From NCBI GenBank assembly GCA_036396895.1, contig DASWKB010000024.1, forward strand, positions 2,115 through 66,114: a stretch of 64,000 nucleotides of DNA. Reading direction: 5' to 3'. This stretch comes from a bacterium (GTDB lineage: Bacteria > Omnitrophota > Gorgyraeia > Aquiviventales > Aquiviventaceae). Positions 1 to 64,000 of the stretch are shown here, one piece after another. The notes under the pieces are model-generated. The model made no database searches and had not been told where the DNA came from. It saw only the letters and a program-made list of their open reading frames with translations. The translations under genes were made by a program, and so were the position numbers. Numbering within the stretch: the stretch's first letter is position 1; each line of letters begins with the position of its first letter.

Positions 1-60
1 AATACCGAGTGAAAGTCGTCAAACACTATCGTGCGTGAGCACAACTCGAGCGTTGGCGAG

Positions 61-81
61 AGGCTGGAAGCTGGAATGATC
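61..81. repeat. hepta-2 tandem array (GCTGGAN orientation) with GATC-side cap
   Basis: Read directly: aggctgga-agctgga-atgatc. Confidence 0.6.
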
Positions 82-92
82 GGTGGCGACGA

Positions 93-128
93 TGCCAAAT
101 TCGGAATTCGGAATTGGGAATGCGGAAT
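93..128. repeat. hepta-1 tandem array (CGGAATN) with TGCCAAAT cap
   Basis: tgccaaat-tcggaat-tcggaat-tgggaat-gcggaat; identical 36-mer recurs at 6427-6462. Confidence 0.85.
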
Positions 129-130
129 GG

Positions 131-220
131 GTTATGTGCTGTCACGGGAACGCAGGTTTGTGCCGCAAAGGAAGATGACGCCTGTGCCTGTGTGGAGAGC
201 CTCCATTGTTGACGATTCAC
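131..220 (-). repeat. IGR-core element, alpha subfamily
   Basis: Reverse complement of the copy at 4435-4530. Ends in ccattgttgacgattca, the complement of the TGAATCGTCAACAA signature. Confidence 0.8.
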
Positions 221-234
221 AATTCACGGGAGGC

Positions 235-265
235 GAGAAGCTGAAAGCTGGAGGCTGGAACGATC
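235..265. repeat. hepta-2 tandem array
   Basis: gagaagctg-aaagctg-gaggctg-gaacgatc. Confidence 0.7.
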
Positions 266-330
266 ACGTGCCGCACGAACGATCAAGCGTGCATCTGTGC
301 ATAAGTGCAGGGCTATTGTTATTGACGACC
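262..330 (-). repeat. IGR-core element, beta subfamily (diverged)
   Basis: gatcacgtgccgcacgaacgatcaagcgtgcatctgtgcataagtgcag...ttgttattgacgacc aligns by eye to the reverse complement of the beta copies at 2721, 4322 and 7021. Confidence 0.7.
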
Positions 331-370
331 GTCATGCTCCGGCATCCTGCCCGTGTTCAGTCTCTTCAAT

Positions 371-424
371 AATCCGCAATCGGAAATCCGCAATCCGCAA
401 TTCACGATCCAGCCTCCAGCTTCC
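371..424. repeat. hepta-6 array (AATCCGC) followed by hepta-2 units
   Basis: aatccgc-aatcgga-aatccgc-aatccgc-aattcac-gat-ccagcct-ccagctt. The same composite recurs at 6813-6866. Confidence 0.8.
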
Positions 425-471
425 CGGTCGCCATCAACGGGCCAGGTATATCGGAAATTGGCTGGAAGGGC

Positions 472-1476
472 TCAGACAGGCAGCGCCACGCCGCGGAGGA
501 TCTGCGCGGCGTACTCGGGCGGAGTCGGGTTGATGTAGAATCCCGTGCCCCATTCGAAGCCGGCGACCCGCGTCAGCGCGGGGATGATCTCCAGGTGCCA
601 GTGATAGGTCTCGGGGTCCCTCAGCTGAAACGGCGCGGTGTGAATGACGAAGTTGTAGGGCGCGTTCTTGAGCGCTTCCCGCAGCCGCCCGAGAACCTCG
701 CGGACGATCCGGGCGAAGTCCGTCACCGTCTCCTGCGTCGCCAGCGCGAACTCCGGAAGATGCTCCTTCGGCAGCACCCACATCTCGAACGGGAACCGCG
801 ACACGTAGGGGCACACGGCCAGGAACGCCCGGTTCTCGCACACGACGCGCTCATCCTCGAGCAGCTCCTGCGAGGCGATGTCGCAGAAGACGCAGCGCTC
901 CCGCGCCTCGAAATACCGCTCGGCGCCCCGCAGCTCTTCCTCCACCCGCTTCGGCACGATCGGCAGCGCGATCAGCTGGGAATAGCTGTGCGTCAGCGTG
1001 GCGCCAGCCACCAGCCCCGAGTTTTTGAACACGAGGCCGTACTTGAGCCTCGCGTCCGCGCGGAGCGCCTGGGTGCGCAGCTGGTACGACGTGATCACCT
1101 GCCTGAGCTCCTCCTGGCTGAGGTCCGCGAGCTGACGCTGGTGATCCGGAGTTTCCACGATGATCTCATGGACGCCGACGCCCGAGGATTGGTCGAACAC
1201 GCCGAGGCCGCGCCGGGTCAGCATGCCGGACGCGTCCAGCGCCGGAAACTTATTCGGCACGACGCGCAGCCGCCAGCCGGGGCCGTCGACGGCGCCCACC
1301 GCCGGGCGGAGCGCGTACACCTCGGGCGGGGTCATCGCCTCGTTCCCGGGGCAGAACGGACACGTCCCGCCGGCGGGCGTGTCCGTCTCCACCTCGAACA
1401 CCTCGGGGCCGGAGGGCTCCAGCGTCTCGATGATCGTCCATCGTCCGGTGATGGGATCGCGCCTCAGCTCGGACAT
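472..1476 (-). CDS. GalT-like HIT-superfamily nucleotidyltransferase (galactose-1-phosphate uridylyltransferase family), paralog 1
   Basis: 334-aa ORF with CPFCPGNE zinc knuckle, VVPNKFPAL, FKNSGLVAGA, and C-terminal YHWHLEIIP and GFEWGTGFYINP. The expected His-x-His nucleophile site reads THSYSQ. Confidence 0.8.
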   Translation of the reverse strand: MSELRRDPITGRWTIIETLEPSGPEVFEVETDTPAGGTCPFCPGNEAMTPPEVYALRPAVGAVDGPGWRLRVVPNKFPALDASGMLTRRGLGVFDQSSGVGVHEIIVETPDHQRQLADLSQEELRQVITSYQLRTQALRADARLKYGLVFKNSGLVAGATLTHSYSQLIALPIVPKRVEEELRGAERYFEARERCVFCDIASQELLEDERVVCENRAFLAVCPYVSRFPFEMWVLPKEHLPEFALATQETVTDFARIVREVLGRLREALKNAPYNFVIHTAPFQLRDPETYHWHLEIIPALTRVAGFEWGTGFYINPTPPEYAAQILRGVALPV

Positions 1477-1477
1477 G

Positions 1478-2551
1478 TCAGCGCCGCTCCACGGCCTGCG
1501 ACGCCGGCGCCGGCGGCGCCCCGGCCGCCGCTTCGCGGAGATAACGCGCGGCTTCCTCCGGCGGCGTCGGGTTGATGTAGAACCCCGTGCCCCATTCGAA
1601 CCCCGCCACCCTCGTGAGGCGCGGAATGAGCTCCAGGTGCCAGTGAAAGTCGTCTTCCAGCGTCTTCCAGTGACCGAGTCTTCCCCGCCCGCTGCGAAAC
1701 GGCGCCGTATGCAGCAGGTAGTTGTACGGAGGGTCCTCCAGCACGGTCTTCAGCCGCGACAGGACCTCTTTGAGCGCCACCGGCAGCTCCCGGATCTCCT
1801 CCTGGCGCATGCGCGCGAAGTCCGGACTATGGCGCTTCGGCAGAATGCACAGCTCGAACGGAAACCGCGAGGCGAACGGCGCCAGCGCGATGATGTGGGG
1901 GGACTCGAACACGACCCGCACGCCCGATTCGCGCTCCTGCTGGATGACATCGCACATCAGGCAGCGCTCCTTGTCCTCGTAATAGCGGCGGCTGCACAGG
2001 AGCTCTTCCTTCACGACCTTGGGCGTGACGGGCGTGGCGATAAGCTGGGAGCGCGTGTGATCGATCCGGCCCGCGCCGGCCACCCCGCCGTGATTCTTGA
2101 ACCACAGCACGTAGCGGAAGCGCGGGTCCCGCTCCAGATCCACGATCCGGTTTACGGTCGTCTGTACCACCAGCTGGAGCTGCTCGGCCGACAAGTCCGC
2201 GGCATTGCTGACGTGTTTGGGGCTCTCGATGATCATCTCGTGCGCGCCGATGCCGTCCATCACGTCGTAGATCCCCTTCGCCCGCCGGTTCAGCCGGCCC
2301 TCGATGCGCAGCACGGGATTCACGCTCGGGATCACGCGAACGGTCCAGCCGGGCTTATCGGCGCCCGGGCGGGCGCGCACGGCGAGGATCTCCCGCCGCG
2401 TGTCCGCCTCGTGTCCCTCGCAGAAGGGGCACTCGGCCGGATCCGCATGCGCATCGTGCGGAGGGAGGAAGTCCTCGGGCCCTTTCGCGCGCTCGGTGGC
2501 GATGATGACCCACCGCCGCGTCAGGGGGTCTTTCCGAAGCTCAGGCATCAC
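1478..2551 (-). CDS. GalT-like HIT-superfamily nucleotidyltransferase, paralog 2
   Basis: 357-aa ORF ending 1 nt before the paralog 1 start. Has CPFCEGHE, VIPSVNPVL, FKNHGGVAGA, FHWHLELIP and GFEWGTGFYINP. The nucleophile site reads DHTRSQ. Confidence 0.8.
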   Translation of the reverse strand: MMPELRKDPLTRRWVIIATERAKGPEDFLPPHDAHADPAECPFCEGHEADTRREILAVRARPGADKPGWTVRVIPSVNPVLRIEGRLNRRAKGIYDVMDGIGAHEMIIESPKHVSNAADLSAEQLQLVVQTTVNRIVDLERDPRFRYVLWFKNHGGVAGAGRIDHTRSQLIATPVTPKVVKEELLCSRRYYEDKERCLMCDVIQQERESGVRVVFESPHIIALAPFASRFPFELCILPKRHSPDFARMRQEEIRELPVALKEVLSRLKTVLEDPPYNYLLHTAPFRSGRGRLGHWKTLEDDFHWHLELIPRLTRVAGFEWGTGFYINPTPPEEAARYLREAAAGAPPAPASQAVERR

Positions 2552-2564
2552 GCCAGTCCATTGG

Positions 2565-2601
2565 TGCCAATTTCGGAGTTCGGAATTGGAAATGCGGAAT
2601 T
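2565..2601. repeat. hepta-1 tandem array with TGCCAAT cap
   Basis: tgccaattt-cggagtt-cggaatt-ggaaatg-cggaatt. Confidence 0.8.
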
Positions 2602-2602
2602 G

Positions 2603-2690
2603 GTCTTGTGCTCTCTCGGGAACGCAGGTTTGTGCCGCAACGGAAGATGACGCTTGCGCATGTGTGCAGAGCTTCCGAGGTTGACGCTAG
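2603..2690 (-). repeat. IGR-core element, alpha subfamily (diverged at the signature end)
   Basis: gtcttgtgctctctcgggaacgcaggtttgtgccgcaacggaagatgacgc... is collinear with 131-220. Confidence 0.75.
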
Positions 2691-2720
2691 AGAACCGGTC
2701 GGATGCTGGAGCATGGAATG

Positions 2721-2799
2721 TGAATCGTCAACAACGAAGGCTCTGCACTCATGCACAGATGCACGCGTGCTCGTTCGTGCGGCACTCGACCATTCCAGC
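2721..2799 (+). repeat. IGR-core element, beta subfamily
   Basis: tgaatcgtcaacaacgaaggctctgcactcatgcacagatgcacgcgtgctcgttcgtgcggcac...cattccagc. It is convergent with the alpha copy at 2603-2690. Confidence 0.85.
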
Positions 2800-2816
2800 G
2801 ACCAGCCTCCAGCTTC
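2795..2816. repeat. hepta-2 tandem array
   Basis: ccagcga-ccagcct-ccagctt. Confidence 0.75.
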
Positions 2817-2827
2817 TACCCGATTCG

Positions 2828-3763
2828 TCACGACGCCGGTGGCGTTTCGAAGCGGTCGCCCGCGGCGATGCCGCGGCCCGCGACGAACGCCGCCGCCGGC
2901 ATCCGCCGGCGGCCACCGGGCTGAACCTCGAGAACCTGAAGCTCCCCCTGGCCCGTCGCGACCGCGATCCCATCGGAGGACGCGCGGACCACCGTGCCGG
3001 GCGCCGCCCCGCTTCGCGCATCAGGACACGCGCTCGCCGCGAAGATTCTGAGCGGCTCGCCTCCGCGCCACGCGGTCGCCACAGGCCACGGCACGAACGC
3101 CCGCACCTGCCGCTCCAGCTCGCGGGCCGGGAGCCTCCAGTCCAGGGTCCCCTGCGCCTTCGTCAGCTTGGGCGCGAACGTCGCTTCCTCGTCCCGCTGC
3201 GGCGTTTCCTTCGCCGTGCCGGCTGAGAGCTGATGCAGCGCTTCGATGAGCGCCTCCGCCCCCAGCGTCGAGAGCCGCGCGCTTAGGCCTTCGGATGTCT
3301 CCTCCGGCGCGATCGGCATGATCCGCCGGATGAGCACCGGCCCGGCATCCAGCGCTTCGACGAGCCGGTAAATGCAGACCCCCGTTTCCGGCTCGCCGTT
3401 CAGAATCGCCCACGGCACCGGCGCCGCCCCGCGGTACTTGGGCAGCAGCGACGGGTGAACGCCGAGCAGGCCGAACCGCACTGCCTCGAGCAAGTCGCGC
3501 CGCAACAGCTGTCCGTACGCGACCACCACGCCCACATCCGCCTCAAGCGGCGCGATCGCGTCGGCGCGCGGACGCTCCGGCTGCTGCACGATGAGACCCA
3601 GGCGCTCCGCCGCGGCTTTGACCGGCGACGGCGCCGGCTTGAGCCCCCGGCCCTGCGGCCGGTCCGGCCGCGACACGCACGCGACGACGCGGTGGTCCGA
3701 ATGGGCCAGCCGTTCGAGCACCGGGACGGCATACGCTGACGTGCCGAAATACACGACGCGCAT
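2828..3763 (-). CDS. fmt: methionyl-tRNA formyltransferase
   Basis: MRVVYFGTSAYAVPVLERL N-terminus, HPSLLPKYRGAAP motif and an Fmt C-terminal domain. The ATG at 3763 overlaps the def stop (TGATG). The track ORF extends to 3808. Confidence 0.9.
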   Translation of the reverse strand: MRVVYFGTSAYAVPVLERLAHSDHRVVACVSRPDRPQGRGLKPAPSPVKAAAERLGLIVQQPERPRADAIAPLEADVGVVVAYGQLLRRDLLEAVRFGLLGVHPSLLPKYRGAAPVPWAILNGEPETGVCIYRLVEALDAGPVLIRRIMPIAPEETSEGLSARLSTLGAEALIEALHQLSAGTAKETPQRDEEATFAPKLTKAQGTLDWRLPARELERQVRAFVPWPVATAWRGGEPLRIFAASACPDARSGAAPGTVVRASSDGIAVATGQGELQVLEVQPGGRRRMPAAAFVAGRGIAAGDRFETPPAS

Positions 3764-4251
3764 CAGCGCACGCGGCGCCGGAGCCTGAGCCGCAGGCGTG
3801 CCGGCCACGAGAGCCGGTCGACGAACAGCCGCCCGTCAAGGTGATCGCACTCGTGCTGGAGGATGATCGCCAGCAGGCCCTCGGCCTCGATCCTGAACGG
3901 ATTGCCGTTCCGGTCCTGGGCCGCGACGCGCACCCACGCCGAGCGCTTCACCTTCGCCCACGCACCCGGAAGGCTCAGGCACCCCTCCGTCAGCGCCGCG
4001 CGGCCGTGTTGGGCCTCGATCACCGGATTGGCCAAGAGGAGCTCCTCGCCACGCCGCTGCGTATGGCCGACGACGCAGAGCCTGAGCGATTCGCCGACCT
4101 GCGGCGCCGCCAGCCCCACGCCGTCGTTGGCGTGCATCGTCTCGATCATCTCCGCCGCCAACCGGCGCAGGGCCTCCGCGAACTCCGTTACCGGCTCCGC
4201 GCGCCGGCGCAGGGCCGGCGCCGGCGCGAAGGTCAACACGCGCGCGCCCAT
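3763..4251 (-). CDS. def: peptide deformylase
   Basis: The three deformylase motifs are all present: GVGLAAPQVG, EGCLSLPG, QHECDHLDG. Classic def-fmt gene order. Confidence 0.92.
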   Translation of the reverse strand: MGARVLTFAPAPALRRRAEPVTEFAEALRRLAAEMIETMHANDGVGLAAPQVGESLRLCVVGHTQRRGEELLLANPVIEAQHGRAALTEGCLSLPGAWAKVKRSAWVRVAAQDRNGNPFRIEAEGLLAIILQHECDHLDGRLFVDRLSWPARLRLRLRRRVR

Positions 4252-4262
4252 ATCTTATGCGT

Positions 4263-4290
4263 ATTCTATCGTCGCCATCCCAAAAAGCAA
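4263..4290 (-). promoter_or_regulatory. sigma70-like promoter candidate upstream of def-fmt
   Basis: On the minus strand: TTGCTT, a 16-nt spacer, TAGAAT, then 12 nt to the def ATG. Lies in a locally AT-richer stretch. By-eye match only. Confidence 0.35.
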
Positions 4291-4321
4291 GTGATGCACG
4301 TCATCCGAGCAACCGGCAAGT

Positions 4322-4400
4322 TGAATCGTCAACACCGAAGGCTCTGCACCCGTGCACAGATGCACGCGTGATCGTTCGTGCGGCACGTGATCATTCCAGC
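4322..4400 (+). repeat. IGR-core element, beta subfamily
   Basis: tgaatcgtcaacaccgaaggctctgcacccgtgcacagatgcacgcgtgatcgttcgtgcggcacgtgatcattccagc. Confidence 0.85.
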
Positions 4401-4423
4401 TTCTCGCGTCCAGCTTCTCGCCT
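4396..4423. repeat. 14-nt direct repeat x2 (hepta-2-derived linker)
   Basis: ccagcttctcgcgt-ccagcttctcgcct. The same linker is seen at 6994-7011 and 7108-7124. Confidence 0.8.
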
Positions 4424-4434
4424 CCCGTGAATTA

Positions 4435-4530
4435 TGAATCGTCAACAACGGAGGCTCTCCACACAGGCACAGGCGTCATCTTCCTTTGCGGCACAAACCT
4501 GCGTTCCCGTGAGAGCACATAACCCATTCC
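4435..4530 (+). repeat. IGR-core element, alpha subfamily
   Basis: tgaatcgtcaacaacggaggctctccacacaggcacaggcgtcatcttcctttgcggcacaaacctgcgttcccgtgagagcacataacccattcc. Confidence 0.85.
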
Positions 4531-4548
4531 GAATTCCGAAGTTGGCAT
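4526..4548. repeat. hepta-1 array (ATTCCGN orientation) with cap
   Basis: attccga-attccga-agttggcat. Confidence 0.7.
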
Positions 4549-4567
4549 CTATCCAATCTCGCACTTC

Positions 4568-5752
4568 TCACAGGAAACACGCCACCACCATGGCCACGAC
4601 CGCGAGGACGCCGCCCGCCGTGTACGGCGCCTGCCCCAGCATCCCCGCGGAGCGAAGGGCATCGGCGTGCAGCAGCCACCCGCCGAGCACGGGGCCCGCG
4701 ATCCGCGCCAGACTCGCGGCCGACTGCATGACGCCCAGCACCCGCCCCTGAGACTGAGAGCCGGCGCTCCGGGACGCGAGCCCGTTCAGCGGGGCCAGGA
4801 TCAGGCTGTGCCCGACGGCGATCCCCGTCGTCACCGACAGCAGGCACGCCAACGTCACGCTGGATGGCAACAGGAACAGGCTTGCGGCGAGGAGCGCCGT
4901 GCCGGCGATGATCAGCTTCTTATCGCCGAACATTCTCACCAGCCAGCCGAGCATGCCGCCCTGGATGACGGCGCCGATGAGTCCCTGCCCCGCGAAAATG
5001 TATCCGTTCTGGGCCGCCGAGAGTCCGAACCGCCGCTCGGTGAACAGCGCGTAGGTCGCCGTGAGAAGCGAAAACGCCGCGGTCGAGAAGAAATACGCCA
5101 GGAGAATCACGCCGAACGGCCGCCGGCGCAGCGACCGGAACGACTCGCCGAACGAGGAGCGTTCCCGTGCATGGCCGCGCTGCTCGGGCGGCAGGCTCTC
5201 CGGCAGCAGCCAAAAGATCGCCACGGCCGTGACCGCGGCCAGGAACGCCGCGAACAGAAACGGTGCCGCAAGCGACACGTGGCTCAGCAGTCCGCCGATG
5301 GCCGGGCCGAAGATGAATCCCAGCCCGAACGCCGCGCCGATCAGGCCCATCCCGCGCGAACGCTGCTCCGGCGGCGTGATATCGGCGATGTAGGCCTGCG
5401 CCGTCGAGATATTGCCGCCCGTGGCGCCGTCGATGATGCGTGCGACGAACAGGAGCGGCAGCGTGTGCGCGACGCCCATGAGGAGAAATCCGGCCGCCGT
5501 GCCGATCACGCTGAGCAGGAGGACCGGCCGCCTGCCCACGCGGTCCGACAGCCGGCCGAGAAGCGGGGCGCAGACGAACTGCATGGCGGAGTAGACCGCC
5601 AGCAGCAGCCCGACGACGAACGGCGACGCGTCGAACTGCTCCGCGTAGATGGGCAGGACGGGGATCACGATCCCGAAGCCGACCAGATCGAGAAACACGA
5701 TCCCGAAGATCAGGAAGTACGGCGACCGCCGGCTGGAACGGGCGTGATCCAT
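4568..5752 (-). CDS. MFS transporter (drug/H+ antiporter-like)
   Basis: 394 aa, hydrophobic throughout with about 12 spans by eye, and an MFS motif-A-like GRLSDRVGRRPVLL. Confidence 0.85.
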   Translation of the reverse strand: MDHARSSRRSPYFLIFGIVFLDLVGFGIVIPVLPIYAEQFDASPFVVGLLLAVYSAMQFVCAPLLGRLSDRVGRRPVLLLSVIGTAAGFLLMGVAHTLPLLFVARIIDGATGGNISTAQAYIADITPPEQRSRGMGLIGAAFGLGFIFGPAIGGLLSHVSLAAPFLFAAFLAAVTAVAIFWLLPESLPPEQRGHARERSSFGESFRSLRRRPFGVILLAYFFSTAAFSLLTATYALFTERRFGLSAAQNGYIFAGQGLIGAVIQGGMLGWLVRMFGDKKLIIAGTALLAASLFLLPSSVTLACLLSVTTGIAVGHSLILAPLNGLASRSAGSQSQGRVLGVMQSAASLARIAGPVLGGWLLHADALRSAGMLGQAPYTAGGVLAVVAMVVACFL

Positions 5753-5759
5753 GCGGACG

Positions 5760-6077
5760 CTAGCGCCGGAGCAACTCGGCCAGGACCGATCCGAGCGCGG
5801 CGGCGCTGAAGAGCACCATCAGCGCGTCGGGCATGACGCGGCGTTTGGCTTTCCAGGTGCCGAGAAACCTCACGGCCAGCGCCAGCGCGATCAGGAGACT
5901 CAGGACGGACCCTGCCGTGCGGCCTTCCAGTATCCAGGAGGCGCAGAGCAGCAGGATCCCGCCCAATCCGACGCCCGCGATCAGGGAGGGGACGCTGCGC
6001 GCTTTGACATATCCGATGATGCCGCCCAGGATGGTGAATGTCCCGTAGGCGGCGACGATTGTTGCCGTGTATGACAT
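5760..6077 (-). CDS. TMEM14/UPF0136-family small membrane protein
   Basis: MSYTATIVAAYGTFTILGGIIGYVKARSVPSLIAG matches the family pattern GGxxGYxKxxSxxSLxAG. ATG at 6077. The track ORF starts at a GTG at 6104. Confidence 0.7.
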   Translation of the reverse strand: MSYTATIVAAYGTFTILGGIIGYVKARSVPSLIAGVGLGGILLLCASWILEGRTAGSVLSLLIALALAVRFLGTWKAKRRVMPDALMVLFSAAALGSVLAELLRR

Positions 6078-6142
6078 CCTGCTATTGTCGGGCAAGCTCA
6101 CCACTCACGCCAGCATAAAATCCGGGCCGGAGGCCAACGGCC

Positions 6143-6177
6143 GCGTAACGTGAAACGCGTAACGCGTAACGTGATCG
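6143..6177. repeat. hepta-3 tandem array
   Basis: gcgtaac-gtgaaac-gcgtaac-gcgtaac-gtgatcg. Confidence 0.8.
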
Positions 6178-6180
6178 CGT

Positions 6181-6285
6181 GTCTTGTGCCGTGACGGACG
6201 ATGAGGATTGTACAGTGACGACAGATGACGCCTGTGCATTTGTGCAACGCCTTGTTTGTTGGTGCCCGAACTGAATGAGTCATAA
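6181..6285 (-). repeat. IGR-core element, degenerate copy
   Basis: gtcttgtgccgtgacgg...agatgacgcctgtgcatttgtgcaacgccttgtttgttgg...ctgaatgagtca keeps blocks of the alpha core. Confidence 0.5.
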
Positions 6286-6340
6286 GTGAGAGGCTTGAAG
6301 GTAGCGCCTGGAATGCGGGGGCGGATCATGCTTGGAACAT

Positions 6341-6368
6341 GGGACGGGGGACAGGGGACGTGGACGGA
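6341..6368. repeat. hepta-4 tandem array
   Basis: gggacgg-gggacag-gggacgt-ggacgga. Confidence 0.8.
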
Positions 6369-6384
6369 ATCAGAGATCCGTGGC

Positions 6385-6415
6385 GAGAAGCTGGAGGCTG
6401 GAAGCTGGAATGATC
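6385..6415. repeat. hepta-2 tandem array
   Basis: gagaagctg-gaggctg-gaagctg-gaatgatc. Confidence 0.8.
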
Positions 6416-6426
6416 AGCCGCGACGA

Positions 6427-6462
6427 TGCCAAATTCGGAATTCGGAATTGGGAATGCGGAAT
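6427..6462. repeat. hepta-1 tandem array with TGCCAAAT cap
   Basis: Identical to 93-128. Confidence 0.85.
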
Positions 6463-6464
6463 TG

Positions 6465-6549
6465 GTCTTGTGCTGTCACGGGAACGCAGGCTTGTGCCGT
6501 CATAGAAAGTCACGAGTGTGCATAAGCGAAACGTCTTCGTTGTTGACGG
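6465..6549 (-). repeat. IGR-core element, alpha-like
   Basis: gtcttgtgctgtcacgggaacgcaggcttgtgccgtcatagaaagtcacgagtgtgcataagcgaaacgtcttcgttgttgacgg. Confidence 0.75.
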
Positions 6550-6583
6550 GTCGGGAACCGGTCGGAAGCTGGAGCGTGAAATC

Positions 6584-6696
6584 GAATCGTCAACAACGGA
6601 GGCTCTGCACACATGCACAATCGTCATCGTGCATCGCGGCACACACCTGCTCTCCCGGTACGGCACAAGACCCATTCCGCATTCCGCACCATGCTC
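6584..6696 (+). repeat. IGR-core element, gamma subfamily
   Basis: 113 nt identical by hand comparison to 7135-7247. Starts gaatcgtcaacaacggaggctctgcacacatgcacaatcgtcatcgtgcatcgcggcac. Confidence 0.9.
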
Positions 6697-6812
6697 GCGC
6701 GTGACACGTTACGCGGCATGTCATGCTCATCACGCTCCAGTTCCGTATGCCTCCCCTGTCCCAAGCGTGGCTCGCCTATGACTCCGATCCTCCCGGTCTG
6801 CTCAAGTCTTTC

Positions 6813-6866
6813 AATCCGCAATCCGAAATCCGCAACCCGCAATTCACACGGAGCCTCCAGCTTCAG
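6813..6866. repeat. hepta-6 array followed by hepta-2 units
   Basis: aatccgc-aatccga-aatccgc-aacccgc-aattcac...gagcctccagcttcag. Paralogous to 371-424. Confidence 0.8.
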
Positions 6867-6896
6867 TCCTGCAACACGACACAACCCCTGACGCCG

Positions 6897-6960
6897 CCGT
6901 GACGCGTTTCGCGTTACGCGGGCCCGCAAGTCGGGGGTCCCCTCGGGGGCTGTCCCCCTT
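6897..6960. repeat. hepta-3 units followed by G5/C5-rich hepta-4-like palindromic stretch
   Basis: ccgtgacgcgtttcgcgttacgcgg...tcgggggtcccctcgggggctgtccccc. Confidence 0.6.
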
Positions 6961-6971
6961 GGACCAGACTA

Positions 6972-7011
6972 CTTCCAGCCTCCAGCCTCTAGCGTCCAGC
7001 TTCTCGCCTCC
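6972..7011. repeat. hepta-2 tandem array plus conserved linker
   Basis: cttccagcctccagcctctagcgtccagcttctcgcctcc. Confidence 0.8.
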
Positions 7012-7020
7012 CGTGATGTT

Positions 7021-7100
7021 TGAATCGTCAACAACGAAGGCGCTGCACTCATGCACAGATGCACGCGTGATCGTTCGTGCGGCACGTGATCATTCCAGCC
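7021..7100 (+). repeat. IGR-core element, beta subfamily
   Basis: tgaatcgtcaacaacgaaggcgctgcactcatgcacagatgcacgcgtgatcgttcgtgcggcacgtgatcattccagcc. Confidence 0.85.
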
Positions 7101-7124
7101 TCCAGCGTCCAGCTTCTCGCCTCC
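7091..7124. repeat. hepta-2 tandem array plus conserved linker
   Basis: cattccagcctccagcgtccagcttctcgcctcc. Confidence 0.8.
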
Positions 7125-7134
7125 CGTGATGTTT

Positions 7135-7247
7135 GAATCGTCAACAACGGAGGCTCTGCACACATGCACAATCGTCATCGTGCATCGCGGCACACACCTG
7201 CTCTCCCGGTACGGCACAAGACCCATTCCGCATTCCGCACCATGCTC
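7135..7247 (+). repeat. IGR-core element, gamma subfamily
   Basis: 113 nt identical to 6584-6696. Confidence 0.9.
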
Positions 7248-7281
7248 TCACGTTACACGTTCCACGTTTCACGTGACACGC
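7247..7281. repeat. hepta-3 tandem array directly downstream of the priA stop
   Basis: ctcacgtta-cacgttc-cacgttt-cacgtga-cacgc. Confidence 0.8.
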
Positions 7282-7282
7282 A

Positions 7283-9319
7283 TTATGAAGGATCAACATC
7301 CACCGCGACAGGAAGCCCCGCGAACCGGCGCCCCGGCTGCAAGGTGTGCCGGATGAGCTCCACGATGGGCTCGACGCTCTTGTGCTTGAGGAGCACACAC
7401 ATCCGGTACGTGCGGCGCATCTTCGGGATGCGGTGCGGGGCCGGACCGATGATCTCGATCTTCGAACCCGCCGCGCGCTTCCGGAGCGCGTCCGCCAGGT
7501 CAGCGGCGGTCTGCTCCGCGCGGTCCTGCTTCCCGGCGCGGACGGTCAGCTCCGCCAGATGGCAGAACGGCGGGAGGCGAAGGCGCCGGCGCATCTTGAG
7601 TTCCTCGCGGTAAAAGCCCACGTAATCGTGCTTGGCCGCCGCGGTGATGGCGTAATGGTCCGGATGGAATGTCTGCACGAGCACCCGGCCCGGTTGCGCT
7701 CCGCGGCCGGCCCGCCCGGCCACCTGCGCCAGGAGATCGAAGGTGCGCTCCCCCGCCCTGAAATCCGGCAGATTGAGCGCGGTGTCGGCCGAAATGACGC
7801 CGACCAGCGTGACCTCGGGGAAGTGCCAGCCCTTCGCGATCATCTGCGTGCCGACCAGGACCCCGATCTTGCCCGACTTCATCCCTTCGTAGAACTCCTC
7901 GTGGCTGGTCCGGGCCTTCGTGGTGTCGGTGTCCATGCGCGCGATCGACGCGCCCGGGAACACCCGGTGCAGTTCCGACTCGACGCGCTCGGTGCCGGTA
8001 CCCCGGAATCTGACGGCGCCCTTCTTGCAGTGCGCGCACACCTCGGGCGGCGGCTCGCGGTGGTTGCAGTAATGACAGACCATCCCGCCCTCGGCGGCGT
8101 GGTAGATGAGCGGGACCGAGCAGCGGGGACACAGCGCAGAGGCTCCGCACTGCAGGCACTGCGCGATCCGGGCGAACCCTCGGCGGTTAAGCAGGAGCAG
8201 CGCCTGCTCGCCTCGCCCCGTCACCTGCTCGAGCGCCAGCTGGAGCCTGAGCGAGAGCGGAGCGCTTCGCCTGCCGCGGCCGGCCTCGCGCATGTCGACG
8301 ATGGAGACCTTCGGCATCGCGCGCCCCTCGACCCGCTCCGGAAGCTCAAGCAGCATGCCCCCCCGCCGGCGCGCGGCGTAGGCGCTTTCCATCGAAGGGG
8401 TCGCGCTGCCGAGGATGACGAGCGCGCCGGTCACGCGCGCCCGGGCGAGGGCCACGTCGCGGGCGTGATAGCGCGGAGCGTCCTCCTGTTTGTAGGTCTG
8501 CTCGTGCTCCTCATCCAGCACGATGACCCCGAGCCGGCGGATCGGGGTGAAGACGGCGGAACGGGCGCCGATCACGATCCGGGAACGCCCGCAGCTCATG
8601 GCCTGCCAGGCGGCCGACCGCTGGCGCGCAGTCATGCGGCTGTGCCAGACGGCGACCGTGTCGCCGAAACAGCCCCGGAACCGCTCGATCGTCTGGGGCG
8701 TGAGCGCGATTTCCGGTATCAGGCAGATCGCTCCCTGCCCCCGCCTGAGCGCCCGGTCGATCACGCGAAGGTACAGCTCCGTTTTTCCCGATCCGGTCAC
8801 GCCGTGGAGCAGCGCCGCGCGCGCGCGCCCGGCCTCGAGCGCCGCGAAGAGACGTCCGAGCGCCAGGTCCTGGTGGGATGTCAGCACGTGGGTGAAGGGC
8901 GCGACGGCGCCCCGGACCGGCTCATCCGGCGCGTCAGGCTCCGCCGGACCGACGCGAAGCGCCGCCGGGACCATGACGCCGAAGGCTTCGCCGAGACTGC
9001 ACCCGTAGTAGCCCGAGAGCCACTCGGCCAGCCGCCAGCGGTCCTCCGACACGACGGGCTGCGGATCGAGGACGCGCCGGATGGCCTTCAGGCCGGGAAA
9101 CGGAGCAACCCCGCTGCGCCGGAGGATGAAGCCCTGGCGTTCCCTGCGGCCGAACGGGGCGGCCACGCGCGTGCCCGGCACGGCGGCCTGCTGCAATGCC
9201 CCTGGCACGGCATAGTGGAACGGGTGCTCGATCGGCAGGCTGAACACGACTTCGGCGTACGGGAGCGCGGCGTCCGCCGTGGCGTCATCAATGCGCACTC
9301 GCCTTGGAGCAGAACTCAT
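7283..9319 (-). CDS. priA: primosomal protein N' (replication restart helicase PriA)
   Basis: GVTGSGKTELYL Walker A, LDEEHE, and paired CxxC zinc motifs (CLQCG, CPRC, CHYC, CAHC). ATG at 9319. The track ORF starts at a TTG at 9346 inside the hepta-1 cap. Confidence 0.9.
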   Translation of the reverse strand: MSSAPRRVRIDDATADAALPYAEVVFSLPIEHPFHYAVPGALQQAAVPGTRVAAPFGRRERQGFILRRSGVAPFPGLKAIRRVLDPQPVVSEDRWRLAEWLSGYYGCSLGEAFGVMVPAALRVGPAEPDAPDEPVRGAVAPFTHVLTSHQDLALGRLFAALEAGRARAALLHGVTGSGKTELYLRVIDRALRRGQGAICLIPEIALTPQTIERFRGCFGDTVAVWHSRMTARQRSAAWQAMSCGRSRIVIGARSAVFTPIRRLGVIVLDEEHEQTYKQEDAPRYHARDVALARARVTGALVILGSATPSMESAYAARRRGGMLLELPERVEGRAMPKVSIVDMREAGRGRRSAPLSLRLQLALEQVTGRGEQALLLLNRRGFARIAQCLQCGASALCPRCSVPLIYHAAEGGMVCHYCNHREPPPEVCAHCKKGAVRFRGTGTERVESELHRVFPGASIARMDTDTTKARTSHEEFYEGMKSGKIGVLVGTQMIAKGWHFPEVTLVGVISADTALNLPDFRAGERTFDLLAQVAGRAGRGAQPGRVLVQTFHPDHYAITAAAKHDYVGFYREELKMRRRLRLPPFCHLAELTVRAGKQDRAEQTAADLADALRKRAAGSKIEIIGPAPHRIPKMRRTYRMCVLLKHKSVEPIVELIRHTLQPGRRFAGLPVAVDVDPS

Positions 9320-9340
9320 CCGCCGCCCACCAGCACATGA

Positions 9341-9428
9341 TGCCAAATGCGGAATTCGGAATCGGGAATTCGGAATCGCGCGTTCGGGCCTTCATTCCGC
9401 ATTCCGAATTCCGCATTCCGAATTTGGC
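9341..9428. repeat. inverted hepta-1 arrays forming a long imperfect hairpin
   Basis: Left arm tgccaaatgcggaattcggaatcgggaattcggaat, loop of about 17 nt, right arm attccgcattccgaattccgcattccgaatttggc. Mismatches fall at the variable heptad position. Confidence 0.85.
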
Positions 9429-9481
9429 TTCACTCCCCACTCTCCTCGAGACGCTCCACACTTGGCATAGCGTCGCGTGAC

Positions 9482-9509
9482 GTGCCCCCTGCCCCCCGCC
9501 CCTTGCCCC
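9482..9509. repeat. hepta-4 tandem array (NNGCCCC orientation)
   Basis: gtgcccc-ctgcccc-ccgcccc-ttgcccc. Confidence 0.85.
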
Positions 9510-9557
9510 AGACCTGACGGATAGACGAATGAGACGAATTGGGTGACATCGGGAGTG

Positions 9558-10241
9558 TCAACGCGTTCGGGTCTTCGTCGGCGGTTCCCGCCCGAGCACC
9601 TTGAGAACGACCTGCAGATCCTCCCACGCCTGCGGCTTGGCGGCCGGATTGCGCAGGAGATAGGCGGGATGGTACGTCGGCACAAGCGGCACGCCTTCAT
9701 ACTCCTTGACCGAGCCGCGGACCCGGCTGATGGCGATGTGCGGCCCGAAGAGCGCCTTCACCGCCACCGCCCCCAGCGTGCAAATGACCTTCGGCCGGAT
9801 GATCTCGATCTGCTCCAGCAGGTACGGCAGGCACGCGTCGACTTCGGACGGCTCCGGCGTGCGGTTGTTCGGCGGACGGTCTTTCAGGATGTTGCAGATG
9901 TAGACCTGCTCGCGATGCAGTCCCATGGCTTCGATCATCTTCGTCAGCAGCTTGCCCGCGGCCCCGACGAACGGTTTGCCCTGCAGGTCCTCGTCCCTCC
10001 CGGGAGCTTCCCCGATGAACATCAGCTCCGCATCCTGGCTGCCATCGCTGACGACCGCGTGCGTGCGGGTCCTGTACAGGGGGCACTTCCGGCACTGCTC
10101 GACCGCCCGCGCCAGCGCCGCAAGCCGCTCGCTTCGACCTCCGCGATCACCTCCGCGCGGCAGTGCCTCCAGCCCCATCAGCTTCAATCCCTCGGCGTGG
10201 AGCCGCGCCGCCTTCGCGAGTGCTCGTCGCTCGTCATTCAT
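9558..10241 (-). CDS. family-4 uracil-DNA glycosylase
   Basis: [39 protein letters not shown]. Start placed at MNDERR (10241). The longer track ORF (to 10394) translates heptad repeats at its N-terminus. Confidence 0.85.
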
Positions 10242-10346
10242 GGGTTCACCCTGCGATTGGGGCAACGGGCGGGAGGCACGGGACATGAACCGTAAGTCCA
10301 TTGATCGTGGACCGTGTAACGTGTCCTGTAGGAACACATGCACATA

Positions 10347-10381
10347 GGTTCCAGGTTCCAGCTTCCACCTTCCAGCATCCG
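10347..10381. repeat. hepta-2-like tandem array
   Basis: ggttcca-ggttcca-gcttcca-ccttcca-gcatccg. Confidence 0.8.
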
Positions 10382-10391
10382 ACCGAAACCC

Positions 10392-10423
10392 CACGTTACA
10401 CGATACACGTTACACGTTACGCG
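10392..10423. repeat. hepta-3 tandem array spanning the stop codon of the 10410 gene
   Basis: cacgtta-cacgata-cacgtta-cacgtta-cgcg. Confidence 0.85.
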
Positions 10424-11576
10424 GCGTGAGAAGCGGTTCGACGACCTGCTCGATGATATCGTTCGCCGCGTTCGGCCGGCCGGCGTCGCGCGCGCCCGTT
10501 CTGAGCTTCGCCATGAGCTCGGGCGAAGAGGCGCAGTGCCGCACGAACTCCGCGGCCGCCTCCGGGCCCAGCGCGATCACTCCCGCCCCCTGCCGCGCGA
10601 CGTACCGCGCATTCGATTCCTCCTGCCCAGGAATCGCGTGATAGAAGACCAGGGGCAGCTCGCACGCCAGCGCCTCGGCCACCGTCAGGCCACCCGCCTT
10701 GGCCACGGCCAGATCCGCCGTTCCCATCAAGTCCAGCATATTGTGCACGAATCCGAAGACCCTCGCGGGCATCGGCGCCGCCGCAGCCGCCGCCTCAAGG
10801 CGCGCCGTCGTGCGGGCGTCATCCCCGCAGACGACGATGAGCTGCAGCCGCCCTGGCACCATGGCCTCGAGTCTCAACAGCCGCTCGACGAGGTCTGCGA
10901 ACCGGCCGACGGTGGTGCCGCCGCTCGTGACCAGCACGGTCAGCCGGTCGTGCGCAAGACCGAGCGATTCCCTGAGCGCCCGCCGGCGCGTCTCGGTGAG
11001 CGGCGCCGCGGCGACCGTCGGAATCCCAAGCGCCGCCACGCGCTCGCGCGGCACGCCGAGCTCCACGCAACGGTCCGCCCCCGCCTGATTCGCCACGACC
11101 ACCGCGTCCGGACGGGCGCCGAGCCACAGCCGGTGCGGATGCCAGTCGGTGACGACGACCACGACCGGCGCCCGCAGCCGCCCCGCGGTCCGCGCAGCCC
11201 CCAAGAGGTCGGCCGGGAAAAAGTGCGTCAGGACCGCCACGTCCGGCTGCTCCGCGAGCAGGACGGCCGGCATGCGGTATCCGATCAGCCGGTTCCAGGC
11301 GCGCCGGAACGGCTGGATGCACCGGAACACCGCCGCCTGATCCAGCGCGCGATACGAAAACTTCCAGCACATCGGCAGCGCGCGCACCAGGAACAAGTAC
11401 AGGCGGGCGTACCCGCTCCGATACCAGCCCGGAGTCCATGCCAGGGCGTCCAGACAGCGAACGTCGGCGTCCGGCCAGCGCCGCCGCGCCGCGTCCGCCA
11501 GCGCTTCAGCCGCCCGGCGATGTCCGGCCCCGGCCGTCGCGTACGCAATCAGAATCCGAGGTCTTGATGAATCCAT
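10410..11576 (-). CDS. GT28-type glycosyltransferase (MGDG synthase / UgtP-like diacylglycerol glycosyltransferase)
   Basis: 388 aa. N-terminal ILIAYATAGAGHRRAAEAL and C-terminal AVAKAGGLTVAEALACELPLVFYHAIPGQEESNA are typical of the MGDG_synth plus Glyco_tran_28_C architecture. Confidence 0.8.
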   Translation of the reverse strand: MDSSRPRILIAYATAGAGHRRAAEALADAARRRWPDADVRCLDALAWTPGWYRSGYARLYLFLVRALPMCWKFSYRALDQAAVFRCIQPFRRAWNRLIGYRMPAVLLAEQPDVAVLTHFFPADLLGAARTAGRLRAPVVVVVTDWHPHRLWLGARPDAVVVANQAGADRCVELGVPRERVAALGIPTVAAAPLTETRRRALRESLGLAHDRLTVLVTSGGTTVGRFADLVERLLRLEAMVPGRLQLIVVCGDDARTTARLEAAAAAAPMPARVFGFVHNMLDLMGTADLAVAKAGGLTVAEALACELPLVFYHAIPGQEESNARYVARQGAGVIALGPEAAAEFVRHCASSPELMAKLRTGARDAGRPNAANDIIEQVVEPLLTPRNV

Positions 11577-11585
11577 CCGCCATCG

Positions 11586-11664
11586 GGAAGCTTGAAGCTA
11601 GAAGCTCGATGATGGAACGAGCGATCCGATCATTCCAGCTTCAAGCTTCCAGCCTCCAGCTTCC
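11586..11664. repeat. inverted hepta-2 arrays with a perfect 14-bp stem
   Basis: ggaagcttgaagct (11586-11599) is the exact reverse complement of agcttcaagcttcc (11637-11650). Further CCAGCNT units run to 11664. Confidence 0.8.
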
Positions 11665-11673
11665 GCCCAGAGG

Positions 11674-12384
11674 TCAATTCGGCTTCTCAAGCCGCCGGAA
11701 CGCGTCATAGTAGCCGCTCAGCTTGGCCCGCATCAGAAGGGGATGCGCGTCGCGGTCGGTCACTTTGATGCGGCGCAGCGCGTAGCGGTCCAGCGGGCCT
11801 TGCAAGGCGACGCGGTTGGTCGTGCACGCGCCGCGGTAGCCAGCCGATTTGGCGATCTCCTGAATTTTCGAGGAGTAGCCGCCGATCGGGTAGCTCAGCC
11901 AGTCGGCCGCCATCCCGATCCGCTCCTCGATCGCGCGCTTGGAGCCGGCCAGCTCTTCCTCGAGCCGGGACTCCTCCAGGATCGGCAGATACTGATGATG
12001 CATGGTGTGGCTGCCGATGGTCACGCCGCCGTTCGCCATCGCGCTCACCTGCTCCCAGCTCATGAACCCCGGCAGCCCGATCTCCCCGGAGGAGATGAAC
12101 ACGGTCGCGGGCAGATTGAAGCGCTTCAGAATCGGCCATGCGATGCTCCAGGTCTCCTCATAGCCGTCATCGAAGGTGATGACCGCGCTCCGGCGCGGCA
12201 TCGCGCCGTCGCGTTTCACGAGCTCGCCCAGCTCACCCAGCGGCAGAACCCGGAGGCCGCTGCGCGCGAGACTCCCCATCTGCTGTTCGAACGCCTCCGC
12301 AGAGACGGTCGGCACGTGATCCCCCCGCATCCCGCCGACCCTGTGATAGGCCAGGATCGGGACGTAGTACCTCCACTGGTTCAT
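11674..12384 (-). CDS. polysaccharide deacetylase (CE4 family)
   Basis: ITFDDGYEETWSIAWPILKRFNLPATVF and GSHTMHHQYL NodB-type motifs. GGGAGG Shine-Dalgarno 9 nt upstream of the ATG. Confidence 0.85.
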   Translation of the reverse strand: MNQWRYYVPILAYHRVGGMRGDHVPTVSAEAFEQQMGSLARSGLRVLPLGELGELVKRDGAMPRRSAVITFDDGYEETWSIAWPILKRFNLPATVFISSGEIGLPGFMSWEQVSAMANGGVTIGSHTMHHQYLPILEESRLEEELAGSKRAIEERIGMAADWLSYPIGGYSSKIQEIAKSAGYRGACTTNRVALQGPLDRYALRRIKVTDRDAHPLLMRAKLSGYYDAFRRLEKPN

Positions 12385-12429
12385 ATCGAGTCACCTCCCA
12401 TGCACGCTTCCCCTACCATCCGCCTGGTC

Positions 12430-12514
12430 GGAAGCTGGACGGTGGAGGCTGGAAGCTGGAACGGGTATCGTTGGGCTTCCACCTGAATGATCTAACGTCC
12501 AGCTTCGAGCTTCA
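12430..12514. repeat. hepta-2 arrays in inverted orientation
   Basis: ggaagctggacggtggaggctggaagctggaac ... gtccagcttcgagcttca. Confidence 0.75.
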
Positions 12515-13480
12515 GACCGATGAAGACGACAACGCCGCTTCCGCGCGGGCCAGGACGCGCGTCACATCGAGGGCCAATGCCGTGCCGAAGTGCTCGCGCG
12601 GCCCCCCGCGCAACCCCCGGACGAAGTACCTGAGCATTTCCTCCATCGGCAGCCGGCCCGGCTCCAGCGCGACGGGGCCGCGCGGCGCCGGAGCGCCGGA
12701 GCCGCGATCGTCGAACGCGAACGGACCGGCGCTCACGCGCTTCGCGTCCAACTCGTCGAACGCCACGAGGCGCCGAGAGGTAAAGACACTGAACGTCCGC
12801 CGGTCGAAGGGCGAGAGGCGGCCGATGTGGATCCACGCCTGCGCGCCGCCTGAAAACCCCAGCCGCATGCAGGCCTGTTCCGCCGCCTGCGCACCGCCCT
12901 CTGGCTTCAGGCCCAGCGCCTCGACGGACTCGGGCGGACGACCCATGAGGTCGAGACAGAGGCTCACGTCGTGCGCGCCCCAGTCCCAGACCGCGGGCGT
13001 CTCCGGGCGGAACGGTCCCAACCCCACGCCTTCGGAGAGGATCAGGCGCACCGGCGTGCCGTCGCGCCGCACCGACTCCCTGAGCGCGACATAGCCGGGG
13101 TTGAAGAGGTACGTGTGGTTGACCAGCACGGGCGCGCCCGAGGCGGTGACGCGGGCGTGCACGCGCTCGGCCGTCTCCACGTCGAGGCACAGCGGCTTCT
13201 CGACGATGCAGGGCATGCCGGCCTCCACGCAGGCCTCCACGATGTCCGCATGCGCGGGCGCAGGCGTCGCGATGATGAGCGCGTCGCAGCCGGCCGATAG
13301 CAGCGCCCGCCAGTCGCGCTCAACGCGCACGCCCTCGGGGAGCGCCGCGGCGTTCTCCGGCCGGCTTGTCGCCGCGTGCGTGAGGCGGGCGAACTCCGGC
13401 CCGACGGCGCGGAGGGTCTTCACGTAGACCTTCCCCCACCGCCCGACGCCGATCAAGCCGAACCGCACGGGGCCCGTCAT
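12512..13480 (-). CDS. Gfo/Idh/MocA-family NAD(P)-dependent sugar oxidoreductase
   Basis: VRFGLIGVGRWGKVY Rossmann N-terminus and CIVEKPL motif. Confidence 0.85.
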   Translation of the reverse strand: MTGPVRFGLIGVGRWGKVYVKTLRAVGPEFARLTHAATSRPENAAALPEGVRVERDWRALLSAGCDALIIATPAPAHADIVEACVEAGMPCIVEKPLCLDVETAERVHARVTASGAPVLVNHTYLFNPGYVALRESVRRDGTPVRLILSEGVGLGPFRPETPAVWDWGAHDVSLCLDLMGRPPESVEALGLKPEGGAQAAEQACMRLGFSGGAQAWIHIGRLSPFDRRTFSVFTSRRLVAFDELDAKRVSAGPFAFDDRGSGAPAPRGPVALEPGRLPMEEMLRYFVRGLRGGPREHFGTALALDVTRVLARAEAALSSSSV

Positions 13481-13483
13481 CGC

Positions 13484-14566
13484 TCACACGATCGGCGCGC
13501 CGCTGTAGCGCTGCTCGGCCCAGCGCATGAACCGCGTGAGCCCCTCCAGCAGCTCGACCCGGGGCCGGTAGCCGACCTGCCGGGCCGCCTTGGCGATATC
13601 GGGGCAGCGCCGCTGCGGCTCATCGGCCGGGTAGGCGTCGGGGTATTCGATGAGGCGCATCTCCAGCGGACGCCCCGCCACCTGCTCCATGAGTGTCGCA
13701 AGCTCCTTCATCGAAATCTCGGGCACCGGATTACCGATGTTGTAGGCCTGCCCGGAGATCCCGTCCAGCAGGACCTTGAGGAACCCCGTGATGGCGTCCG
13801 TGATGTAGCAGAAGGTCCTGGTCTGCGTGCCCTGCCCGTACACCGTGAGCGGCCGGCCCCCGATGATCCGGCTGGCGAAGTTCGGCAGCACGCGGTAGTC
13901 CGTCTCCTGCATGCCGGGCCCATACACGTTGAACGGACGCACGATCTTCGCGGGCACCCCGAAGCGTTCATGGAAGACCGCGCAGAGCGTTTCGCCCAGC
14001 CGCTTCGATTCGTCATAGCAGGCCCGCGGGCCCAGGCAGGACACGTTGCCCCGGTACGATTCGCCGGTCGGCACGTGGCGCGGGTCGGGGTCGCCGTAGA
14101 TCTCGCTCGAGCTGAAGAACAGGAACCCCTGCAGCGGATGCGCCCGGCCCAGCGTGAGCATGTTCCGCGTCCCGCTGATCGCCACCTCGAGCGTCTCCAG
14201 CGGGTACTTCCGATAATAATACGGGCTGGCGATCCCCGCCGCCTGAATCACGTAATCGGCGGGTTCCTCGAGCGCGAGGGGGGCGATGATGTCGTGCCGG
14301 ATGAAGCGGATGCCGTTCTGCACTTTCCAGTCCGCGCCGAGCTCTCCGCTCGTGATGAGGTTATCGTAGACGAGCACCCGGCAGGGTGTCTTGAGCACGC
14401 GGTCATTCAGGTGCGCGAAGACCGACGTGAAATACCGGCCGAGAAAACCCGCGCCTCCGCAGAGCACGATATGCCGGCCCGCGAAGCGCTGCGCGTCCTC
14501 GCCCAGCCCCTCGGCGATCTCCGCGATGTCCGACTCGAGGCAGTGCCCCCCCGCCTTCCCGCTCAT
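13484..14566 (-). CDS. SDR-family NDP-sugar dehydratase/decarboxylase (UXS/ArnA-C-like)
   Basis: VLCGGAGFLGRY, SSSEIYG, YDESKR. ATG at 14566 forms an ATGA overlap with the upstream stop. The Arg-rich 5' extension in the track (to 15130) is rejected. Confidence 0.85.
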   Translation of the reverse strand: MSGKAGGHCLESDIAEIAEGLGEDAQRFAGRHIVLCGGAGFLGRYFTSVFAHLNDRVLKTPCRVLVYDNLITSGELGADWKVQNGIRFIRHDIIAPLALEEPADYVIQAAGIASPYYYRKYPLETLEVAISGTRNMLTLGRAHPLQGFLFFSSSEIYGDPDPRHVPTGESYRGNVSCLGPRACYDESKRLGETLCAVFHERFGVPAKIVRPFNVYGPGMQETDYRVLPNFASRIIGGRPLTVYGQGTQTRTFCYITDAITGFLKVLLDGISGQAYNIGNPVPEISMKELATLMEQVAGRPLEMRLIEYPDAYPADEPQRRCPDIAKAARQVGYRPRVELLEGLTRFMRWAEQRYSGAPIV

Positions 14567-15858
14567 CGGGTCCGCTCCCGCGCGGGCGTGAGATCGCCCG
14601 CCGCGCCCCACAGGCGCACCTCCGGCAGCGGCACGATCATCTTCCCGCCCGCTTCGAGGAATCCCCGGTGCTGCTTCATGATCGGCTCCGCGAAGTTCCA
14701 GGCCAGGATGACCAGCACGTCCGGGCGCCGCGCGGGGTCCTGGAGCACCGACGCCGGCACGACCGGGATGTGCAGTCCCGGGCTGAACAGGCCCTGCTTC
14801 AAGGGACTCTCGTCCACGATGTACTCGAGCGTCTCCGCTCCGAGCCCGAACTGGTACATGAGCGTGGTCGCCTTCGCCGGCGCGCCGAACCCCGCGAAGC
14901 GGGCGCCGGAGGCCTTCAGCTCGGACAGGAGCGCCGTGAGCTCGGCGCCCCGCCGCTCGATGCGGCTCATCAGCTCGACGAACGCCTCGGAGCCGTGCAG
15001 GCCCATCCGCCGCTCGAGCGCCACCAGCTCCTCCACCCGGGGCGACGCCGCCGGGTGGGCGGCCGCGGGCCGCGCCACGCCCCGCAGGGACCCGCCGTGC
15101 GGATCGACCCGGAGCGCGTCCGTCAGGCACAATCCGTGGCGCGCGAAAAACCCGATGAGGGGCTTCACGCTGTGGTAGCTCAGGTGCTCGTGGTAGATCG
15201 TATCGAAGAGGGTCTTCTCGTAGACATCCACGAGATACGATACCTCGAAGACGAACGCCCCGTCAGGCGCGAGCAGGTCCGCGACGCCTTCCGCGATGCC
15301 GTGCAAATCGTCCGCGTGCGCGAAGACGTTGTTGGCCGCGATCAGCTTCGGCCGCCGGCCCTCCGCGGCAAGGCGCGACGCCAGAGCCTGATCGAAGAAC
15401 TCGGGCCGCGTCTCGATGCCCCTGGCCGCCGCCTGCTCCGCGATCGCCCGCGCCGGGTCCACGCCGAGCACCTTCAGGCCCGCCTCCTTGAAGAACCCGA
15501 GGAACGTCCCGTCGTTGCTGCCGATTTCAAGGACTTCATCGCCAGGCGCCAGCCCCAGGTCCCGGATGCAGGCGGCCGCGTAGCGGCGGAAATGCTCGAC
15601 GAAGACCGGCGAGGTGCCCGAGACGTAGACGTAGTTGCGGAACAAGAGCTCCGGATCCACGACGTCGAGCAGCTGCGCGTGGCTGCACTCGCGGCACAGC
15701 CGCACGTCCAGGGGAAAGCGCTCCTGCTCCCGTCCGCGCGCCGAGGCGTCCACGAACGCGTTCGCCGGCGGGGTCGCGGCGAGAGAGAGCACCGGCTCCA
15801 CTCGACGGGAGCCGCACAGGCGGCAGTCCGTCCGGCGCCGGCAGCGCGGGCCGCTCAT
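14563..15858 (-). CDS. NDP-hexose C-methyltransferase (TylCIII-like; zinc-ribbon, SAM-MT and C-methyltransferase C-terminal domains)
   Basis: CRLCGS...CRECSHAQL zinc pair, LEIGSNDG SAM motif, FDTIYHEHLSYHS. Confidence 0.8.
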   Translation of the reverse strand: MSGPRCRRRTDCRLCGSRRVEPVLSLAATPPANAFVDASARGREQERFPLDVRLCRECSHAQLLDVVDPELLFRNYVYVSGTSPVFVEHFRRYAAACIRDLGLAPGDEVLEIGSNDGTFLGFFKEAGLKVLGVDPARAIAEQAAARGIETRPEFFDQALASRLAAEGRRPKLIAANNVFAHADDLHGIAEGVADLLAPDGAFVFEVSYLVDVYEKTLFDTIYHEHLSYHSVKPLIGFFARHGLCLTDALRVDPHGGSLRGVARPAAAHPAASPRVEELVALERRMGLHGSEAFVELMSRIERRGAELTALLSELKASGARFAGFGAPAKATTLMYQFGLGAETLEYIVDESPLKQGLFSPGLHIPVVPASVLQDPARRPDVLVILAWNFAEPIMKQHRGFLEAGGKMIVPLPEVRLWGAAGDLTPARERTR

Positions 15859-16277
15859 GGGGCCGTGCCCTCCCCCGGCACGCCGGGGATGCGGACGCGC
15901 ACCGTGTCCTCCTCGTAGCGCTCCATCTGGCGGCTGTTGCGCGCGAACACCAGCATCACGGAGTCCTTCGTGAACACCATGGCGTGCTCATGCATCGGGG
16001 GCGTGAAGAAGACCTGCCCCGCCGAGATGCGCCAGCGCTGCGCCGGACCGGTTTCGCCGACCGGGCGCTGGAAGTAGTGCATCTCGCCCTCCTGGAGCCA
16101 GCAATAATGGTAATCCGTCTTGTGGTAATGCTGGGCGCGCACGGCGCCCGCGACCGACCGGATGACGACGGCGCTCGCAAAGACCGCTTCGATCAGGTTG
16201 AGGATTTCTCCCCGCTCGTCCACGAACGGCGGCCGGAGCGGCACCAATGGCTCATCGGCGTGCGGCATCGCCCACAC
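15855..16277 (-). CDS. cupin-fold sugar isomerase/epimerase-like protein
   Basis: 140 aa with cupin motifs RAQHYHK and PPMHEHAMVF. Overlaps both neighbours. Confidence 0.6.
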   Translation of the reverse strand: MWAMPHADEPLVPLRPPFVDERGEILNLIEAVFASAVVIRSVAGAVRAQHYHKTDYHYCWLQEGEMHYFQRPVGETGPAQRWRISAGQVFFTPPMHEHAMVFTKDSVMLVFARNSRQMERYEEDTVRVRIPGVPGEGTAP

Positions 16278-17328
16278 CGTTCGCCGATTCCTCCGGAACC
16301 TCCCGCGCCCCGTCCGCCGCCGGTAGGGATGCCTTCACATGGAGCAGAAAGTTCCCCCCGTGCTTCAACCGCGGTGCAATGCGGATCCCTGCAACCGCGT
16401 ACCGCCATCCGCAGGCGCGCAGCAAACGAGAGAGACGATTGGGTTTGAGCTGACCCGCGAATCGGAACCCGCATCGCGCCATCAGACCGTTGAAGGTGTT
16501 CACATCGTCGTAGCAGGCATGCTGCGCGAGATGGATCGCCTCATGCGGACTGCCCGAGGTGGCAAACGTGGATTTGCTGATACACAGGCCATCTGAACGC
16601 AACATCCCGTGGATCGTTCCCAGCGCCTCCTCCAAGTCGAACAGGTGCTCAAGGACGTCCCAGGCGAAGATCGCGTCATAGGATCCATCACGCCGCTGTC
16701 CGGAACCGGCGGCATCCACCATCCTCACCGCCACGCCATGCCGCGCGAAGCGCCACGACGCATACTCGAAGGTTTTCCCGGCGACATCCAGATACGCGCA
16801 CGGAATTCCGCACCGGTTCAGGGTGAGCGCCGTCCCTCCGACCCCCCCGCCGAAATCCAGAACGCGGCCGCACTTGAATCTGCGGCACGCCAGAGCCGCC
16901 ACCCGCAGCCAGGCCTGCTTGTCCAATGACGCCTCCCAGTAGCTCAGCTCGTAGAGATAGTGCGGCGTCGCCGCATAATAGGCCAACACGTCCGCGGGAT
17001 TGGTCGCGTTAGCCACGCGCTCCTGCGCGGACCGGTCTGCGCCCTCACGGTATGCCCAATACTCCCGGGCGATCTCCTCGATCGGTTGTCGCAGATACTC
17101 CGTGAGATCCCCAAACACCAGGGGGACCGCGCCCCGATCCAACCCTCCAAGGCTGAGCTCCTGCTCGAGCCTCCGGTCATAGAACCGCGTGATGGTCAGG
17201 CCCTCCTCCGGCTTCCTGCAACGCCTTGGACGGACGAGGCGCTCCGGACGCGAAGCCCTCCACGCGTTCGAAGTACTTGGCCCATTCCAGAAAGTGCACC
17301 CATGCAAAGAGGCCGGCGAAGACCACAC
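16252..17328 (-). CDS. class I SAM-dependent methyltransferase
   Basis: VLDFGGGVGGTAL and DAIFAWDVLEHL. The true start is probably internal because the first ~150 nt overlap the upstream GT2 gene. Confidence 0.7.
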   Translation of the reverse strand: MWSSPASLHGCTFWNGPSTSNAWRASRPERLVRPRRCRKPEEGLTITRFYDRRLEQELSLGGLDRGAVPLVFGDLTEYLRQPIEEIAREYWAYREGADRSAQERVANATNPADVLAYYAATPHYLYELSYWEASLDKQAWLRVAALACRRFKCGRVLDFGGGVGGTALTLNRCGIPCAYLDVAGKTFEYASWRFARHGVAVRMVDAAGSGQRRDGSYDAIFAWDVLEHLFDLEEALGTIHGMLRSDGLCISKSTFATSGSPHEAIHLAQHACYDDVNTFNGLMARCGFRFAGQLKPNRLSRLLRACGWRYAVAGIRIAPRLKHGGNFLLHVKASLPAADGAREVPEESANGVGDAARR

Positions 17329-18016
17329 CGTGCATCCCCTCCCGGAAGCCCTGCTTCTTCACCAGGAACTTCCAGAACAGCTTCCAGGGCTTCCAGATGA
17401 GATGCTCCCGCACCCGCGGCACCAGTCCCGGCCCCTGTTCCTCGTACCATTCCCGGGCCTGGTCGGAGCTGTACCGGTTCTGCCGGCTGATGAACTGCTC
17501 CAGACTGCGAAACGGGCGATGCTCCACCTCCCCGGACAGCCGGCCCACCGCCCCCTGCACTTGCGGCGTGTGATGCACGCGCCCCGCAAAACGCGTCCCG
17601 TCCCGCCGAAACAGCCGCAGGATATCGTGATACCATCCTCCGTAGCGCATGCGATGTCCGAGGAAAAAGTTCAGCCGCTTGTAGGTGAAACCCCGGCAGA
17701 CGGTGGGCTGCTGCAGCATCCGGAGAATCTCATCGCGCAGCGCGGGAGTGACCCATTCGTCCGCGTCCAGCGCCAACACCCAGTCCCCCTGGATGTGGTC
17801 CAGTCCGAAGTTTCCCTGACTGGAGAAATCATCGAAGGCCCGCCGCACCACCCGCGCGCCAGACCGGCGCGCGAGCTCCGCGGTGCGATCGGTGCTCATG
17901 TCATCCACCACGACGATGTCGTCCGCCCACTGCACGCGCTCCAAACAGGACGCGATCCGCGCCTCCTCATTCCGCGCGAGCACCAGGACCGACAGCGTGC
18001 TCCGCGCGGCCGTCAT
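17177..18016 (-). CDS. GT2-family glycosyltransferase
   Basis: LSVLVLARNEE, VVVDDMSTDRT, LALDADE. Confidence 0.85.
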   Translation of the reverse strand: MTAARSTLSVLVLARNEEARIASCLERVQWADDIVVVDDMSTDRTAELARRSGARVVRRAFDDFSSQGNFGLDHIQGDWVLALDADEWVTPALRDEILRMLQQPTVCRGFTYKRLNFFLGHRMRYGGWYHDILRLFRRDGTRFAGRVHHTPQVQGAVGRLSGEVEHRPFRSLEQFISRQNRYSSDQAREWYEEQGPGLVPRVREHLIWKPWKLFWKFLVKKQGFREGMHGVVFAGLFAWVHFLEWAKYFERVEGFASGAPRPSKALQEAGGGPDHHAVL

Positions 18017-18768
18017 TCAGCTCTCCACATCCACACGCGCGCCGCTTCCGGGCGGGAGGCGATCGGCCCGCGTCGACAGACGTACAGGAGCGACCAGCTC
18101 AACGCCGTCGGGCAGCACGCGGACATCAGGCGGCTGGCGAGGAACTTGCGAAGCGACCTGAGCTTTCCGTTCCTGCACAGCGGCGGCCGCTTCACGTAGC
18201 CCCGCACGCGCACCACGTTGAAGCCCTGCGCCTCCAACAAGTTCCGCCACTGGCCGATGGTCGCCACGCGCTCCACGTGCTGGAAGGGGACCTGCTCCTC
18301 CTTTCCGGCGCAGACGCTCACAATGTCCCCCAGCCAGAATTTATTCGGCATCATCACGCACAGCCAGCCGTCGCCGGTCAGCACCCGGCGCATTTCCGCC
18401 AGGGCCGGCGCCATCTGTTCGAAATTCTCCAGACTCCCGAAGCACGTGACGGCGTCAAACGCGCCCTCGGCGAACGGCAGCTGTTCCGCGCTGGCGACAA
18501 GGACCCGCCCCGGCCCGCCTGCGGAGGGGATCCGGCTCACGGCGTTGAACGCGATATCCACTCCCCACACGTCGCGTCCGAGCTCGGCGCCGGCCATCAG
18601 CACGCCCCCTTCCCCGCACGCCACATCCAGGACGCGAGCCCCCTTCTGCAGCGGGAACTGGCGCAGCGCCCAGCGGTAGAAGCCGCGCTCATCGTGGAGC
18701 CCTGACGACGCGTAGAGCCGCTCGTAGGAGCTTCGGTGCGCCTGTGGATCCGTCGCGACCTTCGTCAT
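18013..18768 (-). CDS. class I SAM-dependent methyltransferase
   Basis: VLDVACGEGG, FDAVTCFGSLENF. ATG at 18768 forms an ATGA overlap with the upstream stop. The track ORF runs to 18981. Confidence 0.8.
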   Translation of the reverse strand: MTKVATDPQAHRSSYERLYASSGLHDERGFYRWALRQFPLQKGARVLDVACGEGGVLMAGAELGRDVWGVDIAFNAVSRIPSAGGPGRVLVASAEQLPFAEGAFDAVTCFGSLENFEQMAPALAEMRRVLTGDGWLCVMMPNKFWLGDIVSVCAGKEEQVPFQHVERVATIGQWRNLLEAQGFNVVRVRGYVKRPPLCRNGKLRSLRKFLASRLMSACCPTALSWSLLYVCRRGPIASRPEAARVWMWRAE

Positions 18769-19550
18769 CGGCCAGGCCCCGAGGCGGACTGATGAGCCTG
18801 CTGCTGCAGCTCCCAATACTTCGCAAAGCTCACGAACTGGTACATCCCCGCCATGACCGCCAGCACGTACCCCAGCATGCCGTCCCGGAAGCCGCGCTTG
18901 CCGATCAGGGCCCTGAGGAAACGGTCGAGCGACCGCCACAGGGCTTTTCCGACCGTCATCGTTCGGCGATCCGCCATCCATTTCGCCGCCTCGAGGCTGG
19001 TCTGGCGGTTCATTTTCTCGACGAAATCATGAAGATCGCGGTAGCTGTAATGGAGAATGTCGCCGCGCAGCAACACCGATGGGCGATCGGAGATGGCGCG
19101 TGGATGGACCGTCGTCTCTTCCCAGCGGAACACGGTGCGCTTGAACAATTTGATCTGAGGACTCGGATACCAGCCCCCGTATCGCACCCAGCGCTCCCCG
19201 ACGAAATTCCGCCTGGGAATGGCGAAGACTTCCCCCGCGGGAACGGCGCTGAGCAGGGTGCCGATCTCATCAGCCAATTCGGGCGTCACCCGCTCATCCG
19301 CGTCAAGACTGAGGATCCAATCGTGCTTGGCCTGCGCGTGGGCCCAGTTGCGATGCCGCCCTTCGAGATCCATCGCGCGCGACACGACCCGCGCGCCCAG
19401 GGTCTTCGCGAGGCTCGCGGTGCCGTCCGTGCTCTCATCGTCCACCACCAGCACCTCGTCCGCCCACGAGACGCTCCGGATGCACTCGGCGAGCCGGGCC
19501 GACTCGTTCTTGGCGAGAATGACGACGCTCAGCGGGACCGCCGCGCCCAT
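18765..19550 (-). CDS. GT2-family glycosyltransferase (paralog of 17177-18016)
   Basis: LSVVILAKNES, LVVDDESTDGT, LSLDADE. Confidence 0.85.
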   Translation of the reverse strand: MGAAVPLSVVILAKNESARLAECIRSVSWADEVLVVDDESTDGTASLAKTLGARVVSRAMDLEGRHRNWAHAQAKHDWILSLDADERVTPELADEIGTLLSAVPAGEVFAIPRRNFVGERWVRYGGWYPSPQIKLFKRTVFRWEETTVHPRAISDRPSVLLRGDILHYSYRDLHDFVEKMNRQTSLEAAKWMADRRTMTVGKALWRSLDRFLRALIGKRGFRDGMLGYVLAVMAGMYQFVSFAKYWELQQQAHQSASGPGR

Positions 19551-20692
19551 GCCGCTGTCAGTCCTGCCTCATCGTCCTGCCGCACCACCTCCGCGCCGTG
19601 CGCCCACCGCAACAGGCGCATCGCCCGCACCCACCCCTCGCCCGGCGCCGCGATCACGTCGTAGCGCTTCTTGCGCCGCTTGAGGACCCGCGCCGCCGCC
19701 GCCACACTCCCCCCGCGCGCCGGGACGCGCATCCAATGGATGTCCGCGTGAGGAATCTGCCCCACGGAGCGCATCATCGCCTGCGGCGTCAAACCGGACG
19801 GCAGCGGGGCGAACACGTACACGTGCGTGCGCCGCCGGGCCCACGCGAGCACGCGCGCCAGCCACGCCTTGAGCTCCTCCGACTCCGGCGCGCCGCTCTC
19901 ACGCTGCGGCCACGCGATGCGGATCCGTCGGCCCCACTTCTCGTCGCACCATCGCTGGTTGCGACGGAACAAGGCTTCCCGCTCGGGCATCTTCTTCACC
20001 GTCTTGTGCTCGGCATGGAACACGTACGCCCCTTCGGCGACGACGCAGCGGAACCCCGCCCGCTGGGCGCGCATGCAGAAGTCCTCGTCCTCGAAAAAAA
20101 TCCGCTCAACCTCTTCGCTCAACCCCCCCGTCCGGTCCAGGACCGAGCGCTTGATGAGCATGCAGAACCCGATGCACATCCCGACCTCGGTGTACGTCCC
20201 CCTGCGCCCGGCGCGCACCGCCGCGTGCTCGTCCAGCGACACGCCCCGCGCCGGCACGTCGCCGAAGGTGCTGCTGCCGGGATTGACGACGCCCACGTCC
20301 TGGTTCACCGCCGCGACAGCGACCATTTCGTCCAGCCATCCCGGGGTGAAGCGCAGGTCGTTATTCAGCAGGACCACGTACGGGGCGCGCGAGGCGCGGA
20401 TGCCCCGGTTCATGCCCTTCGGAAAGCCTTCGTTCGTCTCGTTCTGCAGCAGCACGACGTCGGTGATCGCGCCCTGCGGCCGCACGCCCGCGAGAAACTC
20501 CCGCACGGGCGCGTCGCTCCCGTTGTCCACGATGAGGAGCCGGCTGGGAACCCTGGTCGTCGCGAAGAGGCTCTCGAGGCACGGCCGCGTTTCCTCGAGA
20601 TGGTTCCAGCTCAGCAACACCAGATCACACGCCACCCCAGGTCCACTGTCCACAGACGACGGTCCACTGACCACAGCGTCACCGGGCATCAC
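19529..20692 (-). CDS. GT2-family glycosyltransferase
   Basis: LVLLSWNHLEETRPCLESL, IVDNGSDAP, LLNNDLRFTPGW. Start uncertain (20692, 20689 or a GTG near 20635) because the first ~15 codons are a hepta-5 array. Confidence 0.8.
   Translation of the reverse strand: MMPGDAVVSGPSSVDSGPGVACDLVLLSWNHLEETRPCLESLFATTRVPSRLLIVDNGSDAPVREFLAGVRPQGAITDVVLLQNETNEGFPKGMNRGIRASRAPYVVLLNNDLRFTPGWLDEMVAVAAVNQDVGVVNPGSSTFGDVPARGVSLDEHAAVRAGRRGTYTEVGMCIGFCMLIKRSVLDRTGGLSEEVERIFFEDEDFCMRAQRAGFRCVVAEGAYVFHAEHKTVKKMPEREALFRRNQRWCDEKWGRRIRIAWPQRESGAPESEELKAWLARVLAWARRRTHVYVFAPLPSGLTPQAMMRSVGQIPHADIHWMRVPARGGSVAAAARVLKRRKKRYDVIAAPGEGWVRAMRLLRWAHGAEVVRQDDEAGLTAAWARRSR
20638..20677. repeat. hepta-5 tandem array (GTCCACN)
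   Basis: caggtccactgtccacagacgacggtccactgaccacagc. Confidence 0.75.
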
Positions 20693-20825
20693 AACGTCTT
20701 TCGCAGTCCCTGAATCATCCTGACCAGCACCTCGGCATGCTCGTAGTGCTGCCGAAATTCCTGCTTTTCAAACTTGAATCCCATTATCCCTCGTCGCGTG
20801 CTCAAGCACCAACTTCGCGTGTCAG

Positions 20826-20866
20826 GCTGTGGTCTGTGGACAGTGGACTGTGGACTGCGTGTGGAC
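20826..20866. repeat. hepta-5 tandem array, inverted orientation (TGTGGAC)
   Basis: gctgtggtc-tgtggac-agtggac-tgtggac-tgcgtgtggac. Abuts the stop of the 20866 gene. Confidence 0.8.
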
Positions 20867-21987
20867 TAGTCGCCGCGTGTCAGACCGTGCTGTTCCAGCT
20901 CGCGGGTCGCGGCCTCGACGCGGTCGACGGCGTGCTGGGTCTCTCCCCAGGCGGCGAGGTCCGCCAGCCCCTCCTCCAGGCCGACGCGGGGGGCGAACCC
21001 GAGCGCGCGGATGCGCGAGATGTCCGCCACGCAGTGCCGGATGTCGCCCGCGCGGAACTTCTTCGTGATCTCCGGCTCCACCGAAACCCGGTAGAGCGTC
21101 CCGAGCGCCTGCGCGATTCCGGCGACCGTCGTCGGAGCGCCCGTGCCCACGTTGAGCGCCCGCCCGTTCGCGCCCGCCTCGCGCAGGACCAGGAGGTTGG
21201 CCGCGACGATATCGCTCACGTGCACAAAGTCGCGCGACTGCCGGCCGTCCTCGAAGAGGATCGGCGCGTGCCGGTTCTTGATGCGGGCGGAAAAGATCGC
21301 GCAGACCCCCGTGTAGGGATTCGAGAGCGCCTGGCGCGGCCCGTAGACGTTGAAGTAGCGGAGCGCGACCGCCGGGATGCGATAGCCGTGCCCGACCGAG
21401 AGGCACAACTCCTCCTGGTCGCGCTTCGTCACCGCGTAGACCGAGGTGGGGGCGAGGGGCTTCTCCTCGGGCGTCGTCTCCGGGGAGGCGCCGGCGCCGC
21501 AGGACGGGCAGCGCATCTCCCACTCCCCACCGGCCAGCTGCGACTCCGGGCGCAGACTCGGATGCACCGGGCCGCACGCGGGACAGCGGTACCGCCCTTC
21601 CCCGTAAATGCTCATGGAGCTTGCCACGACCAGTTTCGCCAGGTCGCGGCGGGCGCGGATGACGGCCTCGAGCAGCACGGCGGTCCCCAGCACGTTCGCG
21701 GCGGCATACCGCTCGATCTGGTACATGGACTGTCCGACGCCGACGGCGGCGGCTTCATGGAATACGGCTTCGATGCCGTGCAGCGCCGTCTCCACGGCCT
21801 TCGGATCGCGGACGTCTCCCCAACGGTATTCCGCGCCGGCGTTGAGGTAGTCGGGCTGCTTGCCCTCGTGCACCTGCGGGTCCAGGCTGTCCAGCACCCG
21901 GACCCGGTGCCCGTCGCGCACCAGGGCGTCCACCAGGTGGGAACCGATGAATCCCGCGCCCCCCGTCACCAGAATCCTCATTCGCAT
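20866..21987 (-). CDS. SDR-family NDP-sugar epimerase/dehydratase with an inserted CxxC...CxxC zinc-ribbon
   Basis: MRMRILVTGGAGFIGSH, SSMSIYGEG, YAVTK. AAGGAG Shine-Dalgarno 5 nt upstream of the ATG at 21987. Confidence 0.85.
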   Translation of the reverse strand: MRMRILVTGGAGFIGSHLVDALVRDGHRVRVLDSLDPQVHEGKQPDYLNAGAEYRWGDVRDPKAVETALHGIEAVFHEAAAVGVGQSMYQIERYAAANVLGTAVLLEAVIRARRDLAKLVVASSMSIYGEGRYRCPACGPVHPSLRPESQLAGGEWEMRCPSCGAGASPETTPEEKPLAPTSVYAVTKRDQEELCLSVGHGYRIPAVALRYFNVYGPRQALSNPYTGVCAIFSARIKNRHAPILFEDGRQSRDFVHVSDIVAANLLVLREAGANGRALNVGTGAPTTVAGIAQALGTLYRVSVEPEITKKFRAGDIRHCVADISRIRALGFAPRVGLEEGLADLAAWGETQHAVDRVEAATRELEQHGLTRGD

Positions 21988-22066
21988 TCGGCTCCTTCTA
22001 TCGCCCGCTATCCTGTCTCTCCAGGATGTGGCATCACACCGCCGCATCCTCCCGCCACGTCGATCG

Positions 22067-22150
22067 TGCCAAATGCGGAATCCGGAATTGGGAATTCGGA
22101 ATTATTGCGGACCGTGGAGATTCCGCATTCCGCATTCCGCATTCCGAATT
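22067..22150. repeat. inverted hepta-1 arrays forming a hairpin
   Basis: tgccaaatgcggaatccggaattgggaattcggaatt, loop of about 16 nt, attccgcattccgcattccgcattccgaatt. Confidence 0.85.
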
Positions 22151-23010
22151 ACCGTATTCTTCAGAGGATTGGCGAGGCCGAGACGCGATTCGGCCAGTTC
22201 CAGCAGCCGCCTCAGCCGGTGGGCGTACGTGTGGCGCTCCAGAACGAGCGAGGAGCCCGCGCGGGCGATCTCCGTGCGCGCCGGCTCATCCGCCAGATAC
22301 CGATCGATGACCTCGAAGAGCTCCTCGGGCCGCCGGTACGTGACCAGGTGCTCACCGGGCTCCAGGCCCAGCGCTTCCATCTCCCCGTTGTCCAGCGCGT
22401 TCGTGACCAGGAGCGCGCCCGCGGCCATCACTTCGAACATCCGCATGTTGACGTCATTGGCGATGGAAAAGTTGAAGCCGACCCTGGCCCGCCCGTAAAT
22501 GTGCGCCAGGTCCGTGTGGGGAGCTCGCCCAATCCGGCTGGACGGATAGCGCTCGCGCAAGGCCTGCAGGATGAATTTGCGCGGCACGCCGCCGTCATTG
22601 CCGACGAACGCGACGTCCCAGACGGCACCCTGCGGCGGCGCGGCGTGCACCCGGGGGTCGCAGGCCACCGGAAGCCACTCGGCCCCTGGCAGCCGTTCCG
22701 CCCCCGAGAGATGGCACGACAGAAGGAGATCGTAGCGTCCCGCCGTCCGGCGGATCTTCCTGAAACTGTGCGGCAGGTGCGTATCAATTGCGTAGAACAC
22801 CGCGGGTCGCAGCATCTTCGGCAGCGGCACCTCGTAATCGTCCCCATGGTCCACCCGAAGATACAGATCGTACTCTGGAGGCGGAGGAATGCGCGCCGCC
22901 TCGCTCAGGCTCCAATGATCATGCGCCACGCCCAGTGCGTCGCAGGCGCGCTCGAGATACCCGCCGGTGGTGTCCGGCCTCGTCGTGTTGAAAATGAGCG
23001 CAATCTTCAT
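22102..23010 (-). CDS. CgeB-family / Glyco_trans_1_2-type glycosyltransferase-like protein
   Basis: MKIALIF N-terminus. VGFNFSIANDVNMRMFEVMAAGALLVTN resembles the CgeB family. Alternative ATGs at 23019 and 23025. The last ~12 codons translate the hepta-1 hairpin (IRNAECGMRN). Confidence 0.6.
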   Translation of the reverse strand: MKIALIFNTTRPDTTGGYLERACDALGVAHDHWSLSEAARIPPPPEYDLYLRVDHGDDYEVPLPKMLRPAVFYAIDTHLPHSFRKIRRTAGRYDLLLSCHLSGAERLPGAEWLPVACDPRVHAAPPQGAVWDVAFVGNDGGVPRKFILQALRERYPSSRIGRAPHTDLAHIYGRARVGFNFSIANDVNMRMFEVMAAGALLVTNALDNGEMEALGLEPGEHLVTYRRPEELFEVIDRYLADEPARTEIARAGSSLVLERHTYAHRLRRLLELAESRLGLANPLKNTVIRNAECGMRNLHGPQ

Positions 23011-23086
23011 TGGAGCCATGCGCATGCACCCGGCCGCTGAGGGACCCCCGGCCCGCGCAGGGCCGCCTCCCGACCCCTCAACCGCG

Positions 23087-23551
23087 TCATCGCGCGGACA
23101 CCGGACCCGCGCCTGCATCCGCCGGCGGGACGGCGACTCCGAGCGTCCGCACCCAGGCCTCGCGCTCGACCGGCCCGGCTCCTGCGGCGAGCTCGTACCC
23201 GCCGCGCACCTCGCCGATGAAGGCGATCCGCACGCCGGCGCGTTCCCAGAACCCGGGCCAGCCATCGAAACGGCGGCGGGAGCGTTCGTTGTCCACCAGC
23301 ACTCCTGCCAGCCGTCCCGAAGCGGACAGCACTCCCAGCAGGCTCCACACCGCCGGCCAGAACCAGCCGCGCGGCACGTCCCAGATCCGCACGTGCGGCT
23401 TCGGCGCGATCAGCGAACGCACCCCGCGCCCGAGCCGGCCTTTCACCACGTGGATGATCTCGACGCCCGCATCCTCCAAATCCAGCGAGCACTTCCGAGC
23501 CGGCCCCCACCCGCGCTCGACCAGCGACAGGACCACGCGAGGCCGGCTCAC
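23087..23551 (-). CDS. hypothetical protein
   Basis: 154-aa ORF with balanced composition, unlike the overlapping Arg-rich ORFs. GTGA overlap with the upstream stop. No motif recognised. Confidence 0.4.
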   Translation of the reverse strand: MSRPRVVLSLVERGWGPARKCSLDLEDAGVEIIHVVKGRLGRGVRSLIAPKPHVRIWDVPRGWFWPAVWSLLGVLSASGRLAGVLVDNERSRRRFDGWPGFWERAGVRIAFIGEVRGGYELAAGAGPVEREAWVRTLGVAVPPADAGAGPVSAR

Positions 23552-23870
23552 GGGCGGGGTCCCCGGACGCGGACCGGAGTTCCGGCCACGTCGTCGCCGA
23601 TCCGGCAGCCGTCATCCACCGTCGAGTGGCTCCAGATCCAGCAGCGGTCCCCGATGACCGTCTCGTCCCGGACTACGACGTGGTGGCCCGACTCGCACCG
23701 CCCGCCGATATCGGTCTCACCATGCACGACCGTCTCGCTGCGCAGCCGGGCTCCCCGGCCGATCTTTGCCGGCTCTCGCGCGATCAGCCGGCCGGATGCG
23801 ACCCCGAGCTCGACGCCTTCGCCAATCACGCACTCGGGCCCCACCTCGACCCATGGTGATGTCCTTGCTG
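23548..23870 (-). CDS. left-handed beta-helix (hexapeptide-repeat) acyltransferase, unusually short
   Basis: Hexapeptide-like periodicity in IGEGVELG, IGRGARLR, IGGRCESG, IGDRCWIW, CRIGDDV. Only 107 aa from the ATG at 23870. Confidence 0.55.
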
Positions 23871-23889
23871 ACGTGCTCATTGCCGCTCG

Positions 23890-23979
23890 TGCCAAATTCG
23901 AAATTGGGAGTTCGGAATGCGAAATTGCATGTGCGGATCTGATATTCCGCGTTCCGCATTCCGCATTCCGCATTTGGCA
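23890..23979. repeat. inverted hepta-1 arrays forming a hairpin
   Basis: tgccaaattcgaaattgggagttcggaatgcgaaat, loop of about 18 nt, attccgcgttccgcattccgcattccgcatttggca. Confidence 0.85.
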
Positions 23980-24003
23980 AGGTTCATGCTCGGCTCACGT
24001 CAC

Positions 24004-24024
24004 GCGCCCCTCGCCCCGTGCCCC
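24004..24024. repeat. hepta-4 tandem array (NNGCCCC orientation)
   Basis: gcgcccc-tcgcccc-gtgcccc, immediately downstream of the DegT-family stop. Confidence 0.75.
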
Positions 24025-24026
24025 GT

Positions 24027-25202
24027 TCATGCCCGAGACGCCTGCTTGCGTTTGAGGCGCACGTCGCGCGACGGCGCCAACCCGTAGATCTCAAGCAGCT
24101 CGCCCGTCTGCTCCACCACTTCTGCGACCTGCTCGCGCGTCAGTTGTGGATGCAATGGAAGGGCTAAAATCTCATCCGCGATCCGCTCGGCGGCGGGAAG
24201 GTCGCCCCGCTTCAGCGGCTGGCCCTCGTACATGGAGCCCAGATGGATGGGCCGAGGATAATGCGTCATCGCCTGAATCCCTCGCGCGCGCAAATCGGCG
24301 AGCATCCGGTCGCGCTCCGGCACGCGGACGCTGAAGAGGTGATAGACATGCTCGCGCCCCGGCAGCTCCGCCGGCAACCCGACGCGCTCCAGCCCCTCCG
24401 CGGCGAACGAGTCCCGGTACCACCCCGCGCGCTCGCGCCGGGCGGCGTTCCAGGGTTGGAGGTATTTCAATTTGACCAGCAGGATCGCCGCCTGGAGCTC
24501 ATCGAGCCGGCTGTTCCGGCCGTATCCGGAATAGGTCATCTTGTCCTTGGTGCCGTAGTTGCGAAGCAGGCCGAGCCGCTCGGCGACGCCGGGATCGCTG
24601 GTGACGATCGCGCCCCCGTCCCCGACCGCTCCCAGGTTCTTGGTCGGATAGAAGCTGAAGCAGCCCGCCTGGCCGAAGCTGCCCACCGGCCGCCCGCGAT
24701 AGCGCGCGCCGATCGCCTGCGCGCAGTCCTCGATCACCGCGAGTTTGTGCGCCTTCGCCAGCGCCAGCACGCCGTCGAGATCGCACGGCTGCCCGAAGAG
24801 GTGCACGGGGATGATCGCTCGCGTGCGCGAGGTCACGCGGCGCGCGGCATCCTCGAGGTCGATGCCGAAATCGTCCTCCCGCACGTCTGCGATCACGGGA
24901 ATCCCCCCGATCGTGGTCACTGCCAGCGGAGTAGCCATGAACGTCAGGGCCGGCACGATCACCTCGTCCCCCCGGCCCACGCCGCACGCGCGAAGCGCCA
25001 GCTCAAGCGCATCCGTGCCGGAATTGACGCCGACGGCCATGTCGCAGTCGCAGCGCTCCGCCAGCGCCCGCTCGAACGCCTGGAGGTACTGCCCCAGGAT
25101 GTACTGCCCGCTCGCGAGGACCGTTTTCACGGCGCGGTCGATCTCGCGCTGGATCGAGCGATACTGCCCGGCCAGATCAATCAAGGGAATGTGATATTTC
25201 AT
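24027..25202 (-). CDS. DegT/DnrJ/EryC1/StrS-family PLP-dependent sugar aminotransferase
   Basis: IPLIDLAGQY, VNSGTDALELAL, FYPTKNLGA. Confidence 0.9.
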   Translation of the reverse strand: MKYHIPLIDLAGQYRSIQREIDRAVKTVLASGQYILGQYLQAFERALAERCDCDMAVGVNSGTDALELALRACGVGRGDEVIVPALTFMATPLAVTTIGGIPVIADVREDDFGIDLEDAARRVTSRTRAIIPVHLFGQPCDLDGVLALAKAHKLAVIEDCAQAIGARYRGRPVGSFGQAGCFSFYPTKNLGAVGDGGAIVTSDPGVAERLGLLRNYGTKDKMTYSGYGRNSRLDELQAAILLVKLKYLQPWNAARRERAGWYRDSFAAEGLERVGLPAELPGREHVYHLFSVRVPERDRMLADLRARGIQAMTHYPRPIHLGSMYEGQPLKRGDLPAAERIADEILALPLHPQLTREQVAEVVEQTGELLEIYGLAPSRDVRLKRKQASRA

Positions 25203-25218
25203 GGCTCCTCACTACGCC

Positions 25219-25354
25219 GCGTCACGTGAAACGCGTAACGCGCCTTCATGTTGGACATGAGCCTCGCCCCACCGTTCCGGCCATCTGACTCGTCTTCAAT
25301 CATGATCGCGCTCGTTTGCTTCCCACGTTTCGCGTTACGCGTTACGCGTGACGC
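25219..25354. repeat. inverted hepta-3 arms around an ~80-nt loop
   Basis: gcgtcacgtgaaacgcgtaacgcg ... cacgtttcgcgttacgcgttacgcgtgacgc. The right arm spans the stop of the 25335 gene. Confidence 0.8.
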
Positions 25355-26447
25355 GATCCGCGGTTGTCGCCATGACCTCGTCGCAGGCCGCCAGGACATC
25401 CTCCACGCTGAGCTCCCTGAGGCACGCCCGGTCGTACGGACACGGCGGGAACCGGAACCGGTGATAGCACGGCCGGCAAGGCAAGCCCTGGATGTGCACC
25501 GCGCGGCGGCTCGGGCCGGGCGGATACGGCCCGTACACCCTGGGGTCGACCGGCCCGAAGATCGCCACGGTCGGGACCGACTGCGTGACCGCCAGGTGAA
25601 CCGGACCGCCGTCGTTCGCGAGCACGAGGCGACACCGGCTCAAGATCGCCACGAACTCCCCGAGCGTCGTGCGGCCGCTCGCATCGAGGGCCCCCTCGCC
25701 GATGGCGCGCGTCATGGCCGCGCAGACCGTGCGGTCGGCCTCTTCGCCCAGCACCAGCACCGCATAGCCGCGCCGCGCGAATTCCCTCCCGGCCGCGGCG
25801 AAATGCGCTTGGGGCCAGCGCCGGTACTGCGCCTCGGCCCCCCAGCTCACTCCGCCCGCGGGCATGAGCGCCACGCACGGCTTCCCCTCCGGAGTGCCCA
25901 TCTCTCGCAGCCGCGCATCCGCCCGCCGCCGATCCTCATCGGTGAGACTCAGCTCCATCCGCCGGTCGTCGAGCTTGAACCCCAGCGCCGCCATCAGCGA
26001 CGCGTGATGCTCAATCACGTGGCGGCCGTCGAAGCCCGCGATGCGCATCCGGCGCGTCAGAAACCGGCCGCGCCGCCGGTACGCGTAGCCCATCCGGCGA
26101 CGCACGCCCAGGAGCGACAGGATGAAGCTGTACTGCTCCACCAGCGACAGATCAAGCGCGAGATCGACGCGCGCGCGACGGATGCCGATGAGCAGGCGCC
26201 CCAGCGCGCCCAGCGCCGCGAGCGGACGCGACTTCCACAGCGCGTCCAGCTCGTCCTTTTCGTACACGAAGAGCTGATCAAGATGCGGATTGCGCCGGAG
26301 CACCGCTTCGGTCCGGCGATTGCAGAGGTAACTCAACCGCGCGCGGGGAAACGCCGCGCGCAGCGCCCGGATCACCGGCGTGGAGAACAGGACGTCGCCG
26401 ATCCCGAACGGGTTGATGATGAGAATGCTCGACACCGCCGAGGGCAT
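25335..26447 (-). CDS. GT9-family glycosyltransferase (heptosyltransferase-like)
   Basis: ILIINPFGIGDVLFSTPVIRAL and ANDGGPVHLAV. Confidence 0.85.
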   Translation of the reverse strand: MPSAVSSILIINPFGIGDVLFSTPVIRALRAAFPRARLSYLCNRRTEAVLRRNPHLDQLFVYEKDELDALWKSRPLAALGALGRLLIGIRRARVDLALDLSLVEQYSFILSLLGVRRRMGYAYRRRGRFLTRRMRIAGFDGRHVIEHHASLMAALGFKLDDRRMELSLTDEDRRRADARLREMGTPEGKPCVALMPAGGVSWGAEAQYRRWPQAHFAAAGREFARRGYAVLVLGEEADRTVCAAMTRAIGEGALDASGRTTLGEFVAILSRCRLVLANDGGPVHLAVTQSVPTVAIFGPVDPRVYGPYPPGPSRRAVHIQGLPCRPCYHRFRFPPCPYDRACLRELSVEDVLAACDEVMATTADRVTRNA

Positions 26448-26459
26448 GGCGAATCCGGC

Positions 26460-27443
26460 TCACGTCCCCGCGGGACTGTGCCCGGCCAGCAAATTCAGGG
26501 CTGCCGACAGCACTTCATCGGTCGCCAGCGCCTCCAGCGGCTGGTGCAGCACCACGTGCTCCGTGCCCCACGGCCCCCACCGCTTCGGGTGCGAGCCCGC
26601 ATTGCTCGTGCCGAAGAGCGCCACGACCGGCGTGCCGACGGCGGCGGCGACGTGCATGGGGCCGCTGTCGTTGGTCACCAGGCAGCGGCTGCGGGACAGG
26701 AGCGCCGCGAGCTGCTGGAGATTGAGGCGCCCGGTCAGGTTGATGACGGTGCCCCCGGGTCCGATCAGCGCCTGCGCTCGGGCGGTCTCCTCCGCGCCGC
26801 CGATGACGGCGACCCGGCGCCCTGACGATGCCAGGTGCTCGATCAGCGCACGGAACCGTTCGGCGGGCCACTCCTTGAAGCGGCGCGCGGACCACGGATG
26901 CACCACGATGAGCGCGTCGTCAGGCCGAAGCCCCTCGGCCGCCAGGAGATCCGTCACCGCGCTCAGGTGCTCCGGCGGGCATGTGAGACGCCAGCTCGAC
27001 GCGTGCACGTCGATGCCGAGCGTGCGGACCAAGTCAAGATTATACTCGACTTCGTGGCGGCCGCCAAGACGGTTGCGCCCCGGCACTCGGTGCGTCAGCA
27101 GCCAGCGTCCCCATTTTCTCGCGTACCCCACGCGCGTCGGGATGCCCGCGAGCCACGCGGCCAGATGGTAGTCTTTCTGCGGATTTGAGATCACGATCGC
27201 ATCGGCCCGTTCCGCTCTGAAGGCGTCCGCCAGCACCCGCACGCGCCGCAGCCAGAAGCCCGCCGGGCGCGGCTCCGGAACGGCTCGCCATGGCCCCGCC
27301 TGCTTCAGGAGCTCGATAAGCGCGGGATCCATGATCCAGGTGACGGCGGCGCCGGGATACGCCGCGTGCAGCGCGAGCACCGCCGGGATGTTCAGAATTG
27401 TTTCTCCCAGGCGGTCCGTCCTGACATACAGAATGCGCTTCAC
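26460..27443 (-). CDS. GT9-family glycosyltransferase (heptosyltransferase-like)
   Basis: ILYVRTDRLGETILNIPAVLAL and TNDSGPMHVAAAVGTPVVALFG. Confidence 0.85.
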   Translation of the reverse strand: MKRILYVRTDRLGETILNIPAVLALHAAYPGAAVTWIMDPALIELLKQAGPWRAVPEPRPAGFWLRRVRVLADAFRAERADAIVISNPQKDYHLAAWLAGIPTRVGYARKWGRWLLTHRVPGRNRLGGRHEVEYNLDLVRTLGIDVHASSWRLTCPPEHLSAVTDLLAAEGLRPDDALIVVHPWSARRFKEWPAERFRALIEHLASSGRRVAVIGGAEETARAQALIGPGGTVINLTGRLNLQQLAALLSRSRCLVTNDSGPMHVAAAVGTPVVALFGTSNAGSHPKRWGPWGTEHVVLHQPLEALATDEVLSAALNLLAGHSPAGT

Positions 27444-28675
27444 GATGCGCCTTTCTCACCGACCGGACCCGTGTCCGCCAGCACAACCGACGCGCGCCCG
27501 CACGCCAGACCCGCCAGGATCCAAAAGAGCGCCGCGTGCCTGAGCGCGTAGAAGTTCGTGTCGAACACCGCATGCAGCATGAACGCCACCAGCCCCGCCG
27601 CCGTGCCCGCCAGCATGGGCCGCTCCACCACATCGCGCCCCATCCGGATCGCGCGCGCCCAGAGCCGAAGCATCCCGCTCAGCAGCCAGCCGACCGCCGC
27701 CAGTCCCGCCAGTCCGGTCTCCGCCCAGATCTGGAGATAGCAGTTATGCGCGTACCGCGGCATGCGTTCCCCGCCGACGCAGAACGCCAGATAATTATCC
27801 ATGAACGTATTGAGCCCATGGCCGAGGAACGGACGCGTCTTGATCATTTCCCAGGCCGTGCCCCACATGTACGCGCGATCCTGGATTCCACCTGTCTTGA
27901 ACGTCAGGAGCGACGCCAGATAGCCCGTGCGCACCAGCGGCACCAGCGCCGCGGCACCGAAGGCGGCGCCCGCCCAGGCGATCGGGACCCGCAGTCGCCT
28001 GTCGACCACCGCGAGAAAGAGCAGGCCGGCCGAAAGCGCGACCCAATTCCCCTCCGCGCGTGTCTCGATCAGGCACCAGCCGAGAAATCCCACGATGACC
28101 CAGCGCGCGACCCGCACAATCCGCGGCCCGCTCCAGCGCTGCGCCAGCACAATGGGCAGGACCGTCATGAGATAGACCGCGAGATCGATGGGATTTTCAT
28201 ACGGGCCCTGCATGTCCTGATAATTGTGCGAACGCATCCCCCGCAGCGGGTCGGCGCCGAGGTACTGCCCAACCGCGCCGTCCAGGCCCACGACCACGGC
28301 CGACATGGCGAGAACGATTCCGCACCGCGTGGCCACGCCGGGCCGCCGCGCCACGTCCGCCACGAAGACCGTGAACAACGCGTACTCGAGCGTCTTGCCG
28401 ATCCAGCCGTCGATCGAGAGCGCCGGGTTGGTGCTCCACAGCCACGAGAGGCCGCAGATCACGACGTAGGCCGCCAGCGCCAGCGCCACCGGGCGCACCG
28501 GACTCCGGCGATGGAGGAAGAGGGGACGCTCCCCGCCCGCGTGCTCGAGCAGCCACCCGGCCAAGAGCAGGCCGAAACCGACTTCGACCGCCGACTTGGA
28601 GAACGGCAGCATGAAGAGCACGACGTACAGCGTGCCCTCTTGCAGGCGCCGGCCCACTCGCCGAGATCCGCTCAT
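27440..28675 (-). CDS. O-antigen ligase / Wzy_C-domain membrane protein
   Basis: Polytopic membrane protein with YAHNCYLQIWAETGLAGL, typical of the Wzy_C loop. ATG at 28675 forms an ATGA overlap with the upstream stop. Confidence 0.8.
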   Translation of the reverse strand: MSGSRRVGRRLQEGTLYVVLFMLPFSKSAVEVGFGLLLAGWLLEHAGGERPLFLHRRSPVRPVALALAAYVVICGLSWLWSTNPALSIDGWIGKTLEYALFTVFVADVARRPGVATRCGIVLAMSAVVVGLDGAVGQYLGADPLRGMRSHNYQDMQGPYENPIDLAVYLMTVLPIVLAQRWSGPRIVRVARWVIVGFLGWCLIETRAEGNWVALSAGLLFLAVVDRRLRVPIAWAGAAFGAAALVPLVRTGYLASLLTFKTGGIQDRAYMWGTAWEMIKTRPFLGHGLNTFMDNYLAFCVGGERMPRYAHNCYLQIWAETGLAGLAAVGWLLSGMLRLWARAIRMGRDVVERPMLAGTAAGLVAFMLHAVFDTNFYALRHAALFWILAGLACGRASVVLADTGPVGEKGAS

Positions 28676-30492
28676 ACGGGACTTTCCAGCCCGCTCGACA
28701 CCACGCGCCAGGCGACGCCCCGCGGCTCGCAACCGCGCCGGATGTGCTCGAGGAGATCCGCCGGCGGGTCCGCGATCGCGACGAATACCGTTTGAACCCT
28801 CCATGCACTGATCGCCTGCTCGAGGTCCTCGCGCGACCCCAGCACCGGGACGCCGTGAATGCGGCTCCCCAGCTTGTCCGGATCGTCATCCAGCACCCCC
28901 ACCACGCGCAGGCCTCCCGGTCCTTCGTGCAGCGACCGGAGCGAGCGCAGCATCGCCGCGCCGACGTCCCCCGCGCCGACGACGAGGACAGGCGTCCCGC
29001 CCGAGGCGGCGCGCCGGATCCATTCATCCAGCAGCCGCTCCGTGACGCGCGCGCCCGCCACCGCCAGCAGCGTGATCATCCAATCAATGACGAAGACCGC
29101 CCTGGAGTAGCCCTCGAAACGCCAGAGGAACAGCACCGCCAGCGCCGAGAGCATGGACGCGAGCGTCACCGTGCGGACCAGCCCCACAAGGTCCGCGAGA
29201 CTGACGTACCGCCACAGCCCCCGGTAGAGGCCGCAGACCGCGAAGCAGGCGATTTTGATCACCAGAATCAGCGGGAGCGACTGCGCGATCTGCCTCGACA
29301 GCGGCGGGTTCAGCCCCCCCTCGAACCGCAGGAGATACGCCAGCACGTACGCCGCGCTGAGCAGCAGGAAATCCGCCAGAATCTCGAACAACCGGCGCTT
29401 GTGCAGGAGGATGGTGTCGATGCGGGTGACCCGGACCGCGCGAGCCTCGGCGGGCACCGCGGCGCCGGCGGCGATCCGGTACACCTTGACCCGCGAGAGA
29501 TACCGCCCGAGCAGCAGCAGCACGGCGATCGTGAATAGGCCCAGCGCGAGCACCGGCAGCGCGTTCAGAAGCCCGGCGAGAATACTGAGCGCGCCCAGGC
29601 TGGCACTCAGGAGGTACAGGACGCCCATCGTCTGCCTCGTCGACAGACCAAGAATCGCCAGCCGGTGGGAGACATGGTCCGTGCCGCCGACGAACGGATG
29701 CTGCCCGTGCCGCAGCCGTTGAATGGTGACGAACAGGGTGTCGAAAATCGGCACGGCGAGCACCAACACCGGCACCGCGAGCACGCTGAGCAGCTGGGCG
29801 GAAGGCTGCCATGTTCCCATGACCGAGAGTGCCGCAAGCACAAGGCCGAGCACGTGGCTTCCGGAATCGCCCATGTAGATTTTCGCGGGCGGCAGATTGT
29901 ACTGCAGGAAGCCGAGCGCGGCGCCGAACAGGACGGCGCTGTAGCCGACGAGCGTCCAGTCCCCCAGCAGCCAGGCGTGGACGGCGCAGAAGCCCGCGGC
30001 CATGCCGCCGATTCCGGCGGCGAGCCCGTCCATGTTGTCCAGCAAATTGAACGCGTTCATCACGAAGACGAACCACAGCACCGACAGCGGAATGGAGAGC
30101 CACGGCGCCTGGTCGAGCTCGATCCGAAGCCCCGCGAGGACCATCAGGCAGCCGATCAGGAGCTGGACCACCAGCTTCACATACGGCCGCATGCGCCTAA
30201 GATCATCGCCGAGCCCGAGCAGAAAGACGGCCCCGGCCCCGGCCATCAGCACCCCGCCGGCTCCCCGCAGGGGCAGCCACAGCACCGCGCCCGCAAGGAA
30301 TCCGAAAAAGATGGCGACGCCGCCCAGGCGCGCCACCGCCCTCCGCCCCCATCGGTCCTGCACGGGCCGCGACACCAATCCCGCGCGCACTGCGGCCATG
30401 CGCACAAGCGGCGTGAGCACGAGTGTCGCCACGAAGGCCGTCAGGCTCGCCGCGAGCGGCGTCCAAGCGTGTTCGAGTCCCTCCACCGTCAT
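28672..30492 (-). CDS. WecA/MraY-family polyprenyl-phosphate HexNAc-1-phosphate transferase fused to a CapD/WbpM-N-terminal-like membrane and Rossmann module
   Basis: N-terminal half has NAFNLLDNMDGLAAG and YMGDSGSHVLG. C-terminal half has 4 hydrophobic spans, then VLVVGAGDVGAAMLRSL and VVGVLDDDPDKLGSRIHGVPVLG. Start placed at MTVEGLEH (30492). Confidence 0.8.
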   Translation of the reverse strand: MTVEGLEHAWTPLAASLTAFVATLVLTPLVRMAAVRAGLVSRPVQDRWGRRAVARLGGVAIFFGFLAGAVLWLPLRGAGGVLMAGAGAVFLLGLGDDLRRMRPYVKLVVQLLIGCLMVLAGLRIELDQAPWLSIPLSVLWFVFVMNAFNLLDNMDGLAAGIGGMAAGFCAVHAWLLGDWTLVGYSAVLFGAALGFLQYNLPPAKIYMGDSGSHVLGLVLAALSVMGTWQPSAQLLSVLAVPVLVLAVPIFDTLFVTIQRLRHGQHPFVGGTDHVSHRLAILGLSTRQTMGVLYLLSASLGALSILAGLLNALPVLALGLFTIAVLLLLGRYLSRVKVYRIAAGAAVPAEARAVRVTRIDTILLHKRRLFEILADFLLLSAAYVLAYLLRFEGGLNPPLSRQIAQSLPLILVIKIACFAVCGLYRGLWRYVSLADLVGLVRTVTLASMLSALAVLFLWRFEGYSRAVFVIDWMITLLAVAGARVTERLLDEWIRRAASGGTPVLVVGAGDVGAAMLRSLRSLHEGPGGLRVVGVLDDDPDKLGSRIHGVPVLGSREDLEQAISAWRVQTVFVAIADPPADLLEHIRRGCEPRGVAWRVVSSGLESPV

Positions 30493-30526
30493 CCCTCCCC
30501 TGCCGACTCCTTCCCTCCGGCCGCCC

Positions 30527-31522
30527 TCACCGGGCCGCGGCGCCCGACGCGGCCAGGCGCGCTCGCGTATCCTCGACGACGTTCTCGATGATCTCGTCGA
30601 GCCCGAGCGTCGGCTCAAAGCCGATGAGGTCCCGGATCTTGCTGATGTCCGGCACGCGGCGGGGCATGTCTTCGTACCCTTCCTCGTACGCTTCCGCGTA
30701 CGGAATGTACTCGATCGGCGACGCGCTGCCCGTCGCGCGGATCACCCGCTGGGCGAGTTCTTCGATCGTCACTTCCTCCTGGCTGCCGATATTGAACACC
30801 TGTCCGACCGCTCGAGGGTGCTCGATCAGCTCCAGCAGCGCCTCAACCAGATCGCGCACGTGCAGAAAACAGCGGGACTGTCCGCCATCCCCGTGCACCT
30901 GCAGCGGCTCCCCTGCGAGCGCCCGCGCAACGAACCGGGGGATGACCATCCCGTACGCGCCCGATTGCCGCGGGCCGACCGTGTTGAACAGCCGCCCGAT
31001 CACCGTTGGCACGCCCTTCTCCTTCCAGTACACGTACGCGAGGATTTCATCCACCGCCTTTGAGGTCGAATAGCTCCAGCGCGTCTTGAGCGGCGAGCCC
31101 AGGACGCGGTCGGTCTCCTCGCGCAGGGGTCCGGTCGAGTTCTTACCGTAGATTTCCGACGTGGAGGTGATGAACACCTTCTTCCGGTACCGGTGCGCCA
31201 TCTCGAGCACGATCTCGCTGCCCCGGATATTGGTCATGAGCGACTCCAGGGGCCGCTTGATGATGAGCTCCACGCCGACCGCCGCAGCCAGGTGGAAGAT
31301 CACGTCGGCCCGCTCCGCGAGCTTATCGACCAGATGCTCGTTCAGGATGCTGCCGATGACGATCTGGAAATCCCCGTGGCCGTCCAGGTGCGCCACGTTC
31401 TCGTACCGGCCCGTCGAGAGATCATCCAGCACCGTCACCTGATCTCCCCTGGCCACCAGCGCCTCCGCCAGGTGCGATCCGATGAACCCCGCCCCGCCCG
31501 TAATCAACGCCCTCATGCGCAC
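30527..31522 (-). CDS. SDR-family NDP-sugar epimerase/dehydratase
   Basis: [29 protein letters not shown]. Confidence 0.9.
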   Translation of the reverse strand: MRMRALITGGAGFIGSHLAEALVARGDQVTVLDDLSTGRYENVAHLDGHGDFQIVIGSILNEHLVDKLAERADVIFHLAAAVGVELIIKRPLESLMTNIRGSEIVLEMAHRYRKKVFITSTSEIYGKNSTGPLREETDRVLGSPLKTRWSYSTSKAVDEILAYVYWKEKGVPTVIGRLFNTVGPRQSGAYGMVIPRFVARALAGEPLQVHGDGGQSRCFLHVRDLVEALLELIEHPRAVGQVFNIGSQEEVTIEELAQRVIRATGSASPIEYIPYAEAYEEGYEDMPRRVPDISKIRDLIGFEPTLGLDEIIENVVEDTRARLAASGAAAR

Positions 31523-32781
31523 AGCTCCTCATACACGCGCTCCAAGTCGCCCACCAGGCGCGCGGCGGCATACCGCCCGGCGACGAACGCCCGTCCCGCC
31601 GAGCCCATCCGCCTCCGCTCGCCTCCGTAGGTGGCCAGGTAGCGCAGCCCCTCACACAACCCCTCCACGTCCCCCGTCCGGACCAGCATCCCATGCGCCA
31701 TCCTCAGGCAGTGCCCGTGGGTCTCCCCCGGACCCGGCCCCAGCAATTCAGCGACCCCGCCCACGTCCGTCGCCAGCACCGGCCGCCCGGCAGCCATCCC
31801 TTCGATCAGCGACACCGGCGTGCCCTCGTTGCGCGACGTCAGGCACACCACGTCCATCCGCCCATACAGCCGACGGGTGTCCTGCTCCCACCCCGTGAAC
31901 AGGACGCGATCCGCCACGCCCAGCCGGCGCGCCTCCGCTTCGAGCTCGCCGCGCAACTCCCCGTCCCCGACGATCTCGAATTGCACCCGCGACAGGACCG
32001 GATCGCGCTCACTAACCTTGATGGCCTCCAGGAACATCCGGTGGTGCTTAATCGGCACGAGGCGGCCGATGAGCCCCACGCGGATTTCTTCGCCGTCCTC
32101 CGGCGCCTGGGGCATCGCGAGCAGCTCCTCCAGCGGAAGCCCGAGCGGCACGACGAGAATCTGTTCCGGCCGTCCGATCCGGCGCCGCAGGAGGTCCTGG
32201 CGCACGGCCTCGCTGACCGCGATCAGCCGGTCGCTGCCTCGCGCCAGCAGCCGTTCGATCTGAATGAACGCGTTCGTCCGCGCCGGGCTGAAATAGCCTT
32301 CCAGCACGTGCCCGTGAAACGTATGCACCACCCGGCACCGGCGCCCCCCGCGCCCCCAGAGGGCGTTGTAAACGATCGCGGCGGTGCGTCCGAGCGCGCC
32401 GGCCTTGGACGTGTGCGTATGCACGATCCGGGGCCGCTCCTGGATCATCAGCGAGAGAATCTGCCACCAGGCCCGCAGGTCCGCCAGCGGCCGCACGGCG
32501 CGGCCCATCGCCGGCACGACGGCCACGCGCACGCCCCGCCGGATCGCCGTGAGTCTGAGATCCCCCTCGTGAGGCTCGGCGACCCCGGTCACCAGCAGCG
32601 ACTCGTACCTCGGCCCCCTGAACCCTTCGCCCAGCACGATCGCGTGGACCGCGGGCCCCCCGATGTTCATGCGCGCGAGGATCCGCATGATGCGCAGGGG
32701 CTCCGCGGCCGGCGCCGCGCGCAGCGCGCTGCGGCGCTGCGGCACGGTCTGCCGAATGAGCCACTCCTCCGCCGGAGTCAT
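31513..32781 (-). CDS. GT4-family glycosyltransferase
   Basis: C-terminal SRNEGTPVSLIEGMAAGRPVLATDVGG (E-x7-E region). Confidence 0.8.
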   Translation of the reverse strand: MTPAEEWLIRQTVPQRRSALRAAPAAEPLRIMRILARMNIGGPAVHAIVLGEGFRGPRYESLLVTGVAEPHEGDLRLTAIRRGVRVAVVPAMGRAVRPLADLRAWWQILSLMIQERPRIVHTHTSKAGALGRTAAIVYNALWGRGGRRCRVVHTFHGHVLEGYFSPARTNAFIQIERLLARGSDRLIAVSEAVRQDLLRRRIGRPEQILVVPLGLPLEELLAMPQAPEDGEEIRVGLIGRLVPIKHHRMFLEAIKVSERDPVLSRVQFEIVGDGELRGELEAEARRLGVADRVLFTGWEQDTRRLYGRMDVVCLTSRNEGTPVSLIEGMAAGRPVLATDVGGVAELLGPGPGETHGHCLRMAHGMLVRTGDVEGLCEGLRYLATYGGERRRMGSAGRAFVAGRYAAARLVGDLERVYEELCA

Positions 32782-34700
32782 GCGTCAGCTCCCGCGTGCG
32801 CCCAGACGCGCCGAGCCTTCCGGCGAGCCGCCGTCTGCCTGAGCCAGAGCTCAGTCGTCAGCCACACCCACAGCGCCCCGCCCGCATCCACCCGGCCGCG
32901 GCAATGCGCGTCAAGCAGCGCGAGCAGCCCGGCGCGATTCGCATAGCGCGACACTTCGGCCTGGCCCGAACCCAGGAGGTCCTGCACTGCGTCGCGCCAA
33001 CTCCCGCGGAACCAGGCACCGACCGGCACGCCGAATCCGGCTTTGCCGCGGCCGGCCGTCTCCGGCGGGATGAGATCCGCGCATGCGCGGCGCAGGAGCC
33101 ACTTGGTCCGGCCCGCCCTGATGCGCATCCGATCCGGCAGTGCCGCCGCAAATTCGATCAGCGCCGTATCGAGCATCGGGGAGCGCAGCTCAAGGCCGTG
33201 GGCCATGCTGCAGCGATCGGCCTTCACCAGCAGCTGCGACGGCAGGTAGTGGGTGAAATTCAAATGCAGGAGCCGTCCGAGCGTCGTGCACCCCGCCGAT
33301 TCGGCCCAGCGCTCGCGGACCATGCCGGACAAGCCGCCGCGAGTTCCGACCGAATCCAATCCTTCGGCGAGCCATGCCCACGGATCTCGCACGTACGCGG
33401 TCCATTCCAAATACGCCTCCGGAAGCGAACGCTCCGCAGAGCGGGCGAAACGCTTGACCCTGGCCGCAAGGCTGCGTTCGTGTCCGTCAGGCAGCAGACG
33501 CGCCGCCCGCGCCGCCAACCGGGCCATCGCGCGCGGCATCCGTTCGGCCCACAGCGCCGCCCGCATCCGGTCGTATCCGGCGAAGAGCTCATCGCCGCCG
33601 TCGCCGGTCAGCGCCACCGTCACGTGCCGCCTGGCCAGCTCCGAGAGCAGATACAGCGGGAGCGCCGCCGTGTCGCCGAAGGGCTGATCGTACTGCCGCA
33701 CGAGCCGCTCCACCAGCTCGATGGGCTGCGGACCGACCGGGAACGTGGTATGGAGGGCGCCCACCCGTCGCGCGGCCGCCTCCGCATACCGGCTTTCATC
33801 GTATCGCGGATCGTCCGGAAAGGCGATGCTGAACGTCCGCACCGGGCGTGCCGGCTCAGCTGAGCTCATGAGCGCCGTCACGATGCTGGAATCCACTCCC
33901 CCGCTCAGGAACGCCCCGACCGGCACGTCAGCCACCAGGCGGCGGCGCACCGCCTCCGCGAGCAGCTCCCGAAGACGCCCCGCGGCCTCTTGATCGGTCA
34001 CCGGTCCGCGGGTCTTCCACTCGAGCCGCCAATACCGCTCCAGAACCGGCTCGGACGCCCCGGGCCCGAATCGCGCCATGGTCGCCGGCGGAACTTCCCG
34101 GATGCCTCGATAGGCGGTGCGCGGCTCGGGCGCGTGCCCGAACGCCAGCACCCCCGGCAGCGCCGACTCATCGACGTCGCACGGCACGTGGGCATGCGCG
34201 AGAAGCGCCTTGATTTCGGAGCCGAACGTCAGGCACGTGCCGTCCGTCCAATAGAACAGCGGCTTCTTGCCGATCCGGTCTCGGGCGAGCAGCAGCGTGC
34301 GACGCCCTCCATCCCAGACGGCCAGCGCGAACATGCCATCCAGCCGCCGCACGACGTCCGGTCCCCACTGGAGGTACCCCCGCAGCACGACCTCGGTATC
34401 CGACGCGCTGTGGAATCGATGCCCTCGAGCGGCGAGCTCCGAGCGTAGCTCGCGGAAGTTGTAGATTTCTCCGTTGTAGACCAGCCAGACCTTGGAGTCT
34501 GTGTCCGCCATCGGCTGCCGCGCCGCGTCACTCAAGTCGATGACTTTCAAGCGGGCATGCGCCAGGGCGATGCCGGGTTCCGGCGATGCCGCCACGCGCT
34601 CATCAGGGCCACGATGGCGCAAGATGTCCGCCATCGCCGCCGGGTCATCCGGCGGGATCGGCTCCGCATCCCAATGCACCATGCCTGCAAAACCGCACAT
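32778..34700 (-). CDS. asparagine synthase-family glutamine amidotransferase (AsnB-type), copy 1
   Basis: MCGFAG N-terminal nucleophile Cys, GEIYNF, and SGGVDSS PP-loop. Confidence 0.9.
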   Translation of the reverse strand: MCGFAGMVHWDAEPIPPDDPAAMADILRHRGPDERVAASPEPGIALAHARLKVIDLSDAARQPMADTDSKVWLVYNGEIYNFRELRSELAARGHRFHSASDTEVVLRGYLQWGPDVVRRLDGMFALAVWDGGRRTLLLARDRIGKKPLFYWTDGTCLTFGSEIKALLAHAHVPCDVDESALPGVLAFGHAPEPRTAYRGIREVPPATMARFGPGASEPVLERYWRLEWKTRGPVTDQEAAGRLRELLAEAVRRRLVADVPVGAFLSGGVDSSIVTALMSSAEPARPVRTFSIAFPDDPRYDESRYAEAAARRVGALHTTFPVGPQPIELVERLVRQYDQPFGDTAALPLYLLSELARRHVTVALTGDGGDELFAGYDRMRAALWAERMPRAMARLAARAARLLPDGHERSLAARVKRFARSAERSLPEAYLEWTAYVRDPWAWLAEGLDSVGTRGGLSGMVRERWAESAGCTTLGRLLHLNFTHYLPSQLLVKADRCSMAHGLELRSPMLDTALIEFAAALPDRMRIRAGRTKWLLRRACADLIPPETAGRGKAGFGVPVGAWFRGSWRDAVQDLLGSGQAEVSRYANRAGLLALLDAHCRGRVDAGGALWVWLTTELWLRQTAARRKARRVWAHAGADA

Positions 34701-35642
34701 TCAGCACTGCTCCCGATCAGCATTGGCGTTCACTGTCTCAGCCGCGTCCCAAGCGCAAGGTCCGGGGCCCGCGCCGATGGCGCTGCCATTGCGGAACGCG
34801 AGCGTATCCAGCATGACACCGTAGCGAAGCAGCGGGGCGATCAGCCGGCGCAGCACCGGGCGCCGCATGAAGGCGTGCAGGAGGTTCCGCAGCCGCTGGG
34901 GGCCGTCATAGAACTGCGTCGGATTGTAGTCCAACACCCGCTCAAGCGTCACATCCTCGTAGCGGTCATAGTAACGCCCGAGCATGCGCAGATGAAACCC
35001 CGGCGAGCGGAATGAGAGCAGCTCGTCCAAATACGCCGCGTCCCGCCCGATCATCGCGTACAGTCGACGGCGCAACGCACGCGGGAAATAATGGATGAGC
35101 CACGTCTGCGAATGCGAATCGTAGGGGATCGAGCGATGGGGCACCTGGTGCAGACAGGCTCCGCCGGGCGCCAGCACGCGGGCGCCCTCCCGGTAATACG
35201 CGTGGAGGTAATCCGCCTTCACGTGCTCGAGCACCTGCTCACTGTAGATGAAGTGGAACACGCCGGAGGGAAAGGGGAGCGTCAGACCGTCGTACTGGAA
35301 AAAGCGATCACCCTCGACGCCGAACAGCTCGCGGGCGATCCGGTTCTGCTCAGCCATCGGGTGCAGATCCACACCGTACGTGTCGAGATACCCGAGCGCC
35401 AACAGCGAGAATGCCGTCGCGCCCACTCCGCAGCCGTAATCGAGCACTCTCACCTGCTCCCGCGGAACATGTCCCGCATGCCGCAGCAGCTTCTTCATGA
35501 CATTGCGGTGCCCATAGACCAGGCAGTTCGCTGCCACCTCTCGCCGATAGTCCGCAACCAATTCGCGCGCGCAAGAAAGGCCTCCAGGCCGCCGCGCCTG
35601 CTCCAGGATCCTGACGAACTGTTGATCGATCGGATCAGCCAT
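34701..35642 (-). CDS. class I SAM-dependent methyltransferase
   Basis: VLDYGCGVGATAF and FIYSEQVLEHV. Confidence 0.75.
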   Translation of the reverse strand: MADPIDQQFVRILEQARRPGGLSCARELVADYRREVAANCLVYGHRNVMKKLLRHAGHVPREQVRVLDYGCGVGATAFSLLALGYLDTYGVDLHPMAEQNRIARELFGVEGDRFFQYDGLTLPFPSGVFHFIYSEQVLEHVKADYLHAYYREGARVLAPGGACLHQVPHRSIPYDSHSQTWLIHYFPRALRRRLYAMIGRDAAYLDELLSFRSPGFHLRMLGRYYDRYEDVTLERVLDYNPTQFYDGPQRLRNLLHAFMRRPVLRRLIAPLLRYGVMLDTLAFRNGSAIGAGPGPCAWDAAETVNANADREQC

Positions 35643-37059
35643 CGGCCCCTGCCCCTCGCCCGACCGCGGGCCGCGACCGCCCTGCCCACCAGGCCGCCAA
35701 GGTCGCGGTCGCCGGCATGCCGATGGCTAACCAGAAGGGGTACCGGATGCGGTACAGCGCCCCCACGTTCGCCACGACCAGCCCGAGCAGCAGCATCCCG
35801 CCGAGCGCAAACGCCGTCAGCATCCACACGCCGGGCCTCGTGCGCGCGCGGACCAGGCTGATGCCGGTGAGCAGCAGCAAGCCGTACATCAGCGCCGTCT
35901 CGGCCCCGGCCAGCATCCGGCCGAGCCGTCCGGTTTCCCGGCCGCGCTCGAACCAACTGCCCGGAAAGGGCGCAAGCAGGCCGATCTGCAGGGCGCGCGG
36001 CATGTATCGCAGCACATCGGAGGCACGGGTGAAATGCACTTCCCGGTCGATATTGGACCCCGCGTAAGGAAAGAACGTCGTGAAGTCATTTCGCGCGTGG
36101 GCAATGGCCACCAGCACACCACTGAACCGCCCTCGCGTGTAGGCGAGACGCTCGGCGAATACAGGCTGTCCATCGGACGTATACCAGATCCGCTGGTTCG
36201 CGGGCAGCGCGTCTTCAGATATGCCCTTGGAGCGCATCTCAAGTTCCCGCTCGGACATCACAAGGCTCTCCGGAATCGGTGGCACCCCCGACGCCTTGTT
36301 TCGCTCGAACCAGACCGTGGCGGTGCCGAACGCGAACAGGAGCGCCGCCCCCGCTAGGCACGACCGCCAGGGCAATGCCCGGCGGCGCCATGAGACGCCG
36401 AGCAGCGTCAGGCACGCGAGTCCCCAGATCATGCAGTTGTACTCGCTCATGTACCCGCGGACTGCGCTGGCCATGAAGAACCCAGCCACGACCCAGACGC
36501 TGATGCGCACGATGCGCCCTTGGCGGTCTTCGCGAGTCTCGACCAGCAGGACGGCCGCGTAACAGACCGCGAGCTCGCCGGCGATGAACCAGGGGTCCTT
36601 GATGAGTTGCGTCAAGTGCAGGAGAAGCGACGGCCACAGCCCCACGATCAGCGCAGCCAGCCATCCCGCACGCGGACCGAACAGCTCCCCCGCCAGACGG
36701 TTCGCCATCCACACAAGCAGGAGATACATGGCGGTCAACAGCGGGAGTATGCTCAGGCGTGAGTCGCCGAACACCGCCATCAGCAAGGAGGCCGCCCGGC
36801 TGTGAATCGGCGCCTGTCTGGCCATCCACGACCGCCACCCATCCTCGCCAAGCACGCGCCGCAGCGCCGCTGCTTCGTGCTGCGCATCACTGGCATCGAT
36901 CGCAAAGTTCCAATATCCGTTTTGATTCCGCAAATCCGGGCGCCATTCCGAGCGCGCCAGCGCCCACATGCCAACCGTCGCGACCATGTGCACGCCGGCC
37001 AGAATCAACAGGAGCTTCGCGAGTGATGGTCGCCGTTCTCTCGCCAATGCCCGGCTCAT
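35635..37059 (-). CDS. polytopic membrane protein (possible GT-C-fold glycosyltransferase or polymerase)
   Basis: 474 aa with many hydrophobic spans by eye. No catalytic motif confidently recognised. Confidence 0.55.
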   Translation of the reverse strand: MSRALARERRPSLAKLLLILAGVHMVATVGMWALARSEWRPDLRNQNGYWNFAIDASDAQHEAAALRRVLGEDGWRSWMARQAPIHSRAASLLMAVFGDSRLSILPLLTAMYLLLVWMANRLAGELFGPRAGWLAALIVGLWPSLLLHLTQLIKDPWFIAGELAVCYAAVLLVETREDRQGRIVRISVWVVAGFFMASAVRGYMSEYNCMIWGLACLTLLGVSWRRRALPWRSCLAGAALLFAFGTATVWFERNKASGVPPIPESLVMSERELEMRSKGISEDALPANQRIWYTSDGQPVFAERLAYTRGRFSGVLVAIAHARNDFTTFFPYAGSNIDREVHFTRASDVLRYMPRALQIGLLAPFPGSWFERGRETGRLGRMLAGAETALMYGLLLLTGISLVRARTRPGVWMLTAFALGGMLLLGLVVANVGALYRIRYPFWLAIGMPATATLAAWWAGRSRPAVGRGAGADG

Positions 37060-37850
37060 ACGCCCCGTTCCTGTTCAGCGCCTTTGCGCGCAGTGACAAT
37101 CAGGTGAGTGGCCATGTCTCGCAGGCCGGGGAGATCGCTCACGCGATCATCCGTCCGCTCCCACCGCCGCAGCGCGCCCGGCAGCAGCGTTGGAGCCAGC
37201 TTCTCCAGATAGATGAACGGGCCGAAGAAGCGGCCGGTGACGCTGATAGCCGAAAACCCCGCCGCCGCGAAGGCCCGGCGCAGGCCGAGGCTCGTGTCGA
37301 ACCGCTGGGGGAGCTTGGGAAACGGCAGGCCAGGAATGCGCGAGCACAGCGTGTTGTAGAGCCCGTACCCCGACGCGGCCATCAACGGGGCGGCGGTGAT
37401 AAAGCACACCCCGCCGTCATCCAAGACGCGCCAGACCTCCCGCAGCGCCGGTTCCAACCGGTCAAGATACCGGATGACTTCGATGGAGACGACGACATCG
37501 AAGCTCCGGTCCCGGCACGGAATCGCCCCAAGCTCTCCACGAAAGATGGGACACTCCGGGACAGCCCGTTTCGCCCGCGCGGACATGTCCGCGGACGCGT
37601 CCAGCCCGACCGCCCGATGCCCCATCGCCCGAAACCGGGCCAGATTGAATCCCGTGCCGCATCCGGCGTCCAGAATCCGCTGAGGCGCCGGCCGTGTCCG
37701 GAGCATCTCCTCCAACGCCTGTTCGATCTTCATGCGGCCGTATGAAAACACGCTCCCGTAGGGGTTCTCCCGGTAGACGTCGTAGCGGCGCTCGAAGAGC
37801 CCCACGTGCCGCGAATGATACTCGATGGCCTGTGTCTCGACGTCCTTCAT
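37056..37850 (-). CDS. class I SAM-dependent methyltransferase
   Basis: ILDAGCGTGFNL and FDVVVSIEVIRYL. Confidence 0.8.
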   Translation of the reverse strand: MKDVETQAIEYHSRHVGLFERRYDVYRENPYGSVFSYGRMKIEQALEEMLRTRPAPQRILDAGCGTGFNLARFRAMGHRAVGLDASADMSARAKRAVPECPIFRGELGAIPCRDRSFDVVVSIEVIRYLDRLEPALREVWRVLDDGGVCFITAAPLMAASGYGLYNTLCSRIPGLPFPKLPQRFDTSLGLRRAFAAAGFSAISVTGRFFGPFIYLEKLAPTLLPGALRRWERTDDRVSDLPGLRDMATHLIVTARKGAEQERGV

Positions 37851-40093
37851 CCCGCCGCTCCAGCGGCCACCACTTCCCTGGATTCGGCCGCAGGCTGCCC
37901 GAATCGCCTCGCCGCCTCAGACATCGTGAGGATGTCAAGCGTCCCCTCGCGACGACGCCGGTCGGCGTACTCGAGAATCCGCTCGAATCCCCAGAGCAGG
38001 CGGTCCTGTTCCACTCCCAGCGTGCAGGGATGCGTCCACAGGTGGAACACCGCTCCCTCACGAATCGCCGCATCGATCCCCCGCCGGGCGCGGGCCACCC
38101 GCGCCCGCACAGGGATCAGACGCCGCCACCCGAACATGAACTGGTACATCATGCTGCCCGGAAGCTCCCACAGGCCCGGCAGCACCTCATGCGCCACGAC
38201 AGGCTCGGGCGTCCGGGCCAGCACGTCCTGCAGCACGTGGCGGAGCTTTCCTGCCCATCGGAGGCGCGCGTCCCGGAAGAGCTCGCGGGTCGGGCCGCGA
38301 TACACACAAAACCCCGCTTCGCGGGCCAGCGCCAGGTGGCCGATCCGGTCGCGGGGGTACACCAGCGCCCGCAGCTCGGCACCGAACCGCGCGGCCGCGT
38401 CACGCGCCGCGCGGAACTCGTCCCGCGCGAGCTCCGGCGCGCACCCGTCCTCGCTGAGTTCGACATGAGAAAAGCCGTGGCAGCCAAGCTCCTGAGGCAC
38501 GCGGCACGCGAGAATGCGCCTGACGAGGTCCGGTGCGTACCAGAGCGGCGCCGCGCTCCATCGCGTGCAGGGATCGAACACGTACCAGTCGCTCCCATCG
38601 GGCAGGCGTCCGTGCTCCAGATCCTGATGCGCCTCCCCGTCCGTCCGGGCGCACGTATCCAGACAGAGGTGCCCCGTCACGGCCCACGTCGCGGACACCC
38701 CGTAGCGGGCCAGCAGCGCAAGGAGCTCCTCCGACGCGCTCCGCCCGGCCAGCAGCGCGCCCGCGCGCCGCCGAAACCACATCCGGTGGAGCGTGCCCCA
38801 CGCAAGCTCAAGATCGAGGGAAATGACCATCACGCCTCGCGCATGGCTCTTGCTGACGGGAGCAGCCCCCGTTGAGGCGGATGACGTCGAGCGACGCGCG
38901 GTGCGGCCTGCTCGACCACGACGAGTTCGCGGTGTGTCGGCAAGCTCCGTGTAGAGTGCCTCATACTGCGCCGTGATCTGCGCGATGCTGAAGTGCTCGA
39001 TGATTCGCGCCCTGGCCGCTTCACCCAGGCCGCTCCGGGCCGCCGGGTTCATCCGAACAACGTGGGCGATGGCCGCCGACAGCGGCGCGATCTGCCCCGC
39101 CGGCACCACGAGGCCGGTCTGCCCGACCAGCGCCGGCGCGTCCCCGACATCGCTCACGATGCACGGGACACCGCAGGCCATGGCTTCCCCCACCGCGTTC
39201 GGGCAGCCCTCCCCATACGTCGATGCAGAGCAAAGCACGTCCATCCCGGCCATCAACGCGCCGACGTCGCCGCGCTCCCCGAGCAGCGCCAGTCGCGATC
39301 GCCACTCGCCGCCGGGCAGCATCGCCCTGAGCGCGCGATTCTCGTCCTCGAGCCCCGCCCCAATCGCCACCACGTGCAAGCCGGGCATCAGCCTCGCCGC
39401 CTCCGCGACGGCGCGAAAGAACACCCCATGCCCTTTCATGGGATGCCAGCGCGCCACGATACCGACGATGGCGGCGGACTCCGGCCAGCCGAGCCAATCC
39501 CGCAACGCCGCTCCGGCATCCGGATCCGGGCGGAACGCGTCCGTGTCGAATCCGTTCGGGATGACGCGCATGCGCGCCGTCTCGTACCCCATCTTGGCGT
39601 GCACCGCCTTCCCGCGATGGGAATTCACGACGATCGCATCCACCCTCCGCGAGAGCCGCGCGTTCGCCGCGACGATGAGACGCGTCAGCAGCGAGCCCTC
39701 CGACAACCGCATGTCGGAACAACGCAGATTCCAAACCAGCGCGGGCCCGCGAACCAGCCGCGCCACGGCGAAGCCCGCGAGATCCGCGTGGTACAGCCAC
39801 GTCTGGATCACATCGGGCTCCATCGCCCGCGCGATGCCCGCCAGGCGCCGCAGCACCCTCGGCCCCGCCGGCCGCCCCCGCCGCAGCCCGAGCGCGTGGA
39901 CGCGGAACCCCGCCCGCTCGAGCCGCTCGCCCACGGGACCGGCCCGGGTGAGCGAGACGATCTCGGTCTCGAACCGCGCGGGGTCCATGCGGAGCGCGAG
40001 CTTCTCGAGCATGCGCTCCGCCCCCGCGGTCTCGAGATCCGTGCTGATGTGGAGGCAGCGGACCGCGCGGCGGCTCATGCCGGTTTTCCGCAT
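37847..40093 (-). CDS. fusion protein: GT4 glycosyltransferase (N) plus polysaccharide-deacetylase-like domain (C)
   Basis: N-terminal half has EGCPNAVGEAMACGVPCIVSDVG. C-terminal half starts VMVISLDLELAWG and has HGFSHVEL, resembling the CE4/deacetylase fold. Confidence 0.75.
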   Translation of the reverse strand: MRKTGMSRRAVRCLHISTDLETAGAERMLEKLALRMDPARFETEIVSLTRAGPVGERLERAGFRVHALGLRRGRPAGPRVLRRLAGIARAMEPDVIQTWLYHADLAGFAVARLVRGPALVWNLRCSDMRLSEGSLLTRLIVAANARLSRRVDAIVVNSHRGKAVHAKMGYETARMRVIPNGFDTDAFRPDPDAGAALRDWLGWPESAAIVGIVARWHPMKGHGVFFRAVAEAARLMPGLHVVAIGAGLEDENRALRAMLPGGEWRSRLALLGERGDVGALMAGMDVLCSASTYGEGCPNAVGEAMACGVPCIVSDVGDAPALVGQTGLVVPAGQIAPLSAAIAHVVRMNPAARSGLGEAARARIIEHFSIAQITAQYEALYTELADTPRTRRGRAGRTARRSTSSASTGAAPVSKSHARGVMVISLDLELAWGTLHRMWFRRRAGALLAGRSASEELLALLARYGVSATWAVTGHLCLDTCARTDGEAHQDLEHGRLPDGSDWYVFDPCTRWSAAPLWYAPDLVRRILACRVPQELGCHGFSHVELSEDGCAPELARDEFRAARDAAARFGAELRALVYPRDRIGHLALAREAGFCVYRGPTRELFRDARLRWAGKLRHVLQDVLARTPEPVVAHEVLPGLWELPGSMMYQFMFGWRRLIPVRARVARARRGIDAAIREGAVFHLWTHPCTLGVEQDRLLWGFERILEYADRRRREGTLDILTMSEAARRFGQPAAESREVVAAGAAG

Positions 40094-41022
40094 ACCAGGG
40101 TATACCAGGTCACAGATAATTCCTCCTCAGGCATCGCAGCATACGGGGCCGTCAGGCGCTCGCGGGCGAAGCCTGCTCCGAACGGCTCCCGAACCGCGTG
40201 GTCCCTCATCAAGGCGAGCCCGCACTCCTCGATGAGGGTCCGCCACTCGGACGCGCGGAGCCGGTTCGCCCATGAGCTTCGCCGGCTCGTCATCAGCTCC
40301 CAGAGACGCGGCGAGTATCGCAGGAAGCGCAGCCAATCCATGCCGGGATTCAGATGGTAATGGTCGCGCAGGTCGATGATGTGGCACATCACGCCGCCGG
40401 GCCGCAAGACCCTCGCCAGCTCCTTGAAGACCGCCCGGGGATCCTTCACGTGCTCCAGCACGCTCTTCGACCAGATCACGTCGACGGAATCCGGCTCGAG
40501 CGGAAGCCGCGTCCCGTCGTAGAGATCGAGATGCAGCACGTCGGGCGGAATCGGGCCAGACGGATCCAGCCGCTCCGGGCGGCACGTACCCGCGCCCGGC
40601 AGCGCCCCGCGCTCCAAGGCGTCCGCGAGCCACCGCCGGGTCCCGGCGTACGTGCCCGGATCGCGCGCGGAGCCGTCGAGGTACGGCGCGACATCCATGG
40701 CGACCGCTTTCGAGGCCCCCAGGAGCAGCGCCGCCACGAGCATGTCGGGCGTCTGTCCCGGCCCCAGCTCAAGGACCGTCTTCCCGGCTGGCGCTCCCGT
40801 GCCCTCCAGCAGCGCGCGCAGCACCGGCAGAATCTTCTCCGGCGACCGGCCCATCCCGGTATGATGAAATCGCCGCGCCGCGCGTTTGACGCCCGGCACT
40901 GCCATGCACGCGTTCTGCACGACATGGCGCACGGGTGAGTCCATGACGGCCTCCCACACACCGGCACGATCCGTGCGCGCTGATTCGCGGTTCACCTGCT
41001 GATCCATTTGCCCCTTGCGCAT
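40075..41022 (-). CDS. class I SAM-dependent methyltransferase
   Basis: VLELGPGQTPD and IWSKSVLEHVKDPRAVFKELARVLRPGG. Confidence 0.75.
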   Translation of the reverse strand: MRKGQMDQQVNRESARTDRAGVWEAVMDSPVRHVVQNACMAVPGVKRAARRFHHTGMGRSPEKILPVLRALLEGTGAPAGKTVLELGPGQTPDMLVAALLLGASKAVAMDVAPYLDGSARDPGTYAGTRRWLADALERGALPGAGTCRPERLDPSGPIPPDVLHLDLYDGTRLPLEPDSVDVIWSKSVLEHVKDPRAVFKELARVLRPGGVMCHIIDLRDHYHLNPGMDWLRFLRYSPRLWELMTSRRSSWANRLRASEWRTLIEECGLALMRDHAVREPFGAGFARERLTAPYAAMPEEELSVTWYTLVCGKPA

Positions 41023-41036
41023 TCACTGCGATGCCA

Positions 41037-41140
41037 GGGGTGGGACATGGGACGCGGGACCGGGAACATGTCTCCGCGCCTCAACGCTCGTCCTCTCCCT
41101 GCGCCACGTCCCCTGTCTCAAACGTGAGCCCTGTCCACGC
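41037..41140. repeat. hepta-4 array plus partial inverted copy
   Basis: gggacat-gggacgc-gggaccg-ggaacat ... cacgtcccctgtctc...gccctgtcc. Confidence 0.65.
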
Positions 41141-41152
41141 GTTTCCCGCTCC

Positions 41153-41173
41153 CACGTGACACGTGACACGTTG
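41153..41173. repeat. hepta-3 tandem array just downstream of the 41187 gene stop
   Basis: cacgtga-cacgtga-cacgttg. Confidence 0.8.
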
Positions 41174-41186
41174 CGCTCATCTTCCG

Positions 41187-42359
41187 TTAACACGGAACAG
41201 GCGCCATTTCGATCCGGCGGCGCGACGGCGGAGGCACCCGCCCGCCCAGCGCGAGCTCCGTAAAGAGCGCGTCGTACTCACCCGCCACGGCGCCGACGTC
41301 GAAGCGTTTGGCGGTTTCCGTTGCGCGCGAGCTCAGCCGCCGCCGGAGCTCGGGGTCGCCCGCCAACGCACGGATCGAATCGGCCAGCGCCGCGGGCGAC
41401 TCCGGTTCGCACAGGAGGCCGTCCTCTCCGTGCGTGATGATTTCATCGGGGCCGGCGGGGCACCGCGCGGCAATGACCGGCGTTCCGCAAGCCATGCCCT
41501 CGACGATCACGTGACCGAAGCCCTCCCAGCGCGACGGCACGACGAGCATGTCCGCCTGCGCCATCCAGGGATACGGGTTCTCGGACCACCCGAGAAATGT
41601 CACGCGGTCCAGAAGGCCGAATTCAGCCGCCATCCCCTCAAGCGCCCGCCGCTCCGGCCCGTCGCCGAGCACGGTCAGCCGCACGGGGAGGTCCGGCAGG
41701 CTCCGGCAGGCATGCAGCAGGATGTCGATGCCCTTTTGACGGATGAGCCGCGCGACGGCGACGATCCGGAGCCCTTCGCGCCCGCGCAGCGCCGGCTGCG
41801 CGGCGTGCCGCAGCGACGCGATGCGCTTCAGATCGATCGGGTTGTAGATGGTGCGCACGCGCTCCGGCGGAACGCCGTAGCGCGCCCGGATGTCCGCCTC
41901 CACGCCGCGCGAGAGCGCCACCACGCGGTCCGCCTGCCGGTACGCCCAGCCGAGCAGCCGGTCGAAGGGCCCGCGCTTCAGGCGCCCTTCCGCGCTGCGG
42001 TGGTTCGATTCCCGAAGGACCAGCGCGCACGGCCGGCCCGCCAGACGCCACGCCGCCGTGAGCGCGAGATCGGCGTCCGGCATCGGCGCGAACGCGACCG
42101 CCGGCTTCGCTCGCCGCAGGATGCTCGCGAGCGGCAGCACCGCGTGCCGCACTCGCCGCGCGCGCAGCGGAATCTTGCGGACGTCGGCGGAGAGCTCCGC
42201 CGCGAACGGCCCGCCCGTGCCGAGGGCCAGCAGCACCTGCCATCGCCGGCGGTCGAGCCCGTTCGCCAGCGTCAGTGTCGTGCGCTGGGCGCCTCCGATC
42301 GCGAGCGACGGCAGGAAGATGAGGAGCCTCATGGCGCCTCCGGAAGACGCGAGCGGCAC
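41187..42359 (-). CDS. GT4-family glycosyltransferase
   Basis: MRLLIFLPSLAIGGAQR and PSRWEGFGHVIVEGMACGTPVIA. Confidence 0.85.
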   Translation of the reverse strand: MPLASSGGAMRLLIFLPSLAIGGAQRTTLTLANGLDRRRWQVLLALGTGGPFAAELSADVRKIPLRARRVRHAVLPLASILRRAKPAVAFAPMPDADLALTAAWRLAGRPCALVLRESNHRSAEGRLKRGPFDRLLGWAYRQADRVVALSRGVEADIRARYGVPPERVRTIYNPIDLKRIASLRHAAQPALRGREGLRIVAVARLIRQKGIDILLHACRSLPDLPVRLTVLGDGPERRALEGMAAEFGLLDRVTFLGWSENPYPWMAQADMLVVPSRWEGFGHVIVEGMACGTPVIAARCPAGPDEIITHGEDGLLCEPESPAALADSIRALAGDPELRRRLSSRATETAKRFDVGAVAGEYDALFTELALGGRVPPPSRRRIEMAPVPC

Positions 42360-42988
42360 ACGAAGAACTGGTGGTACGGGTTTTCCCTAGGGCGGAACTC
42401 GCGCGCGATCCGGAACCGGCGCGCGATCATCCCGCGCACCCGTGTCTCGGAATAGCCCCGCCGGTTGATTTCCCACTGATGCTTGCGGTCATGCGGGTGC
42501 CGGCGCGTCTTGAGAAACGGCACAGGCAGCCTTCCCGCCCAGCGGACCTTGGGCAGACGCGCTTCCAACTGCACATAGAACCCGCCGTGAGGCAGCGAGA
42601 GGATGAGTTTCCCGCCGGGACGGAGCACGCGGGCCAGCTCCGCCAGCGCCGCGTCGAGCTCCGAAAACGGCAGGTGCTCCAGCACCTGGCAGCAAAACGC
42701 GATATCGGCACACGCCGTCGCCAGCCCCAGTGCCGTCACCGACGTCAGCACCTCCGGGCTTCTCGCGGGATCAATATCCACATCAAGAAACCGGCCCCGG
42801 CACCCGAGCCGCCCGGCGTACCAGGGAATGAAGCCCGCGCCCGTGCCCACGTGCACGATGAGCGACGCGTCCGCGAGCTCCGGCATCGCGGCCTGGATCT
42901 GATAGTGGTACGACGCCAGCCGCTGGGGGGTCTCGTACCGCAGCGGGTGGAATCCCGCTTCGATCTCAGCGGCCGTCTCGCCGGCCAT
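42329..42988 (-). CDS. class I SAM-dependent methyltransferase
   Basis: HVGTGAGF and FCCQVLEHLPFSELDAALAELARVLRPGG. Confidence 0.7.
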   Translation of the reverse strand: MAGETAAEIEAGFHPLRYETPQRLASYHYQIQAAMPELADASLIVHVGTGAGFIPWYAGRLGCRGRFLDVDIDPARSPEVLTSVTALGLATACADIAFCCQVLEHLPFSELDAALAELARVLRPGGKLILSLPHGGFYVQLEARLPKVRWAGRLPVPFLKTRRHPHDRKHQWEINRRGYSETRVRGMIARRFRIAREFRPRENPYHQFFVCRSRLPEAP

Positions 42989-44897
42989 CCGCCGTCACTC
43001 CTCCCACATGCATCACATACTCCGCATCGATCGTGCGGCAGCCCGCTTCGGCCAGCAGGGCCTTGGCCGCGGCTTCCCGCCCCTGGCGCGGAAGCTCGAC
43101 CGCGGCGCGTATGCACCGCGCGAACGCGTCCGGTGCGGGGTCGGCGGTGTATCCGTTCACGCCGGAGTGGATCCACCGGTCCGTAATTCCGGGCAGCCGG
43201 CTCGCGACGACCGGCACCCCGCAGCACAGCGCCTCCAAGAGCGGAGTGCCGAGCCCGTCATGCACCGATGGGAACACGAACACGTCCGCCAGGCGATAGT
43301 ACGCTTCCGGGCGCTCCACAAAGCCCTCCTCGAACAGGACCCGCGAGCCGAGTCCGAGCTCCTCCGCCAACCCCTTCAGATCATCGATCAGCGGCCGATC
43401 CGGATCATCGACCGGCCCGCTGACCAGCAATCGAAACCGGTCTGGCAGATGGCGCATCGCGCGGATCGCCAGCGCCTTGTTCTTGCCCCTGATGTACTTC
43501 GACATTTCAACCAGCACGATGTCCTCCGCGCCGAAGCGCCCATCGGAGGCCCGAGCGGCTTCGCGCAGTGTCCAATCCACGTAGAACCTCCGCTCATCGA
43601 CCGGATTCGGCCGGCACCAGATCCTGCGGAACCCAAGTGCGGCCGCCCGCTCGGCCAGGCGGGGGGAAATCGCGACGATGAGACTCCGCGTCCGCTTGAG
43701 CACCGGGCCGACAAGCCAGCGCATGCCCGCGGGATCATCGGGCCGGCTGTCCATCGTCACCACCTCCCGCACGATAGTCCGGCCCGTGAGACCGGCCCAG
43801 ATGACGGCCGTGCCGCACACCCAGGATGAGCCGAGGACGTGAACGGCCCGCCATCGGCGTCCGAACCGGACGAGCCACAGCGCAGTCCGCGCGCATTCAT
43901 CGAGCCCCGACAGGGCGTACCACCAACGGCGGATCCACCGCGGAGGCCTCCCTTCGCGCCAGCCCACCCAGCGCTTGAATGGGCTGGAAATCTTGGCGAC
44001 GCGAACTCCATCCAACACGTAGCGGCGCGTCCGCCAGGACCATTCGAACGCCGAACTCGCCAGCACGGCCGTCTCGATTCCGTACTGCGCTTTGAGTCGC
44101 GCATACAGCCGGTGCATCCGCAATCCGGAGCCCGCATATTCCGGCGGGTACTTGCTGCTGACGACCAGCACGCGCGCGGCGCCGGGCTGCGGCGCCCGCG
44201 CCTGGACTGCCACGCGATAACGAAGCAGATACCACAGCGCCTTGATTCCATCGCTCATCCGGATCTTCTTTCCCTGCTTCCGAGTCCGCGGCGCGTAGCG
44301 CACCGGCACTTCCCTGGGGCGGATGCCCCGTCGCAGGAGCTTCGCCGTCATCTCGACTTCGAATTCAAACCCATGCGCGCCGACCGCCAACGTCTCAAGC
44401 GTGCCCCGGCGCACCGCTTTGTAGCACGTCTCCACATCGGACACCCGGGCGCCGTAGAGCAGCGTGGCCGTCAGGCTGATCATCTGATTCCCCAGCCGCC
44501 ACAATGCCGGCATCTCCGCGGCTCGGAAATCCCGCCGCCCGTACACCGCCTCCACGGCTGGATCCGAAAACGGCTCGAGGAGCGCCGGGTAGTCCTCCGG
44601 AAAGAGCTCGAGGTCCGCGTCCTGCACCAGGCACACATCACCCGTGGCGCGCCGATATCCCAACCGAACCGCGGCGCCCTTCCCCCGGTTGCAGTCGGCA
44701 TGCGCGACCACGATCTCCGCGCCCCCGCGCTCGCCTGCCAGCGCGTCCGCGGCTTCCCGCGTGCCGTCCGTGGAGCCGTCGTTCACGATGATGATCTCGC
44801 GCTCCCACCCTGGAAGCGCGACGCGCGCCACGCGCTCGACCACCGCCGAGAGGGTGTCTCGTTCGTTGAACACCGGAATGATCACGCTGAGCTTCAT
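42966..44897 (-). CDS. fusion protein: GT2 (DPM1-like) glycosyltransferase (N) plus GT4 glycosyltransferase (C)
   Basis: N-terminal half has MKLSVIIPVFNE, IVNDGSTDGT, QDADLE. C-terminal half has FPSVHDGLGTPLLEALCCGVPVVAS. ATG at 44897 forms an ATGA overlap with the upstream stop. Confidence 0.8.
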   Translation of the reverse strand: MKLSVIIPVFNERDTLSAVVERVARVALPGWEREIIIVNDGSTDGTREAADALAGERGGAEIVVAHADCNRGKGAAVRLGYRRATGDVCLVQDADLELFPEDYPALLEPFSDPAVEAVYGRRDFRAAEMPALWRLGNQMISLTATLLYGARVSDVETCYKAVRRGTLETLAVGAHGFEFEVEMTAKLLRRGIRPREVPVRYAPRTRKQGKKIRMSDGIKALWYLLRYRVAVQARAPQPGAARVLVVSSKYPPEYAGSGLRMHRLYARLKAQYGIETAVLASSAFEWSWRTRRYVLDGVRVAKISSPFKRWVGWREGRPPRWIRRWWYALSGLDECARTALWLVRFGRRWRAVHVLGSSWVCGTAVIWAGLTGRTIVREVVTMDSRPDDPAGMRWLVGPVLKRTRSLIVAISPRLAERAAALGFRRIWCRPNPVDERRFYVDWTLREAARASDGRFGAEDIVLVEMSKYIRGKNKALAIRAMRHLPDRFRLLVSGPVDDPDRPLIDDLKGLAEELGLGSRVLFEEGFVERPEAYYRLADVFVFPSVHDGLGTPLLEALCCGVPVVASRLPGITDRWIHSGVNGYTADPAPDAFARCIRAAVELPRQGREAAAKALLAEAGCRTIDAEYVMHVGGVTADGRRDGR

Positions 44898-46084
44898 GCC
44901 TCGTGTCCCCCGCCCGCCGGCCGCATCGCCCGGTCCAGCATGAGCCAGGCGCTGATGATCCACACGGGAGTCCAGACGATGAGGTACCGCGCGTCGGAGT
45001 CGACATGCGTCAGCGTATGGAACGCGCCAGCGGACAGCAGGATCGCGCCGCCGGCCCACGCCGCAGGAGGCAGTGCCGACAGACGCCGCCGGAAGCCGCG
45101 CCCGCGCAGCAGCCAGCCCGCGCCAATCACGGAAAGCAGCGAGAGGCTTCCGAAGTACACGGCGTTAAACGCCCGGTGACGGGAGGAATATTTCGGATAG
45201 ACCGGCACGAAATAGGCTCCCAGTTTTGCCGCAACATACCGCGCGCAATAGGCGGGATATGCCCCGCAGAGCTCGCCGACCGAGCGGTCTTTGGCCTCCC
45301 GTTCCGAAAACGGCACGTCGAGCGGCACCCCCATGTGCGGGTTCTGCAGGAGGTGTCCTCCCACGAATGTCCGCCGGGCGATGTCGGCGTGCTCCGCATG
45401 CTTGACCTGGCCTGCCGCCAGCCAACAGCCTACCCAGGCCCCGAACCCCGCGCACAAGGCAAGCAACCCCCAGCGCACCCGCCGGTCCCGGCTCGCGAGC
45501 GCAAACGCCGCCACGCCGGGAAACACGAGCAGTCCCGTCGGGCGCGTGTAGACCACGCTGTACAAGAGCGCCGCCACCGAGACCCACCAGAGAGCCGAAG
45601 CGCGCGCGGCGGCGAGCAGGGCCAACAGCAGCGCCACTTGGATGAGAAAGAGCCCGTCGCTCAGCACGAACCACGCCCACTTGTATAGCTCGGGGTTCGC
45701 TCCGATGAATGCCAGCGCCCCCAGGCGCGCCCACGGGCCGGCCCCGGAGCGCCGAAGGACCGAGTCCGATAGCCACGGCAGCAGCGCAGTCAAGGCCACC
45801 GTTGCCGCCACGAACCCGCGCGGGCCGAGCCATCGCATCCACACCGTCGTCATGTGCGCGCCCTGGTAGCGCGGCTGGTAGAGGCTCTCGAAGGACATGG
45901 CCTGCCGGCCCACCTGCTCGACGCGGATCAGGTAGTCCTTCGTGTCTCCGCCGCTCCGGATGCCGCGGTAATAGCTCCCGATGGCCATCGTCCAGGCGAC
46001 ACCCACCGCCAGCGCAACCCACGGCAGGCCGCGCCCAAGCGGATGGTCCCGGCGTCCGAGCCCGCTCACGCGACGCCCGCCCAT
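44894..46084 (-). CDS. polytopic membrane protein of unknown function
   Basis: About 10 hydrophobic spans by eye. Start ambiguous (ATG at 46084 or GTG at 46069). No motif recognised. Confidence 0.5.
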   Translation of the reverse strand: MGGRRVSGLGRRDHPLGRGLPWVALAVGVAWTMAIGSYYRGIRSGGDTKDYLIRVEQVGRQAMSFESLYQPRYQGAHMTTVWMRWLGPRGFVAATVALTALLPWLSDSVLRRSGAGPWARLGALAFIGANPELYKWAWFVLSDGLFLIQVALLLALLAAARASALWWVSVAALLYSVVYTRPTGLLVFPGVAAFALASRDRRVRWGLLALCAGFGAWVGCWLAAGQVKHAEHADIARRTFVGGHLLQNPHMGVPLDVPFSEREAKDRSVGELCGAYPAYCARYVAAKLGAYFVPVYPKYSSRHRAFNAVYFGSLSLLSVIGAGWLLRGRGFRRRLSALPPAAWAGGAILLSAGAFHTLTHVDSDARYLIVWTPVWIISAWLMLDRAMRPAGGGHEA

Positions 46085-48120
46085 GTCTCGAACAGCCGGT
46101 CCCAGCGCTCCATGACCGGAAACACCCGCAGCCGCCGCCATCCCGGATGATGCAGCATGAGCGGCGCCGCATCCGTCAGCTGGCGGACCCACCACATGAA
46201 CACAAGCGGCTCCCGCCACGCCTGATTGAGGCCGAGCCGGTCGAGGTGATCCGCCCACAGCGCCGCAACCGGCCCATCGAGAAACATCTCAGGGTAGCCC
46301 GGGAACTTCACCCCCGCGGGGTCGATGCCGCGCGCGCGCAGCGCGGCGGTCACGTCGGGGCGGAACGCGCATCCGAGGAACGTCACCGCGTCCAGCCCCG
46401 GCAGTCCCTCGGGCTCGAACAGCTCCCAGTCATGGACCGACAGCAGCCGCCCGCTCCCGCGTTCGACCAGGCAGTTCTCCGGCACGAAGTCGCCGTGCCT
46501 CGGCGCAACACGAATCGGCAGCCCCAGCATGCGCGCGCGCATCCAGGCGAGCCGGTCCTCGAACCATCCTCGCCGGCGGTCCCACTCCTCGGCGGTGAAC
46601 CACATCCTCAGCGACGCGACCGGCTGCGCGACGGCGCGCTCGAAGGCCCGCTCGTCCATCGGGCGCATCCCGCCGGGGACCGCCGCGCTCAGCGTTTCGA
46701 GGAATTCAAGCGCGTCCGCGCACAGCCGCCGGCGCGTCCGCATGGACCGGATCACGTCCCCTCCGCCGGATCCGCTCGCGCAGAGTTCCACGCCGTACAC
46801 GAGTCCGTCGTGCTCGCCCACTCGTTCCGCCTGTGGCAGCCGCGAGGCCACGAGCTCCGGCCACACCCGCGCGCGCATCCACTCCAGGGCGTCATGATGA
46901 GCCCGGATCCATCTGCCCGCCTGCGGGACGAGGCCGATGCGGACGATTCGGCGCGGCCCCCGCCGCGGGCGCACGCGCACGACCGCCTTGCCCGTTGAGG
47001 TCACGCGGAAGAGCGCGCCGTCCAGCCGCCAGTCCCCCCCGCCGCCGCACGCGCGCCGCAGCACGCCGAGAAGCGGGGACTCCCGAGGCACCCGCGAGCC
47101 GGTGATGCCGAACGCCGGCGCAAACCATCGTCCCGGCCGCCGCGCAGCCGGGTGCCGACTCGACACGGGCGTCTCCGGGCGCGCGTCCGCCGGCCAGACC
47201 GCGACGATCGAGCCGTAGTGCGGCCAAGTGACGTACCAGCGCCCCCGGTCGAATCCCGCCTGCTGCAGCAGCTTCCGGTACCCCCGCACGCTGTACGTGT
47301 ACTGCCGGAACGGCGTTCCGCGGCGCCGCCTCAGGTACCAGTCGGTCACCGCCCGCGGAAGGAGCGCCGCGAAGCGCATCCGGACGTGCCCTTCCGGCAC
47401 GCCGAGGAAATATTTGTAATTGATGCGGTTCTCGATGCCGATGTAGACCGAGCCGTCAGGACGCAGGACCCGGGCCACTTCGCGAAGAAAACGGCGCTGA
47501 ATGTCTTCAGGGTCCCCCTCCGCGTGCGTGGCGATCCACTCGAACACGCCGTTCAGAATGACGGTGTCGAATGACTCATCCGGGAACGGCAGAGCCGCGC
47601 GCTCGCCGCCCTGAACGACGCGGAGCGTCTCCAGGCCCCGTTCGCGGGCCGACCCGCGAACCCACCGCACGTGCATCGGCGCCTGATCCAGCGCGGTCAC
47701 GAGCGCGCCCCGCTCTGCCAGGTGCAGCGAGATCGTGCCCCACCCGCACCCGACATCCAGCACCCGCGTCCCGGGCCCCGTCTGCACGAGGAGCTCAAGC
47801 GCCAGGCGGCGCACCCCGAGCGTACGCTGCCAGATGAGCTCGGCTTCCCGCAGCGGCACGTCGTCGCAGAGGCGGAACATGGCATCCCGCCATCCGAGCA
47901 CGTCGGCTTCGTGCGCCATGCGCGCCATCCGGGCGGCCGGCACTCCCCAGTCGAACACGCGCGAGGGCTCCCCGAACATCGGCACCCCGTCTGCGACCGG
48001 ATAGATCCTGGCGCATCCGGCGCAGGTCAACGACGCCGCGTCGTCCCAGGCCACGGCGCCGTGGCAGGACGGACAGGCCAGCTCAGTTGGCGAGAACGGG
48101 TTCAGCGAGGTCTCGAGCAT
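46066..48120 (-). CDS. WbdD-like bifunctional protein: Trm112-like zinc ribbon, SAM methyltransferase and APH/protein-kinase-like phosphotransferase
   Basis: CPSCHG...CAGCARIYPVADGVPMF, VLDVGCGWGT, then HGDFVPENCLV and VHDWE kinase catalytic motifs. Confidence 0.75.
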   Translation of the reverse strand: MLETSLNPFSPTELACPSCHGAVAWDDAASLTCAGCARIYPVADGVPMFGEPSRVFDWGVPAARMARMAHEADVLGWRDAMFRLCDDVPLREAELIWQRTLGVRRLALELLVQTGPGTRVLDVGCGWGTISLHLAERGALVTALDQAPMHVRWVRGSARERGLETLRVVQGGERAALPFPDESFDTVILNGVFEWIATHAEGDPEDIQRRFLREVARVLRPDGSVYIGIENRINYKYFLGVPEGHVRMRFAALLPRAVTDWYLRRRRGTPFRQYTYSVRGYRKLLQQAGFDRGRWYVTWPHYGSIVAVWPADARPETPVSSRHPAARRPGRWFAPAFGITGSRVPRESPLLGVLRRACGGGGDWRLDGALFRVTSTGKAVVRVRPRRGPRRIVRIGLVPQAGRWIRAHHDALEWMRARVWPELVASRLPQAERVGEHDGLVYGVELCASGSGGGDVIRSMRTRRRLCADALEFLETLSAAVPGGMRPMDERAFERAVAQPVASLRMWFTAEEWDRRRGWFEDRLAWMRARMLGLPIRVAPRHGDFVPENCLVERGSGRLLSVHDWELFEPEGLPGLDAVTFLGCAFRPDVTAALRARGIDPAGVKFPGYPEMFLDGPVAALWADHLDRLGLNQAWREPLVFMWWVRQLTDAAPLMLHHPGWRRLRVFPVMERWDRLFETWAGVA

Positions 48121-49927
48121 CCGACTTCTCCGGCATCGCGCCGGTCACAAACGCCTCCAGGATCGCCAGGCGCACGGCGATCAGCTGCCAGCCGTGCTCT
48201 GACCGGCGCGCCCACACGGCACGCGCGGACGCGGGATCGACGCCCGGCGGGCGCGGAGGGCGCTGCGGTCCGTCCGCCAGAAGCCGCGCGGGCGGATACA
48301 TGAAACCCGACTTCGGGAATTCCGTCAGCCGCGAGGGCACGTACCGCGCAAGCAGGCGCCGCAGCACCGATTTCTGTCCGAAGGCCGCGAACGCGCGCTG
48401 ATCCTCCGCCGAGACGGTTTCGAGGAGCGCCCGGCTCAGGAACGGCGTCCGCACCTCGAGGCTTGCGCGCATGCTCCCCCGCTCCATGGCGGGGATGTAG
48501 CTGCCCGGCATGGTGCAGTCGAGATCGAACTGTCTCGCCGCAACCATGAGCGGCTGCCGCGAGTCGGGAAACCAGCGCTGGGCCATCGTTTCGAATCCCG
48601 GCTGAGTCCGCAGCCACGGCGCCGTGCGTCCGTGTTTCACCGCCAGCACGCGGGCAGCATCGCCGGCGCCGAGCAGCGCCGAGGCCGTCCTGAGCGTCCC
48701 GGACCGCGCGAGCGGCCCGCGGACCATGCCGCCGAGCGCCTGCCTAAGCGCCGCGGGCAGGGCCAGGGCCGCGCGCATGCGATAGAGCACCTGATAGCGC
48801 CCGTACCCGTAGAAGAGCTCATCGCCGCCCATGCCGCACAATGCGACCGTCATGCGCGACACCGCCGCCGAGGCGATCTGATGCACGGACGCCGCCGTCA
48901 GGTTATCGTTCAATTCCCCGTACAGCGCGAGCACCGATGCGCCCGAGGCGCGGAACCGCTCCGCACGGCTGTCCACGATTTCGTGCGGCGTCTCGAGATG
49001 CCGCGCGATCGCCGCCGCGCGCGCCGACTCATCCCGGCCGTCCGGAAACGCCACGGTCAGCGCCAGCGGGCGCAGCTTCAGCTCCCGCACGGCGAGCGCG
49101 GCCACGAGGGCGGAATCGACGCCCGCCGAGAGAAAGATGCCCAGCGGCACGTCGGCGTACACCCGCCGCCTGAGCGACGCAACGAGCGCGTCTGCGATCC
49201 GGTCCAGCGTCCGTTCCGGCAGCGGCCGAACGGGGCCGCGCCCCCAGAGCGGCTCAGGCGCCCGCCAGTACCGCCGCCGGCTGACGAGGGCCCCGCGTTC
49301 GATGACGACGTGCATCCCCGGGCCCAGCCGCTCCAGGCCCGCGTACCCCGTCCCCGGCGGCGGCACGAAGCCCAGGCACAGGTACGCCGTCGTCTCCTCG
49401 GCCGACAGGCGCTTCGGCAGGCCGAGCCGCGCCGCGAGCGGCCCCGGTTCCGATGAGACATGGACGCCCTCGGGCGTTTCGGCAAGATACAAGGGCTTCT
49501 CCCCGAAGGGGTCCGTGACCAGGTGCACCCGGCGCCCGTCGAAGAGCGCGAACGCCATCATGCCGTCGAAGCGCTCCAGCGCCTCCGGGCCCCAGCGCCG
49601 CCATGCCTCCAGGACGACTTCCGTGTCGCCCGTCGTCGAGCAGCGCACGCCCTGCGCGGCCAGCTCCTCACGGAGCTCGCGGAAGTTGTACAGCTCGCCG
49701 TTGTACGCGAGCGCCCAGCCGTCGCGCACGAACGGCTGGCGGCTTGCAGGCGACGGGTCGATCACGGCGAGGCGGGCGTGCCCGAACACGACGCCCGAGT
49801 CGCGGTCGGCCCATTCGCCCGCATCGTCCGGCCCCCGATGGCGCAAGGCGGCGATGCCCGCGCGCGACGCCCTGAGGTCCGCCTCCTCGAGCGGACGCCT
49901 GAGCATGAGGCCCACGATCCCGCACAT
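48083..49927 (-). CDS. asparagine synthase-family glutamine amidotransferase (AsnB-type), copy 2
   Basis: MCGIVG from the ATG at 49927, GELYNF, and SAGVDSA PP-loop. Confidence 0.9.
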   Translation of the reverse strand: MCGIVGLMLRRPLEEADLRASRAGIAALRHRGPDDAGEWADRDSGVVFGHARLAVIDPSPASRQPFVRDGWALAYNGELYNFRELREELAAQGVRCSTTGDTEVVLEAWRRWGPEALERFDGMMAFALFDGRRVHLVTDPFGEKPLYLAETPEGVHVSSEPGPLAARLGLPKRLSAEETTAYLCLGFVPPPGTGYAGLERLGPGMHVVIERGALVSRRRYWRAPEPLWGRGPVRPLPERTLDRIADALVASLRRRVYADVPLGIFLSAGVDSALVAALAVRELKLRPLALTVAFPDGRDESARAAAIARHLETPHEIVDSRAERFRASGASVLALYGELNDNLTAASVHQIASAAVSRMTVALCGMGGDELFYGYGRYQVLYRMRAALALPAALRQALGGMVRGPLARSGTLRTASALLGAGDAARVLAVKHGRTAPWLRTQPGFETMAQRWFPDSRQPLMVAARQFDLDCTMPGSYIPAMERGSMRASLEVRTPFLSRALLETVSAEDQRAFAAFGQKSVLRRLLARYVPSRLTEFPKSGFMYPPARLLADGPQRPPRPPGVDPASARAVWARRSEHGWQLIAVRLAILEAFVTGAMPEKSDARDLAEPVLAN

Positions 49928-49929
49928 CC

Positions 49930-51753
49930 TCACGACCCCCTGAAGAACTCGTTCAGCGTCACCACCGTCGCCATGAGATCGCCGCCGCCCGCGGGCGCCT
50001 CGAGCCGCCGCTCGAGATCCGCGCCCAGCACGGCGAGATCCAGAAACGGCGCGTGCGCGGCCAGCACCTCCGAGCGCGCGGCGTCACGGACGGCCCGCCG
50101 CAGGCGGGGATCCTCGCGGAACAGGCGGTCGCGGTCCGGCCAGGTCCGGTCCGCCGCCTGCGGGTGCCGCGCGCCCCGCAGCCGCCGCCAAGCGTGCGCC
50201 GCGGTCAGCGACAAGGGCGAGCTGTCGATCCGGAGCCCCGTGTTCGCGCTCGGCAGCGCGGCCAGTCTCGCATCGAGCCGCCGGAGCGCCCGGCGCAGCA
50301 CGCGCGCCGCAAGCCGGTACCGCTCGGGCATCGAGAGGTACAGCGCGAACACGTCGTTGTCGAACGTGAGCGTGCGCTGCTCGCCGCAGGTGCCGATGCT
50401 GGACACGTTCGGGTTCGTGTAGTGCCGCGAGAGCGCGTGCATCAGCAGGTACTCCCACAGGTCGAAGGGCGTGCGCGCCCACGGGCGCGCGCGCGCGATG
50501 ACGTCCTCGACCGACTGCCGCAGCGCATCCGTCAAGCGGGCCCTCCAGGCGGGACGGACATAGCGCAGCAGATCCGTCCGCTTGAGCCGGTAGCTGATCC
50601 GGCGCAGGAACGCCTCCGCGAGATCGCCGCGGGGCGCCTCGAGCCGCCGGATGAACGTCCGGCGGCCGAACGCCTCCAGATACCGCACAGGCAGATACAT
50701 GCCCTGGAACATGTAATCCAGCCCGTGGCCATGCAGCACGACGTCGGCGAGCGGCGCGACCTGATCGCGCAGGCCGAGAAACAGCGCGTGGTCGAACGCG
50801 TACATGCCTCCGCAGAGCTTCGACGCGTCATCCAGGATGCGGCCGTAGTGGCCGACCGGAAGGACGATGAGCGTGTGCGGCGCCCCGCGAGCCGCGGCCA
50901 CGGTCCGCGCGATCTCGCCCTCCCGGTTCTCCGAAAACGCGACCGTCACGCATGAGACCGTCCGCGCCCCGCAGGCCGCCAGCACCGTGCGCGTGTCCAT
51001 CCCGCCGCTGAGGAACAGGCCCAGCCGCGGCCCGTCGCTTGTCTTTCGCTCAAGCGCCCGCGCCAGGCGCCCGATCAGCGCGTCGGCCGCCGCGTCGAGC
51101 GACGGGTAGGCCGTCTTCGCGAAGTCGGGCCGCCAATACGCTTCGAGCGTCGTGGCGGCCCCGTCTGCCGTCAGCAGCGTCGCCGCAGGGAGGAACCGAG
51201 AAGCCGAATCATAGGTCTTCTCCCCCAGCAGGCGCTGCAGCCACATGAACTCGAAAACCGACTCTTCCCGGGTCCGCCTGGCCCCGGCCTCGCCGAGCGC
51301 GAGCCACAGATCGGCATAGGCAAGCGAGCCCAGCAGGCGCTCTCCCAGCCGCGCGTAGTAAAACGGGATGGAGGCGTACCGGTCGTTCACGACGCGAAGG
51401 CGCCGCCGGGTAAGGTCCGCGTGCACGATGAGAAACTCGCCGTTCAACTCCGCGAGGTCCCGCGACGGATGCTCACGCGACAGGAACCACCGGGCGGCGC
51501 CGGCGCGGTCGATCCGCTCTCCCAAGACGGGATTGCCGAATACCAGGACGACATCCGTCCCGGCTTCGACGATCGCGGGCGCGGGCCGGCACCCGCGCCA
51601 GTGCATCGCGAGCCCGCCGGCCGGCCGGGGCCAATCGCCCCGTTCGACGATCTCAACCTCCGCGCCCGCGGGGGACCAGCCGAGCTGGACCTGCGGGCGA
51701 AGCACGTGCGTGTCAGGTCGCGCAGGCGCGCCGGCCTCCGCCGTCGTGATCAT
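49930..51753 (-). CDS. AsnB-like synthetase-domain protein lacking the N-terminal Cys nucleophile, copy 3
   Basis: SGGMDTR PP-loop and glutaminase-domain remnants (NGEFLIV, NDRYASIPFYY), but it starts MITTAEAG. ATG at 51753 forms an ATGA overlap with the ABC gene stop. Confidence 0.75.
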   Translation of the reverse strand: MITTAEAGAPARPDTHVLRPQVQLGWSPAGAEVEIVERGDWPRPAGGLAMHWRGCRPAPAIVEAGTDVVLVFGNPVLGERIDRAGAARWFLSREHPSRDLAELNGEFLIVHADLTRRRLRVVNDRYASIPFYYARLGERLLGSLAYADLWLALGEAGARRTREESVFEFMWLQRLLGEKTYDSASRFLPAATLLTADGAATTLEAYWRPDFAKTAYPSLDAAADALIGRLARALERKTSDGPRLGLFLSGGMDTRTVLAACGARTVSCVTVAFSENREGEIARTVAAARGAPHTLIVLPVGHYGRILDDASKLCGGMYAFDHALFLGLRDQVAPLADVVLHGHGLDYMFQGMYLPVRYLEAFGRRTFIRRLEAPRGDLAEAFLRRISYRLKRTDLLRYVRPAWRARLTDALRQSVEDVIARARPWARTPFDLWEYLLMHALSRHYTNPNVSSIGTCGEQRTLTFDNDVFALYLSMPERYRLAARVLRRALRRLDARLAALPSANTGLRIDSSPLSLTAAHAWRRLRGARHPQAADRTWPDRDRLFREDPRLRRAVRDAARSEVLAAHAPFLDLAVLGADLERRLEAPAGGGDLMATVVTLNEFFRGS

Positions 51754-53609
51754 CGCGCGGCCGTCTCCTGCGCCGGCAAACCCGGATCCGACCAGCCCAT
51801 CACCCGCGCGTACCACTCATCGCCGCGCATCAGCGCCTCATGCGTCCCTTCCTCCACCAGCCGCCCCTCTTCGAGCACCACGATGTACTCCGCCTGGCGA
51901 ATGGTCGACAGCCGGTGCGCGATGACGATGATCGTCGTCCGGCGGTCCCGCCGGAGCGCTTCGAGGGAGGCCTGGATGCTGCGCTCGGTCTCCACGTCCA
52001 GCGCGCTCGTCGGCTCATCCAGAATCAGAATCGAGGCGCCTTTCAGGAGCGCACGCGCCAGCGTAATGCGCTGGCGCTGCCCGACCGACAACCGGGAGCC
52101 CCGTTCCCCGAGCGGCTCGCCGTAGCCGCCCGGCAAGCGCCGGATGAACTCGTCCGCGTGTGCCTGGCGCGCCGCCGCCTCCACCTCGGCGTCCGCGGCT
52201 TCAGGACGCTCATAGCGGATATTGTTCGCCACGGTGTCGTCGAACACGATCCCCTCTTGCGGCACGAACGCGATCCCGCGCCTGAGGCTCTCCAGCGAAT
52301 ACTCCGAGAGCGGCGCCCCGTCGGCGCTGATCATCCCCGAGACGGGCTCGATCAGCCGCGGAATCAGATCGATGAGCGTGGACTTACCCGCGCCTGAGGG
52401 GCCCACGATGGCGATGAGCTTCCGGGCGGGCAGCCGGAGCGTCACCCCGTGCAGCGCGTCCCGGTCGGCGCCGTCGTACCGGAACCGCACGACCGAGAAG
52501 TCCAGCTCCGCATCTAACCCCAGGAACGCCCGCGCGCCTCCACGGATCGTCGGCGCCGTCTCCACCCGGCTGATGAGGCGACGGACGTGATCAAGACTGG
52601 GCCCCCAGCTGGACATGGATTGCCTCGCGTGGATGGCGTCGCGAATGAGCGGCACCACCCGCACGATCACGAGACAAAACAGCGCCACCTCCGCCAGCGA
52701 GAGCGCGAGCCAGGTAGTCGACACCGTCAGCAGGCCCAGCGTGGCCAGCACGGCGATCGGCTCCGCGAGCGCCTGAATTTTCGAGCCCATCAGCGCCACC
52801 GCGATCTTCCGGTCCCGCAGGCCCGTCACGGTCTCCGACAGGCGTTCCGCCTCCGCGCGCTCCCGGCCCGCAAGCTTGATGAGCCGCAATCCGCTCAACC
52901 GCTCGACCAGCGCGTGCGCCAGCAGCCCGTTCAGCTCGGCCACCTGTTCGCCCTGCCGCCGGCTCCAGGCCATGAGCCACCGCACGAAGAGCTGCGCCGC
53001 CAAGACGCCGAATCCAACGACGAGCGCCGCCGGGGGGGCGACGGCGCACAACACCGCCGCGTACACGGCCACCAGCGACCAGATCGAGGCCAGATCGATG
53101 AAGAACAGGAGCGCCGTGCCGGCCCGTTCAGCGTCCATCGTCAGCGCCGCCACCAGAGTGCCGACTCCCTGCCGCTCCGCGAACCGGAAGTCCGCCTGCA
53201 CCGCGGCCGCGAATCCCCGCTGCTGAAGCCCCGACACCACCCCCTCCTTGAGCCGATAATTCAGCCTCTGCCTGAGGTAGCTGCACCCCTGCCGGCCCAT
53301 CGTCAGAACGAACACGAGCCACAGCAGGTTGGCCAGGGTGAGCGGCATCTGCACGCGGTCAAACAGGCCTGTCAGCGTGCGCCAGAGCAGCGAGCCTCCG
53401 ACGGCGCCAGGATCGCCGCCCGCCTGCATCAGCTCAAGCACGGGCAGGAGCATTGACACGCCCGCGCCCTCGAACATGGCCGTGACAAGACTCAGCACAA
53501 CCAGAAGCACCAGACTCCGCCAAGAGACGCCGAGCCAGCGGAGATGGCCGAAAAAGGAGCGTGGCTCAGCTCGCGACTTCACATACGCGTGCCGCCGCCG
53601 CTCAGACAT
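51750..53609 (-). CDS. fused TMD-NBD ABC exporter (MsbA/PglK-type)
   Basis: Six N-terminal hydrophobic spans, GPSGAGKST Walker A, LSVGQRQR signature, ILILDEPTSALD Walker B. Confidence 0.9.
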   Translation of the reverse strand: MSERRRHAYVKSRAEPRSFFGHLRWLGVSWRSLVLLVVLSLVTAMFEGAGVSMLLPVLELMQAGGDPGAVGGSLLWRTLTGLFDRVQMPLTLANLLWLVFVLTMGRQGCSYLRQRLNYRLKEGVVSGLQQRGFAAAVQADFRFAERQGVGTLVAALTMDAERAGTALLFFIDLASIWSLVAVYAAVLCAVAPPAALVVGFGVLAAQLFVRWLMAWSRRQGEQVAELNGLLAHALVERLSGLRLIKLAGRERAEAERLSETVTGLRDRKIAVALMGSKIQALAEPIAVLATLGLLTVSTTWLALSLAEVALFCLVIVRVVPLIRDAIHARQSMSSWGPSLDHVRRLISRVETAPTIRGGARAFLGLDAELDFSVVRFRYDGADRDALHGVTLRLPARKLIAIVGPSGAGKSTLIDLIPRLIEPVSGMISADGAPLSEYSLESLRRGIAFVPQEGIVFDDTVANNIRYERPEAADAEVEAAARQAHADEFIRRLPGGYGEPLGERGSRLSVGQRQRITLARALLKGASILILDEPTSALDVETERSIQASLEALRRDRRTTIIVIAHRLSTIRQAEYIVVLEEGRLVEEGTHEALMRGDEWYARVMGWSDPGLPAQETAAR

Positions 53610-55248
53610 CCCGCGCCCCGTTCATCAACAAGCTGTCCGCCAGCGCGCGGTCCGGTTCGGTGACCGGTCCGTGCAAGCTCGCCGCCAGCCGGTCAAAGTC
53701 CGCCTGGAGCCGGTTGTTCTGATCGAACGCGGCCGGGACGATGGTGCAGCGCCGCGCCGCCAGCGCGCGTGCGTCCTGATGCCACGGATGCCGTCCGTGG
53801 TCGACCCAAACCACCGGTTTGCGCGTGCAGAGCGCGTGCGCGAATGCCGTCGTTGCCAAGTAATCGAACACGAACGCGTCCGCGTCGTTCCACGCGGACT
53901 CGAACGCGTCGTATCGAAATTCGCACTGGTCGATGTACCGCAGCGGACGCCCCTTCAACAAGCCTTCTGGATGCGGCTTGCAGATGACGCGGAATCCCGC
54001 CCCGCAGAGGGCGCCGACCAGCCTGGCCTGCCAGTCCAGGTACGCCATATCGTCGAGTAGGAGCAGGTTGTTCACCTGCTTTTCTCCGCGGAACACGGTG
54101 GGGACGTACATCACCGTGCGCACCCGATCCGGCTTCGCCCGCGCCCGCTCGCGCATGATCAGCGAGCGAAGCGGATGCCGGCTTCCAGGCGCGGGACCAC
54201 GAACGACGGGGGGCCGCAGTCCGAGCGGCCACTCCGCCGCATCGCGCTGGTACAGGGAGGCCGCCGCGTCCGTGTAGGCCACGAACTCATCGGCCCAGAG
54301 CCCGTCCATGTAGTACAGCGTGCGCGTCTGGTGGAGCGCCCAGGCGCTGGACCCGCCGTGATCAAATCCGGTCACGCTGCCGCCCTGGGCCCGGGTGACC
54401 GCGCGGGCGATCCGCACCCAGTAGTGGCCCCCGCTGCCGGTCCACAGCTCGCGAGGCCACGTGCGCTCCCAGCGCCGCGTCACGTTCATGAGGTCTCGCG
54501 CCGCCTGCTCAAGCAGCCGCTCCGTCAGCGCACGCACGTACTCACGCAAGGGCGTTCCTGCCTTCCAGCCGCGCGCGCTGAGCACCTCAGCCAGCATGGA
54601 CGCCAGACGCTCGCCGAGCTCCGTCACCTTCGGAGGATCCTCCCCGCGCGCCTGGGTCATCAGCGCTTCCGGACCCAGGCAGTACACGGCGCGCGCGCGC
54701 GAGGCCAACTCCGCCCGCAACAGGTCATTCGGCGCAAGGACGCACACCGTCTCCGGCCCGTCGATCCGGCGTGTCAGCATCCCGCGGAGTCCGCCCCATT
54801 GAGCTTGCCGGCCGACACGCCGGATGATGCGTTCGATCCGCGTCCCCGGCCCCGTTCGCCGGCCCCGCTTGAGGTGAAGCGGCGCCACCCCGTCCCCGTA
54901 CGGAACGCCTCGCTCGGCGAGTCCGCGCAGCATCGGATACTCATCGGACAGCACGAGGCGCTGCCCGCGTTCGCGCGTGCGCGCGATGAGTCCGCAGCCT
55001 TGCGCGAGCGAAAGGTATTCCACCAGCAGCCACTTCAACACGACGATCGCAGCCGTCCGGAGATCCGGCTCGCGGCACTCTTCCAGAACCCTGATCAGCC
55101 CACGCTCGATGGCGTCTTTCAGCGCCTCGACTTCTTCCATCGACATCGGCCAGCTGAACAGCGCCGACTCATACGGCAACGCCGCCGCGAAGAGGCTCGC
55201 GGGCACATCGCGAGTATCGCGCTGCGTCAGCGTTGCCGTCTCGCTCAT
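53602..55248 (-). CDS. hypothetical protein (candidate glycosyltransferase)
   Basis: 548 aa from the ATG at 55248 (ATGA overlap with the pseI stop). No family recognised. Contains VICKPHPEG and FVFDYLATTAF near the C-terminus. Confidence 0.6.
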   Translation of the reverse strand: MSETATLTQRDTRDVPASLFAAALPYESALFSWPMSMEEVEALKDAIERGLIRVLEECREPDLRTAAIVVLKWLLVEYLSLAQGCGLIARTRERGQRLVLSDEYPMLRGLAERGVPYGDGVAPLHLKRGRRTGPGTRIERIIRRVGRQAQWGGLRGMLTRRIDGPETVCVLAPNDLLRAELASRARAVYCLGPEALMTQARGEDPPKVTELGERLASMLAEVLSARGWKAGTPLREYVRALTERLLEQAARDLMNVTRRWERTWPRELWTGSGGHYWVRIARAVTRAQGGSVTGFDHGGSSAWALHQTRTLYYMDGLWADEFVAYTDAAASLYQRDAAEWPLGLRPPVVRGPAPGSRHPLRSLIMRERARAKPDRVRTVMYVPTVFRGEKQVNNLLLLDDMAYLDWQARLVGALCGAGFRVICKPHPEGLLKGRPLRYIDQCEFRYDAFESAWNDADAFVFDYLATTAFAHALCTRKPVVWVDHGRHPWHQDARALAARRCTIVPAAFDQNNRLQADFDRLAASLHGPVTEPDRALADSLLMNGARDV

Positions 55249-56351
55249 GCGGCCTTCCGCGACCCGGCTGTCTCGCCAGCCCCGGATCCCGTCACGAGGT
55301 CCCACGTCAAGGGTGTCCCCCGCGCGATGTCCCGGCTCGCCCTCCGGCCGAGGATCTGCCGCAAATAGCGCGGCGCGAGGCCCGCGCCTGGACGGATCGA
55401 GCGGACGTTGCGTGCCGTCAAGGCCTCCCCCGCCCGGACCGCCTTGACGACGAAGAGCGACCGCCGGAACACCCGGCTCTTGGACTCCTCAGGTCCCGGG
55501 CCGAACCGGGAGCTGCCGAGCGCGCGCTCGACCTCGCGCACCGCGTCGACCATGCGGCGGAACTCCTCGGGCGTTTGCGAAAACGCCTGATCCGCGCTCG
55601 GGGCCTCGCGCGAGAGCGTCAAGTGCTTCTCCAACATGCACGCGCCCAGCGCAACCGCCGCCACCGCGGCCGTCGCCCCAAGCGTATGGTCCGACAGTCC
55701 GATCGGAACCCGAAAGGTTTCGGCCAGCGTCCTGATGGCTCTCAGATTCATTTCATCCGAAGGCGCCGGATACGCGCTGGTGCACTTGAGGAGCGCCAGC
55801 GGCCCGGCACCAGCCCGGGACGCCGTTTCGACCGCCTCGGTGATCTCCTCGATCGTCGCCATGCCCGTAGACAGGATCAGCGGTTTGCCCGTGCGGGCGA
55901 GGCGCTCAATCAGCGCCAAATCCACCAGCTCGAACGAAGCCGCCTTGTGAATCGGAACTCCCAGCCGCTCCAGAAATTCGACGGCGGACTCGTCGAACGC
56001 GGTCGAGAAGCAATCGAGCTCCTCCTCTACCGCCACGCGCATGAGCTTCGGATGCCACTCCCATGGGGTCGCGGCGTCCGCGTAGAGCTCGTACAGCGTC
56101 CGGCCGTCCCAGAGCGTCCCGCCGGCGATCTTGAACGGGGGCGCGTCGCAGCAAATCGTCAGCGTGTCCGGAGTGTACGTCTGCAGTTTGATCGCGTCGG
56201 CTCCGGCCGCTTTGGCCGCGCGGACGATGCGCACGGCGGTGTCGAAGTTGCCGCCGTGGTTCGCCGACATCTCTGCCACGATGTACGTCGGGCGGCCGGG
56301 TCCGACCTTCCGGCCGTTGATCTCGAACTCCCGCACCGGCTCGCCGTTCAC
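55245..56351 (-). CDS. pseI: pseudaminic acid synthase (NeuB family with C-terminal SAF domain)
   Basis: YIVAEMSANHGG, AIKLQTY, YELY...TPWEWH, HKAASFELVDL, GKPLILSTGMAT. Confidence 0.88.
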   Translation of the reverse strand: MNGEPVREFEINGRKVGPGRPTYIVAEMSANHGGNFDTAVRIVRAAKAAGADAIKLQTYTPDTLTICCDAPPFKIAGGTLWDGRTLYELYADAATPWEWHPKLMRVAVEEELDCFSTAFDESAVEFLERLGVPIHKAASFELVDLALIERLARTGKPLILSTGMATIEEITEAVETASRAGAGPLALLKCTSAYPAPSDEMNLRAIRTLAETFRVPIGLSDHTLGATAAVAAVALGACMLEKHLTLSREAPSADQAFSQTPEEFRRMVDAVREVERALGSSRFGPGPEESKSRVFRRSLFVVKAVRAGEALTARNVRSIRPGAGLAPRYLRQILGRRASRDIARGTPLTWDLVTGSGAGETAGSRKAA

Positions 56352-57112
56352 GAGCGTCCTTGCTCCTCGTCTCCGTACTCAAGCCCCAGCGACAGATACA
56401 CCCGCCGGCCGCCGACCTCGATGAACGCCCCGCGGAAGGGTGGAAAGGTCCGCGCCCGAAGGATATTGAGCAACTCGCCCGCGGCGTACTGCCGGGTGAC
56501 GTCAATGCGGTCCATCGCGTCCACGTCCCGGATTCGGTGCGTCGCGCCGATGCCTGCCGGCTGAGGCGTGCGAGGTGCCCGGCCGTCTCGGATGGCCGGC
56601 CACAGCTCCTGGAACAGCTCGACCGACGCCCGCTCGAGCCTCCGGTAAAGCGTTTCGCCGGTGTCCACGGGCTCCACGGCCACGACCCGCTGGGCGATCA
56701 GGTCTCCGGCATCGAGGCGATCATCGACGTAGTGCAGCGACACCCCCGCAGGAGTCCCCTCGATGATGCTCCAGACGTTCGGGTACGCCCCCCGGTTATG
56801 CGGCAACAGCGATGGATGCACATTGATGACGCCGGCGGGAAACCCGCGCAGGAGTTCCCGGCTCAGGACGTACCCGAACATGAGCGACACTCCCAAGTCG
56901 GGTTTGAGCGCGAGCACGGCGTCTCTCACCTCGGGCTGAGCAAGCCGGGACCCCTCGAAGACGGCCTCCCGGGGCACCCCGGCAGCCTTGAGGATCTCCC
57001 GGACGTGCCGCTGCCGCTCCGGCGGGTGAATGACCACGGCCGCGATGTCCTCTTCGCGCTCCCGCAGCCATCCGACAATCTGCCAGCCGACCCAGTTGTT
57101 CGCGAAGCACAC
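56348..57112 (-). CDS. Fmt-like sugar N-formyltransferase
   Basis: VINVHPSLLPHNRG and SLHYVDDRLDAGDLI. Start is a GTG at 57112. An in-frame ATT at 57121, 8 nt after a GGAGGG, would give xRIVCFANN. Confidence 0.8.
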   Translation of the reverse strand: MCFANNWVGWQIVGWLREREEDIAAVVIHPPERQRHVREILKAAGVPREAVFEGSRLAQPEVRDAVLALKPDLGVSLMFGYVLSRELLRGFPAGVINVHPSLLPHNRGAYPNVWSIIEGTPAGVSLHYVDDRLDAGDLIAQRVVAVEPVDTGETLYRRLERASVELFQELWPAIRDGRAPRTPQPAGIGATHRIRDVDAMDRIDVTRQYAAGELLNILRARTFPPFRGAFIEVGGRRVYLSLGLEYGDEEQGRS

Positions 57113-57136
57113 GATGCGAATCGCAGGATCCCTCCG

Positions 57137-58183
57137 TTACCGCGAGCCGTTGGCCAGCTCGGCCGCCACGTGCGAGGCGCCTTCCCCCGACACGAGCGCC
57201 CGCCCTCGGGCCGACATCCCGCGCCGCCGCGCCGCATCCCCCAGAAGCGCGCCGGCCGCCCCGGCGACGGCCTCGCCGGTCAGGGTGTCCGCCAGGCCCA
57301 GGTTCAGCGCGACGCCGGCCGCCTCCAGCCGCTCCGCGATCGGCGCCTGGTTCTCCGCCAGCACGATGAGCGCGGCCGGGAGACCCATGAACGCGAGCTC
57401 CCACACGGTGCTGCCCGCGGCCGACACGGCGAGGTCCGCCCACGACATCAGCTCCGGCATCTTCGCCGGCTGCCGCTCGAGGCGCACGGCGGCCTTCGCG
57501 CCCTTGGAGAAGCGCTCAAGCTCCGCCGCGTGCGGATTGGCCGGACCGGCGACCGCCACCGTTTCGAGACGGCCCGGCAAGGCCTCGAGCGCTTCCAGAA
57601 CCCTCGCGGTGACGTTGTCCGGATCCCCGCCCCCCATCGTGACCAGCACGCGCGGCGTCCGGGCGGGGAACTCCCGCGTCCATTCGTTCCACTGAAGGAA
57701 CTCCCGCCGCAGCAGGGCGTATTGCGGCCCCAGCAGGAGGCGGGTGTCCGGCTCCCGGGCCGCGTACAGCGACTCCTCGGCGTGCGGGTTCTGGTTCAGT
57801 ACCACGTGCGCGTAGTAATGCTCCGCGTGGCGGCCGTCATCGATCACGAGCAGCCGGAACCGGCTGCGCCGGATCGCGAGCTGATAGGCGCTGCCGAAGC
57901 GGTAGCCGTCGGCCACGATCCAGGCCGCGCCTGCGCGCCGGGCCGCGCCGATGGTGAGCTTCGCGTCCTCCGGGTCGCCCGGTTCGGCGGGCATGGCCGC
58001 GACCGGAATCCCTTCGCGGATGAACCGGGTCCGGACCGCCTCCGGCACCGCGGCCGCCAGGAGCGCCGCCCCCCCGCCGTGGTGACGCCACGCCTGCGCG
58101 AGCGCCAGGCACCGCATCAGGTGCCCGGTGCCGATCGCGGCATTCCCGTCGGCGCGGATGAGCAGCGCGGGCGCCTTCGCCAT
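57137..58183 (-). CDS. pseG: UDP-2,4-diacetamido-2,4,6-trideoxy-beta-L-altropyranose hydrolase
   Basis: LLIRADGNAAIGTGHLMRCLALA N-terminus and C-terminal AAGSTVWELAFMGLPA. Start placed at MAKAPALL (58183). Confidence 0.8.
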   Translation of the reverse strand: MAKAPALLIRADGNAAIGTGHLMRCLALAQAWRHHGGGAALLAAAVPEAVRTRFIREGIPVAAMPAEPGDPEDAKLTIGAARRAGAAWIVADGYRFGSAYQLAIRRSRFRLLVIDDGRHAEHYYAHVVLNQNPHAEESLYAAREPDTRLLLGPQYALLRREFLQWNEWTREFPARTPRVLVTMGGGDPDNVTARVLEALEALPGRLETVAVAGPANPHAAELERFSKGAKAAVRLERQPAKMPELMSWADLAVSAAGSTVWELAFMGLPAALIVLAENQAPIAERLEAAGVALNLGLADTLTGEAVAGAAGALLGDAARRRGMSARGRALVSGEGASHVAAELANGSR

Positions 58184-58184
58184 G

Positions 58185-58920
58185 CTAGACGGGCTTCTGC
58201 GCCACGTGGGCGTTGAGCCGGCTCCAGTCGGGATGCGCCGCCAGCACCTCCAGGACGTCCCGCCACTCGAACGTGTCGCGTCCGAAATGCCCGTAAATCC
58301 GCCGGAGGAGCTCCAAGTCATCGGCGGTGTCCACCGTCCAGCGGTGTCCCGAGTGATCGTCGCCCAGGCGGACCGGCACCAGCGTAAAGCGCTCCGGGTG
58401 ACGCCAGATGTAGGGCGTCACATGCTCCCGCCAGGCTGGATCGCGGTCCTCTTCCCAGGCGCGACGCAGCGCCCCCGCGGCGATGACTTCCGTGTCGAGC
58501 CCGCGCGGAAACGTCCGCGGCGGCAGGATGTTGCTCGCGTAATCGGCCGCGCCCGAGCGCCGGAACTCCCGCACCACCAGGTCGATCACGCCGGGGTCGA
58601 TCATCGGGCAGTCCGCCGTCACGCGCACGACGGCCGATGCCCGCAGCGCGAGGGCCGCCTGGTAATAGCGGTCCAGCACGTCCGCCTCGCTGCCGCGCAC
58701 GCACGTCCATCCGCGGGACGCGCACAGCGCCGCGACCGGGTCGTCCTGCGGCGCGAGCGTCGTCGCGACGCACACGCCGTCCACGCGCGCCGCCCGCGCG
58801 GTCCGCGCGACGACACGCGCCAGCATCGGCTCACCCGCGAGATCCTTCAGCACCTTGCCCGGCAGCCGCGCGCTTCCCATGCGCGCCTGAATCACGGCGA
58901 CGACGCGCATCCTCGCTCCC
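58185..58920 (-). CDS. SpsF/PseF-type nonulosonate cytidylyltransferase
   Basis: MRVVAVIQARMGSARLPGKVL and RVTADCPMIDP. The Arg-rich 5' extension in the track is rejected. Confidence 0.78.
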
Positions 58921-59554
58921 GCTTCCTGAGCAGAAACATCGCGTCCTCGAGCGGCTCCGTCCGGTACGGAAGCCGCTCCTCCCGCACGAGCTCCAGATCC
59001 GGGCAGGCCGCGCGGTACAGCGCCGCGTAGTCCGCCTTCCAGAGTAAATTCGCGCGGCCCCGGTAGGGCACGCCGGTCAGCTCCGGCGCGAAGTACTCCA
59101 GCCCCAGAATGCCGCGGCGCGAACAACGGTGGATCTCGCGCATCGCCGTCGCGAGATCCGCCGGAGCCAGATGGATCAGCACCCCGGAGGTGAACACCAG
59201 ATCGAAGGACCCGTCCCGGAACGGCAGGCCCGTTGCCGAGCCCTGAATCAGCGTGACACCCGGCAGGCGGCTCCGGGCGCGCGCGACCGCGTACGCCTGC
59301 AGCTCGATCCCGTAGAGCCGGGTGAATCCCTGCCGCCTGAGGCACCCCAGCTGAGTACCCACGTTCGTGCCGACTTCCAGGATCCGGGCCCCGCGGTCGA
59401 CGCCGTCCAGGAACCGCGCGTTGAGCGCGCTGCGCGTGACTCCGTAGCGCGACTCGTACATCGCGTCCAGCTCCTCAATCGTGAGGTCGTTCCGGTCGGT
59501 GTACGACCGGCCGAACGGGCCGCTCCACACGGCGGCCTGCGGCGTCTCAGGCAT
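58892..59554 (-). CDS. pseudaminic-acid-biosynthesis-associated methylase-like SAM methyltransferase
   Basis: ILEVGTNVGTQL and DLVFTSGVLIHL. Its position between pseC and the cytidylyltransferase matches the Pse-associated methylase family. Confidence 0.72.
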   Translation of the reverse strand: MPETPQAAVWSGPFGRSYTDRNDLTIEELDAMYESRYGVTRSALNARFLDGVDRGARILEVGTNVGTQLGCLRRQGFTRLYGIELQAYAVARARSRLPGVTLIQGSATGLPFRDGSFDLVFTSGVLIHLAPADLATAMREIHRCSRRGILGLEYFAPELTGVPYRGRANLLWKADYAALYRAACPDLELVREERLPYRTEPLEDAMFLLRKRERGCASSP

Positions 59555-60719
59555 CGCGGCTCCTCCCGCTCGGCGCCGGGCGCGGCGCGAGCCGTTCCAG
59601 CGCCGAGACGACGCGCCTGATGTCCCCATCCGTCATGCCCGGAAACATCGGCAGCGATACGATACGCTCGTAGGCGGCCTCCGCGGCCGGACACAAGCCG
59701 GGCCCCGTGCCCAGGCGCGTCCGGTACAACGGCTGCAGGTGCACCGGAATGTAGTGCACGTTCACGCCGATCCCCTCCTCATGAAGCCGCCGGAAGGCTT
59801 CCGCCCGGTCCAGGCCCAGCCGGTCCCGGTCGAGCCGGACGACGTACAGATGATACGCGTGCTCGACGCCGGGCCGGACCTCGAGCGGCGCGATCCCCTC
59901 AAGCGTCCCGCAGGCGCGGTCGTACGCCGCGGCGACGGCGCGCCGGCGGGCGAGACTCGCCTGGAGCTTCGCGAGCTGGCTCAAGCCCAGCGCGCACTGG
60001 AAGTCCGAGATCCGATAATTCAGGCCGGGCTCGGCGATCTCGTACACCCACGTGCGCGCCGCCAGGCGGCGGTGCGGATCCGCGTCGATGCCATGGTTGC
60101 GGAAGCGGCGCGCGCGGGCCGCCAGCGCCTCGTCGTCCGTGACCAGCATGCCCCCTTCCCCCGTCGTGATGTGCTTCGCGGGGTGGAAACTGAACGCCGT
60201 CGCGTCGGCGAGCGTCCCCACCGGGCGCGCCGCATCGGACGCGCCCAGCGCGTGGCAACCGTCCGCCAGCAGGCGGATGCCCCGCTCCGCCGTGACCGCC
60301 CGGAGCCGCGCGTAGTCGCACGGCTGACCCGCGTAATCGACGGCGATCACCGCTTTGGTCCTCGGCGTCGCCCGCGCCGCCACGCTCGCGGGGTCGATAA
60401 GCAGCGTCTTCGGGTCCACGTCCGCGAACACGGGACGGGCGCCCTGCAGCAGCACGACCGTGGCCGTCGAGGCGAACGTGATCGCCGGCACGATGACCTC
60501 GTCTTCCGGCCCGATCCCCAGCGCCGCCACGGCCGCGTGGAGCGCGGCAGTCCCGCTGGAGACCGCGACGCCGTGCCGCGCGCCGGTCCGCGCCGCCACC
60601 GCGCGCTCGAACCGCTCAATCAGCGGGCCGCCGGTCAGCCAGGCCGACCGCAGCGCCTCCGCCACCGCGGCGGCGTCCGCGTCATCGATCGAATGCCGCG
60701 TGTACGGCAACAGGTCCAT
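59547..60719 (-). CDS. pseC: UDP-4-amino-4,6-dideoxy-N-acetyl-beta-L-altrosamine transaminase
   Basis: [46 protein letters not shown]. The ATG at 60719 overlaps the pseB stop (TGATG). Confidence 0.88.
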   Translation of the reverse strand: MDLLPYTRHSIDDADAAAVAEALRSAWLTGGPLIERFERAVAARTGARHGVAVSSGTAALHAAVAALGIGPEDEVIVPAITFASTATVVLLQGARPVFADVDPKTLLIDPASVAARATPRTKAVIAVDYAGQPCDYARLRAVTAERGIRLLADGCHALGASDAARPVGTLADATAFSFHPAKHITTGEGGMLVTDDEALAARARRFRNHGIDADPHRRLAARTWVYEIAEPGLNYRISDFQCALGLSQLAKLQASLARRRAVAAAYDRACGTLEGIAPLEVRPGVEHAYHLYVVRLDRDRLGLDRAEAFRRLHEEGIGVNVHYIPVHLQPLYRTRLGTGPGLCPAAEAAYERIVSLPMFPGMTDGDIRRVVSALERLAPRPAPSGRSRDA

Positions 60720-61777
60720 CACGCGTCGCTCAGGCACGGCTCCGAGAGACCCAGCAGGTCCCGCAGCTCCTCGGGGGTCAGCCGCGCGGGATTCGTGTCG
60801 CTCGCGTACCGGAATCCCGGCGGCAGCGGACGCCCGTCCGTCCAGCGCTCGCTTCTCCACCACGCGTGCGCCGGGCGGATGACGTACATGTCGTCCAGCT
60901 CCACGGCCTGCCGCGCCTCGTCCTCCGAGACCAGGACTTCGTGGATCTTTTCCCCGGGCCGGATCCCGATTTCCTCGATGCGGCAGTCCGGCGCCAGCGC
61001 TTTGCACAGATCAAGAATGCTCATGCAGGGGATCTTCGGCACGAAGATCTCCCCGCCGTGCATCGACGTCAGGCAGCGGATGACGAAGCGGACGCCCTGG
61101 TCGAGCGTCAGCCAGAAGCGCGTCATGCGCGGGTCCGTCACCGTCACCGTGCCGCCGGCCCGCTGGGCGAGAAACAGCGGGACGACGCTGCCGCGGCTGC
61201 CGACGACGTTGCCGTACCGGGCGCACGCGAAGCGCGTCCCGCCGGCGCCGGCGTAGGCGTTGCCCTGCACGAAGAGCTTTTCGGCGCACAGCTTCGTCGC
61301 GCCGTAGAGGTTGATGGGGTTCACCGCCTTGTCGGTGCTCACCGCCAGGACCCGCTTGACGCCGCAGTCGATCGCGGCGTCGATCACGTTCTTCGCCCCG
61401 ATAATGTTCGTCTGCACGGCCTCGAACGGGTTGTACTCGCACGCCGGCACCTGCTTGAGCGCCGCCGCGTGCACCACGAGGTCCACCCCGTGCATCGCCC
61501 TCCGGAGCCGATCAAGATCGCGCACGTCGCCGATGAAGTAGCGCACCGGCGATCCGGGGCCGTCGGGCACGCGCTGGCGCATCTCGTGCTGCTTGAGCTC
61601 GTCCCGGCTGAAGATGATCAGCTTCTTGGGGCGCGCGGAGGCCAGCACCGCCTCCGTGAACTTCTGCCCGAACGATCCCGTGCCGCCCGTGACGAGGATC
61701 GTCGATCCGTCCAACGACAAGGATTCGCGCATTGTCTCCGTCCCTCCCGGCGCCTGAGGCCCTCGCCGGGCGCTCAT
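60719..61777 (-). CDS. pseB: UDP-N-acetylglucosamine 4,6-dehydratase (inverting)
   Basis: [36 protein letters not shown]. Start at 61777 (ATGA overlap) or 61732. Confidence 0.9.
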
Positions 61778-62712
61778 GTCCGCTCCAGTTGCGTGCGAAA
61801 CCACGCGATCGTCTTGGTCAGCCCCTCCGCGAGGGCGGTCTTCGGCTGCCAGCCGAGCACCCGCGACGCGGCGCCGATATCGGGGCAGCGCTGTTTGGGG
61901 TCGTCCTGCGGCAGCGGCCGCGATTCGATGCGGCTGGGGCTCTTCGTCATGCGGATGATCTCCTCCGCGAGCTGCCGCACCGTGTACTCCCCTGGGTTGC
62001 CGATGTTCATCGGCTCGTCGTAGTCGGAGTGCATCAGCCGCACGATCCCTTCGATGAGATCGTCCACGAAGCAGAACGAGCGGGTCTGGCTGCCGTCCCC
62101 GAACACCGTCACCGCCTCGCCGCGCAGCGCCTGGGTGATGAACGCCGGGATCGCCCGCCCATCGTGCATTCTCATTCTCGGCCCGTAGGTGTTGAAGATC
62201 CGGACAATGCGCGTATCCACGCCGTGGCTGCGGTGATACGCCATCGTGAGCGCCTCGGCGAAGCGCTTCGCCTCGTCGTAGACCCCGCGAGGGCCGACGG
62301 GGTTCACGTGCCCCCAGTAGGACTCCGGCTGCGGGTGGACCTGGGGATCGCCGTAGACTTCCGAGGTGGACGCCAGGAGGAACTTCGCGCCCTTGGCCTT
62401 CGCCATGCCGAGCGTGTTGTGGGTGCCCAGCGCGCCGACCTTGAGCGTCGGGATCGGGTGCTTGAGGTAATCGATGGGACTCGCCGGCGAGGCGAAATGC
62501 AGGATGAAGTCGATGGAGCCGTCCGGCGTGTACGGGCGGCTGACGTCATGGACGACGTGCGTGAAGCGCGTCTGTCCCAGGAGGGCGGCGATGTTGTCCG
62601 GGTTGGCCGTGATCAGGTTGTCCACGCAGATGATCTCGTGGCCGTCACGATGCAATCGCTCGCACAGGTGCGAGCCGAGGAACCCGGCTCCGCCGGTAAT
62701 GAGCATCCGCAT
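61774..62712 (-). CDS. UDP-glucuronate decarboxylase-like SDR (UXS family)
   Basis: [35 protein letters not shown]. Confidence 0.9.
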
Positions 62713-62966
62713 CAGGTGGCCTCCAGGAGTGGCATGGCCGGCTGCACGGCCGGCTTGGGATCGGGGGCCCGCTTCAACAGGAAGATTCCCCGGTGCTTGT
62801 GCTGACGCCGCCGGATGAACCCCTTGCGCTCAAGGGCGGTCAAGCGGTCGATGGCTGACTTGTAGGAGACGATGCGGCAGCCGGCCTGGACTTCCCGGAT
62901 CAGCGGAGCCCGGCTGTGCTCGCGCACGTAGTCCTCGATAAATATCAGGACACTGCGCTGTTTCAT
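62712..62966 (-). CDS. stand-alone LexA-N-terminal-type winged-helix DNA-binding protein
   Basis: 84 aa. [45 protein letters not shown] parallels the LexA DNA-binding domain. No S24 peptidase domain. Its stop overlaps the start of the next gene. Confidence 0.6.
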
Positions 62967-63030
62967 GGTGAGCTGAGATCTGGCCAGGACTGACTCCTAT
63001 CCACCGGCGTGAACACGCTCTATCCAGTCA

Positions 63031-63078
63031 AAGGGAAATATTACTATAACTGAATCAAGGGGATTAGCAAGAAAAACC
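63031..63078 (-). promoter_or_regulatory. AT-rich island upstream of the supercluster (possible promoter region)
   Basis: aagggaaatattactataactgaatcaagggattagcaagaaaaacc stands out in GC-rich DNA. The minus strand reads TTGCTA, 15 nt, TATAGT. Spacing is suboptimal and this is a by-eye match only. Confidence 0.25.
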
Positions 63079-63096
63079 TGAACGATTTCGAGCCAC

Positions 63097-63126
63097 ATGC
63101 GGAATTCGGAATGGGGAATGGGGAAT
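63097..63126. repeat. hepta-1-like tandem array
   Basis: tgcggaat-tcggaat-ggggaat-ggggaat-t. Confidence 0.75.
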
Positions 63127-63198
63127 TACTGACGGACCAGCGTGTCGCGCGGCATGCAAGAGTGGGAGATTCCGGTACGCTACGTGATGTCGCTGTTC

Positions 63199-63230
63199 AT
63201 TCCAGCTTCCAGCATTTAGCGTCCAGCTTC
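63199..63230. repeat. hepta-2 tandem array
   Basis: ttccagcttccagcatttagcgtccagcttcg. Confidence 0.7.
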
Positions 63231-63248
63231 GGACCGGCCGTGTCCGCT

Positions 63249-63297
63249 CACACGTGACACGTGACGCGTTTCACGTTTCACGTTACACGTTACGCGG
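63249..63297. repeat. hepta-3 tandem array (about 7 units) spanning the stop of the 63290 gene
   Basis: cacacgtga-cacgtga-cgcgttt-cacgttt-cacgtta-cacgtta-cgcgg. Confidence 0.85.
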
Positions 63298-64000
63298 ATG
63301 TGCGGTGGTGCCGGAACCAGGCGGCGGTGCGCTCGAGGCCCTCGGCGAACTTGATGTGCCCTTCCCAGCCGAGCAGGCGCTTCGCCTTGGACGAGTCCGC
63401 CAGGGTCCGGCGGACGTCTCCGGGCCTGGGCGGCACGAAGGCCGGCTTGATGGACGTGCCGAGAATGCGATTCAGCTCGTTCAGGAGGTCCAGGACCGAG
63501 TGCTCTTCCCCAAGCGCGAGATTGAACACCTCCCCGCTCACGCCCGGCGCCTGGGACGAGCGGATCGTGCCGTCAACGACGTTCTGGACATAGGTGAAGT
63601 CCCGCGACTGCTTCCCGTCGCCGTAGACCGGCGGGGACTCCCCGCGCAGGAGGCAGACGATGAACTTCGGGATGACGACCGCGTACTCGTTCTCCAGGCT
63701 CTGCCTGGGCCCGAACACGTTGAAGTACCTGACGCAGACCGTCTCCAGGCCGAAGCCGCGCGAGAACATCTGGCAGAGCAGCTCATCCGCCAGCTTCGAG
63801 GCCGCGTAGGGCGAGACCGGCGCCGCCGGGTCGTCCTCCCGCTGGGGCACCCGGTCCGTTTCACCGTACACGGAGCTGGAGGACACGCAGACCACGCGCT
63901 TCACCTGCTCCGCCGCCGCGCGCTCCAACAGGCCGGCGGTCGCGAGCACGTTGACCTCGATATACCCGTAGGGGTCCGACATCGACTTCGGCACGCTGCG
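63290..64000 (-). CDS. SDR-family NDP-sugar epimerase (C-terminal part; gene continues beyond the window)
   Basis: SSSSVYG, YAASK, RYFNVFGPRQ. The reading frame is open to the window edge. Confidence 0.85.
   Translation of the reverse strand, partial: RSVPKSMSDPYGYIEVNVLATAGLLERAAAEQVKRVVCVSSSSVYGETDRVPQREDDPAAPVSPYAASKLADELLCQMFSRGFGLETVCVRYFNVFGPRQSLENEYAVVIPKFIVCLLRGESPPVYGDGKQSRDFTYVQNVVDGTIRSSQAPGVSGEVFNLALGEEHSVLDLLNELNRILGTSIKPAFVPPRPGDVRRTLADSSKAKRLLGWEGHIKFAEGLERTAAWFRHHRTSA

What the first reader, a model, noticed from the sequence alone, without database searches (positions are those of the whole stretch)
9341..9428. Hepta-1 arrays with a conserved TGCCAAAT cap form 35-nt-arm hairpins at gene junctions
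Three loci share one design: 9341-9428, 22067-22150 and 23890-23979. Each has the cap TGCCAAAT, four or five CGGAATN units, a 16-18-nt non-repetitive loop, the complementary ATTCCGN units, and (at two of the three loci) ATTTGGCA closing the stem. Mismatches between the arms fall at the variable seventh position, so the stems are regularly bulged. All three sit between a stop codon and the next start in the same transcription direction. None is followed by a U-tract. The same cap also bounds the one-armed arrays at 93, 2565, 4548 and 6427.
Basis: seen in the sequence. Interest (0 to 1): 0.55.

Follow-up and report, generated by a model that had tools for sequence, protein, structure and literature searches.

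The report
Dispersed GGAAT heptad-repeat palindromes
The three hairpins are real copies of an ~89-base palindromic repeat with four 7-base units per arm; it belongs to a larger set of heptamer-array repeats that fills the gaps between genes in this Omnitrophota genome, recurs in many bacterial phyla, and resembles Xanthomonas repeats whose function is still unknown.

Summary
Loci 9341-9429, 22067-22154 and 23890-23979 are copies of one design: TGCCAAAT, (KCGGAAT)4, a ~17-nt loop, (ATTCCGM)4, then ATTTGGCA. All genes lie on the minus strand. The RNA folds at -39 to -50 kcal/mol as 6-bp helices split by one free position.

They are not locus-specific regulators. They are one class of heptamer-array inverted repeats that fill nearly every intergenic spacer in this high-GC Omnitrophota contig. 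A syntenic relative has tight junctions and no heptamer arrays.

The same capped array occurs in Gemmatimonadota, Nitrospirota, NC10, Planctomycetota, Deltaproteobacteria and Chloroflexota. It is sometimes translated in frame inside ORFs.

Polarity is fixed: 24 hairpins run GGAAT-loop-ATTCC and none run the other way. Four units per arm is the mode. The variable position is statistically independent between arms. Single-unit deviations are almost never compensated. At one orthologous comF site, however, the whole unit switches in both arms together (GGAAT, GGATT, GGAAC).

Best reading: a REP/BIME- or MITE-like dispersed element whose heptads are read by an unknown trans-acting factor, with hairpin formation as a consequence. 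It is not an intrinsic terminator. The closest published analogue is the Xanthomonas GGGAATC inverted heptamer repeats, whose function is unresolved.

The parts
9341..9429 (.). Hairpin h1, 89 nt: cap TGCCAAAT, 4 x KCGGAAT, 17-nt loop, 4 x ATTCCGM, ATTTGGCT. It lies 129 nt after the UDG stop (9558) and 21 nt before the PriA ATG (9319), both on the minus strand.
22067..22154 (.). Hairpin h2: cap, 4 units, 17-nt loop, 4 units plus one degenerate unit, no closing cap. The glycosyltransferase ORF (22102-23265, minus) is read through the 5' arm and stops in the loop. The likely epimerase start is at ~21987/21981.
23890..23979 (.). Hairpin h3, 90 nt: cap, 4 degenerate units, 18-nt loop, 4 units, exact ATTTGGCA. 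It lies 47 nt after the DegT stop (24027) and 9 nt before the ATG at 23880 of the hexapeptide transferase.
9430..9514 (-). Modules attached to h1: a degenerate ACTCCNC stretch ending in ACTTGGCA (9460-9467), then CGTGACG, then (GCCCCNN)4. On the coding strand the last reads (GGGGCNN)4 and is G-quadruplex-prone. The same module order occurs in relatives from metagenome Ga0214471.
23990..24030 (-). Modules attached to h3: CACGTCACG plus (GCCCCNN)3-4, directly after the DegT stop.
93..128 (+). Capped GGAAT array, the left arm of a long-loop palindrome. Its partner is the AATCCGC array 369-401. Both are nested inside GAAGCTG (61-77) and CCAGCTTC (408-425) arms.
2565..2600 (+). GGAAT array with a variant cap (TGCCAATT), the first module of composite repeat copy E2.
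4526..4547 (-). GGAAT array with a variant cap (TGCCAACT) on the minus strand, composite repeat copy E4.
6427..6462 (+). Capped GGAAT array. Its partners are ATTCCGCATTCCGC at 6673-6688 (inverted repeat I1, 103-nt arms) and the AATCCGC array at 6808-6843.
63092..63126 (+). Uncapped GGAAT array (GCCACAT in place of the cap) in the spacer after the epimerase stop at 63290.
6105..7282 (.). A 1.18-kb gene-free spacer between PriA and Tmemb_14, made of nested heptamer arrays and ~100-nt conserved 'bodies'. It is bracketed by a TAACGTG array at the PriA stop (7283-7244) and the inverse array (6176-6140).
11577..11673 (.). A second-class hairpin (GAAGCTG / CAGCTTC) that fills the whole spacer between the polysaccharide deacetylase and MGDG synthase genes.
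25218..25365 (.). A third-class inverted pair (TAACGCG / CGCGTTA) that brackets the GT9-DegT spacer. The upstream gene's stop codon lies inside the array.

Best explanation
Each locus is one copy of a dispersed, non-coding, directional palindromic repeat of about 89 bp: 5'-TG-CCAAAT, (KCGGAAT)4, ~17 nt, (ATTCCGM)4, ATTTGG-CA-3'.

It is one class of a modular system of heptanucleotide-array inverted repeats, mosaic in the manner of REP/BIME elements and end-structured like a MITE. This system has colonised the spacers of a long co-directional housekeeping and LPS gene array in a high-GC Omnitrophota genome.

Each arm is an array of four sites that match a heptad consensus, with a terminal 8-bp cap. 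The arms are complementary because the same heptad is laid out in inverted orientation.

The element is most likely copied, maintained and homogenised by an unidentified trans-acting factor that reads the heptads and the cap. Candidates are a hairpin- or end-specific transposase or recombinase, or another heptad-binding protein.

As a consequence, the polycistronic RNA (and single-stranded DNA) folds into a -39 to -50 kcal/mol stem of 6-bp helices. That stem can shield upstream RNA from 3' exonucleases or dampen coupling between cistrons. It is not an intrinsic terminator.

Shown: the anatomy, copy number, spread across phyla, absence from orthologous junctions, fixed polarity, the four-unit mode, independence of the variable position between arms, the dialect switch, and in-frame copies inside ORFs.

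Inferred: that the element is mobile, that a trans-acting reader exists, and any effect on RNA.
For: Repeat family.
- The motif counts are far above chance. Period-7 arrays number 40, against 1-23 for periods 5, 6, 8 and 9.
- Genome collection: 34 loci carry cap plus two units. I calculate about 4 expected by chance. At least 18 of them carry the ATTCC arm. They come from genomes of 41-72% GC in many phyla.
- Metagenomes gave more than 108 loci. One relative (Ga0214471) carries many 70-90-nt symmetric copies.

Insertion-like behaviour.
- The synteny MGDG-UDG-PriA-def-fmt-GalT is conserved. Spacers are 0-64 nt with no heptamers in L036, against 238-1178 nt packed with arrays in the window.
- One MAG carries the same idiosyncratic hairpin at two unrelated loci.
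- Local copies are 87-96% identical.

End structure.
- The right arm, which was not used to select the loci, ends in ATTTGGCA with at most one mismatch in 25 of 50 cases. Four units and loops of 15-18 nt are the modes.
- Polarity is 24:0.

Heptad consensus rather than pair-by-pair stem selection.
- The K position matches its partner in 69 of 137 unit pairs, 50.4% against 50.0% expected under independence.
- Only 2 of 183 core deviations are compensated.
- In nine close comF orthologues, all 7 arm substitutions break pairs.
- Across deeper comF orthologues, both arms switch together between GGAAT, GGATT and GGAAC. Eight of 31 pairs change on both sides, and 0 of 500 shuffles reach this. The encoded peptide is the least conserved part of the protein.

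Not a terminator.
- There is no U-tract.
- Copies sit in frame inside ComF and a 721-aa TPR protein and are retained across a clade.

Precedent.
- Xanthomonas GGGAATC repeats have a mode of four units, 70-75 inverted pairs, are 89-93% intergenic, lie mostly between co-oriented ORFs, and are transcribed (PMC4692102).
Against: - No transposase, integrase or HUH-type gene was found among the 39 window proteins scanned. These cover 472-42359 and 61774-63997. The stretch 42.4-61.7 kb was not scanned.
- No longer element bounded by the caps was found outside the window. The three cap-to-cap pairs within the window span resident host genes, so none looks like an autonomous element.
- No target-site duplication flanks the symmetric copies (by inspection).
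- At least seven heptamer classes coexist in 64 kb. That is many for sequence-specific mobilisation.
- Loops and K patterns differ in almost every copy. This is unlike recently transposed MITEs.
- No close relative was available to show a filled site against an empty site with exact boundaries.
- Long retention of the comF copy could instead mean a host function.
Confidence: 0.45

Rival explanations
1. A host-selected intercistronic RNA hairpin. Once transcribed, the stem-loop acts as a 3'-exonuclease barrier, an RNase III-type processing site or a coupling modulator between cistrons of long operons. The heptamer build is only the way the stem grew.
For: - The folds are strong.
- 14 of 19 copies in the window and its relatives lie between co-directional genes, and none lies between convergent genes.
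- Nearly every spacer in the window is bracketed by an inverted pair whose arms touch the stop codon and the next start region.
- Relative L035 has inverted heptamer arrays of a different sequence at the same junctions.
- Stem complementarity survives a change of unit at the comF site.
- The Xanthomonas repeats are transcribed.
Against: - Sense and antisense folds are equally stable, so there is no G-U asymmetry.
- A fixed 24:0 polarity is not needed for stability.
- The variable position shows no excess of pairing.
- Only 2 of 183 deviations are compensated.
- The same element sits inside ORFs.
- Distances to the stop (0-129 nt) and to the start (9-79 nt) are not fixed.
- Syntenic relative L036 manages without any such hairpin.
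Confidence: 0.2
2. Double-stranded DNA binding arrays for a protein that polymerises with a 7-bp register, as the ribbon-helix-helix omega/ParB protein does on pSM19035 heptad parS sites. The arrays would serve in nucleoid organisation, insulation, partition or uptake. Hairpin potential would be incidental.
For: - The register is 7 bp, with five or six fixed positions and one position restricted to G/T.
- Four units is the mode in two-armed and one-armed arrays, in bacteria and in 61 IMG/VR contigs.
- pSM19035 parS needs at least four contiguous heptads, in either orientation (PMC9499535).
- The unit is conserved in genomes from 41% to 72% GC.
- Whole-dialect switches in both arms are what co-evolution with a reader predicts.
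Against: - At least seven unrelated heptamer classes in one window would need several readers.
- No candidate protein was identified.
- The density of arrays and their placement inside ORFs are unusual for operators or centromeres.
- The conserved terminal cap and the fixed outward polarity look more like element ends.
Confidence: 0.2
3. By-products of replication slippage (long simple-sequence repeats). Heptamers would be favoured by polymerase geometry. The arrays would have no function, or would act as G-quadruplex or phase-variation tracts.
For: - Heptanucleotide SSRs are the most abundant long SSR class in many bacteria (Mrazek 2007, as summarised in PMC4679880).
- One copy lost exactly 21 nt, which is three units (L122).
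- The neighbouring (GGGGCNN)4 arrays are G4-capable.
- The window is a surface-polysaccharide cluster.
Against: - The unit number is fixed at four, the cap is conserved and polarity is 24:0.
- Unit counts do not vary among orthologues that differ by about 10% in the flanks.
- Units are not identical, which makes them poor slippage substrates.
- The GGAAT units carry only GG runs.
- The arrays also flank priA, def, fmt and comF, which are not contingency genes.
Confidence: 0.08
4. Rho-independent terminators without a U-tract, or integron attC-like recombination sites at cassette boundaries.
For: The loci are long imperfect palindromes at the 3' ends of co-oriented genes, and all genes in the window share one orientation.
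Against: - There is no U-tract.
- Copies lie inside ORFs.
- The stems are AT-richer than the genome.
- The flanking genes are conserved syntenic housekeeping genes, not cassettes.
- The cap does not match the R''/R' GTTRRRY core that, to my knowledge, defines attC sites. No integrase was found among the 39 proteins scanned.
Confidence: 0.04

Closest known systems
Xanthomonas GGGAATC (GGGANTN) heptameric repeats; also Nostoc GGGGAYT (Rehm et al. 2015, PMC4692102)
   Same: - The heptamer contains GGAAT and the mode is four units.
- Most arrays occur as convergent inverted pairs able to form stem-loops.
- About 90% are intergenic, mainly between co-oriented ORFs and near the upstream ORF's 3' end.
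- They are under-represented between divergent genes.
- They are transcribed, and no function has been found.
   Different: - Here the unit is KCGGAAT, so most units carry GG rather than GGG and are poor G4 formers.
- There is a conserved terminal 8-mer cap with TG...CA ends, and a loop close to 17 nt.
- The arrays sit in a mosaic with other heptamer classes.
- They are spread over many phyla and include in-frame copies inside ORFs.
- Whether Xanthomonas repeats have a cap or a fixed polarity could not be tested with these collections.
REP / BIME elements and their RAYT transposases (E. coli, Pseudomonas, Stenotrophomonas)
   Same: - Short imperfect palindromes, high in copy number and extragenic.
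- A conserved terminal tag.
- Mosaic clusters with other motifs.
- Lineage-specific sequence variants.
- No target-site duplication.
- Known RNA-level side effects such as mRNA stabilisation and polarity.
   Different: - The arms are tandem heptamers, 36 nt rather than about 15.
- The tag is TGCCAAAT, not GTAG or CGTC.
- No RAYT was seen.
- Several classes coexist.
- Some copies sit inside ORFs.
MITEs whose ends carry subterminal repeats that bind the transposase
   Same: - Terminal inverted repeats with TG...CA termini.
- Internal direct repeats in each end.
- A short variable core.
- Fixed end polarity.
- Multiple copies per genome.
   Different: - No target-site duplication.
- No related autonomous element was found.
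- The internal sequence is not conserved between copies.
Rickettsia palindromic elements (RPE)
   Same: Palindromic repeats that can sit in frame inside protein-coding genes and are then inherited with the gene. The ComF and TPR-protein cases here behave this way.
   Different: - No sequence relation.
- RPEs are not built from heptamer arrays.
- In this window only h2 touches an ORF, where it supplies the C-terminal tail and the stop.
Cyanobacterial STRR, Beggiatoaceae TAACTGA and other heptanucleotide LSSRs (Mazel 1990; Mrazek 2007; MacGregor 2015, PMC4679880)
   Same: - Tandem heptanucleotide arrays, mostly intergenic.
- Several unit types per genome.
- A patchy distribution across phyla that suggests horizontal spread.
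- Function unknown.
   Different: - Those are mostly direct arrays of variable length placed upstream of start codons.
- Here the arrays have four units, carry a cap, and are arranged as inverted pairs of fixed polarity.
pSM19035 parS heptad arrays bound by the omega (RHH ParB) protein (PMC9499535)
   Same: A 7-bp register, arrays in direct and inverted orientation, and at least four contiguous heptads required for activity. It is a worked example of how a protein reads heptad arrays.
   Different: - The heptad is different (WATCACW).
- There are a few sites on a plasmid, not hundreds on a chromosome.
- No omega/delta homologues were identified here.
- This is an analogy of mechanism only.

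Membership tests
Heptameric SSR inverted repeats of the Xanthomonas GGGAATC type | Tandem heptamer units with a conserved G-rich core and one or two variable positions | tested here: met
   The unit is K-C-GGAAT. The core is near-invariant and K is G in 59% and T in 39% of cases.
Heptameric SSR inverted repeats of the Xanthomonas GGGAATC type | Preference for four units per array | tested here: met
   Four units is the mode in 23 of 38 hairpins, with the rest at three under a strict core rule, and in most capped copies.
Heptameric SSR inverted repeats of the Xanthomonas GGGAATC type | Frequent convergent inverted pairs, intergenic, mainly between co-oriented ORFs | tested here: met
   24 strict inverted pairs. 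14 of 19 copies lie between co-directional genes. This compares with PMC4692102.
Heptameric SSR inverted repeats of the Xanthomonas GGGAATC type | Four G3 or longer tracts, giving G-quadruplex capacity | tested here: not met
   Most units are CGGAAT, a GG run only. Only occasional units are TGGGAAT or CGGGAAT. The adjacent GGGGC arrays do meet the criterion.
REP / BIME | Short imperfect palindrome, repeated many times, extragenic | tested here: inconclusive
   The element is palindromic, repeated and mostly intergenic. However, it is 70-90 nt long with heptamer arms, and the genome-wide copy number is unknown because only a 64-kb window and scattered contigs were available.
REP / BIME | Conserved GTAG or CGTC tetranucleotide tag at one end | tested here: not met
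   The terminal motif is (R)TGCCAAAT.
REP / BIME | A cognate RAYT (Y1 HUH transposase) in the genome | not testable with these tools
   None was found among 39 window proteins. The rest of the genome is not available.
MITE | Terminal inverted repeats | tested here: met
   Symmetric TGCCAAAT...ATTTGGCA ends occur in the window (h3, and h1 with one mismatch) and in 25 of 50 capped copies.
MITE | Target-site duplication flanking the element | tested here: not met
   Inspection of the flanks of the symmetric copies shows no direct repeat, only a weak R...Y extension of the palindrome.
MITE | A related autonomous element with the same ends | tested here: not met
   Outside the window, no cap pair 300-7000 nt apart was found in any fetched locus. 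The three such pairs in the window span resident host genes and do not look like autonomous elements. The search space was small.
Intrinsic (Rho-independent) terminator | A GC-rich stem-loop immediately followed by a U-tract | tested here: not met
   No T-run follows any of the three on either strand. The terminator-like scan, run only on 1-12600, listed no site at h1. h2 and h3 lie outside that scan.
Integron attC site | R''/L''-L'/R' cores (RYYYAAC / GTTRRRY) at the 3' end of mobile cassettes next to intI/attI | tested here: not met
   The cap does not match the core motifs, which I take from established knowledge of attC sites. The flanking genes are syntenic housekeeping genes. No integrase was seen among the proteins scanned.
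Known structured RNA (Rfam) | A match to any Rfam 15 covariance model | tested here: not met
   No match at gathering thresholds over the whole window. Only a chance-level miRNA hit at E = 0.4 in 1-12600.
Rickettsia-palindromic-element-like in-frame coding insertions | A palindromic repeat inserted in frame within an ORF, with the host protein's domains intact on both sides | tested here: met
   In the L001 ComF-like ORF, DZR_2 (8-63) and Pribosyltran (212-245) flank a 78-nt hairpin in one frame. The insert is retained in all 120 best homologues. This was met in other genomes, not in this window.

The most novel reading that the evidence does not exclude
The capped GGAAT palindrome may be the visible footprint of an unrecognised machinery, present in many phyla, that reads heptads. 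The machinery would write, copy or renew four-unit heptad arrays in a fixed outward-to-inward polarity. It would build nested palindromes at gene boundaries and tolerate in-frame residence inside genes. It would co-evolve with its sites, which would produce lineage 'dialects' (GGAAT, GGATT, GGAAC, GGAGT) that switch in both arms at once. Candidates are a new hairpin- or end-specific ssDNA transposase or recombinase, or a templated end-addition or repair process.
Probability: 0.25. Interest if true: 0.85.

Novelty: new variant of a known kind. Interest (0 to 1): 0.6.

Why it matters
Heptanucleotide repeats are the most over-represented long simple repeats in many bacteria. Their best-studied examples (Xanthomonas, Nostoc, Beggiatoaceae) still have no known function or origin.

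This locus adds constraints that any explanation must meet:
- a defined element of about 89 bp with capped TG...CA ends;
- exactly four units per arm;
- invariant polarity;
- arms that follow a heptad consensus independently, yet change dialect together;
- spread across distant phyla and into viral contigs;
- stable in-frame residence in genes.

These features turn a vague 'SSR' phenomenon into a testable hypothesis: a trans-acting reader that can be sought by phylogenetic profiling and pull-down.

In practice these elements inflate intergenic DNA. They create false N- and C-terminal extensions in gene calls, as at h2, UDG, GT2 and the hexapeptide transferase here. They also place very stable hairpins inside operons.

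Tried and rejected
- **Rfam.** The gathering search over the whole window and the E-value search over 1-12600 found no family.
- **Source contig.** Exact-protein look-ups for the window's own proteins returned nothing on record. No close relative was found: the best PriA match is 63% identical. A filled-site against empty-site comparison at the three loci was therefore impossible.
- **Synteny with Ga0214471.** tblastn of window proteins against all fetched loci found no Ga0214471 contig syntenic with the hairpin junctions.
- **Avoidance of pairing at the variable position.** A first impression from five copies suggested it. It was rejected on 137 unit pairs, with 50.4% matched against 50.0% expected.
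- **Stepwise compensatory evolution of the stem.** Rejected for close orthologues and for within-genome copies. Only whole-dialect switches keep complementarity.
- **Autonomous element.** No cap-to-cap pair 0.3-7 kb apart was found in any fetched locus. The three pairs in the window span resident host genes and are not candidate elements.
- **Transposase or integrase in the window.** None among the 39 proteins scanned.
- **BLAST of h1 against plasmids and phages.** It returned only a one-armed ATTCCGC array on the Ralstonia megaplasmid and one weak phage hit.
- **Capped pattern in viral contigs.** Zero hits. Uncapped four-unit arrays do occur there.
- **Sigma-54 promoter reading of ATTTGGCA-N-TGC at h3.** Dropped. 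It points antisense to all genes and is absent at h1 and h2.
- **Literature searches for the unit sequences.** Nothing relevant was found.
Full report
**1. The observation**

All three loci exist as described.
- h1 (9341-9429) reads TGCCAAAT, then GCGGAAT TCGGAAT CGGGAAT TCGGAAT, then a 17-nt loop, then ATTCCGC ATTCCGA ATTCCGC ATTCCGA, then ATTTGGCT.
- h2 (22067-22154) has the cap, four units, a 17-nt loop and four to five units. It has no closing cap.
- h3 (23890-23979) has degenerate left units, an 18-nt loop and an exact closing ATTTGGCA.

The motifs are far above chance. Exact TGCCAAAT occurs 6 times against 0.70 expected. GGAATNNGGAAT occurs 25 times against 0.02 expected.

As RNA of the coding strand the loci fold at -49.9, -38.8 and -39.7 kcal/mol (z = -4.4, -2.9, -3.5). 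In h1 the stem is a string of 6-bp helices with a 1x1 mismatch every seventh position. The antisense RNA and the single-stranded DNA fold about equally well. No U/T tract follows any of them.

**2. Context in the window**

The window is 68% G+C. By third-codon-position G+C, essentially every gene is on the minus strand.

The hairpins lie at three junctions:
- UDG to PriA;
- a glycosyltransferase to an NAD-epimerase;
- a DegT aminotransferase to a hexapeptide transferase.

At h2 the upstream ORF is read through the 5' arm (...IRNAECGMRNLHGPQ*) and stops in the loop.

PriA homologues place the contig in high-GC Candidatus Omnitrophota. The nearest relatives are only 60-63% identical.

The gene order deacetylase, MGDG synthase, UDG, PriA, def, fmt, GalT, GalT is conserved in relatives L035 and L036. 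In L036 the spacers are 0-64 nt and contain no period-7 arrays. In the window the same spacers are 97-1178 nt and are filled with heptamer arrays.

L035 has inverted heptamer arrays at the same junctions, but with unrelated units (GAGTGRC, GGCTCRA, GCAGCGA). Their arms run into the coding ends.

**3. The three hairpins are one class of a larger system**

Period-7 arrays number 40 in the window, against 13, 23, 1 and 5 for periods 5, 6, 8 and 9. At least seven unit classes occur.

Read on the coding strand, almost every spacer longer than 90 nt is bracketed by an inverted pair, and further pairs are nested inside. Examples are TAACGYG...CRCGTTA, GAAGCTG...CAGCTTC and GTCCACA...TGTGGAC.

- Arrays 93-128 and 6427-6462 are the first module of a ~100-150-nt composite repeat present in six copies within 1-7300 (alignment A1).
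- They pair with distant AATCCGC arrays (369-401, 6808-6843) inside outer GAAGCTG/CAGCTTC arms. A fold of 435..50 closes on these arrays (-137 kcal/mol, z = -2.45).
- The caps at 2565 and 4540-4547 each carry one mismatch.

h1 and h3 also carry the same right-hand modules: a degenerate ACTCCNC...ACTTGGCA stretch, CGTGACG, and a (GCCCCNN)n array. The same order recurs in relatives. The architecture is therefore mosaic, as in BIMEs.

**4. Distribution elsewhere**

The pattern cap plus two units (19 fixed bases) hits 34 loci in one-genome-per-species contigs. I calculate about 4 expected by chance.

At least 18 of these show the ATTCC arm after a short loop. They come from Gemmatimonadota, a 41%-GC Nitrospirota MAG (8 loci), NC10, Planctomycetota, Deltaproteobacteria, Chloroflexota and others.

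In several phyla GCCAAAT is an in-register variant unit inside the array: AATGCGG AATGCCA AATGCGG AATGCGG AAT.

One sample (Ga0214471) holds a 67-70% GC relative with many symmetric 70-90-nt copies of exactly the window's design.

The capped pattern is absent from IMG/VR. Uncapped (GGAATNC)4 arrays occur in 61 viral contigs, mostly as single four-unit arrays.

A Deltaproteobacteria MAG carries the same idiosyncratic hairpin (GTGGAAT and TCTAC units, T-rich loop) at two unrelated loci. One of those copies sits inside an outer GGCGGGC...GCCCGCC stem. One orthologue has lost exactly 21 nt.

**5. Rules of the element**

- The arm that was not used to select the loci ends in ATTTGGCA (at most one mismatch) in 25 of 50 terminal-cap copies. 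The canonical form is 8 + 28 + ~17 + 28 + 8 nt with TG...CA termini.
- Four units and loops of 15-18 nt are the modes.
- Polarity is invariant. There are 24 distinct (GGAAT)n-loop-(ATTCC)n pairs and none of the opposite order, although both orders would fold equally well. The GAAGCTG and TAACGYG classes show the same kind of fixed polarity.
- No target-site duplication is visible.

**6. What is conserved**

The variable position is G or T in 98% of cases. It matches its partner on the other arm in 69 of 137 unit pairs, 50.4% against 50.0% expected under independence.

Of 183 core positions that deviate in one arm, 2 are compensated, 53 give G:T and 128 give plain mismatches.

In nine close orthologues of a Gemmatimonadota comF gene, all seven arm substitutions break pairs. 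The arms vary less than the loop or the coding flanks.

This comF copy is a 78-nt hairpin translated in frame between the zinc-ribbon and phosphoribosyltransferase parts of ComF. It is retained in all 120 best homologues, down to 78% identity. At protein level it is the most variable segment.

At DNA level, however, deeper orthologues carry GCGGAAT/ATTCCGC, GCGGATT/AATCCGC or GCGGAAC/GTTCCGC, changed in all units of both arms. This gives 8 of 31 pairs with changes on both sides. None of 500 shuffles reaches that number, and the slid controls give 0-2.

So each arm independently obeys a heptad consensus, and the consensus itself ('dialect') shifts as a whole. This is what co-evolution with a trans-acting reader, or renewal from other copies, predicts. 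It is not what pair-by-pair selection on a stem predicts.

**7. Interpretation**

The most economical reading is a dispersed element, REP/BIME-like and MITE-like. Its arms are arrays of four reader-binding heptads with a terminal cap. An unidentified factor would copy or homogenise it. Hairpin formation in RNA or single-stranded DNA follows from the inverted layout.

The hairpin is certainly strong enough to matter in a polycistronic transcript, as an exonuclease barrier or a decoupler of cistrons. That effect is inferred, not shown.

It is not an intrinsic terminator. There is no U-tract, and copies are maintained inside ORFs.

Rivals that remain open:
- a host-selected intercistronic RNA hairpin;
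- dsDNA arrays for a protein with a 7-bp register. The pSM19035 omega/parS system needs at least four contiguous heptads (PMC9499535);
- plain slippage or G-quadruplex tracts;
- attC-like sites.

Evidence against the mobile-element reading:
- no transposase among the 39 window proteins scanned;
- no candidate autonomous element;
- no TSD;
- many coexisting classes;
- copy-specific loops.

**8. Relation to what is known**

The closest published case is the GGGAATC heptameric repeat of Xanthomonas. It has 183-186 loci, a mode of four units and 70-75 convergent inverted pairs. It is 89-93% intergenic, lies mostly between co-oriented ORFs close to the upstream ORF, and is transcribed. The authors could assign no function (PMC4692102).

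Cyanobacterial STRRs, the TAACTGA repeats of Beggiatoaceae (PMC4679880) and Mrazek's heptanucleotide LSSRs are the wider family.

Nothing in the searchable literature mentions the KCGGAAT unit or its cap. Rfam has no model.

I therefore class it as a new variant of a known but unexplained kind. The added value lies in the cap, the fixed polarity, the four-unit rule, the independence of the arms together with whole-dialect switching, the spread across phyla and into viral contigs, and the in-frame copies.

**9. Limits**

- Gene calls in relatives used a crude GC3 rule.
- Taxon labels are those of MAG records.
- The loci were found with a pattern that required the cap, so one-armed and uncapped forms are under-sampled.
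- No transcript data and no close relative of the source genome were available.
- Window 42.4-61.7 kb was not scanned for protein families.

Noticed in passing
window 7244-7283, 10388-10428, 25318-25365, 41143-41177, 63247-63300: On the coding strand, TAACGYG heptamer arrays begin with CCGCG and sit on, or within 30 nt of, the stop codons of PriA, MGDG synthase, GT9, GT1 and an epimerase. In three cases the array supplies the TAA itself. Inverse CRCGTTA arrays lie just upstream of the next start (6140-6176, 10310-10330, 25218-25242). With at least three units, the array carries a stop in every frame. Three relatives in Ga0214471 show the same placement.
   Followed up: partly
window 9480-9509 and 23996-24030 (minus strand): (GGGGCNN)4 arrays on the coding strand lie directly after the UDG and DegT stops, next to hairpins h1 and h3. 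They are canonical G-quadruplex motifs. Similar G3-4 arrays occur at 6330-6364 and 41040-41068.
   Followed up: no
window 130-230, 270-360, 2600-2820, 4290-4510, 6470-6680, 7020-7220: Conserved ~75-100-nt 'bodies' lie between the arrays (…GTGCCGCA…TGTGCAT..GTGCAGAGCCTYCGTTGTTGACGATTCA). They occur in at least six copies in both orientations, 69-96% identical. There is no Rfam match and no sigma-70-like promoter match. They could be an sRNA gene, a MITE core or a protein-binding module.
   Followed up: partly
L001 5712-5794; L147 / L148 / L149 (comF orthologues): At one orthologous in-frame site, the heptamer 'dialect' differs between lineages (GGAAT, GGATT, GGAAC, and a mixed form with a deletion). 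Both arms change together. The second unit of the left arm is always the deviant one (GCCAAAT, GGCGATT, GCGGAAG).
   Followed up: yes
L014 366-2531 (-) and paralogues L006, L008, L019, L022, L027, L034 (Nitrospirota MAG JACQXD01): A family of membrane/TPR proteins in a 41%-GC genome carries the GGAAT hairpin in frame at the same position in each paralogue. The same ORF also contains several other translated heptamer hairpins, for example HTSCIMNRASCIVSQASCIM and NGSRITDYGSRIT.
   Followed up: partly
L035 7169-7250, 9139-9205, 9891-10054: An Omnitrophota relative has inverted heptamer arrays of unrelated sequence at the same gene junctions. Their arms reach into the 3' codons of UDG and MGDG synthase and into the first ~18 codons of PriA.
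   Followed up: partly
window 4568-6104: Compared with the L036 synteny (PriA-def-fmt), an MFS transporter gene and a Tmemb_14 gene lie between PriA and def. They are flanked by the two largest repeat-filled spacers. This may be a repeat-associated insertion or rearrangement.
   Followed up: no
window 9558-10394, 19529-20692, 20866-22047, 23548-23973: The longest-ORF starts of UDG, GT2, the epimerase and the hexapeptide transferase run into heptamer arrays. Homologue alignments and domain positions show the true starts lie 20-50 codons downstream. These repeats inflate ORF calls.
   Followed up: partly
L152-L212 (IMG/VR contigs): Sixty-one viral contigs carry (GGAATNC)4 arrays. Most are exactly four units, single-armed, intergenic and close to gene starts. 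One phage group shares AAATTCGGAATTCGGAATGCGGAATTCGGAATTAAGGGG followed by a small hairpin. A few contigs hold longer runs of GGAATAC or GGAATCC.
   Followed up: partly
window 23975-23990 (+): TGGCAAGGTTCATGCT at the closing cap of h3 fits the sigma-54 -24/-12 spacing (GG-N10-GC). It points antisense to all genes and has no counterpart at h1 or h2. It is probably chance.
   Followed up: no
window 6125-6142 (-) and 62990-63090: A canonical terminator-like hairpin with a U-tract (GGCCGTTGGCCTCCGGCC CGGATTTTAT) lies just upstream of Tmemb_14. An unusually AT-rich stretch lies upstream of the gene that starts at 62966. Ordinary signals therefore seem to coexist with the heptamer arrays.
   Followed up: no
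window 32778-34700 vs ~48800-49700: Paralogous asparagine-synthase-like genes, 77-79% identical over 56-57 nt seeds, lie within a long LPS and glycosyltransferase cluster. Genes from 26 to 62 kb overlap or abut, and almost no heptamer arrays occur there.
   Followed up: no

Follow-up and report, generated by a model that had tools for sequence, protein, structure and literature searches.

A probable mosaic of cell-surface glycan pathways in a 52-kb locus of an uncultured Omnitrophota bacterium

Gene content and packing of the locus

The window, a stretch of 64,000 nucleotides from a contig assigned to the Omnitrophota, contains at 10410-62966 a run of 46 consecutive minus-strand genes (Table 1), and the GC3 frame plot and ORF analysis that delimited them showed no plus-strand coding signal within this interval. 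The coding density is 0.981, with an intergenic total of only 1001 nt. Overlaps of 4 nt (ATGA/GTGA) were found at 22 of the 45 junctions, a 1-nt overlap at one, between the LexA-type gene and its neighbour, and overlaps of 8-38 nt at eight others, giving 31 overlapping junctions; the rest are small gaps. With a rough chance rate of ~0.17 assumed per junction, 22 or more four-nucleotide overlaps correspond to P ~8e-7, and the same overlaps are present in independent public gene calls for identical DNA. Both the gene number and the frequent 1- and 4-nt overlaps agree with a first-pass annotation of this DNA, which had counted about 45 genes. Such tight packing suggests translational coupling inside sub-operons.

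Every one of the 55 window genes (472-64000) lies on the minus strand, the flanking housekeeping genes included, as do 10 of the next 12 genes further downstream in an overlapping metagenome contig; the GC skew on the plus strand is negative throughout. The one-strand layout is best taken as a regional strand bias and not as the mark of a single operon, and co-directionality is no argument for one unit because the run continues through unrelated housekeeping genes.

Table 1. Features of the locus in window coordinates; percentages are identities of orthologues, and L010 and L011 are Omnitrophota-like contigs
Feature	Position	Strand	Evidence
Promoter-like site TTGCTA-16-TATAGT	63043..63070	-	consensus match only
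LexA-N-terminal winged-helix protein, 84 aa	62712..62966	-	Pfam LexA_DNA_bind E 7e-15
SDR_d, NAD-dependent sugar epimerase/dehydratase	61774..62712	-	Pfam Epimerase, GDP_Man_Dehyd; NCBIfam below cut-off only
PseB, UDP-GlcNAc 4,6-dehydratase (inverting)	60719..61777	-	TIGR03589, 482 bits (cut-off 408)
PseC aminotransferase	59547..60722	-	TIGR03588, 427 bits (cut-off 423.5); Pfam DegT E 2e-120
Pseudaminic-acid-associated methyltransferase	58892..59554	-	TIGR03587, 171 bits (cut-off 112)
CMP-sugar cytidylyltransferase	58185..58910	-	Pfam CTP_transf_3 E 3e-27
PseG, UDP-sugar hydrolase	57137..58183	-	TIGR03590, 215 bits (cut-off 154)
PseJ-like sugar N-formyltransferase	56348..57112	-	Pfam Formyl_trans_N, N_formyltrans_C
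PseI, pseudaminic acid synthase	55245..56351	-	TIGR03586, 458 bits (cut-off 340)
Uncharacterised soluble protein, 548 aa, predicted GT-B-like fold	53602..55248	-	AF2 pLDDT 75
Fused TMD-NBD ABC exporter, HepA/MsbA/PglK type	51750..53609	-	Pfam ABC_membrane, ABC_tran
AsnB-like synthetase-domain protein	49930..51753	-	Pfam Asn_synthase only, E 2e-14
AsnB-family glutamine-dependent amidotransferase	48083..49933	-	Pfam GATase_6/7, Asn_synthase; TIGR01536, 295 bits (cut-off 267)
Zn-ribbon, SAM-methyltransferase, APH-type kinase protein (MT-kinase)	46066..48120	-	Pfam Methyltransf_11, APH, Trm112p
Uncharacterised membrane protein, 391 aa	44894..46069	-	at least 4 hydrophobic segments (hydropathy)
Bifunctional GT2 (polyprenyl-phosphate-sugar-synthase-like) + GT4	42966..44897	-	Pfam Glycos_transf_2, Glycos_transf_1; NCBIfam AglJ/ArnC-like, below cut-off
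Methyltransferase MT6	42329..42988	-	Pfam Methyltransf_11; 48% in L007
GT4_b glycosyltransferase	41187..42332	-	Pfam Glycos_transf_1 E 6e-40
Gap, 164 nt	41023..41186	-	ACGTGTC and GGGAC-type heptamer arrays
Methyltransferase MT5	40075..41022	-	Pfam Methyltransf_11
GT4 with C-terminal extension, weakly polysaccharide-deacetylase-like	37847..40078	-	Pfam GT4 domains
Methyltransferase MT4	37056..37850	-	Pfam Methyltransf_11 E 6e-21
Multi-pass GT-C-type (PMT_2/ArnT-like) glycosyltransferase	35635..37059	-	Pfam PMT_2, 27.3 bits (cut-off 26.1); seven hydrophobic segments
Methyltransferase MT3	34701..35642	-	Pfam Methyltransf_23/11
AsnB_1, AsnB-family amidotransferase	32778..34700	-	Pfam Asn_synthase E 1e-99; TIGR01536, 471 bits (cut-off 267)
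GT4_a glycosyltransferase, first gene of conserved backbone	31513..32781	-	Pfam; 49% in L010 and L011, same position
SDR_c, sugar epimerase/dehydratase	30527..31516	-	Pfam; 82% / 78% in L010 / L011
WecA/MraY-family polyprenyl-phosphate sugar-1-phosphate transferase fusion, 606 aa	28672..30492	-	Pfam Glycos_transf_4, CoA_binding_3
Wzy_C-family membrane protein (O-antigen ligase / O-oligosaccharyltransferase type)	27440..28675	-	Pfam Wzy_C, 62 bits (cut-off 31.7)
GT9 (heptosyltransferase-family)	26460..27443	-	Pfam Glyco_transf_9 E 4e-35
GT9 (heptosyltransferase-family)	25335..26447	-	Pfam E 6e-29
Gap, 132 nt	25203..25334	-	ACGCGTA-type heptamer arrays
DesV/QdtB-like sugar 3-aminotransferase (DegT)	24027..25202	-	phmmer vs PDB: 2oga E 1e-107, QdtB 3frk E 1e-83
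QdtC-like short left-handed beta-helix N-acetyltransferase	23548..23880	-	Pfam Hexapep; PDB QdtC 3fs8 E 9e-11
Conserved small protein, 154 aa	23087..23551	-	37-42% in L010 and L011 at this position; Pfam and NCBIfam without match
Glyco_trans_1_2-family glycosyltransferase	22102..23010	-	Pfam E 1e-25; 53-57% in L010 and L011
SDR_b, epimerase/dehydratase with internal insertion	20866..22047	-	Pfam; 66-72% in L010 and L011
Gap, 173 nt	20693..20865	-	GTCCACA heptamer array
GT2_c	19529..20692	-	Pfam; 62-68%
GT2_b	18765..19550	-	Pfam; 62-63%
Methyltransferase MT2	18013..18768	-	Pfam Methyltransf_11 E 2e-18
GT2_a	17177..18016	-	Pfam
Methyltransferase MT1	16252..17142	-	Pfam Methyltransf_23/11; 296 aa in public call
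Small cupin-like protein	15855..16268	-	Pfam Cupin_2, 21.9 bits, below cut-off
NDP-hexose 3-C-methyltransferase, TylC3/TcaB9 family	14563..15858	-	Pfam Methyltransf_13, Methyltransf_14
SDR_a, sugar epimerase/dehydratase/reductase	13484..14566	-	Pfam Epimerase E 4e-43; NCBIfam below cut-off
GFO/IDH/MocA oxidoreductase	12512..13480	-	Pfam; PDB 3c1a E 2e-49 (3c1a itself uncharacterised)
Gap, 127 nt	12385..12511	-	GGAAGCT/AGCTTCC heptamer arrays
Polysaccharide deacetylase (CE4)	11674..12384	-	Pfam Polysacc_deac_1 E 5e-28; 58% at L011 end
Gap, 97 nt	11577..11673	-	inverted GGAAGCT heptamer arrays, long hairpin
GT28 / MGDG-synthase-like glycolipid glycosyltransferase	10410..11576	-	Pfam MGDG_synth, Glyco_tran_28_C

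Rare-sugar and assembly functions

The LexA-type protein opening the locus lacks the peptidase domain, has the same 84 aa in public assemblies, and is a candidate regulator. PseB, PseC, PseG and PseI exceed their NCBIfam equivalog cut-offs, and the nonulosonic acid synthesis proposed earlier is specifically that of pseudaminic acid (Pse). The cytidylyltransferase, starting at ATG 58910 in the public call (241 aa) or at GTG 58895, gave no NCBIfam match to a PseF equivalog, only KdsB-like matches below cut-off, and would fill the PseF role. A phmmer search of the PDB matched the N-formyltransferase to Rv3404c (E 5e-29) and PseJ (6ci2, E 4e-28); PseJ works in making Pse5Ac7Fo (PMC11040635). As judged from these sequence assignments, the pathway is complete in the locus, with the PseJ-like enzyme replacing PseH.

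Neither Pfam nor NCBIfam matched the 548-aa protein, even at E<=5, and its weak Foldseek matches were all GT-B (BshA, UrdGT2, TarL/TagF, MurG, KpsC). The motifs FDHGG and KPHPEG are conserved in the family, whose profile finds 1857 representative clusters; a few members are fused to a formyltransferase or GNAT domain, and its genes adjoin NeuB/PseI genes in other contigs. It is a candidate nonulosonate (Pse) transferase.

The 3-C-methyltransferase matched TylC3 (4rv9, E 6e-101) and TcaB9 (E 3e-69) in the PDB over its full length, which bears out the sugar C-methylation of a C-methyl deoxysugar module suggested before. What had been taken for a diamino-sugar module fits better with a QdtB/DesV-like 3-aminotransferase and a QdtC-like N-acetyltransferase (110 aa, start taken from the public call), a pair that looks like one leading to a 3-acetamido-3,6-dideoxyhexose. 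The cupin-like protein, for which the PDB search gave no informative match, is possibly a sugar isomerase or epimerase. HMM searches across the locus found some 15 domains of glycosyltransferases and nine of methyltransferases, the latter in agreement with the heavy methylation potential claimed for it. Of two presumed deacetylases the CE4 enzyme is clear, but the second, the C-terminal extension of a GT4 protein, reached only 21.7 bits with Polysacc_deac_1 (cut-off 23.1) and had no PDB match.

The HMM annotation that had been recommended, run with Pfam and NCBIfam, left most functional calls standing, among them the two GT9 enzymes, the ligase-like Wzy_C protein, the WecA-type PNPT and the glycolipid synthase, the last as a GT28/MGDG-synthase-like enzyme. 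For GT9, WecA, the ABC exporter and GT28 the assignment reaches no further than the family, all NCBIfam matches lying below the equivalog cut-offs: heptosyltransferase matches for GT9, diglucosyl-DAG synthase for GT28 (150 bits, cut-off 500), and HepA (363 bits), MsbA (335) and PglK (168) for the exporter, which starts at 53609 or, in the public call, at 53477 (575 aa). GT28, whose gene comes last among the glycan genes, is only a putative member of the locus. The family assignment of the Wzy_C protein fits WaaL, PglL-type protein O-oligosaccharyltransferases or polymerases alike and cannot separate them.

The ABC-exporter-dependent export first proposed needs a change, the exporter being a fused half-transporter and not Wzm/Wzt. 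Wzx, Wzy, Wzz and Wzm/Wzt were all missing from the window, and the Wzx (Polysacc_synt), ABC2_membrane and Wzz families had no Pfam match among its 55 scanned proteins. In the AsnB-like synthetase-domain protein, with orthologues in L003, L004 and L007 (42-48% identity), Pfam detected no glutaminase domain. The 391-aa membrane protein, without Pfam or NCBIfam match, has a 44% homologue in L004. The MT-kinase (AF2 pLDDT 87) carries GxGxG, HGDxxxxN and DW motifs invariant across 15 homologues, and its best Foldseek match was WbdD (4azs, E 2.5e-10); the domain architecture of the suggested WbdD-like terminator is thereby upheld, but the 13% identity, the TM-score of 0.2-0.3 and the lack of a phmmer match to WbdD speak against a closer likeness.

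Synteny and repeat-filled gaps

Comparison with relatives, likewise recommended, was made with contigs elsewhere (among them L003, L004 and L007 to L011) over +/-10 kb only. A backbone (SDR, WecA fusion, Wzy_C, GT9, GT9 through GT2, GT2, deacetylase) keeps its gene order in Omnitrophota-like contigs; identity is 43-82% to L010 and L011, where the Wzy_C gene adjoins the WecA fusion as well; it spans GT4_a through the deacetylase, plus two window-specific insertions. The WecA-fusion architecture is common to 2417 homologues, the closest named ones from Ca. Omnitrophica MAGs. A second module (PseI/NeuB, ABC exporter, GT-B-like protein, AsnB', AsnB, MT-kinase, GT4, MT) was found in L007 (GC 0.39), L003, L004 and L008/9, unrelated contigs of 39-62% GC, and distant lineages have it without the backbone. 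As far as gene order tells, synteny shows this module to be horizontally distributed, separate from the lineage-conserved backbone. The combination of pathways, held to be unusual by the first-pass annotation, includes a backbone kept with the same order and packing in other contigs, and the locus is a mosaic of known pathway kinds on a shared backbone, its modules set apart by structured gaps, rather than one exceptional super-operon.

Besides the gaps in Table 1, gaps longer than 50 nt lie at 22048-22101 and 23881/23974-24026, and public start codons add 23011-23086 and possibly 53478-53601; the resulting 7-9 gaps with heptamer repeats correspond to the eight short repeat-filled ones described before. 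The window holds 22 tandem heptamer arrays, 18 of them within 3.8 kb of non-coding DNA; several form inverted pairs folding as long hairpins, and a GGAATGC array (22118-22152) is entered by the 3' end of the Glyco_trans_1_2 gene. The 97-nt gap folds with -53.4 kcal/mol (z = -5.9), matched by none of 200 shuffles. Two window gaps match positions that are heptamer-array gaps in L010 and L011; the L010 equivalent of the 173-nt gap has heptamer arrays too, but of different units, and the 132-nt gap is the edge of a DegT/acetyltransferase insertion relative to both contigs. These heptamer-hairpin gaps are likely sub-unit boundaries. The promoter-like site precedes the first gene, in a gap of higher AT content (62967-63289), and is the only intergenic one of two minus-strand sigma-70-like matches with at least 9 of 12 positions in 10000-64000. 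Promoter and terminator scans of the locus were near background, with no excess of terminator-like signals.

It is unlikely that the 52 kb form a single translationally coupled super-operon making one elaborate, heavily methylated glycan. The 7-9 gaps, of 50-170 nt, contain strongly structured repeats, and two coincide with heptamer-array gaps in relatives; the modules differ in phylogenetic distribution and in partners elsewhere, and the strand bias reaches into the housekeeping genes and does not argue for the one co-directional unit assumed earlier, even if the coding density of 98%, the 31 overlapping junctions, the single intergenic promoter-like match at the head and the missing terminator excess are in its favour.

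Proposed glycan assembly and known systems

The 46 genes probably make up a surface-glycan locus of mosaic structure in an uncultured, probably Omnitrophota-related diderm, several pathways being placed head-to-tail on the replication-leading strand. The WecA-type phosphotransferase would begin the glycan on undecaprenyl phosphate, and cytoplasmic GT2, GT4 and Glyco_trans_1_2 enzymes would lengthen it with ordinary sugars and rare ones made in situ. The latter may be Pse5Ac7Fo, by PseB-C-J-G-I(-F) with enzyme identities at equivalog level, a 3-C-methyl-6-deoxyhexose, for which the C-methyltransferase family is established, and a putative 3-acetamido-3,6-dideoxyhexose. SAM methyltransferases would put O- or N-methyl groups on residues, AsnB-type enzymes would amidate carboxyl groups, and the MT-kinase may cap or modify the chain in a WbdD-like manner. 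The lipid-linked product would cross the inner membrane via the fused MsbA/PglK/HepA-type ABC half-transporter, side residues may be added in the periplasm by the GT-C enzyme, and the Wzy_C protein would attach it to a lipid A-core in whose synthesis both GT9 enzymes take part. We infer this LPS linkage only from GT9 and Wzy_C, because the window contains no lipid A or Kdo genes.

The Wzy_C domain is common to WaaL and PglL/PilO enzymes, and together with the PNPT initiator, the fused ABC flippase and the Pse pathway, whose product is a typical protein-linked sugar, it could fit general protein O-glycosylation, a PglK-like ABC protein flipping a lipid-linked oligosaccharide that the Wzy_C protein transfers to pilin, S-layer or flagellin. 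This is quite improbable: two GT9 genes directly adjoin the Wzy_C gene, an arrangement kept in relatives, the Pfam scan of the window found no Maf, flagellin or pilin genes, and the many glycosyltransferases and the putative chain terminator suggest a polymer over a short oligosaccharide. That the Pse/ABC half makes a non-LPS capsule or exopolysaccharide, exported like the products of HepA (heterocyst envelope polysaccharide) or ChvA/NdvA (cyclic glucans) and merely adjacent to an LPS core locus, is very unlikely, since the HepA score, though the exporter's best NCBIfam match, lies far under its cut-off (363 against 725) and the Pfam scan of the window found no outer-membrane export parts (Wza/KpsD, Wzc/KpsE), even if the second module is seen without the backbone in distant lineages.

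The mosaic locus recalls the Omnitrophota polysaccharide cassettes with O-antigen ligase, heptosyltransferase II and LPS exporter, which have already been described as hypervariable. Compared with the standard Pse pathway, a PseJ-like formyltransferase occupies the place of PseH; the WecA fusion carries the N-terminal TM and CoA_binding_3 half of WbaP-type transferases. The MT-kinase has the domain order of WbdD but lacks its coiled-coil ruler, and, unlike Wzm/Wzt, the exporter here is a fused half-transporter of the HepA/MsbA/PglK type.

Conserved backbone, ligase-like protein and inserted sugar blocks

The 46 minus-strand genes constitute a large mosaic O-antigen/LPS-type glycan locus of known type. 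Its most interesting remainder is a conserved module of pseudaminic acid (Pse), ABC exporter, GT-B-like, AsnB and methyltransferase-kinase (MT-kinase) genes with two uncharacterised families, together with the gaps that contain heptamer hairpins. All 55 ORFs of the window were scanned against Pfam and most of them against NCBIfam, and a protein-by-protein comparison with contigs fetched via homologues showed two independent conserved units, the backbone and a second module. The backbone has the order GT4_a, SDR_c, WecA fusion, Wzy_C, GT9, GT9, a small unknown protein, Glyco_trans_1_2, SDR_b, GT2_c, GT2_b and, further on, a deacetylase. In the related contigs L010 (GC 0.70) and L011 (GC 0.64) it was found in identical order, on a single strand and with equally tight overlaps, the identity being 78-82% for SDR_c and 66-72% for SDR_b. 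Compared with these, the window contains two insertions, a DegT/acetyltransferase pair and a C-methyl block, both bounded by heptamer gaps. The downstream half as a whole includes an SDR, the WecA-type fusion, the Wzy_C protein, two GT9 and Glyco_trans_1_2, then another SDR, three GT2, a CE4 deacetylase and a GT28/MGDG-synthase-like enzyme, while the middle of the locus carries GT4, GT2+GT4 and GT-C (PMT_2) enzymes, five further methyltransferases and a third AsnB. No informative matches were obtained for a 154-aa protein, a 391-aa membrane protein and the C-terminal half of a GT4-'deacetylase'.

Coordinates of the features in the window
Feature	Position	Strand	Remarks
Heptamer arrays outside the locus	95-405; 9392-9424		
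GalT/HIT-family paralogues	472-2551		two, in tandem
Composite repeat	2552-2827; 4252-4567; 6105-7282		6105-7282 is 1.2 kb, non-coding
Glycan locus	10410-62966	minus	46 genes
Array-bearing gaps (examples)	11577-11673; 12385-12511; 20827-20859; 22076-22152; 23944-23979; 25324-25356; 41150-41174; 63100-63296		
Deacetylase	11674-12384	minus	end of backbone
Cupin	15855-16268	minus	C-methyl block
GT2_b	18765-19550	minus	backbone
GT2_c	19529-20692	minus	backbone
SDR_b|GT2_c junction	20693-20865		array also in relatives
SDR_b	20866-22047	minus	backbone
Glyco_trans_1_2|SDR_b junction	22048-22160		array also in relatives
WecA fusion	28672-30492	minus	backbone
SDR_c	30527-31516	minus	backbone
GT4_a	31513-32781	minus	start of backbone
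MT-kinase	46066-48120	minus	684 aa
AsnB paralogue	49930-51753	minus	glutaminase-less
GT-B-like protein	53602-55248	minus	548 aa
LexA-N protein	62712-62966	minus	84 aa, first gene
Promoter-like site	63070-63043	minus	

The initiator contains a Glycos_transf_4 domain and scored 96 bits with the NCBIfam WecA model, below its cut-off. This WecA/MraY-family transferase is fused at the C-terminus to transmembrane segments and CoA_binding_3, the N-terminal half of the WbaP/WcaJ-type phosphoglycosyltransferases, and carries no WbaP/WcaJ catalytic domain. The fusion was considered as an unusual feature and rejected as such, the same architecture being present in 2417 homologues; it is common and seemingly little discussed. 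Its nearest named relatives are 'Candidatus Omnitrophica bacterium' MAGs (56-63% identity), and L011 is itself a Candidatus Omnitrophica MAG (GCA_016209275.1). The genes of the locus point to an Omnitrophota-related organism.

The Wzy_C domain occurs in a multi-pass membrane protein, as seen from hydropathy, which adjoins the GT9 genes, and this adjacency is kept in L010 and L011. The Pfam Wzy_C family spans lipid A-core ligation, protein O-glycosylation and polymerisation. Its breadth would accommodate a protein O-glycosylation system, and the conserved GT9 neighbours are more consistent with transfer to a core. Both GT9 proteins exceed the Pfam Glyco_transf_9 cut-off; with the NCBIfam heptosyltransferase models they scored 110-117 against cut-offs of 135-170, all below, and the WaaC/WaaF/WaaQ equivalog level was not reached. 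A non-LPS capsule is a further rival reading, considered unlikely.

The two inserted blocks predict two of the rare sugars of the glycan. The 3-aminotransferase matched DesV (E 1e-107) and QdtB (E 1e-83), and a short LbH N-acetyltransferase (110-141 aa) matched QdtC (E 9e-11). On these PDB sequence matches the block, earlier taken for a diamino-sugar module, is better read as a DesV/QdtB-like and QdtC-like pair, predicted to form a 3-acetamido-3,6-dideoxyhexose. A QdtA/FdtA 3,4-ketoisomerase was sought in the sole cupin, whose Pfam score was below the cut-off and which gave no informative PDB match. The C-methyl block consists of MT, GT2, MT, cupin, C-methyltransferase, SDR and GFO genes. The C-methyltransferase combines Methyltransf_13 (Zn-binding), a SAM domain and Methyltransf_14, and matched TylC3 (4rv9) over residues 6-413 with E 6e-101; it has the features of an NDP-hexose 3-C-methyltransferase (TylC3/TcaB9) and is predicted to act as one.

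Pseudaminic acid module and its two uncharacterised families

The second module has the order PseI/NeuB, ABC exporter, 548-aa protein, glutaminase-less AsnB paralogue, AsnB, MT-kinase, GT4 and MT; in the window itself PseI is followed downstream by the 548-aa protein, the ABC_membrane+ABC_tran exporter, the glutaminase-less AsnB paralogue, the full AsnB and the 684-aa MT-kinase. The module is nearly intact in contig L007 (GC 0.39) and partial in L003, L004 and L008/L009, and its occurrence across contigs of GC 0.39-0.62 indicates horizontal spread.

PseB, PseC, PseG and PseI all exceeded their NCBIfam equivalog cut-offs. No GNAT protein that could represent PseH was detected by Pfam in the Pse module, its position being held by a sugar N-formyltransferase that resembles PseJ (E 4e-28) and Rv3404c (E 5e-29). 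PseJ is the enzyme leading to Pse5Ac7Fo (PMC11040635), and the replacement of PseH by a formyltransferase matches this known variant. The locus differs from the Pse5Ac7Fo pathway in three respects. The cytidylyltransferase, with its CTP_transf_3 domain, matched no PseF model and in NCBIfam gave only KdsB-like matches below cut-off; a 'Pse-associated methylase', which exceeded the cut-off of its hypothetical-equivalog model, is added; and the next gene encodes no known Pse transferase (KpsS1, Maf) but the uncharacterised GT-B-like protein.

Even with the threshold relaxed to E<=5, Pfam gave no match for this 548-aa protein. Its model (pLDDT 75) showed weak structural matches only, all of them to GT-B enzymes (BshA, UrdGT2, TarL/TagF, MurG and KpsC). 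The family appeared extremely rare from seven word-indexed matches, a view rejected when the profile search gave 1857 representative clusters, 707 of them with E<=1e-30; the family is thus of considerable size, though undescribed. In the 42 members scanned, the core region carried no Pfam family, and extra domains were a formyltransferase in one and GNAT in another. The family has the conserved motifs FDHGG and KPHPEG, and in other contigs its members adjoin NeuB/PseI and cytidylyltransferase genes. Because of these neighbours and the KPHPEG motif, a CMP-nonulosonate transferase is the most likely role, with a TagF-like phosphotransferase as the alternative.

The MT-kinase is composed of a zinc ribbon, a SAM-methyltransferase (Pfam Methyltransf_11) and an APH-type kinase, and the SAM-binding and kinase motifs (GxGxG, HGDxxxxN, DW) are invariant in its family. 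A phmmer search against the PDB returned generic methyltransferases only and no WbdD. The AlphaFold model, built with 15 homologues, had a pLDDT of 87, and its top Foldseek match was WbdD (4azs), with both domains aligned (E 2.5e-10, 13% identity, TM 0.2-0.29). Unlike WbdD, the protein has an additional N-terminal zinc ribbon and the AF2 model contains no long C-terminal coiled-coil ruler, ending in the kinase C-lobe helices at residue 683. Of the proposal of a WbdD-like terminator, the combination of methyltransferase and kinase with intact motifs in one polypeptide is retained, and sequence homology to WbdD and the ruler are not. The enzyme plausibly acts like WbdD, phosphorylating and/or methylating the chain end. 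The word-indexed search gave 18 relatives only; among GTDB species representatives there was no close relative, the one weak match being to the methyltransferase domain in a Rhodospirillaceae MAG (L001). In a 137-kb contig of JGI 3300048587 (L005:7811-12010) two tandem MT-kinase paralogues lie beside TagF-like (Glyphos_transf) genes, a Kdo/RIO-like kinase, NeuB and a sulfotransferase, which shows that in other lineages the family also associates with teichoic-acid-like polymer genes.

A bolder reading, which we consider doubtful, takes the upstream half for an undescribed horizontally mobile module, in which the 548-aa family would represent a new class of nonulosonic-acid transferases and the ruler-less MT-kinase would terminate or mark the chain for a non-Wzm/Wzt exporter. 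If true, bacteria would have a fourth way of exporting and terminating polysaccharides.

Gene packing, strand orientation and repeats

The GC content of the window is 68-69%, and the third-position GC frame plot showed minus-strand coding almost unbroken from 472 to 64000, the sole longer non-coding stretch being the 1.2-kb repeat region. The first-pass description of a packed one-strand locus with repeat-filled gaps was confirmed. The 45 junctions between the 46 genes comprise 22 4-nt ATGA/GTGA overlaps, one 1-nt overlap and eight longer ones, and intergenic DNA amounts to 1001 nt only (coding density 0.981). The number of gaps above 50 nt is 7-9, depending on the start codons chosen for SDR_b, Glyco_trans_1_2, the hexapeptide protein and the ABC exporter, which are ambiguous. 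TGA is the stop in 39 of the 46 genes. With the chance of such an overlap put at roughly 0.17 for each junction, P is ~8e-7 for at least 22 4-nt overlaps among 45. The DNA is identical to an NCBI third-party-annotated MAG contig of 66,321 bp with the locus tags VGB20_*. Public gene calls of this DNA contain identical overlaps, and pieces of the window are also present in the ENA assembly ERZ27256989 and the JGI metagenome 3300033417.

The orientation is not peculiar to the locus. All 55 genes of the window and 10 of the 12 next downstream genes lie on one strand, including the flanking genes for two GalT-like proteins, fmt, def, an MFS transporter, PriA, UDG and an upstream SDR, and the plus-strand GC skew is consistently negative (-0.03 to -0.18). 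The one-strand layout is probably a regional property of the chromosome, a leading-strand bias. A single super-operon, a less likely reading, could appeal to the many overlaps; since the flanking and downstream genes share the strand and the skew is negative, co-directionality, earlier taken as the sign of one unit, is no evidence for one transcription unit. The two tandem GalT/HIT-family paralogues (galactose-1-phosphate uridylyltransferase-like, DUF4921/DUF4931), located downstream of fmt/def, may be nucleotide-sugar phosphorylases or transferases tied to the glycan locus, though housekeeping genes intervene.

The locus opens with a gene for the LexA N-terminal winged-helix domain alone, without the S24 peptidase; this gene shares 1 nt with the next SDR gene. 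Upstream of it, in the gap with the highest AT content, lies the best promoter-like match, the sole such match within a gap. In the scans for sigma-70 promoters and intrinsic terminators the counts were close to those of shuffled controls, and this site was the one noteworthy. The 84-aa protein is a possible candidate for a dedicated regulator.

Nearly every intergenic gap of the window contains tandem 7-nt arrays of 3-6 copies, with the units GGAAGCT, GGAATKC, ACGTGWA, GGGGACA and GTCCACA. There are 22 arrays, 18 of which are inside non-coding DNA (3.8 kb, 6% of the window), and those of ACGTGWA are placed at, or just past, stop codons. Many form inverted pairs and long hairpins with folding z down to -5.9. 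As these hairpins lack a U-tract they were rejected as intrinsic terminators, and at Rfam gathering thresholds no RNA family was found in the window, repeat-rich gaps included. Arrays also occur at the equivalent junctions in L010 (17463-17541) and L011 (16317-16352), between SDR_b and GT2_c and between Glyco_trans_1_2 and SDR_b, with wholly different units (ACCAGCA and CGGTCGC in L010, TCAATCA in L011). The position of the arrays in related loci is conserved and their sequence is not. The array hairpins might be a regulatory or insulating element specific to the lineage. Intergenic heptamers have precedents in other phyla: Beggiatoaceae and cyanobacteria carry TAACTGA repeats (PMC4679880), and Xanthomonas and Nostoc have SSRs with heptameric units (PMC4692102). 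Another repeat of the window, composite and about 150 nt long, has the core GTGCCGCACGAACGATCACGCGTGCATCTGTGCATGAGTGCAGAGCCTTCGTTGTTGACGATTCA, is present in both orientations and is bordered by the heptamer arrays described above. It looks like a MITE-like or REP-like element; assembly ERZ27256989 breaks this region into separate contigs.

Proposed export route and comparison with known systems

From the enzyme families found we infer the following order of steps. Initiation on undecaprenyl phosphate by the WecA-type enzyme would be followed by cytoplasmic chain growth by soluble glycosyltransferases, using locally made Pse5Ac7Fo, 3-C-methyl deoxyhexose and 3-acetamido-3,6-dideoxyhexose. The chain would be decorated by methyltransferases and AsnB-type amidotransferases, modified or terminated by the MT-kinase and exported in lipid-linked form via the fused ABC transporter. 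A GT-C enzyme may add periplasmic decoration, and the Wzy_C protein would ligate the glycan to a core made by the GT9 enzymes.

The only exporter of the window, located within the glycan locus, is a fused ABC_membrane+ABC_tran half-transporter (TMD-NBD, type IV). Its NCBIfam scores were all below cut-off: HepA 363 (cut-off 725), MsbA 335 (602) and PglK 168 (1000). It is not of the Wzm/Wzt type; no ABC2_membrane match was found among the 55 scanned proteins, nor were Wzx (Polysacc_synt) and Wzz, and the sole Wzy-related match was the Wzy_C ligase-like protein. The overall interpretation of the first-pass annotation is supported in part; corrections concern the type of exporter, membership of the WbdD family, the amino-sugar module and how much co-directionality counts.

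Omnitrophota are thought to depend on cell-cell contact. For an uncultured bacterium that is probably related to this group, the locus provides a fairly complete parts list of the surface glycan, whose predicted chemistry comprises Pse5Ac7Fo, 3-C-methyl deoxyhexose and 3-acetamido-3,6-dideoxyhexose along with amidated acids and numerous methyl groups. Two uncharacterised proteins, both with good genomic context, offer practical leads: the GT-B-like protein adjoining PseI as a candidate pseudaminyltransferase and the zinc-ribbon MT-kinase as a candidate chain terminator.

The locus shares with the WbdD-terminated, ABC-dependent O-polysaccharide of the E. coli O9a type a WecA-family initiator without Wzx/Wzy/Wzz, many cytoplasmic glycosyltransferases, a Wzy_C ligase-like protein and a protein with a SAM-methyltransferase followed by an APH-type kinase, whose best structural match is WbdD; it differs in its exporter, a type-IV-fold half-transporter and not Wzm/Wzt. 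The MT-kinase itself departs from WbdD in sequence to the point that phmmer detects no similarity. In Wzk/PglK-type pathways (Helicobacter pylori O-antigen, Campylobacter N-glycan) a PNPT starts the full glycan, which is assembled in the cytoplasm on a lipid carrier, moved by a fused MsbA-like ABC flippase and transferred by a Wzy_C-type enzyme or an oligosaccharyltransferase. The PNPT initiator, fused MsbA-like ABC protein and Wzy_C-type enzyme of the locus agree with this scheme, whereas its exporter remains far below the PglK cut-off, and the locus also has a putative terminator, AsnB-type enzymes, three in number, and a much larger set of modification enzymes. The Leptospira rfb region is likewise a very large one-strand O-antigen locus, in which tens of glycan genes run in one direction and include modules for nonulosonic acids and rare sugars; it belongs to another lineage and uses a Wzx/Wzy-type pathway, unlike the window.

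The closest parallel is found in the lineage itself. A preprint describes as hypervariable an O-antigen/polysaccharide cassette of about 26 kb in an Omnitrophota genome, whose genes include those for an O-antigen ligase, for heptosyltransferase II and for an LPS exporter (bioRxiv 10.64898/2026.05.20.726742). This cassette and the syntenic relatives indicate that large, tightly packed glycan loci are normal for the lineage, and the view of the locus as an exceptional 'supercluster' was abandoned, as its size results from stacked known module types and its one-strand layout follows the local genome. In common with the cassette and with L010 and L011, the window has a gene of the O-antigen ligase type, genes of the heptosyltransferase family, an exporter and many glycosyltransferases; unlike them, it adds the C-methyl-sugar block and the DegT/acetyltransferase pair inside the backbone and bears the Pse/ABC/MT-kinase half upstream.
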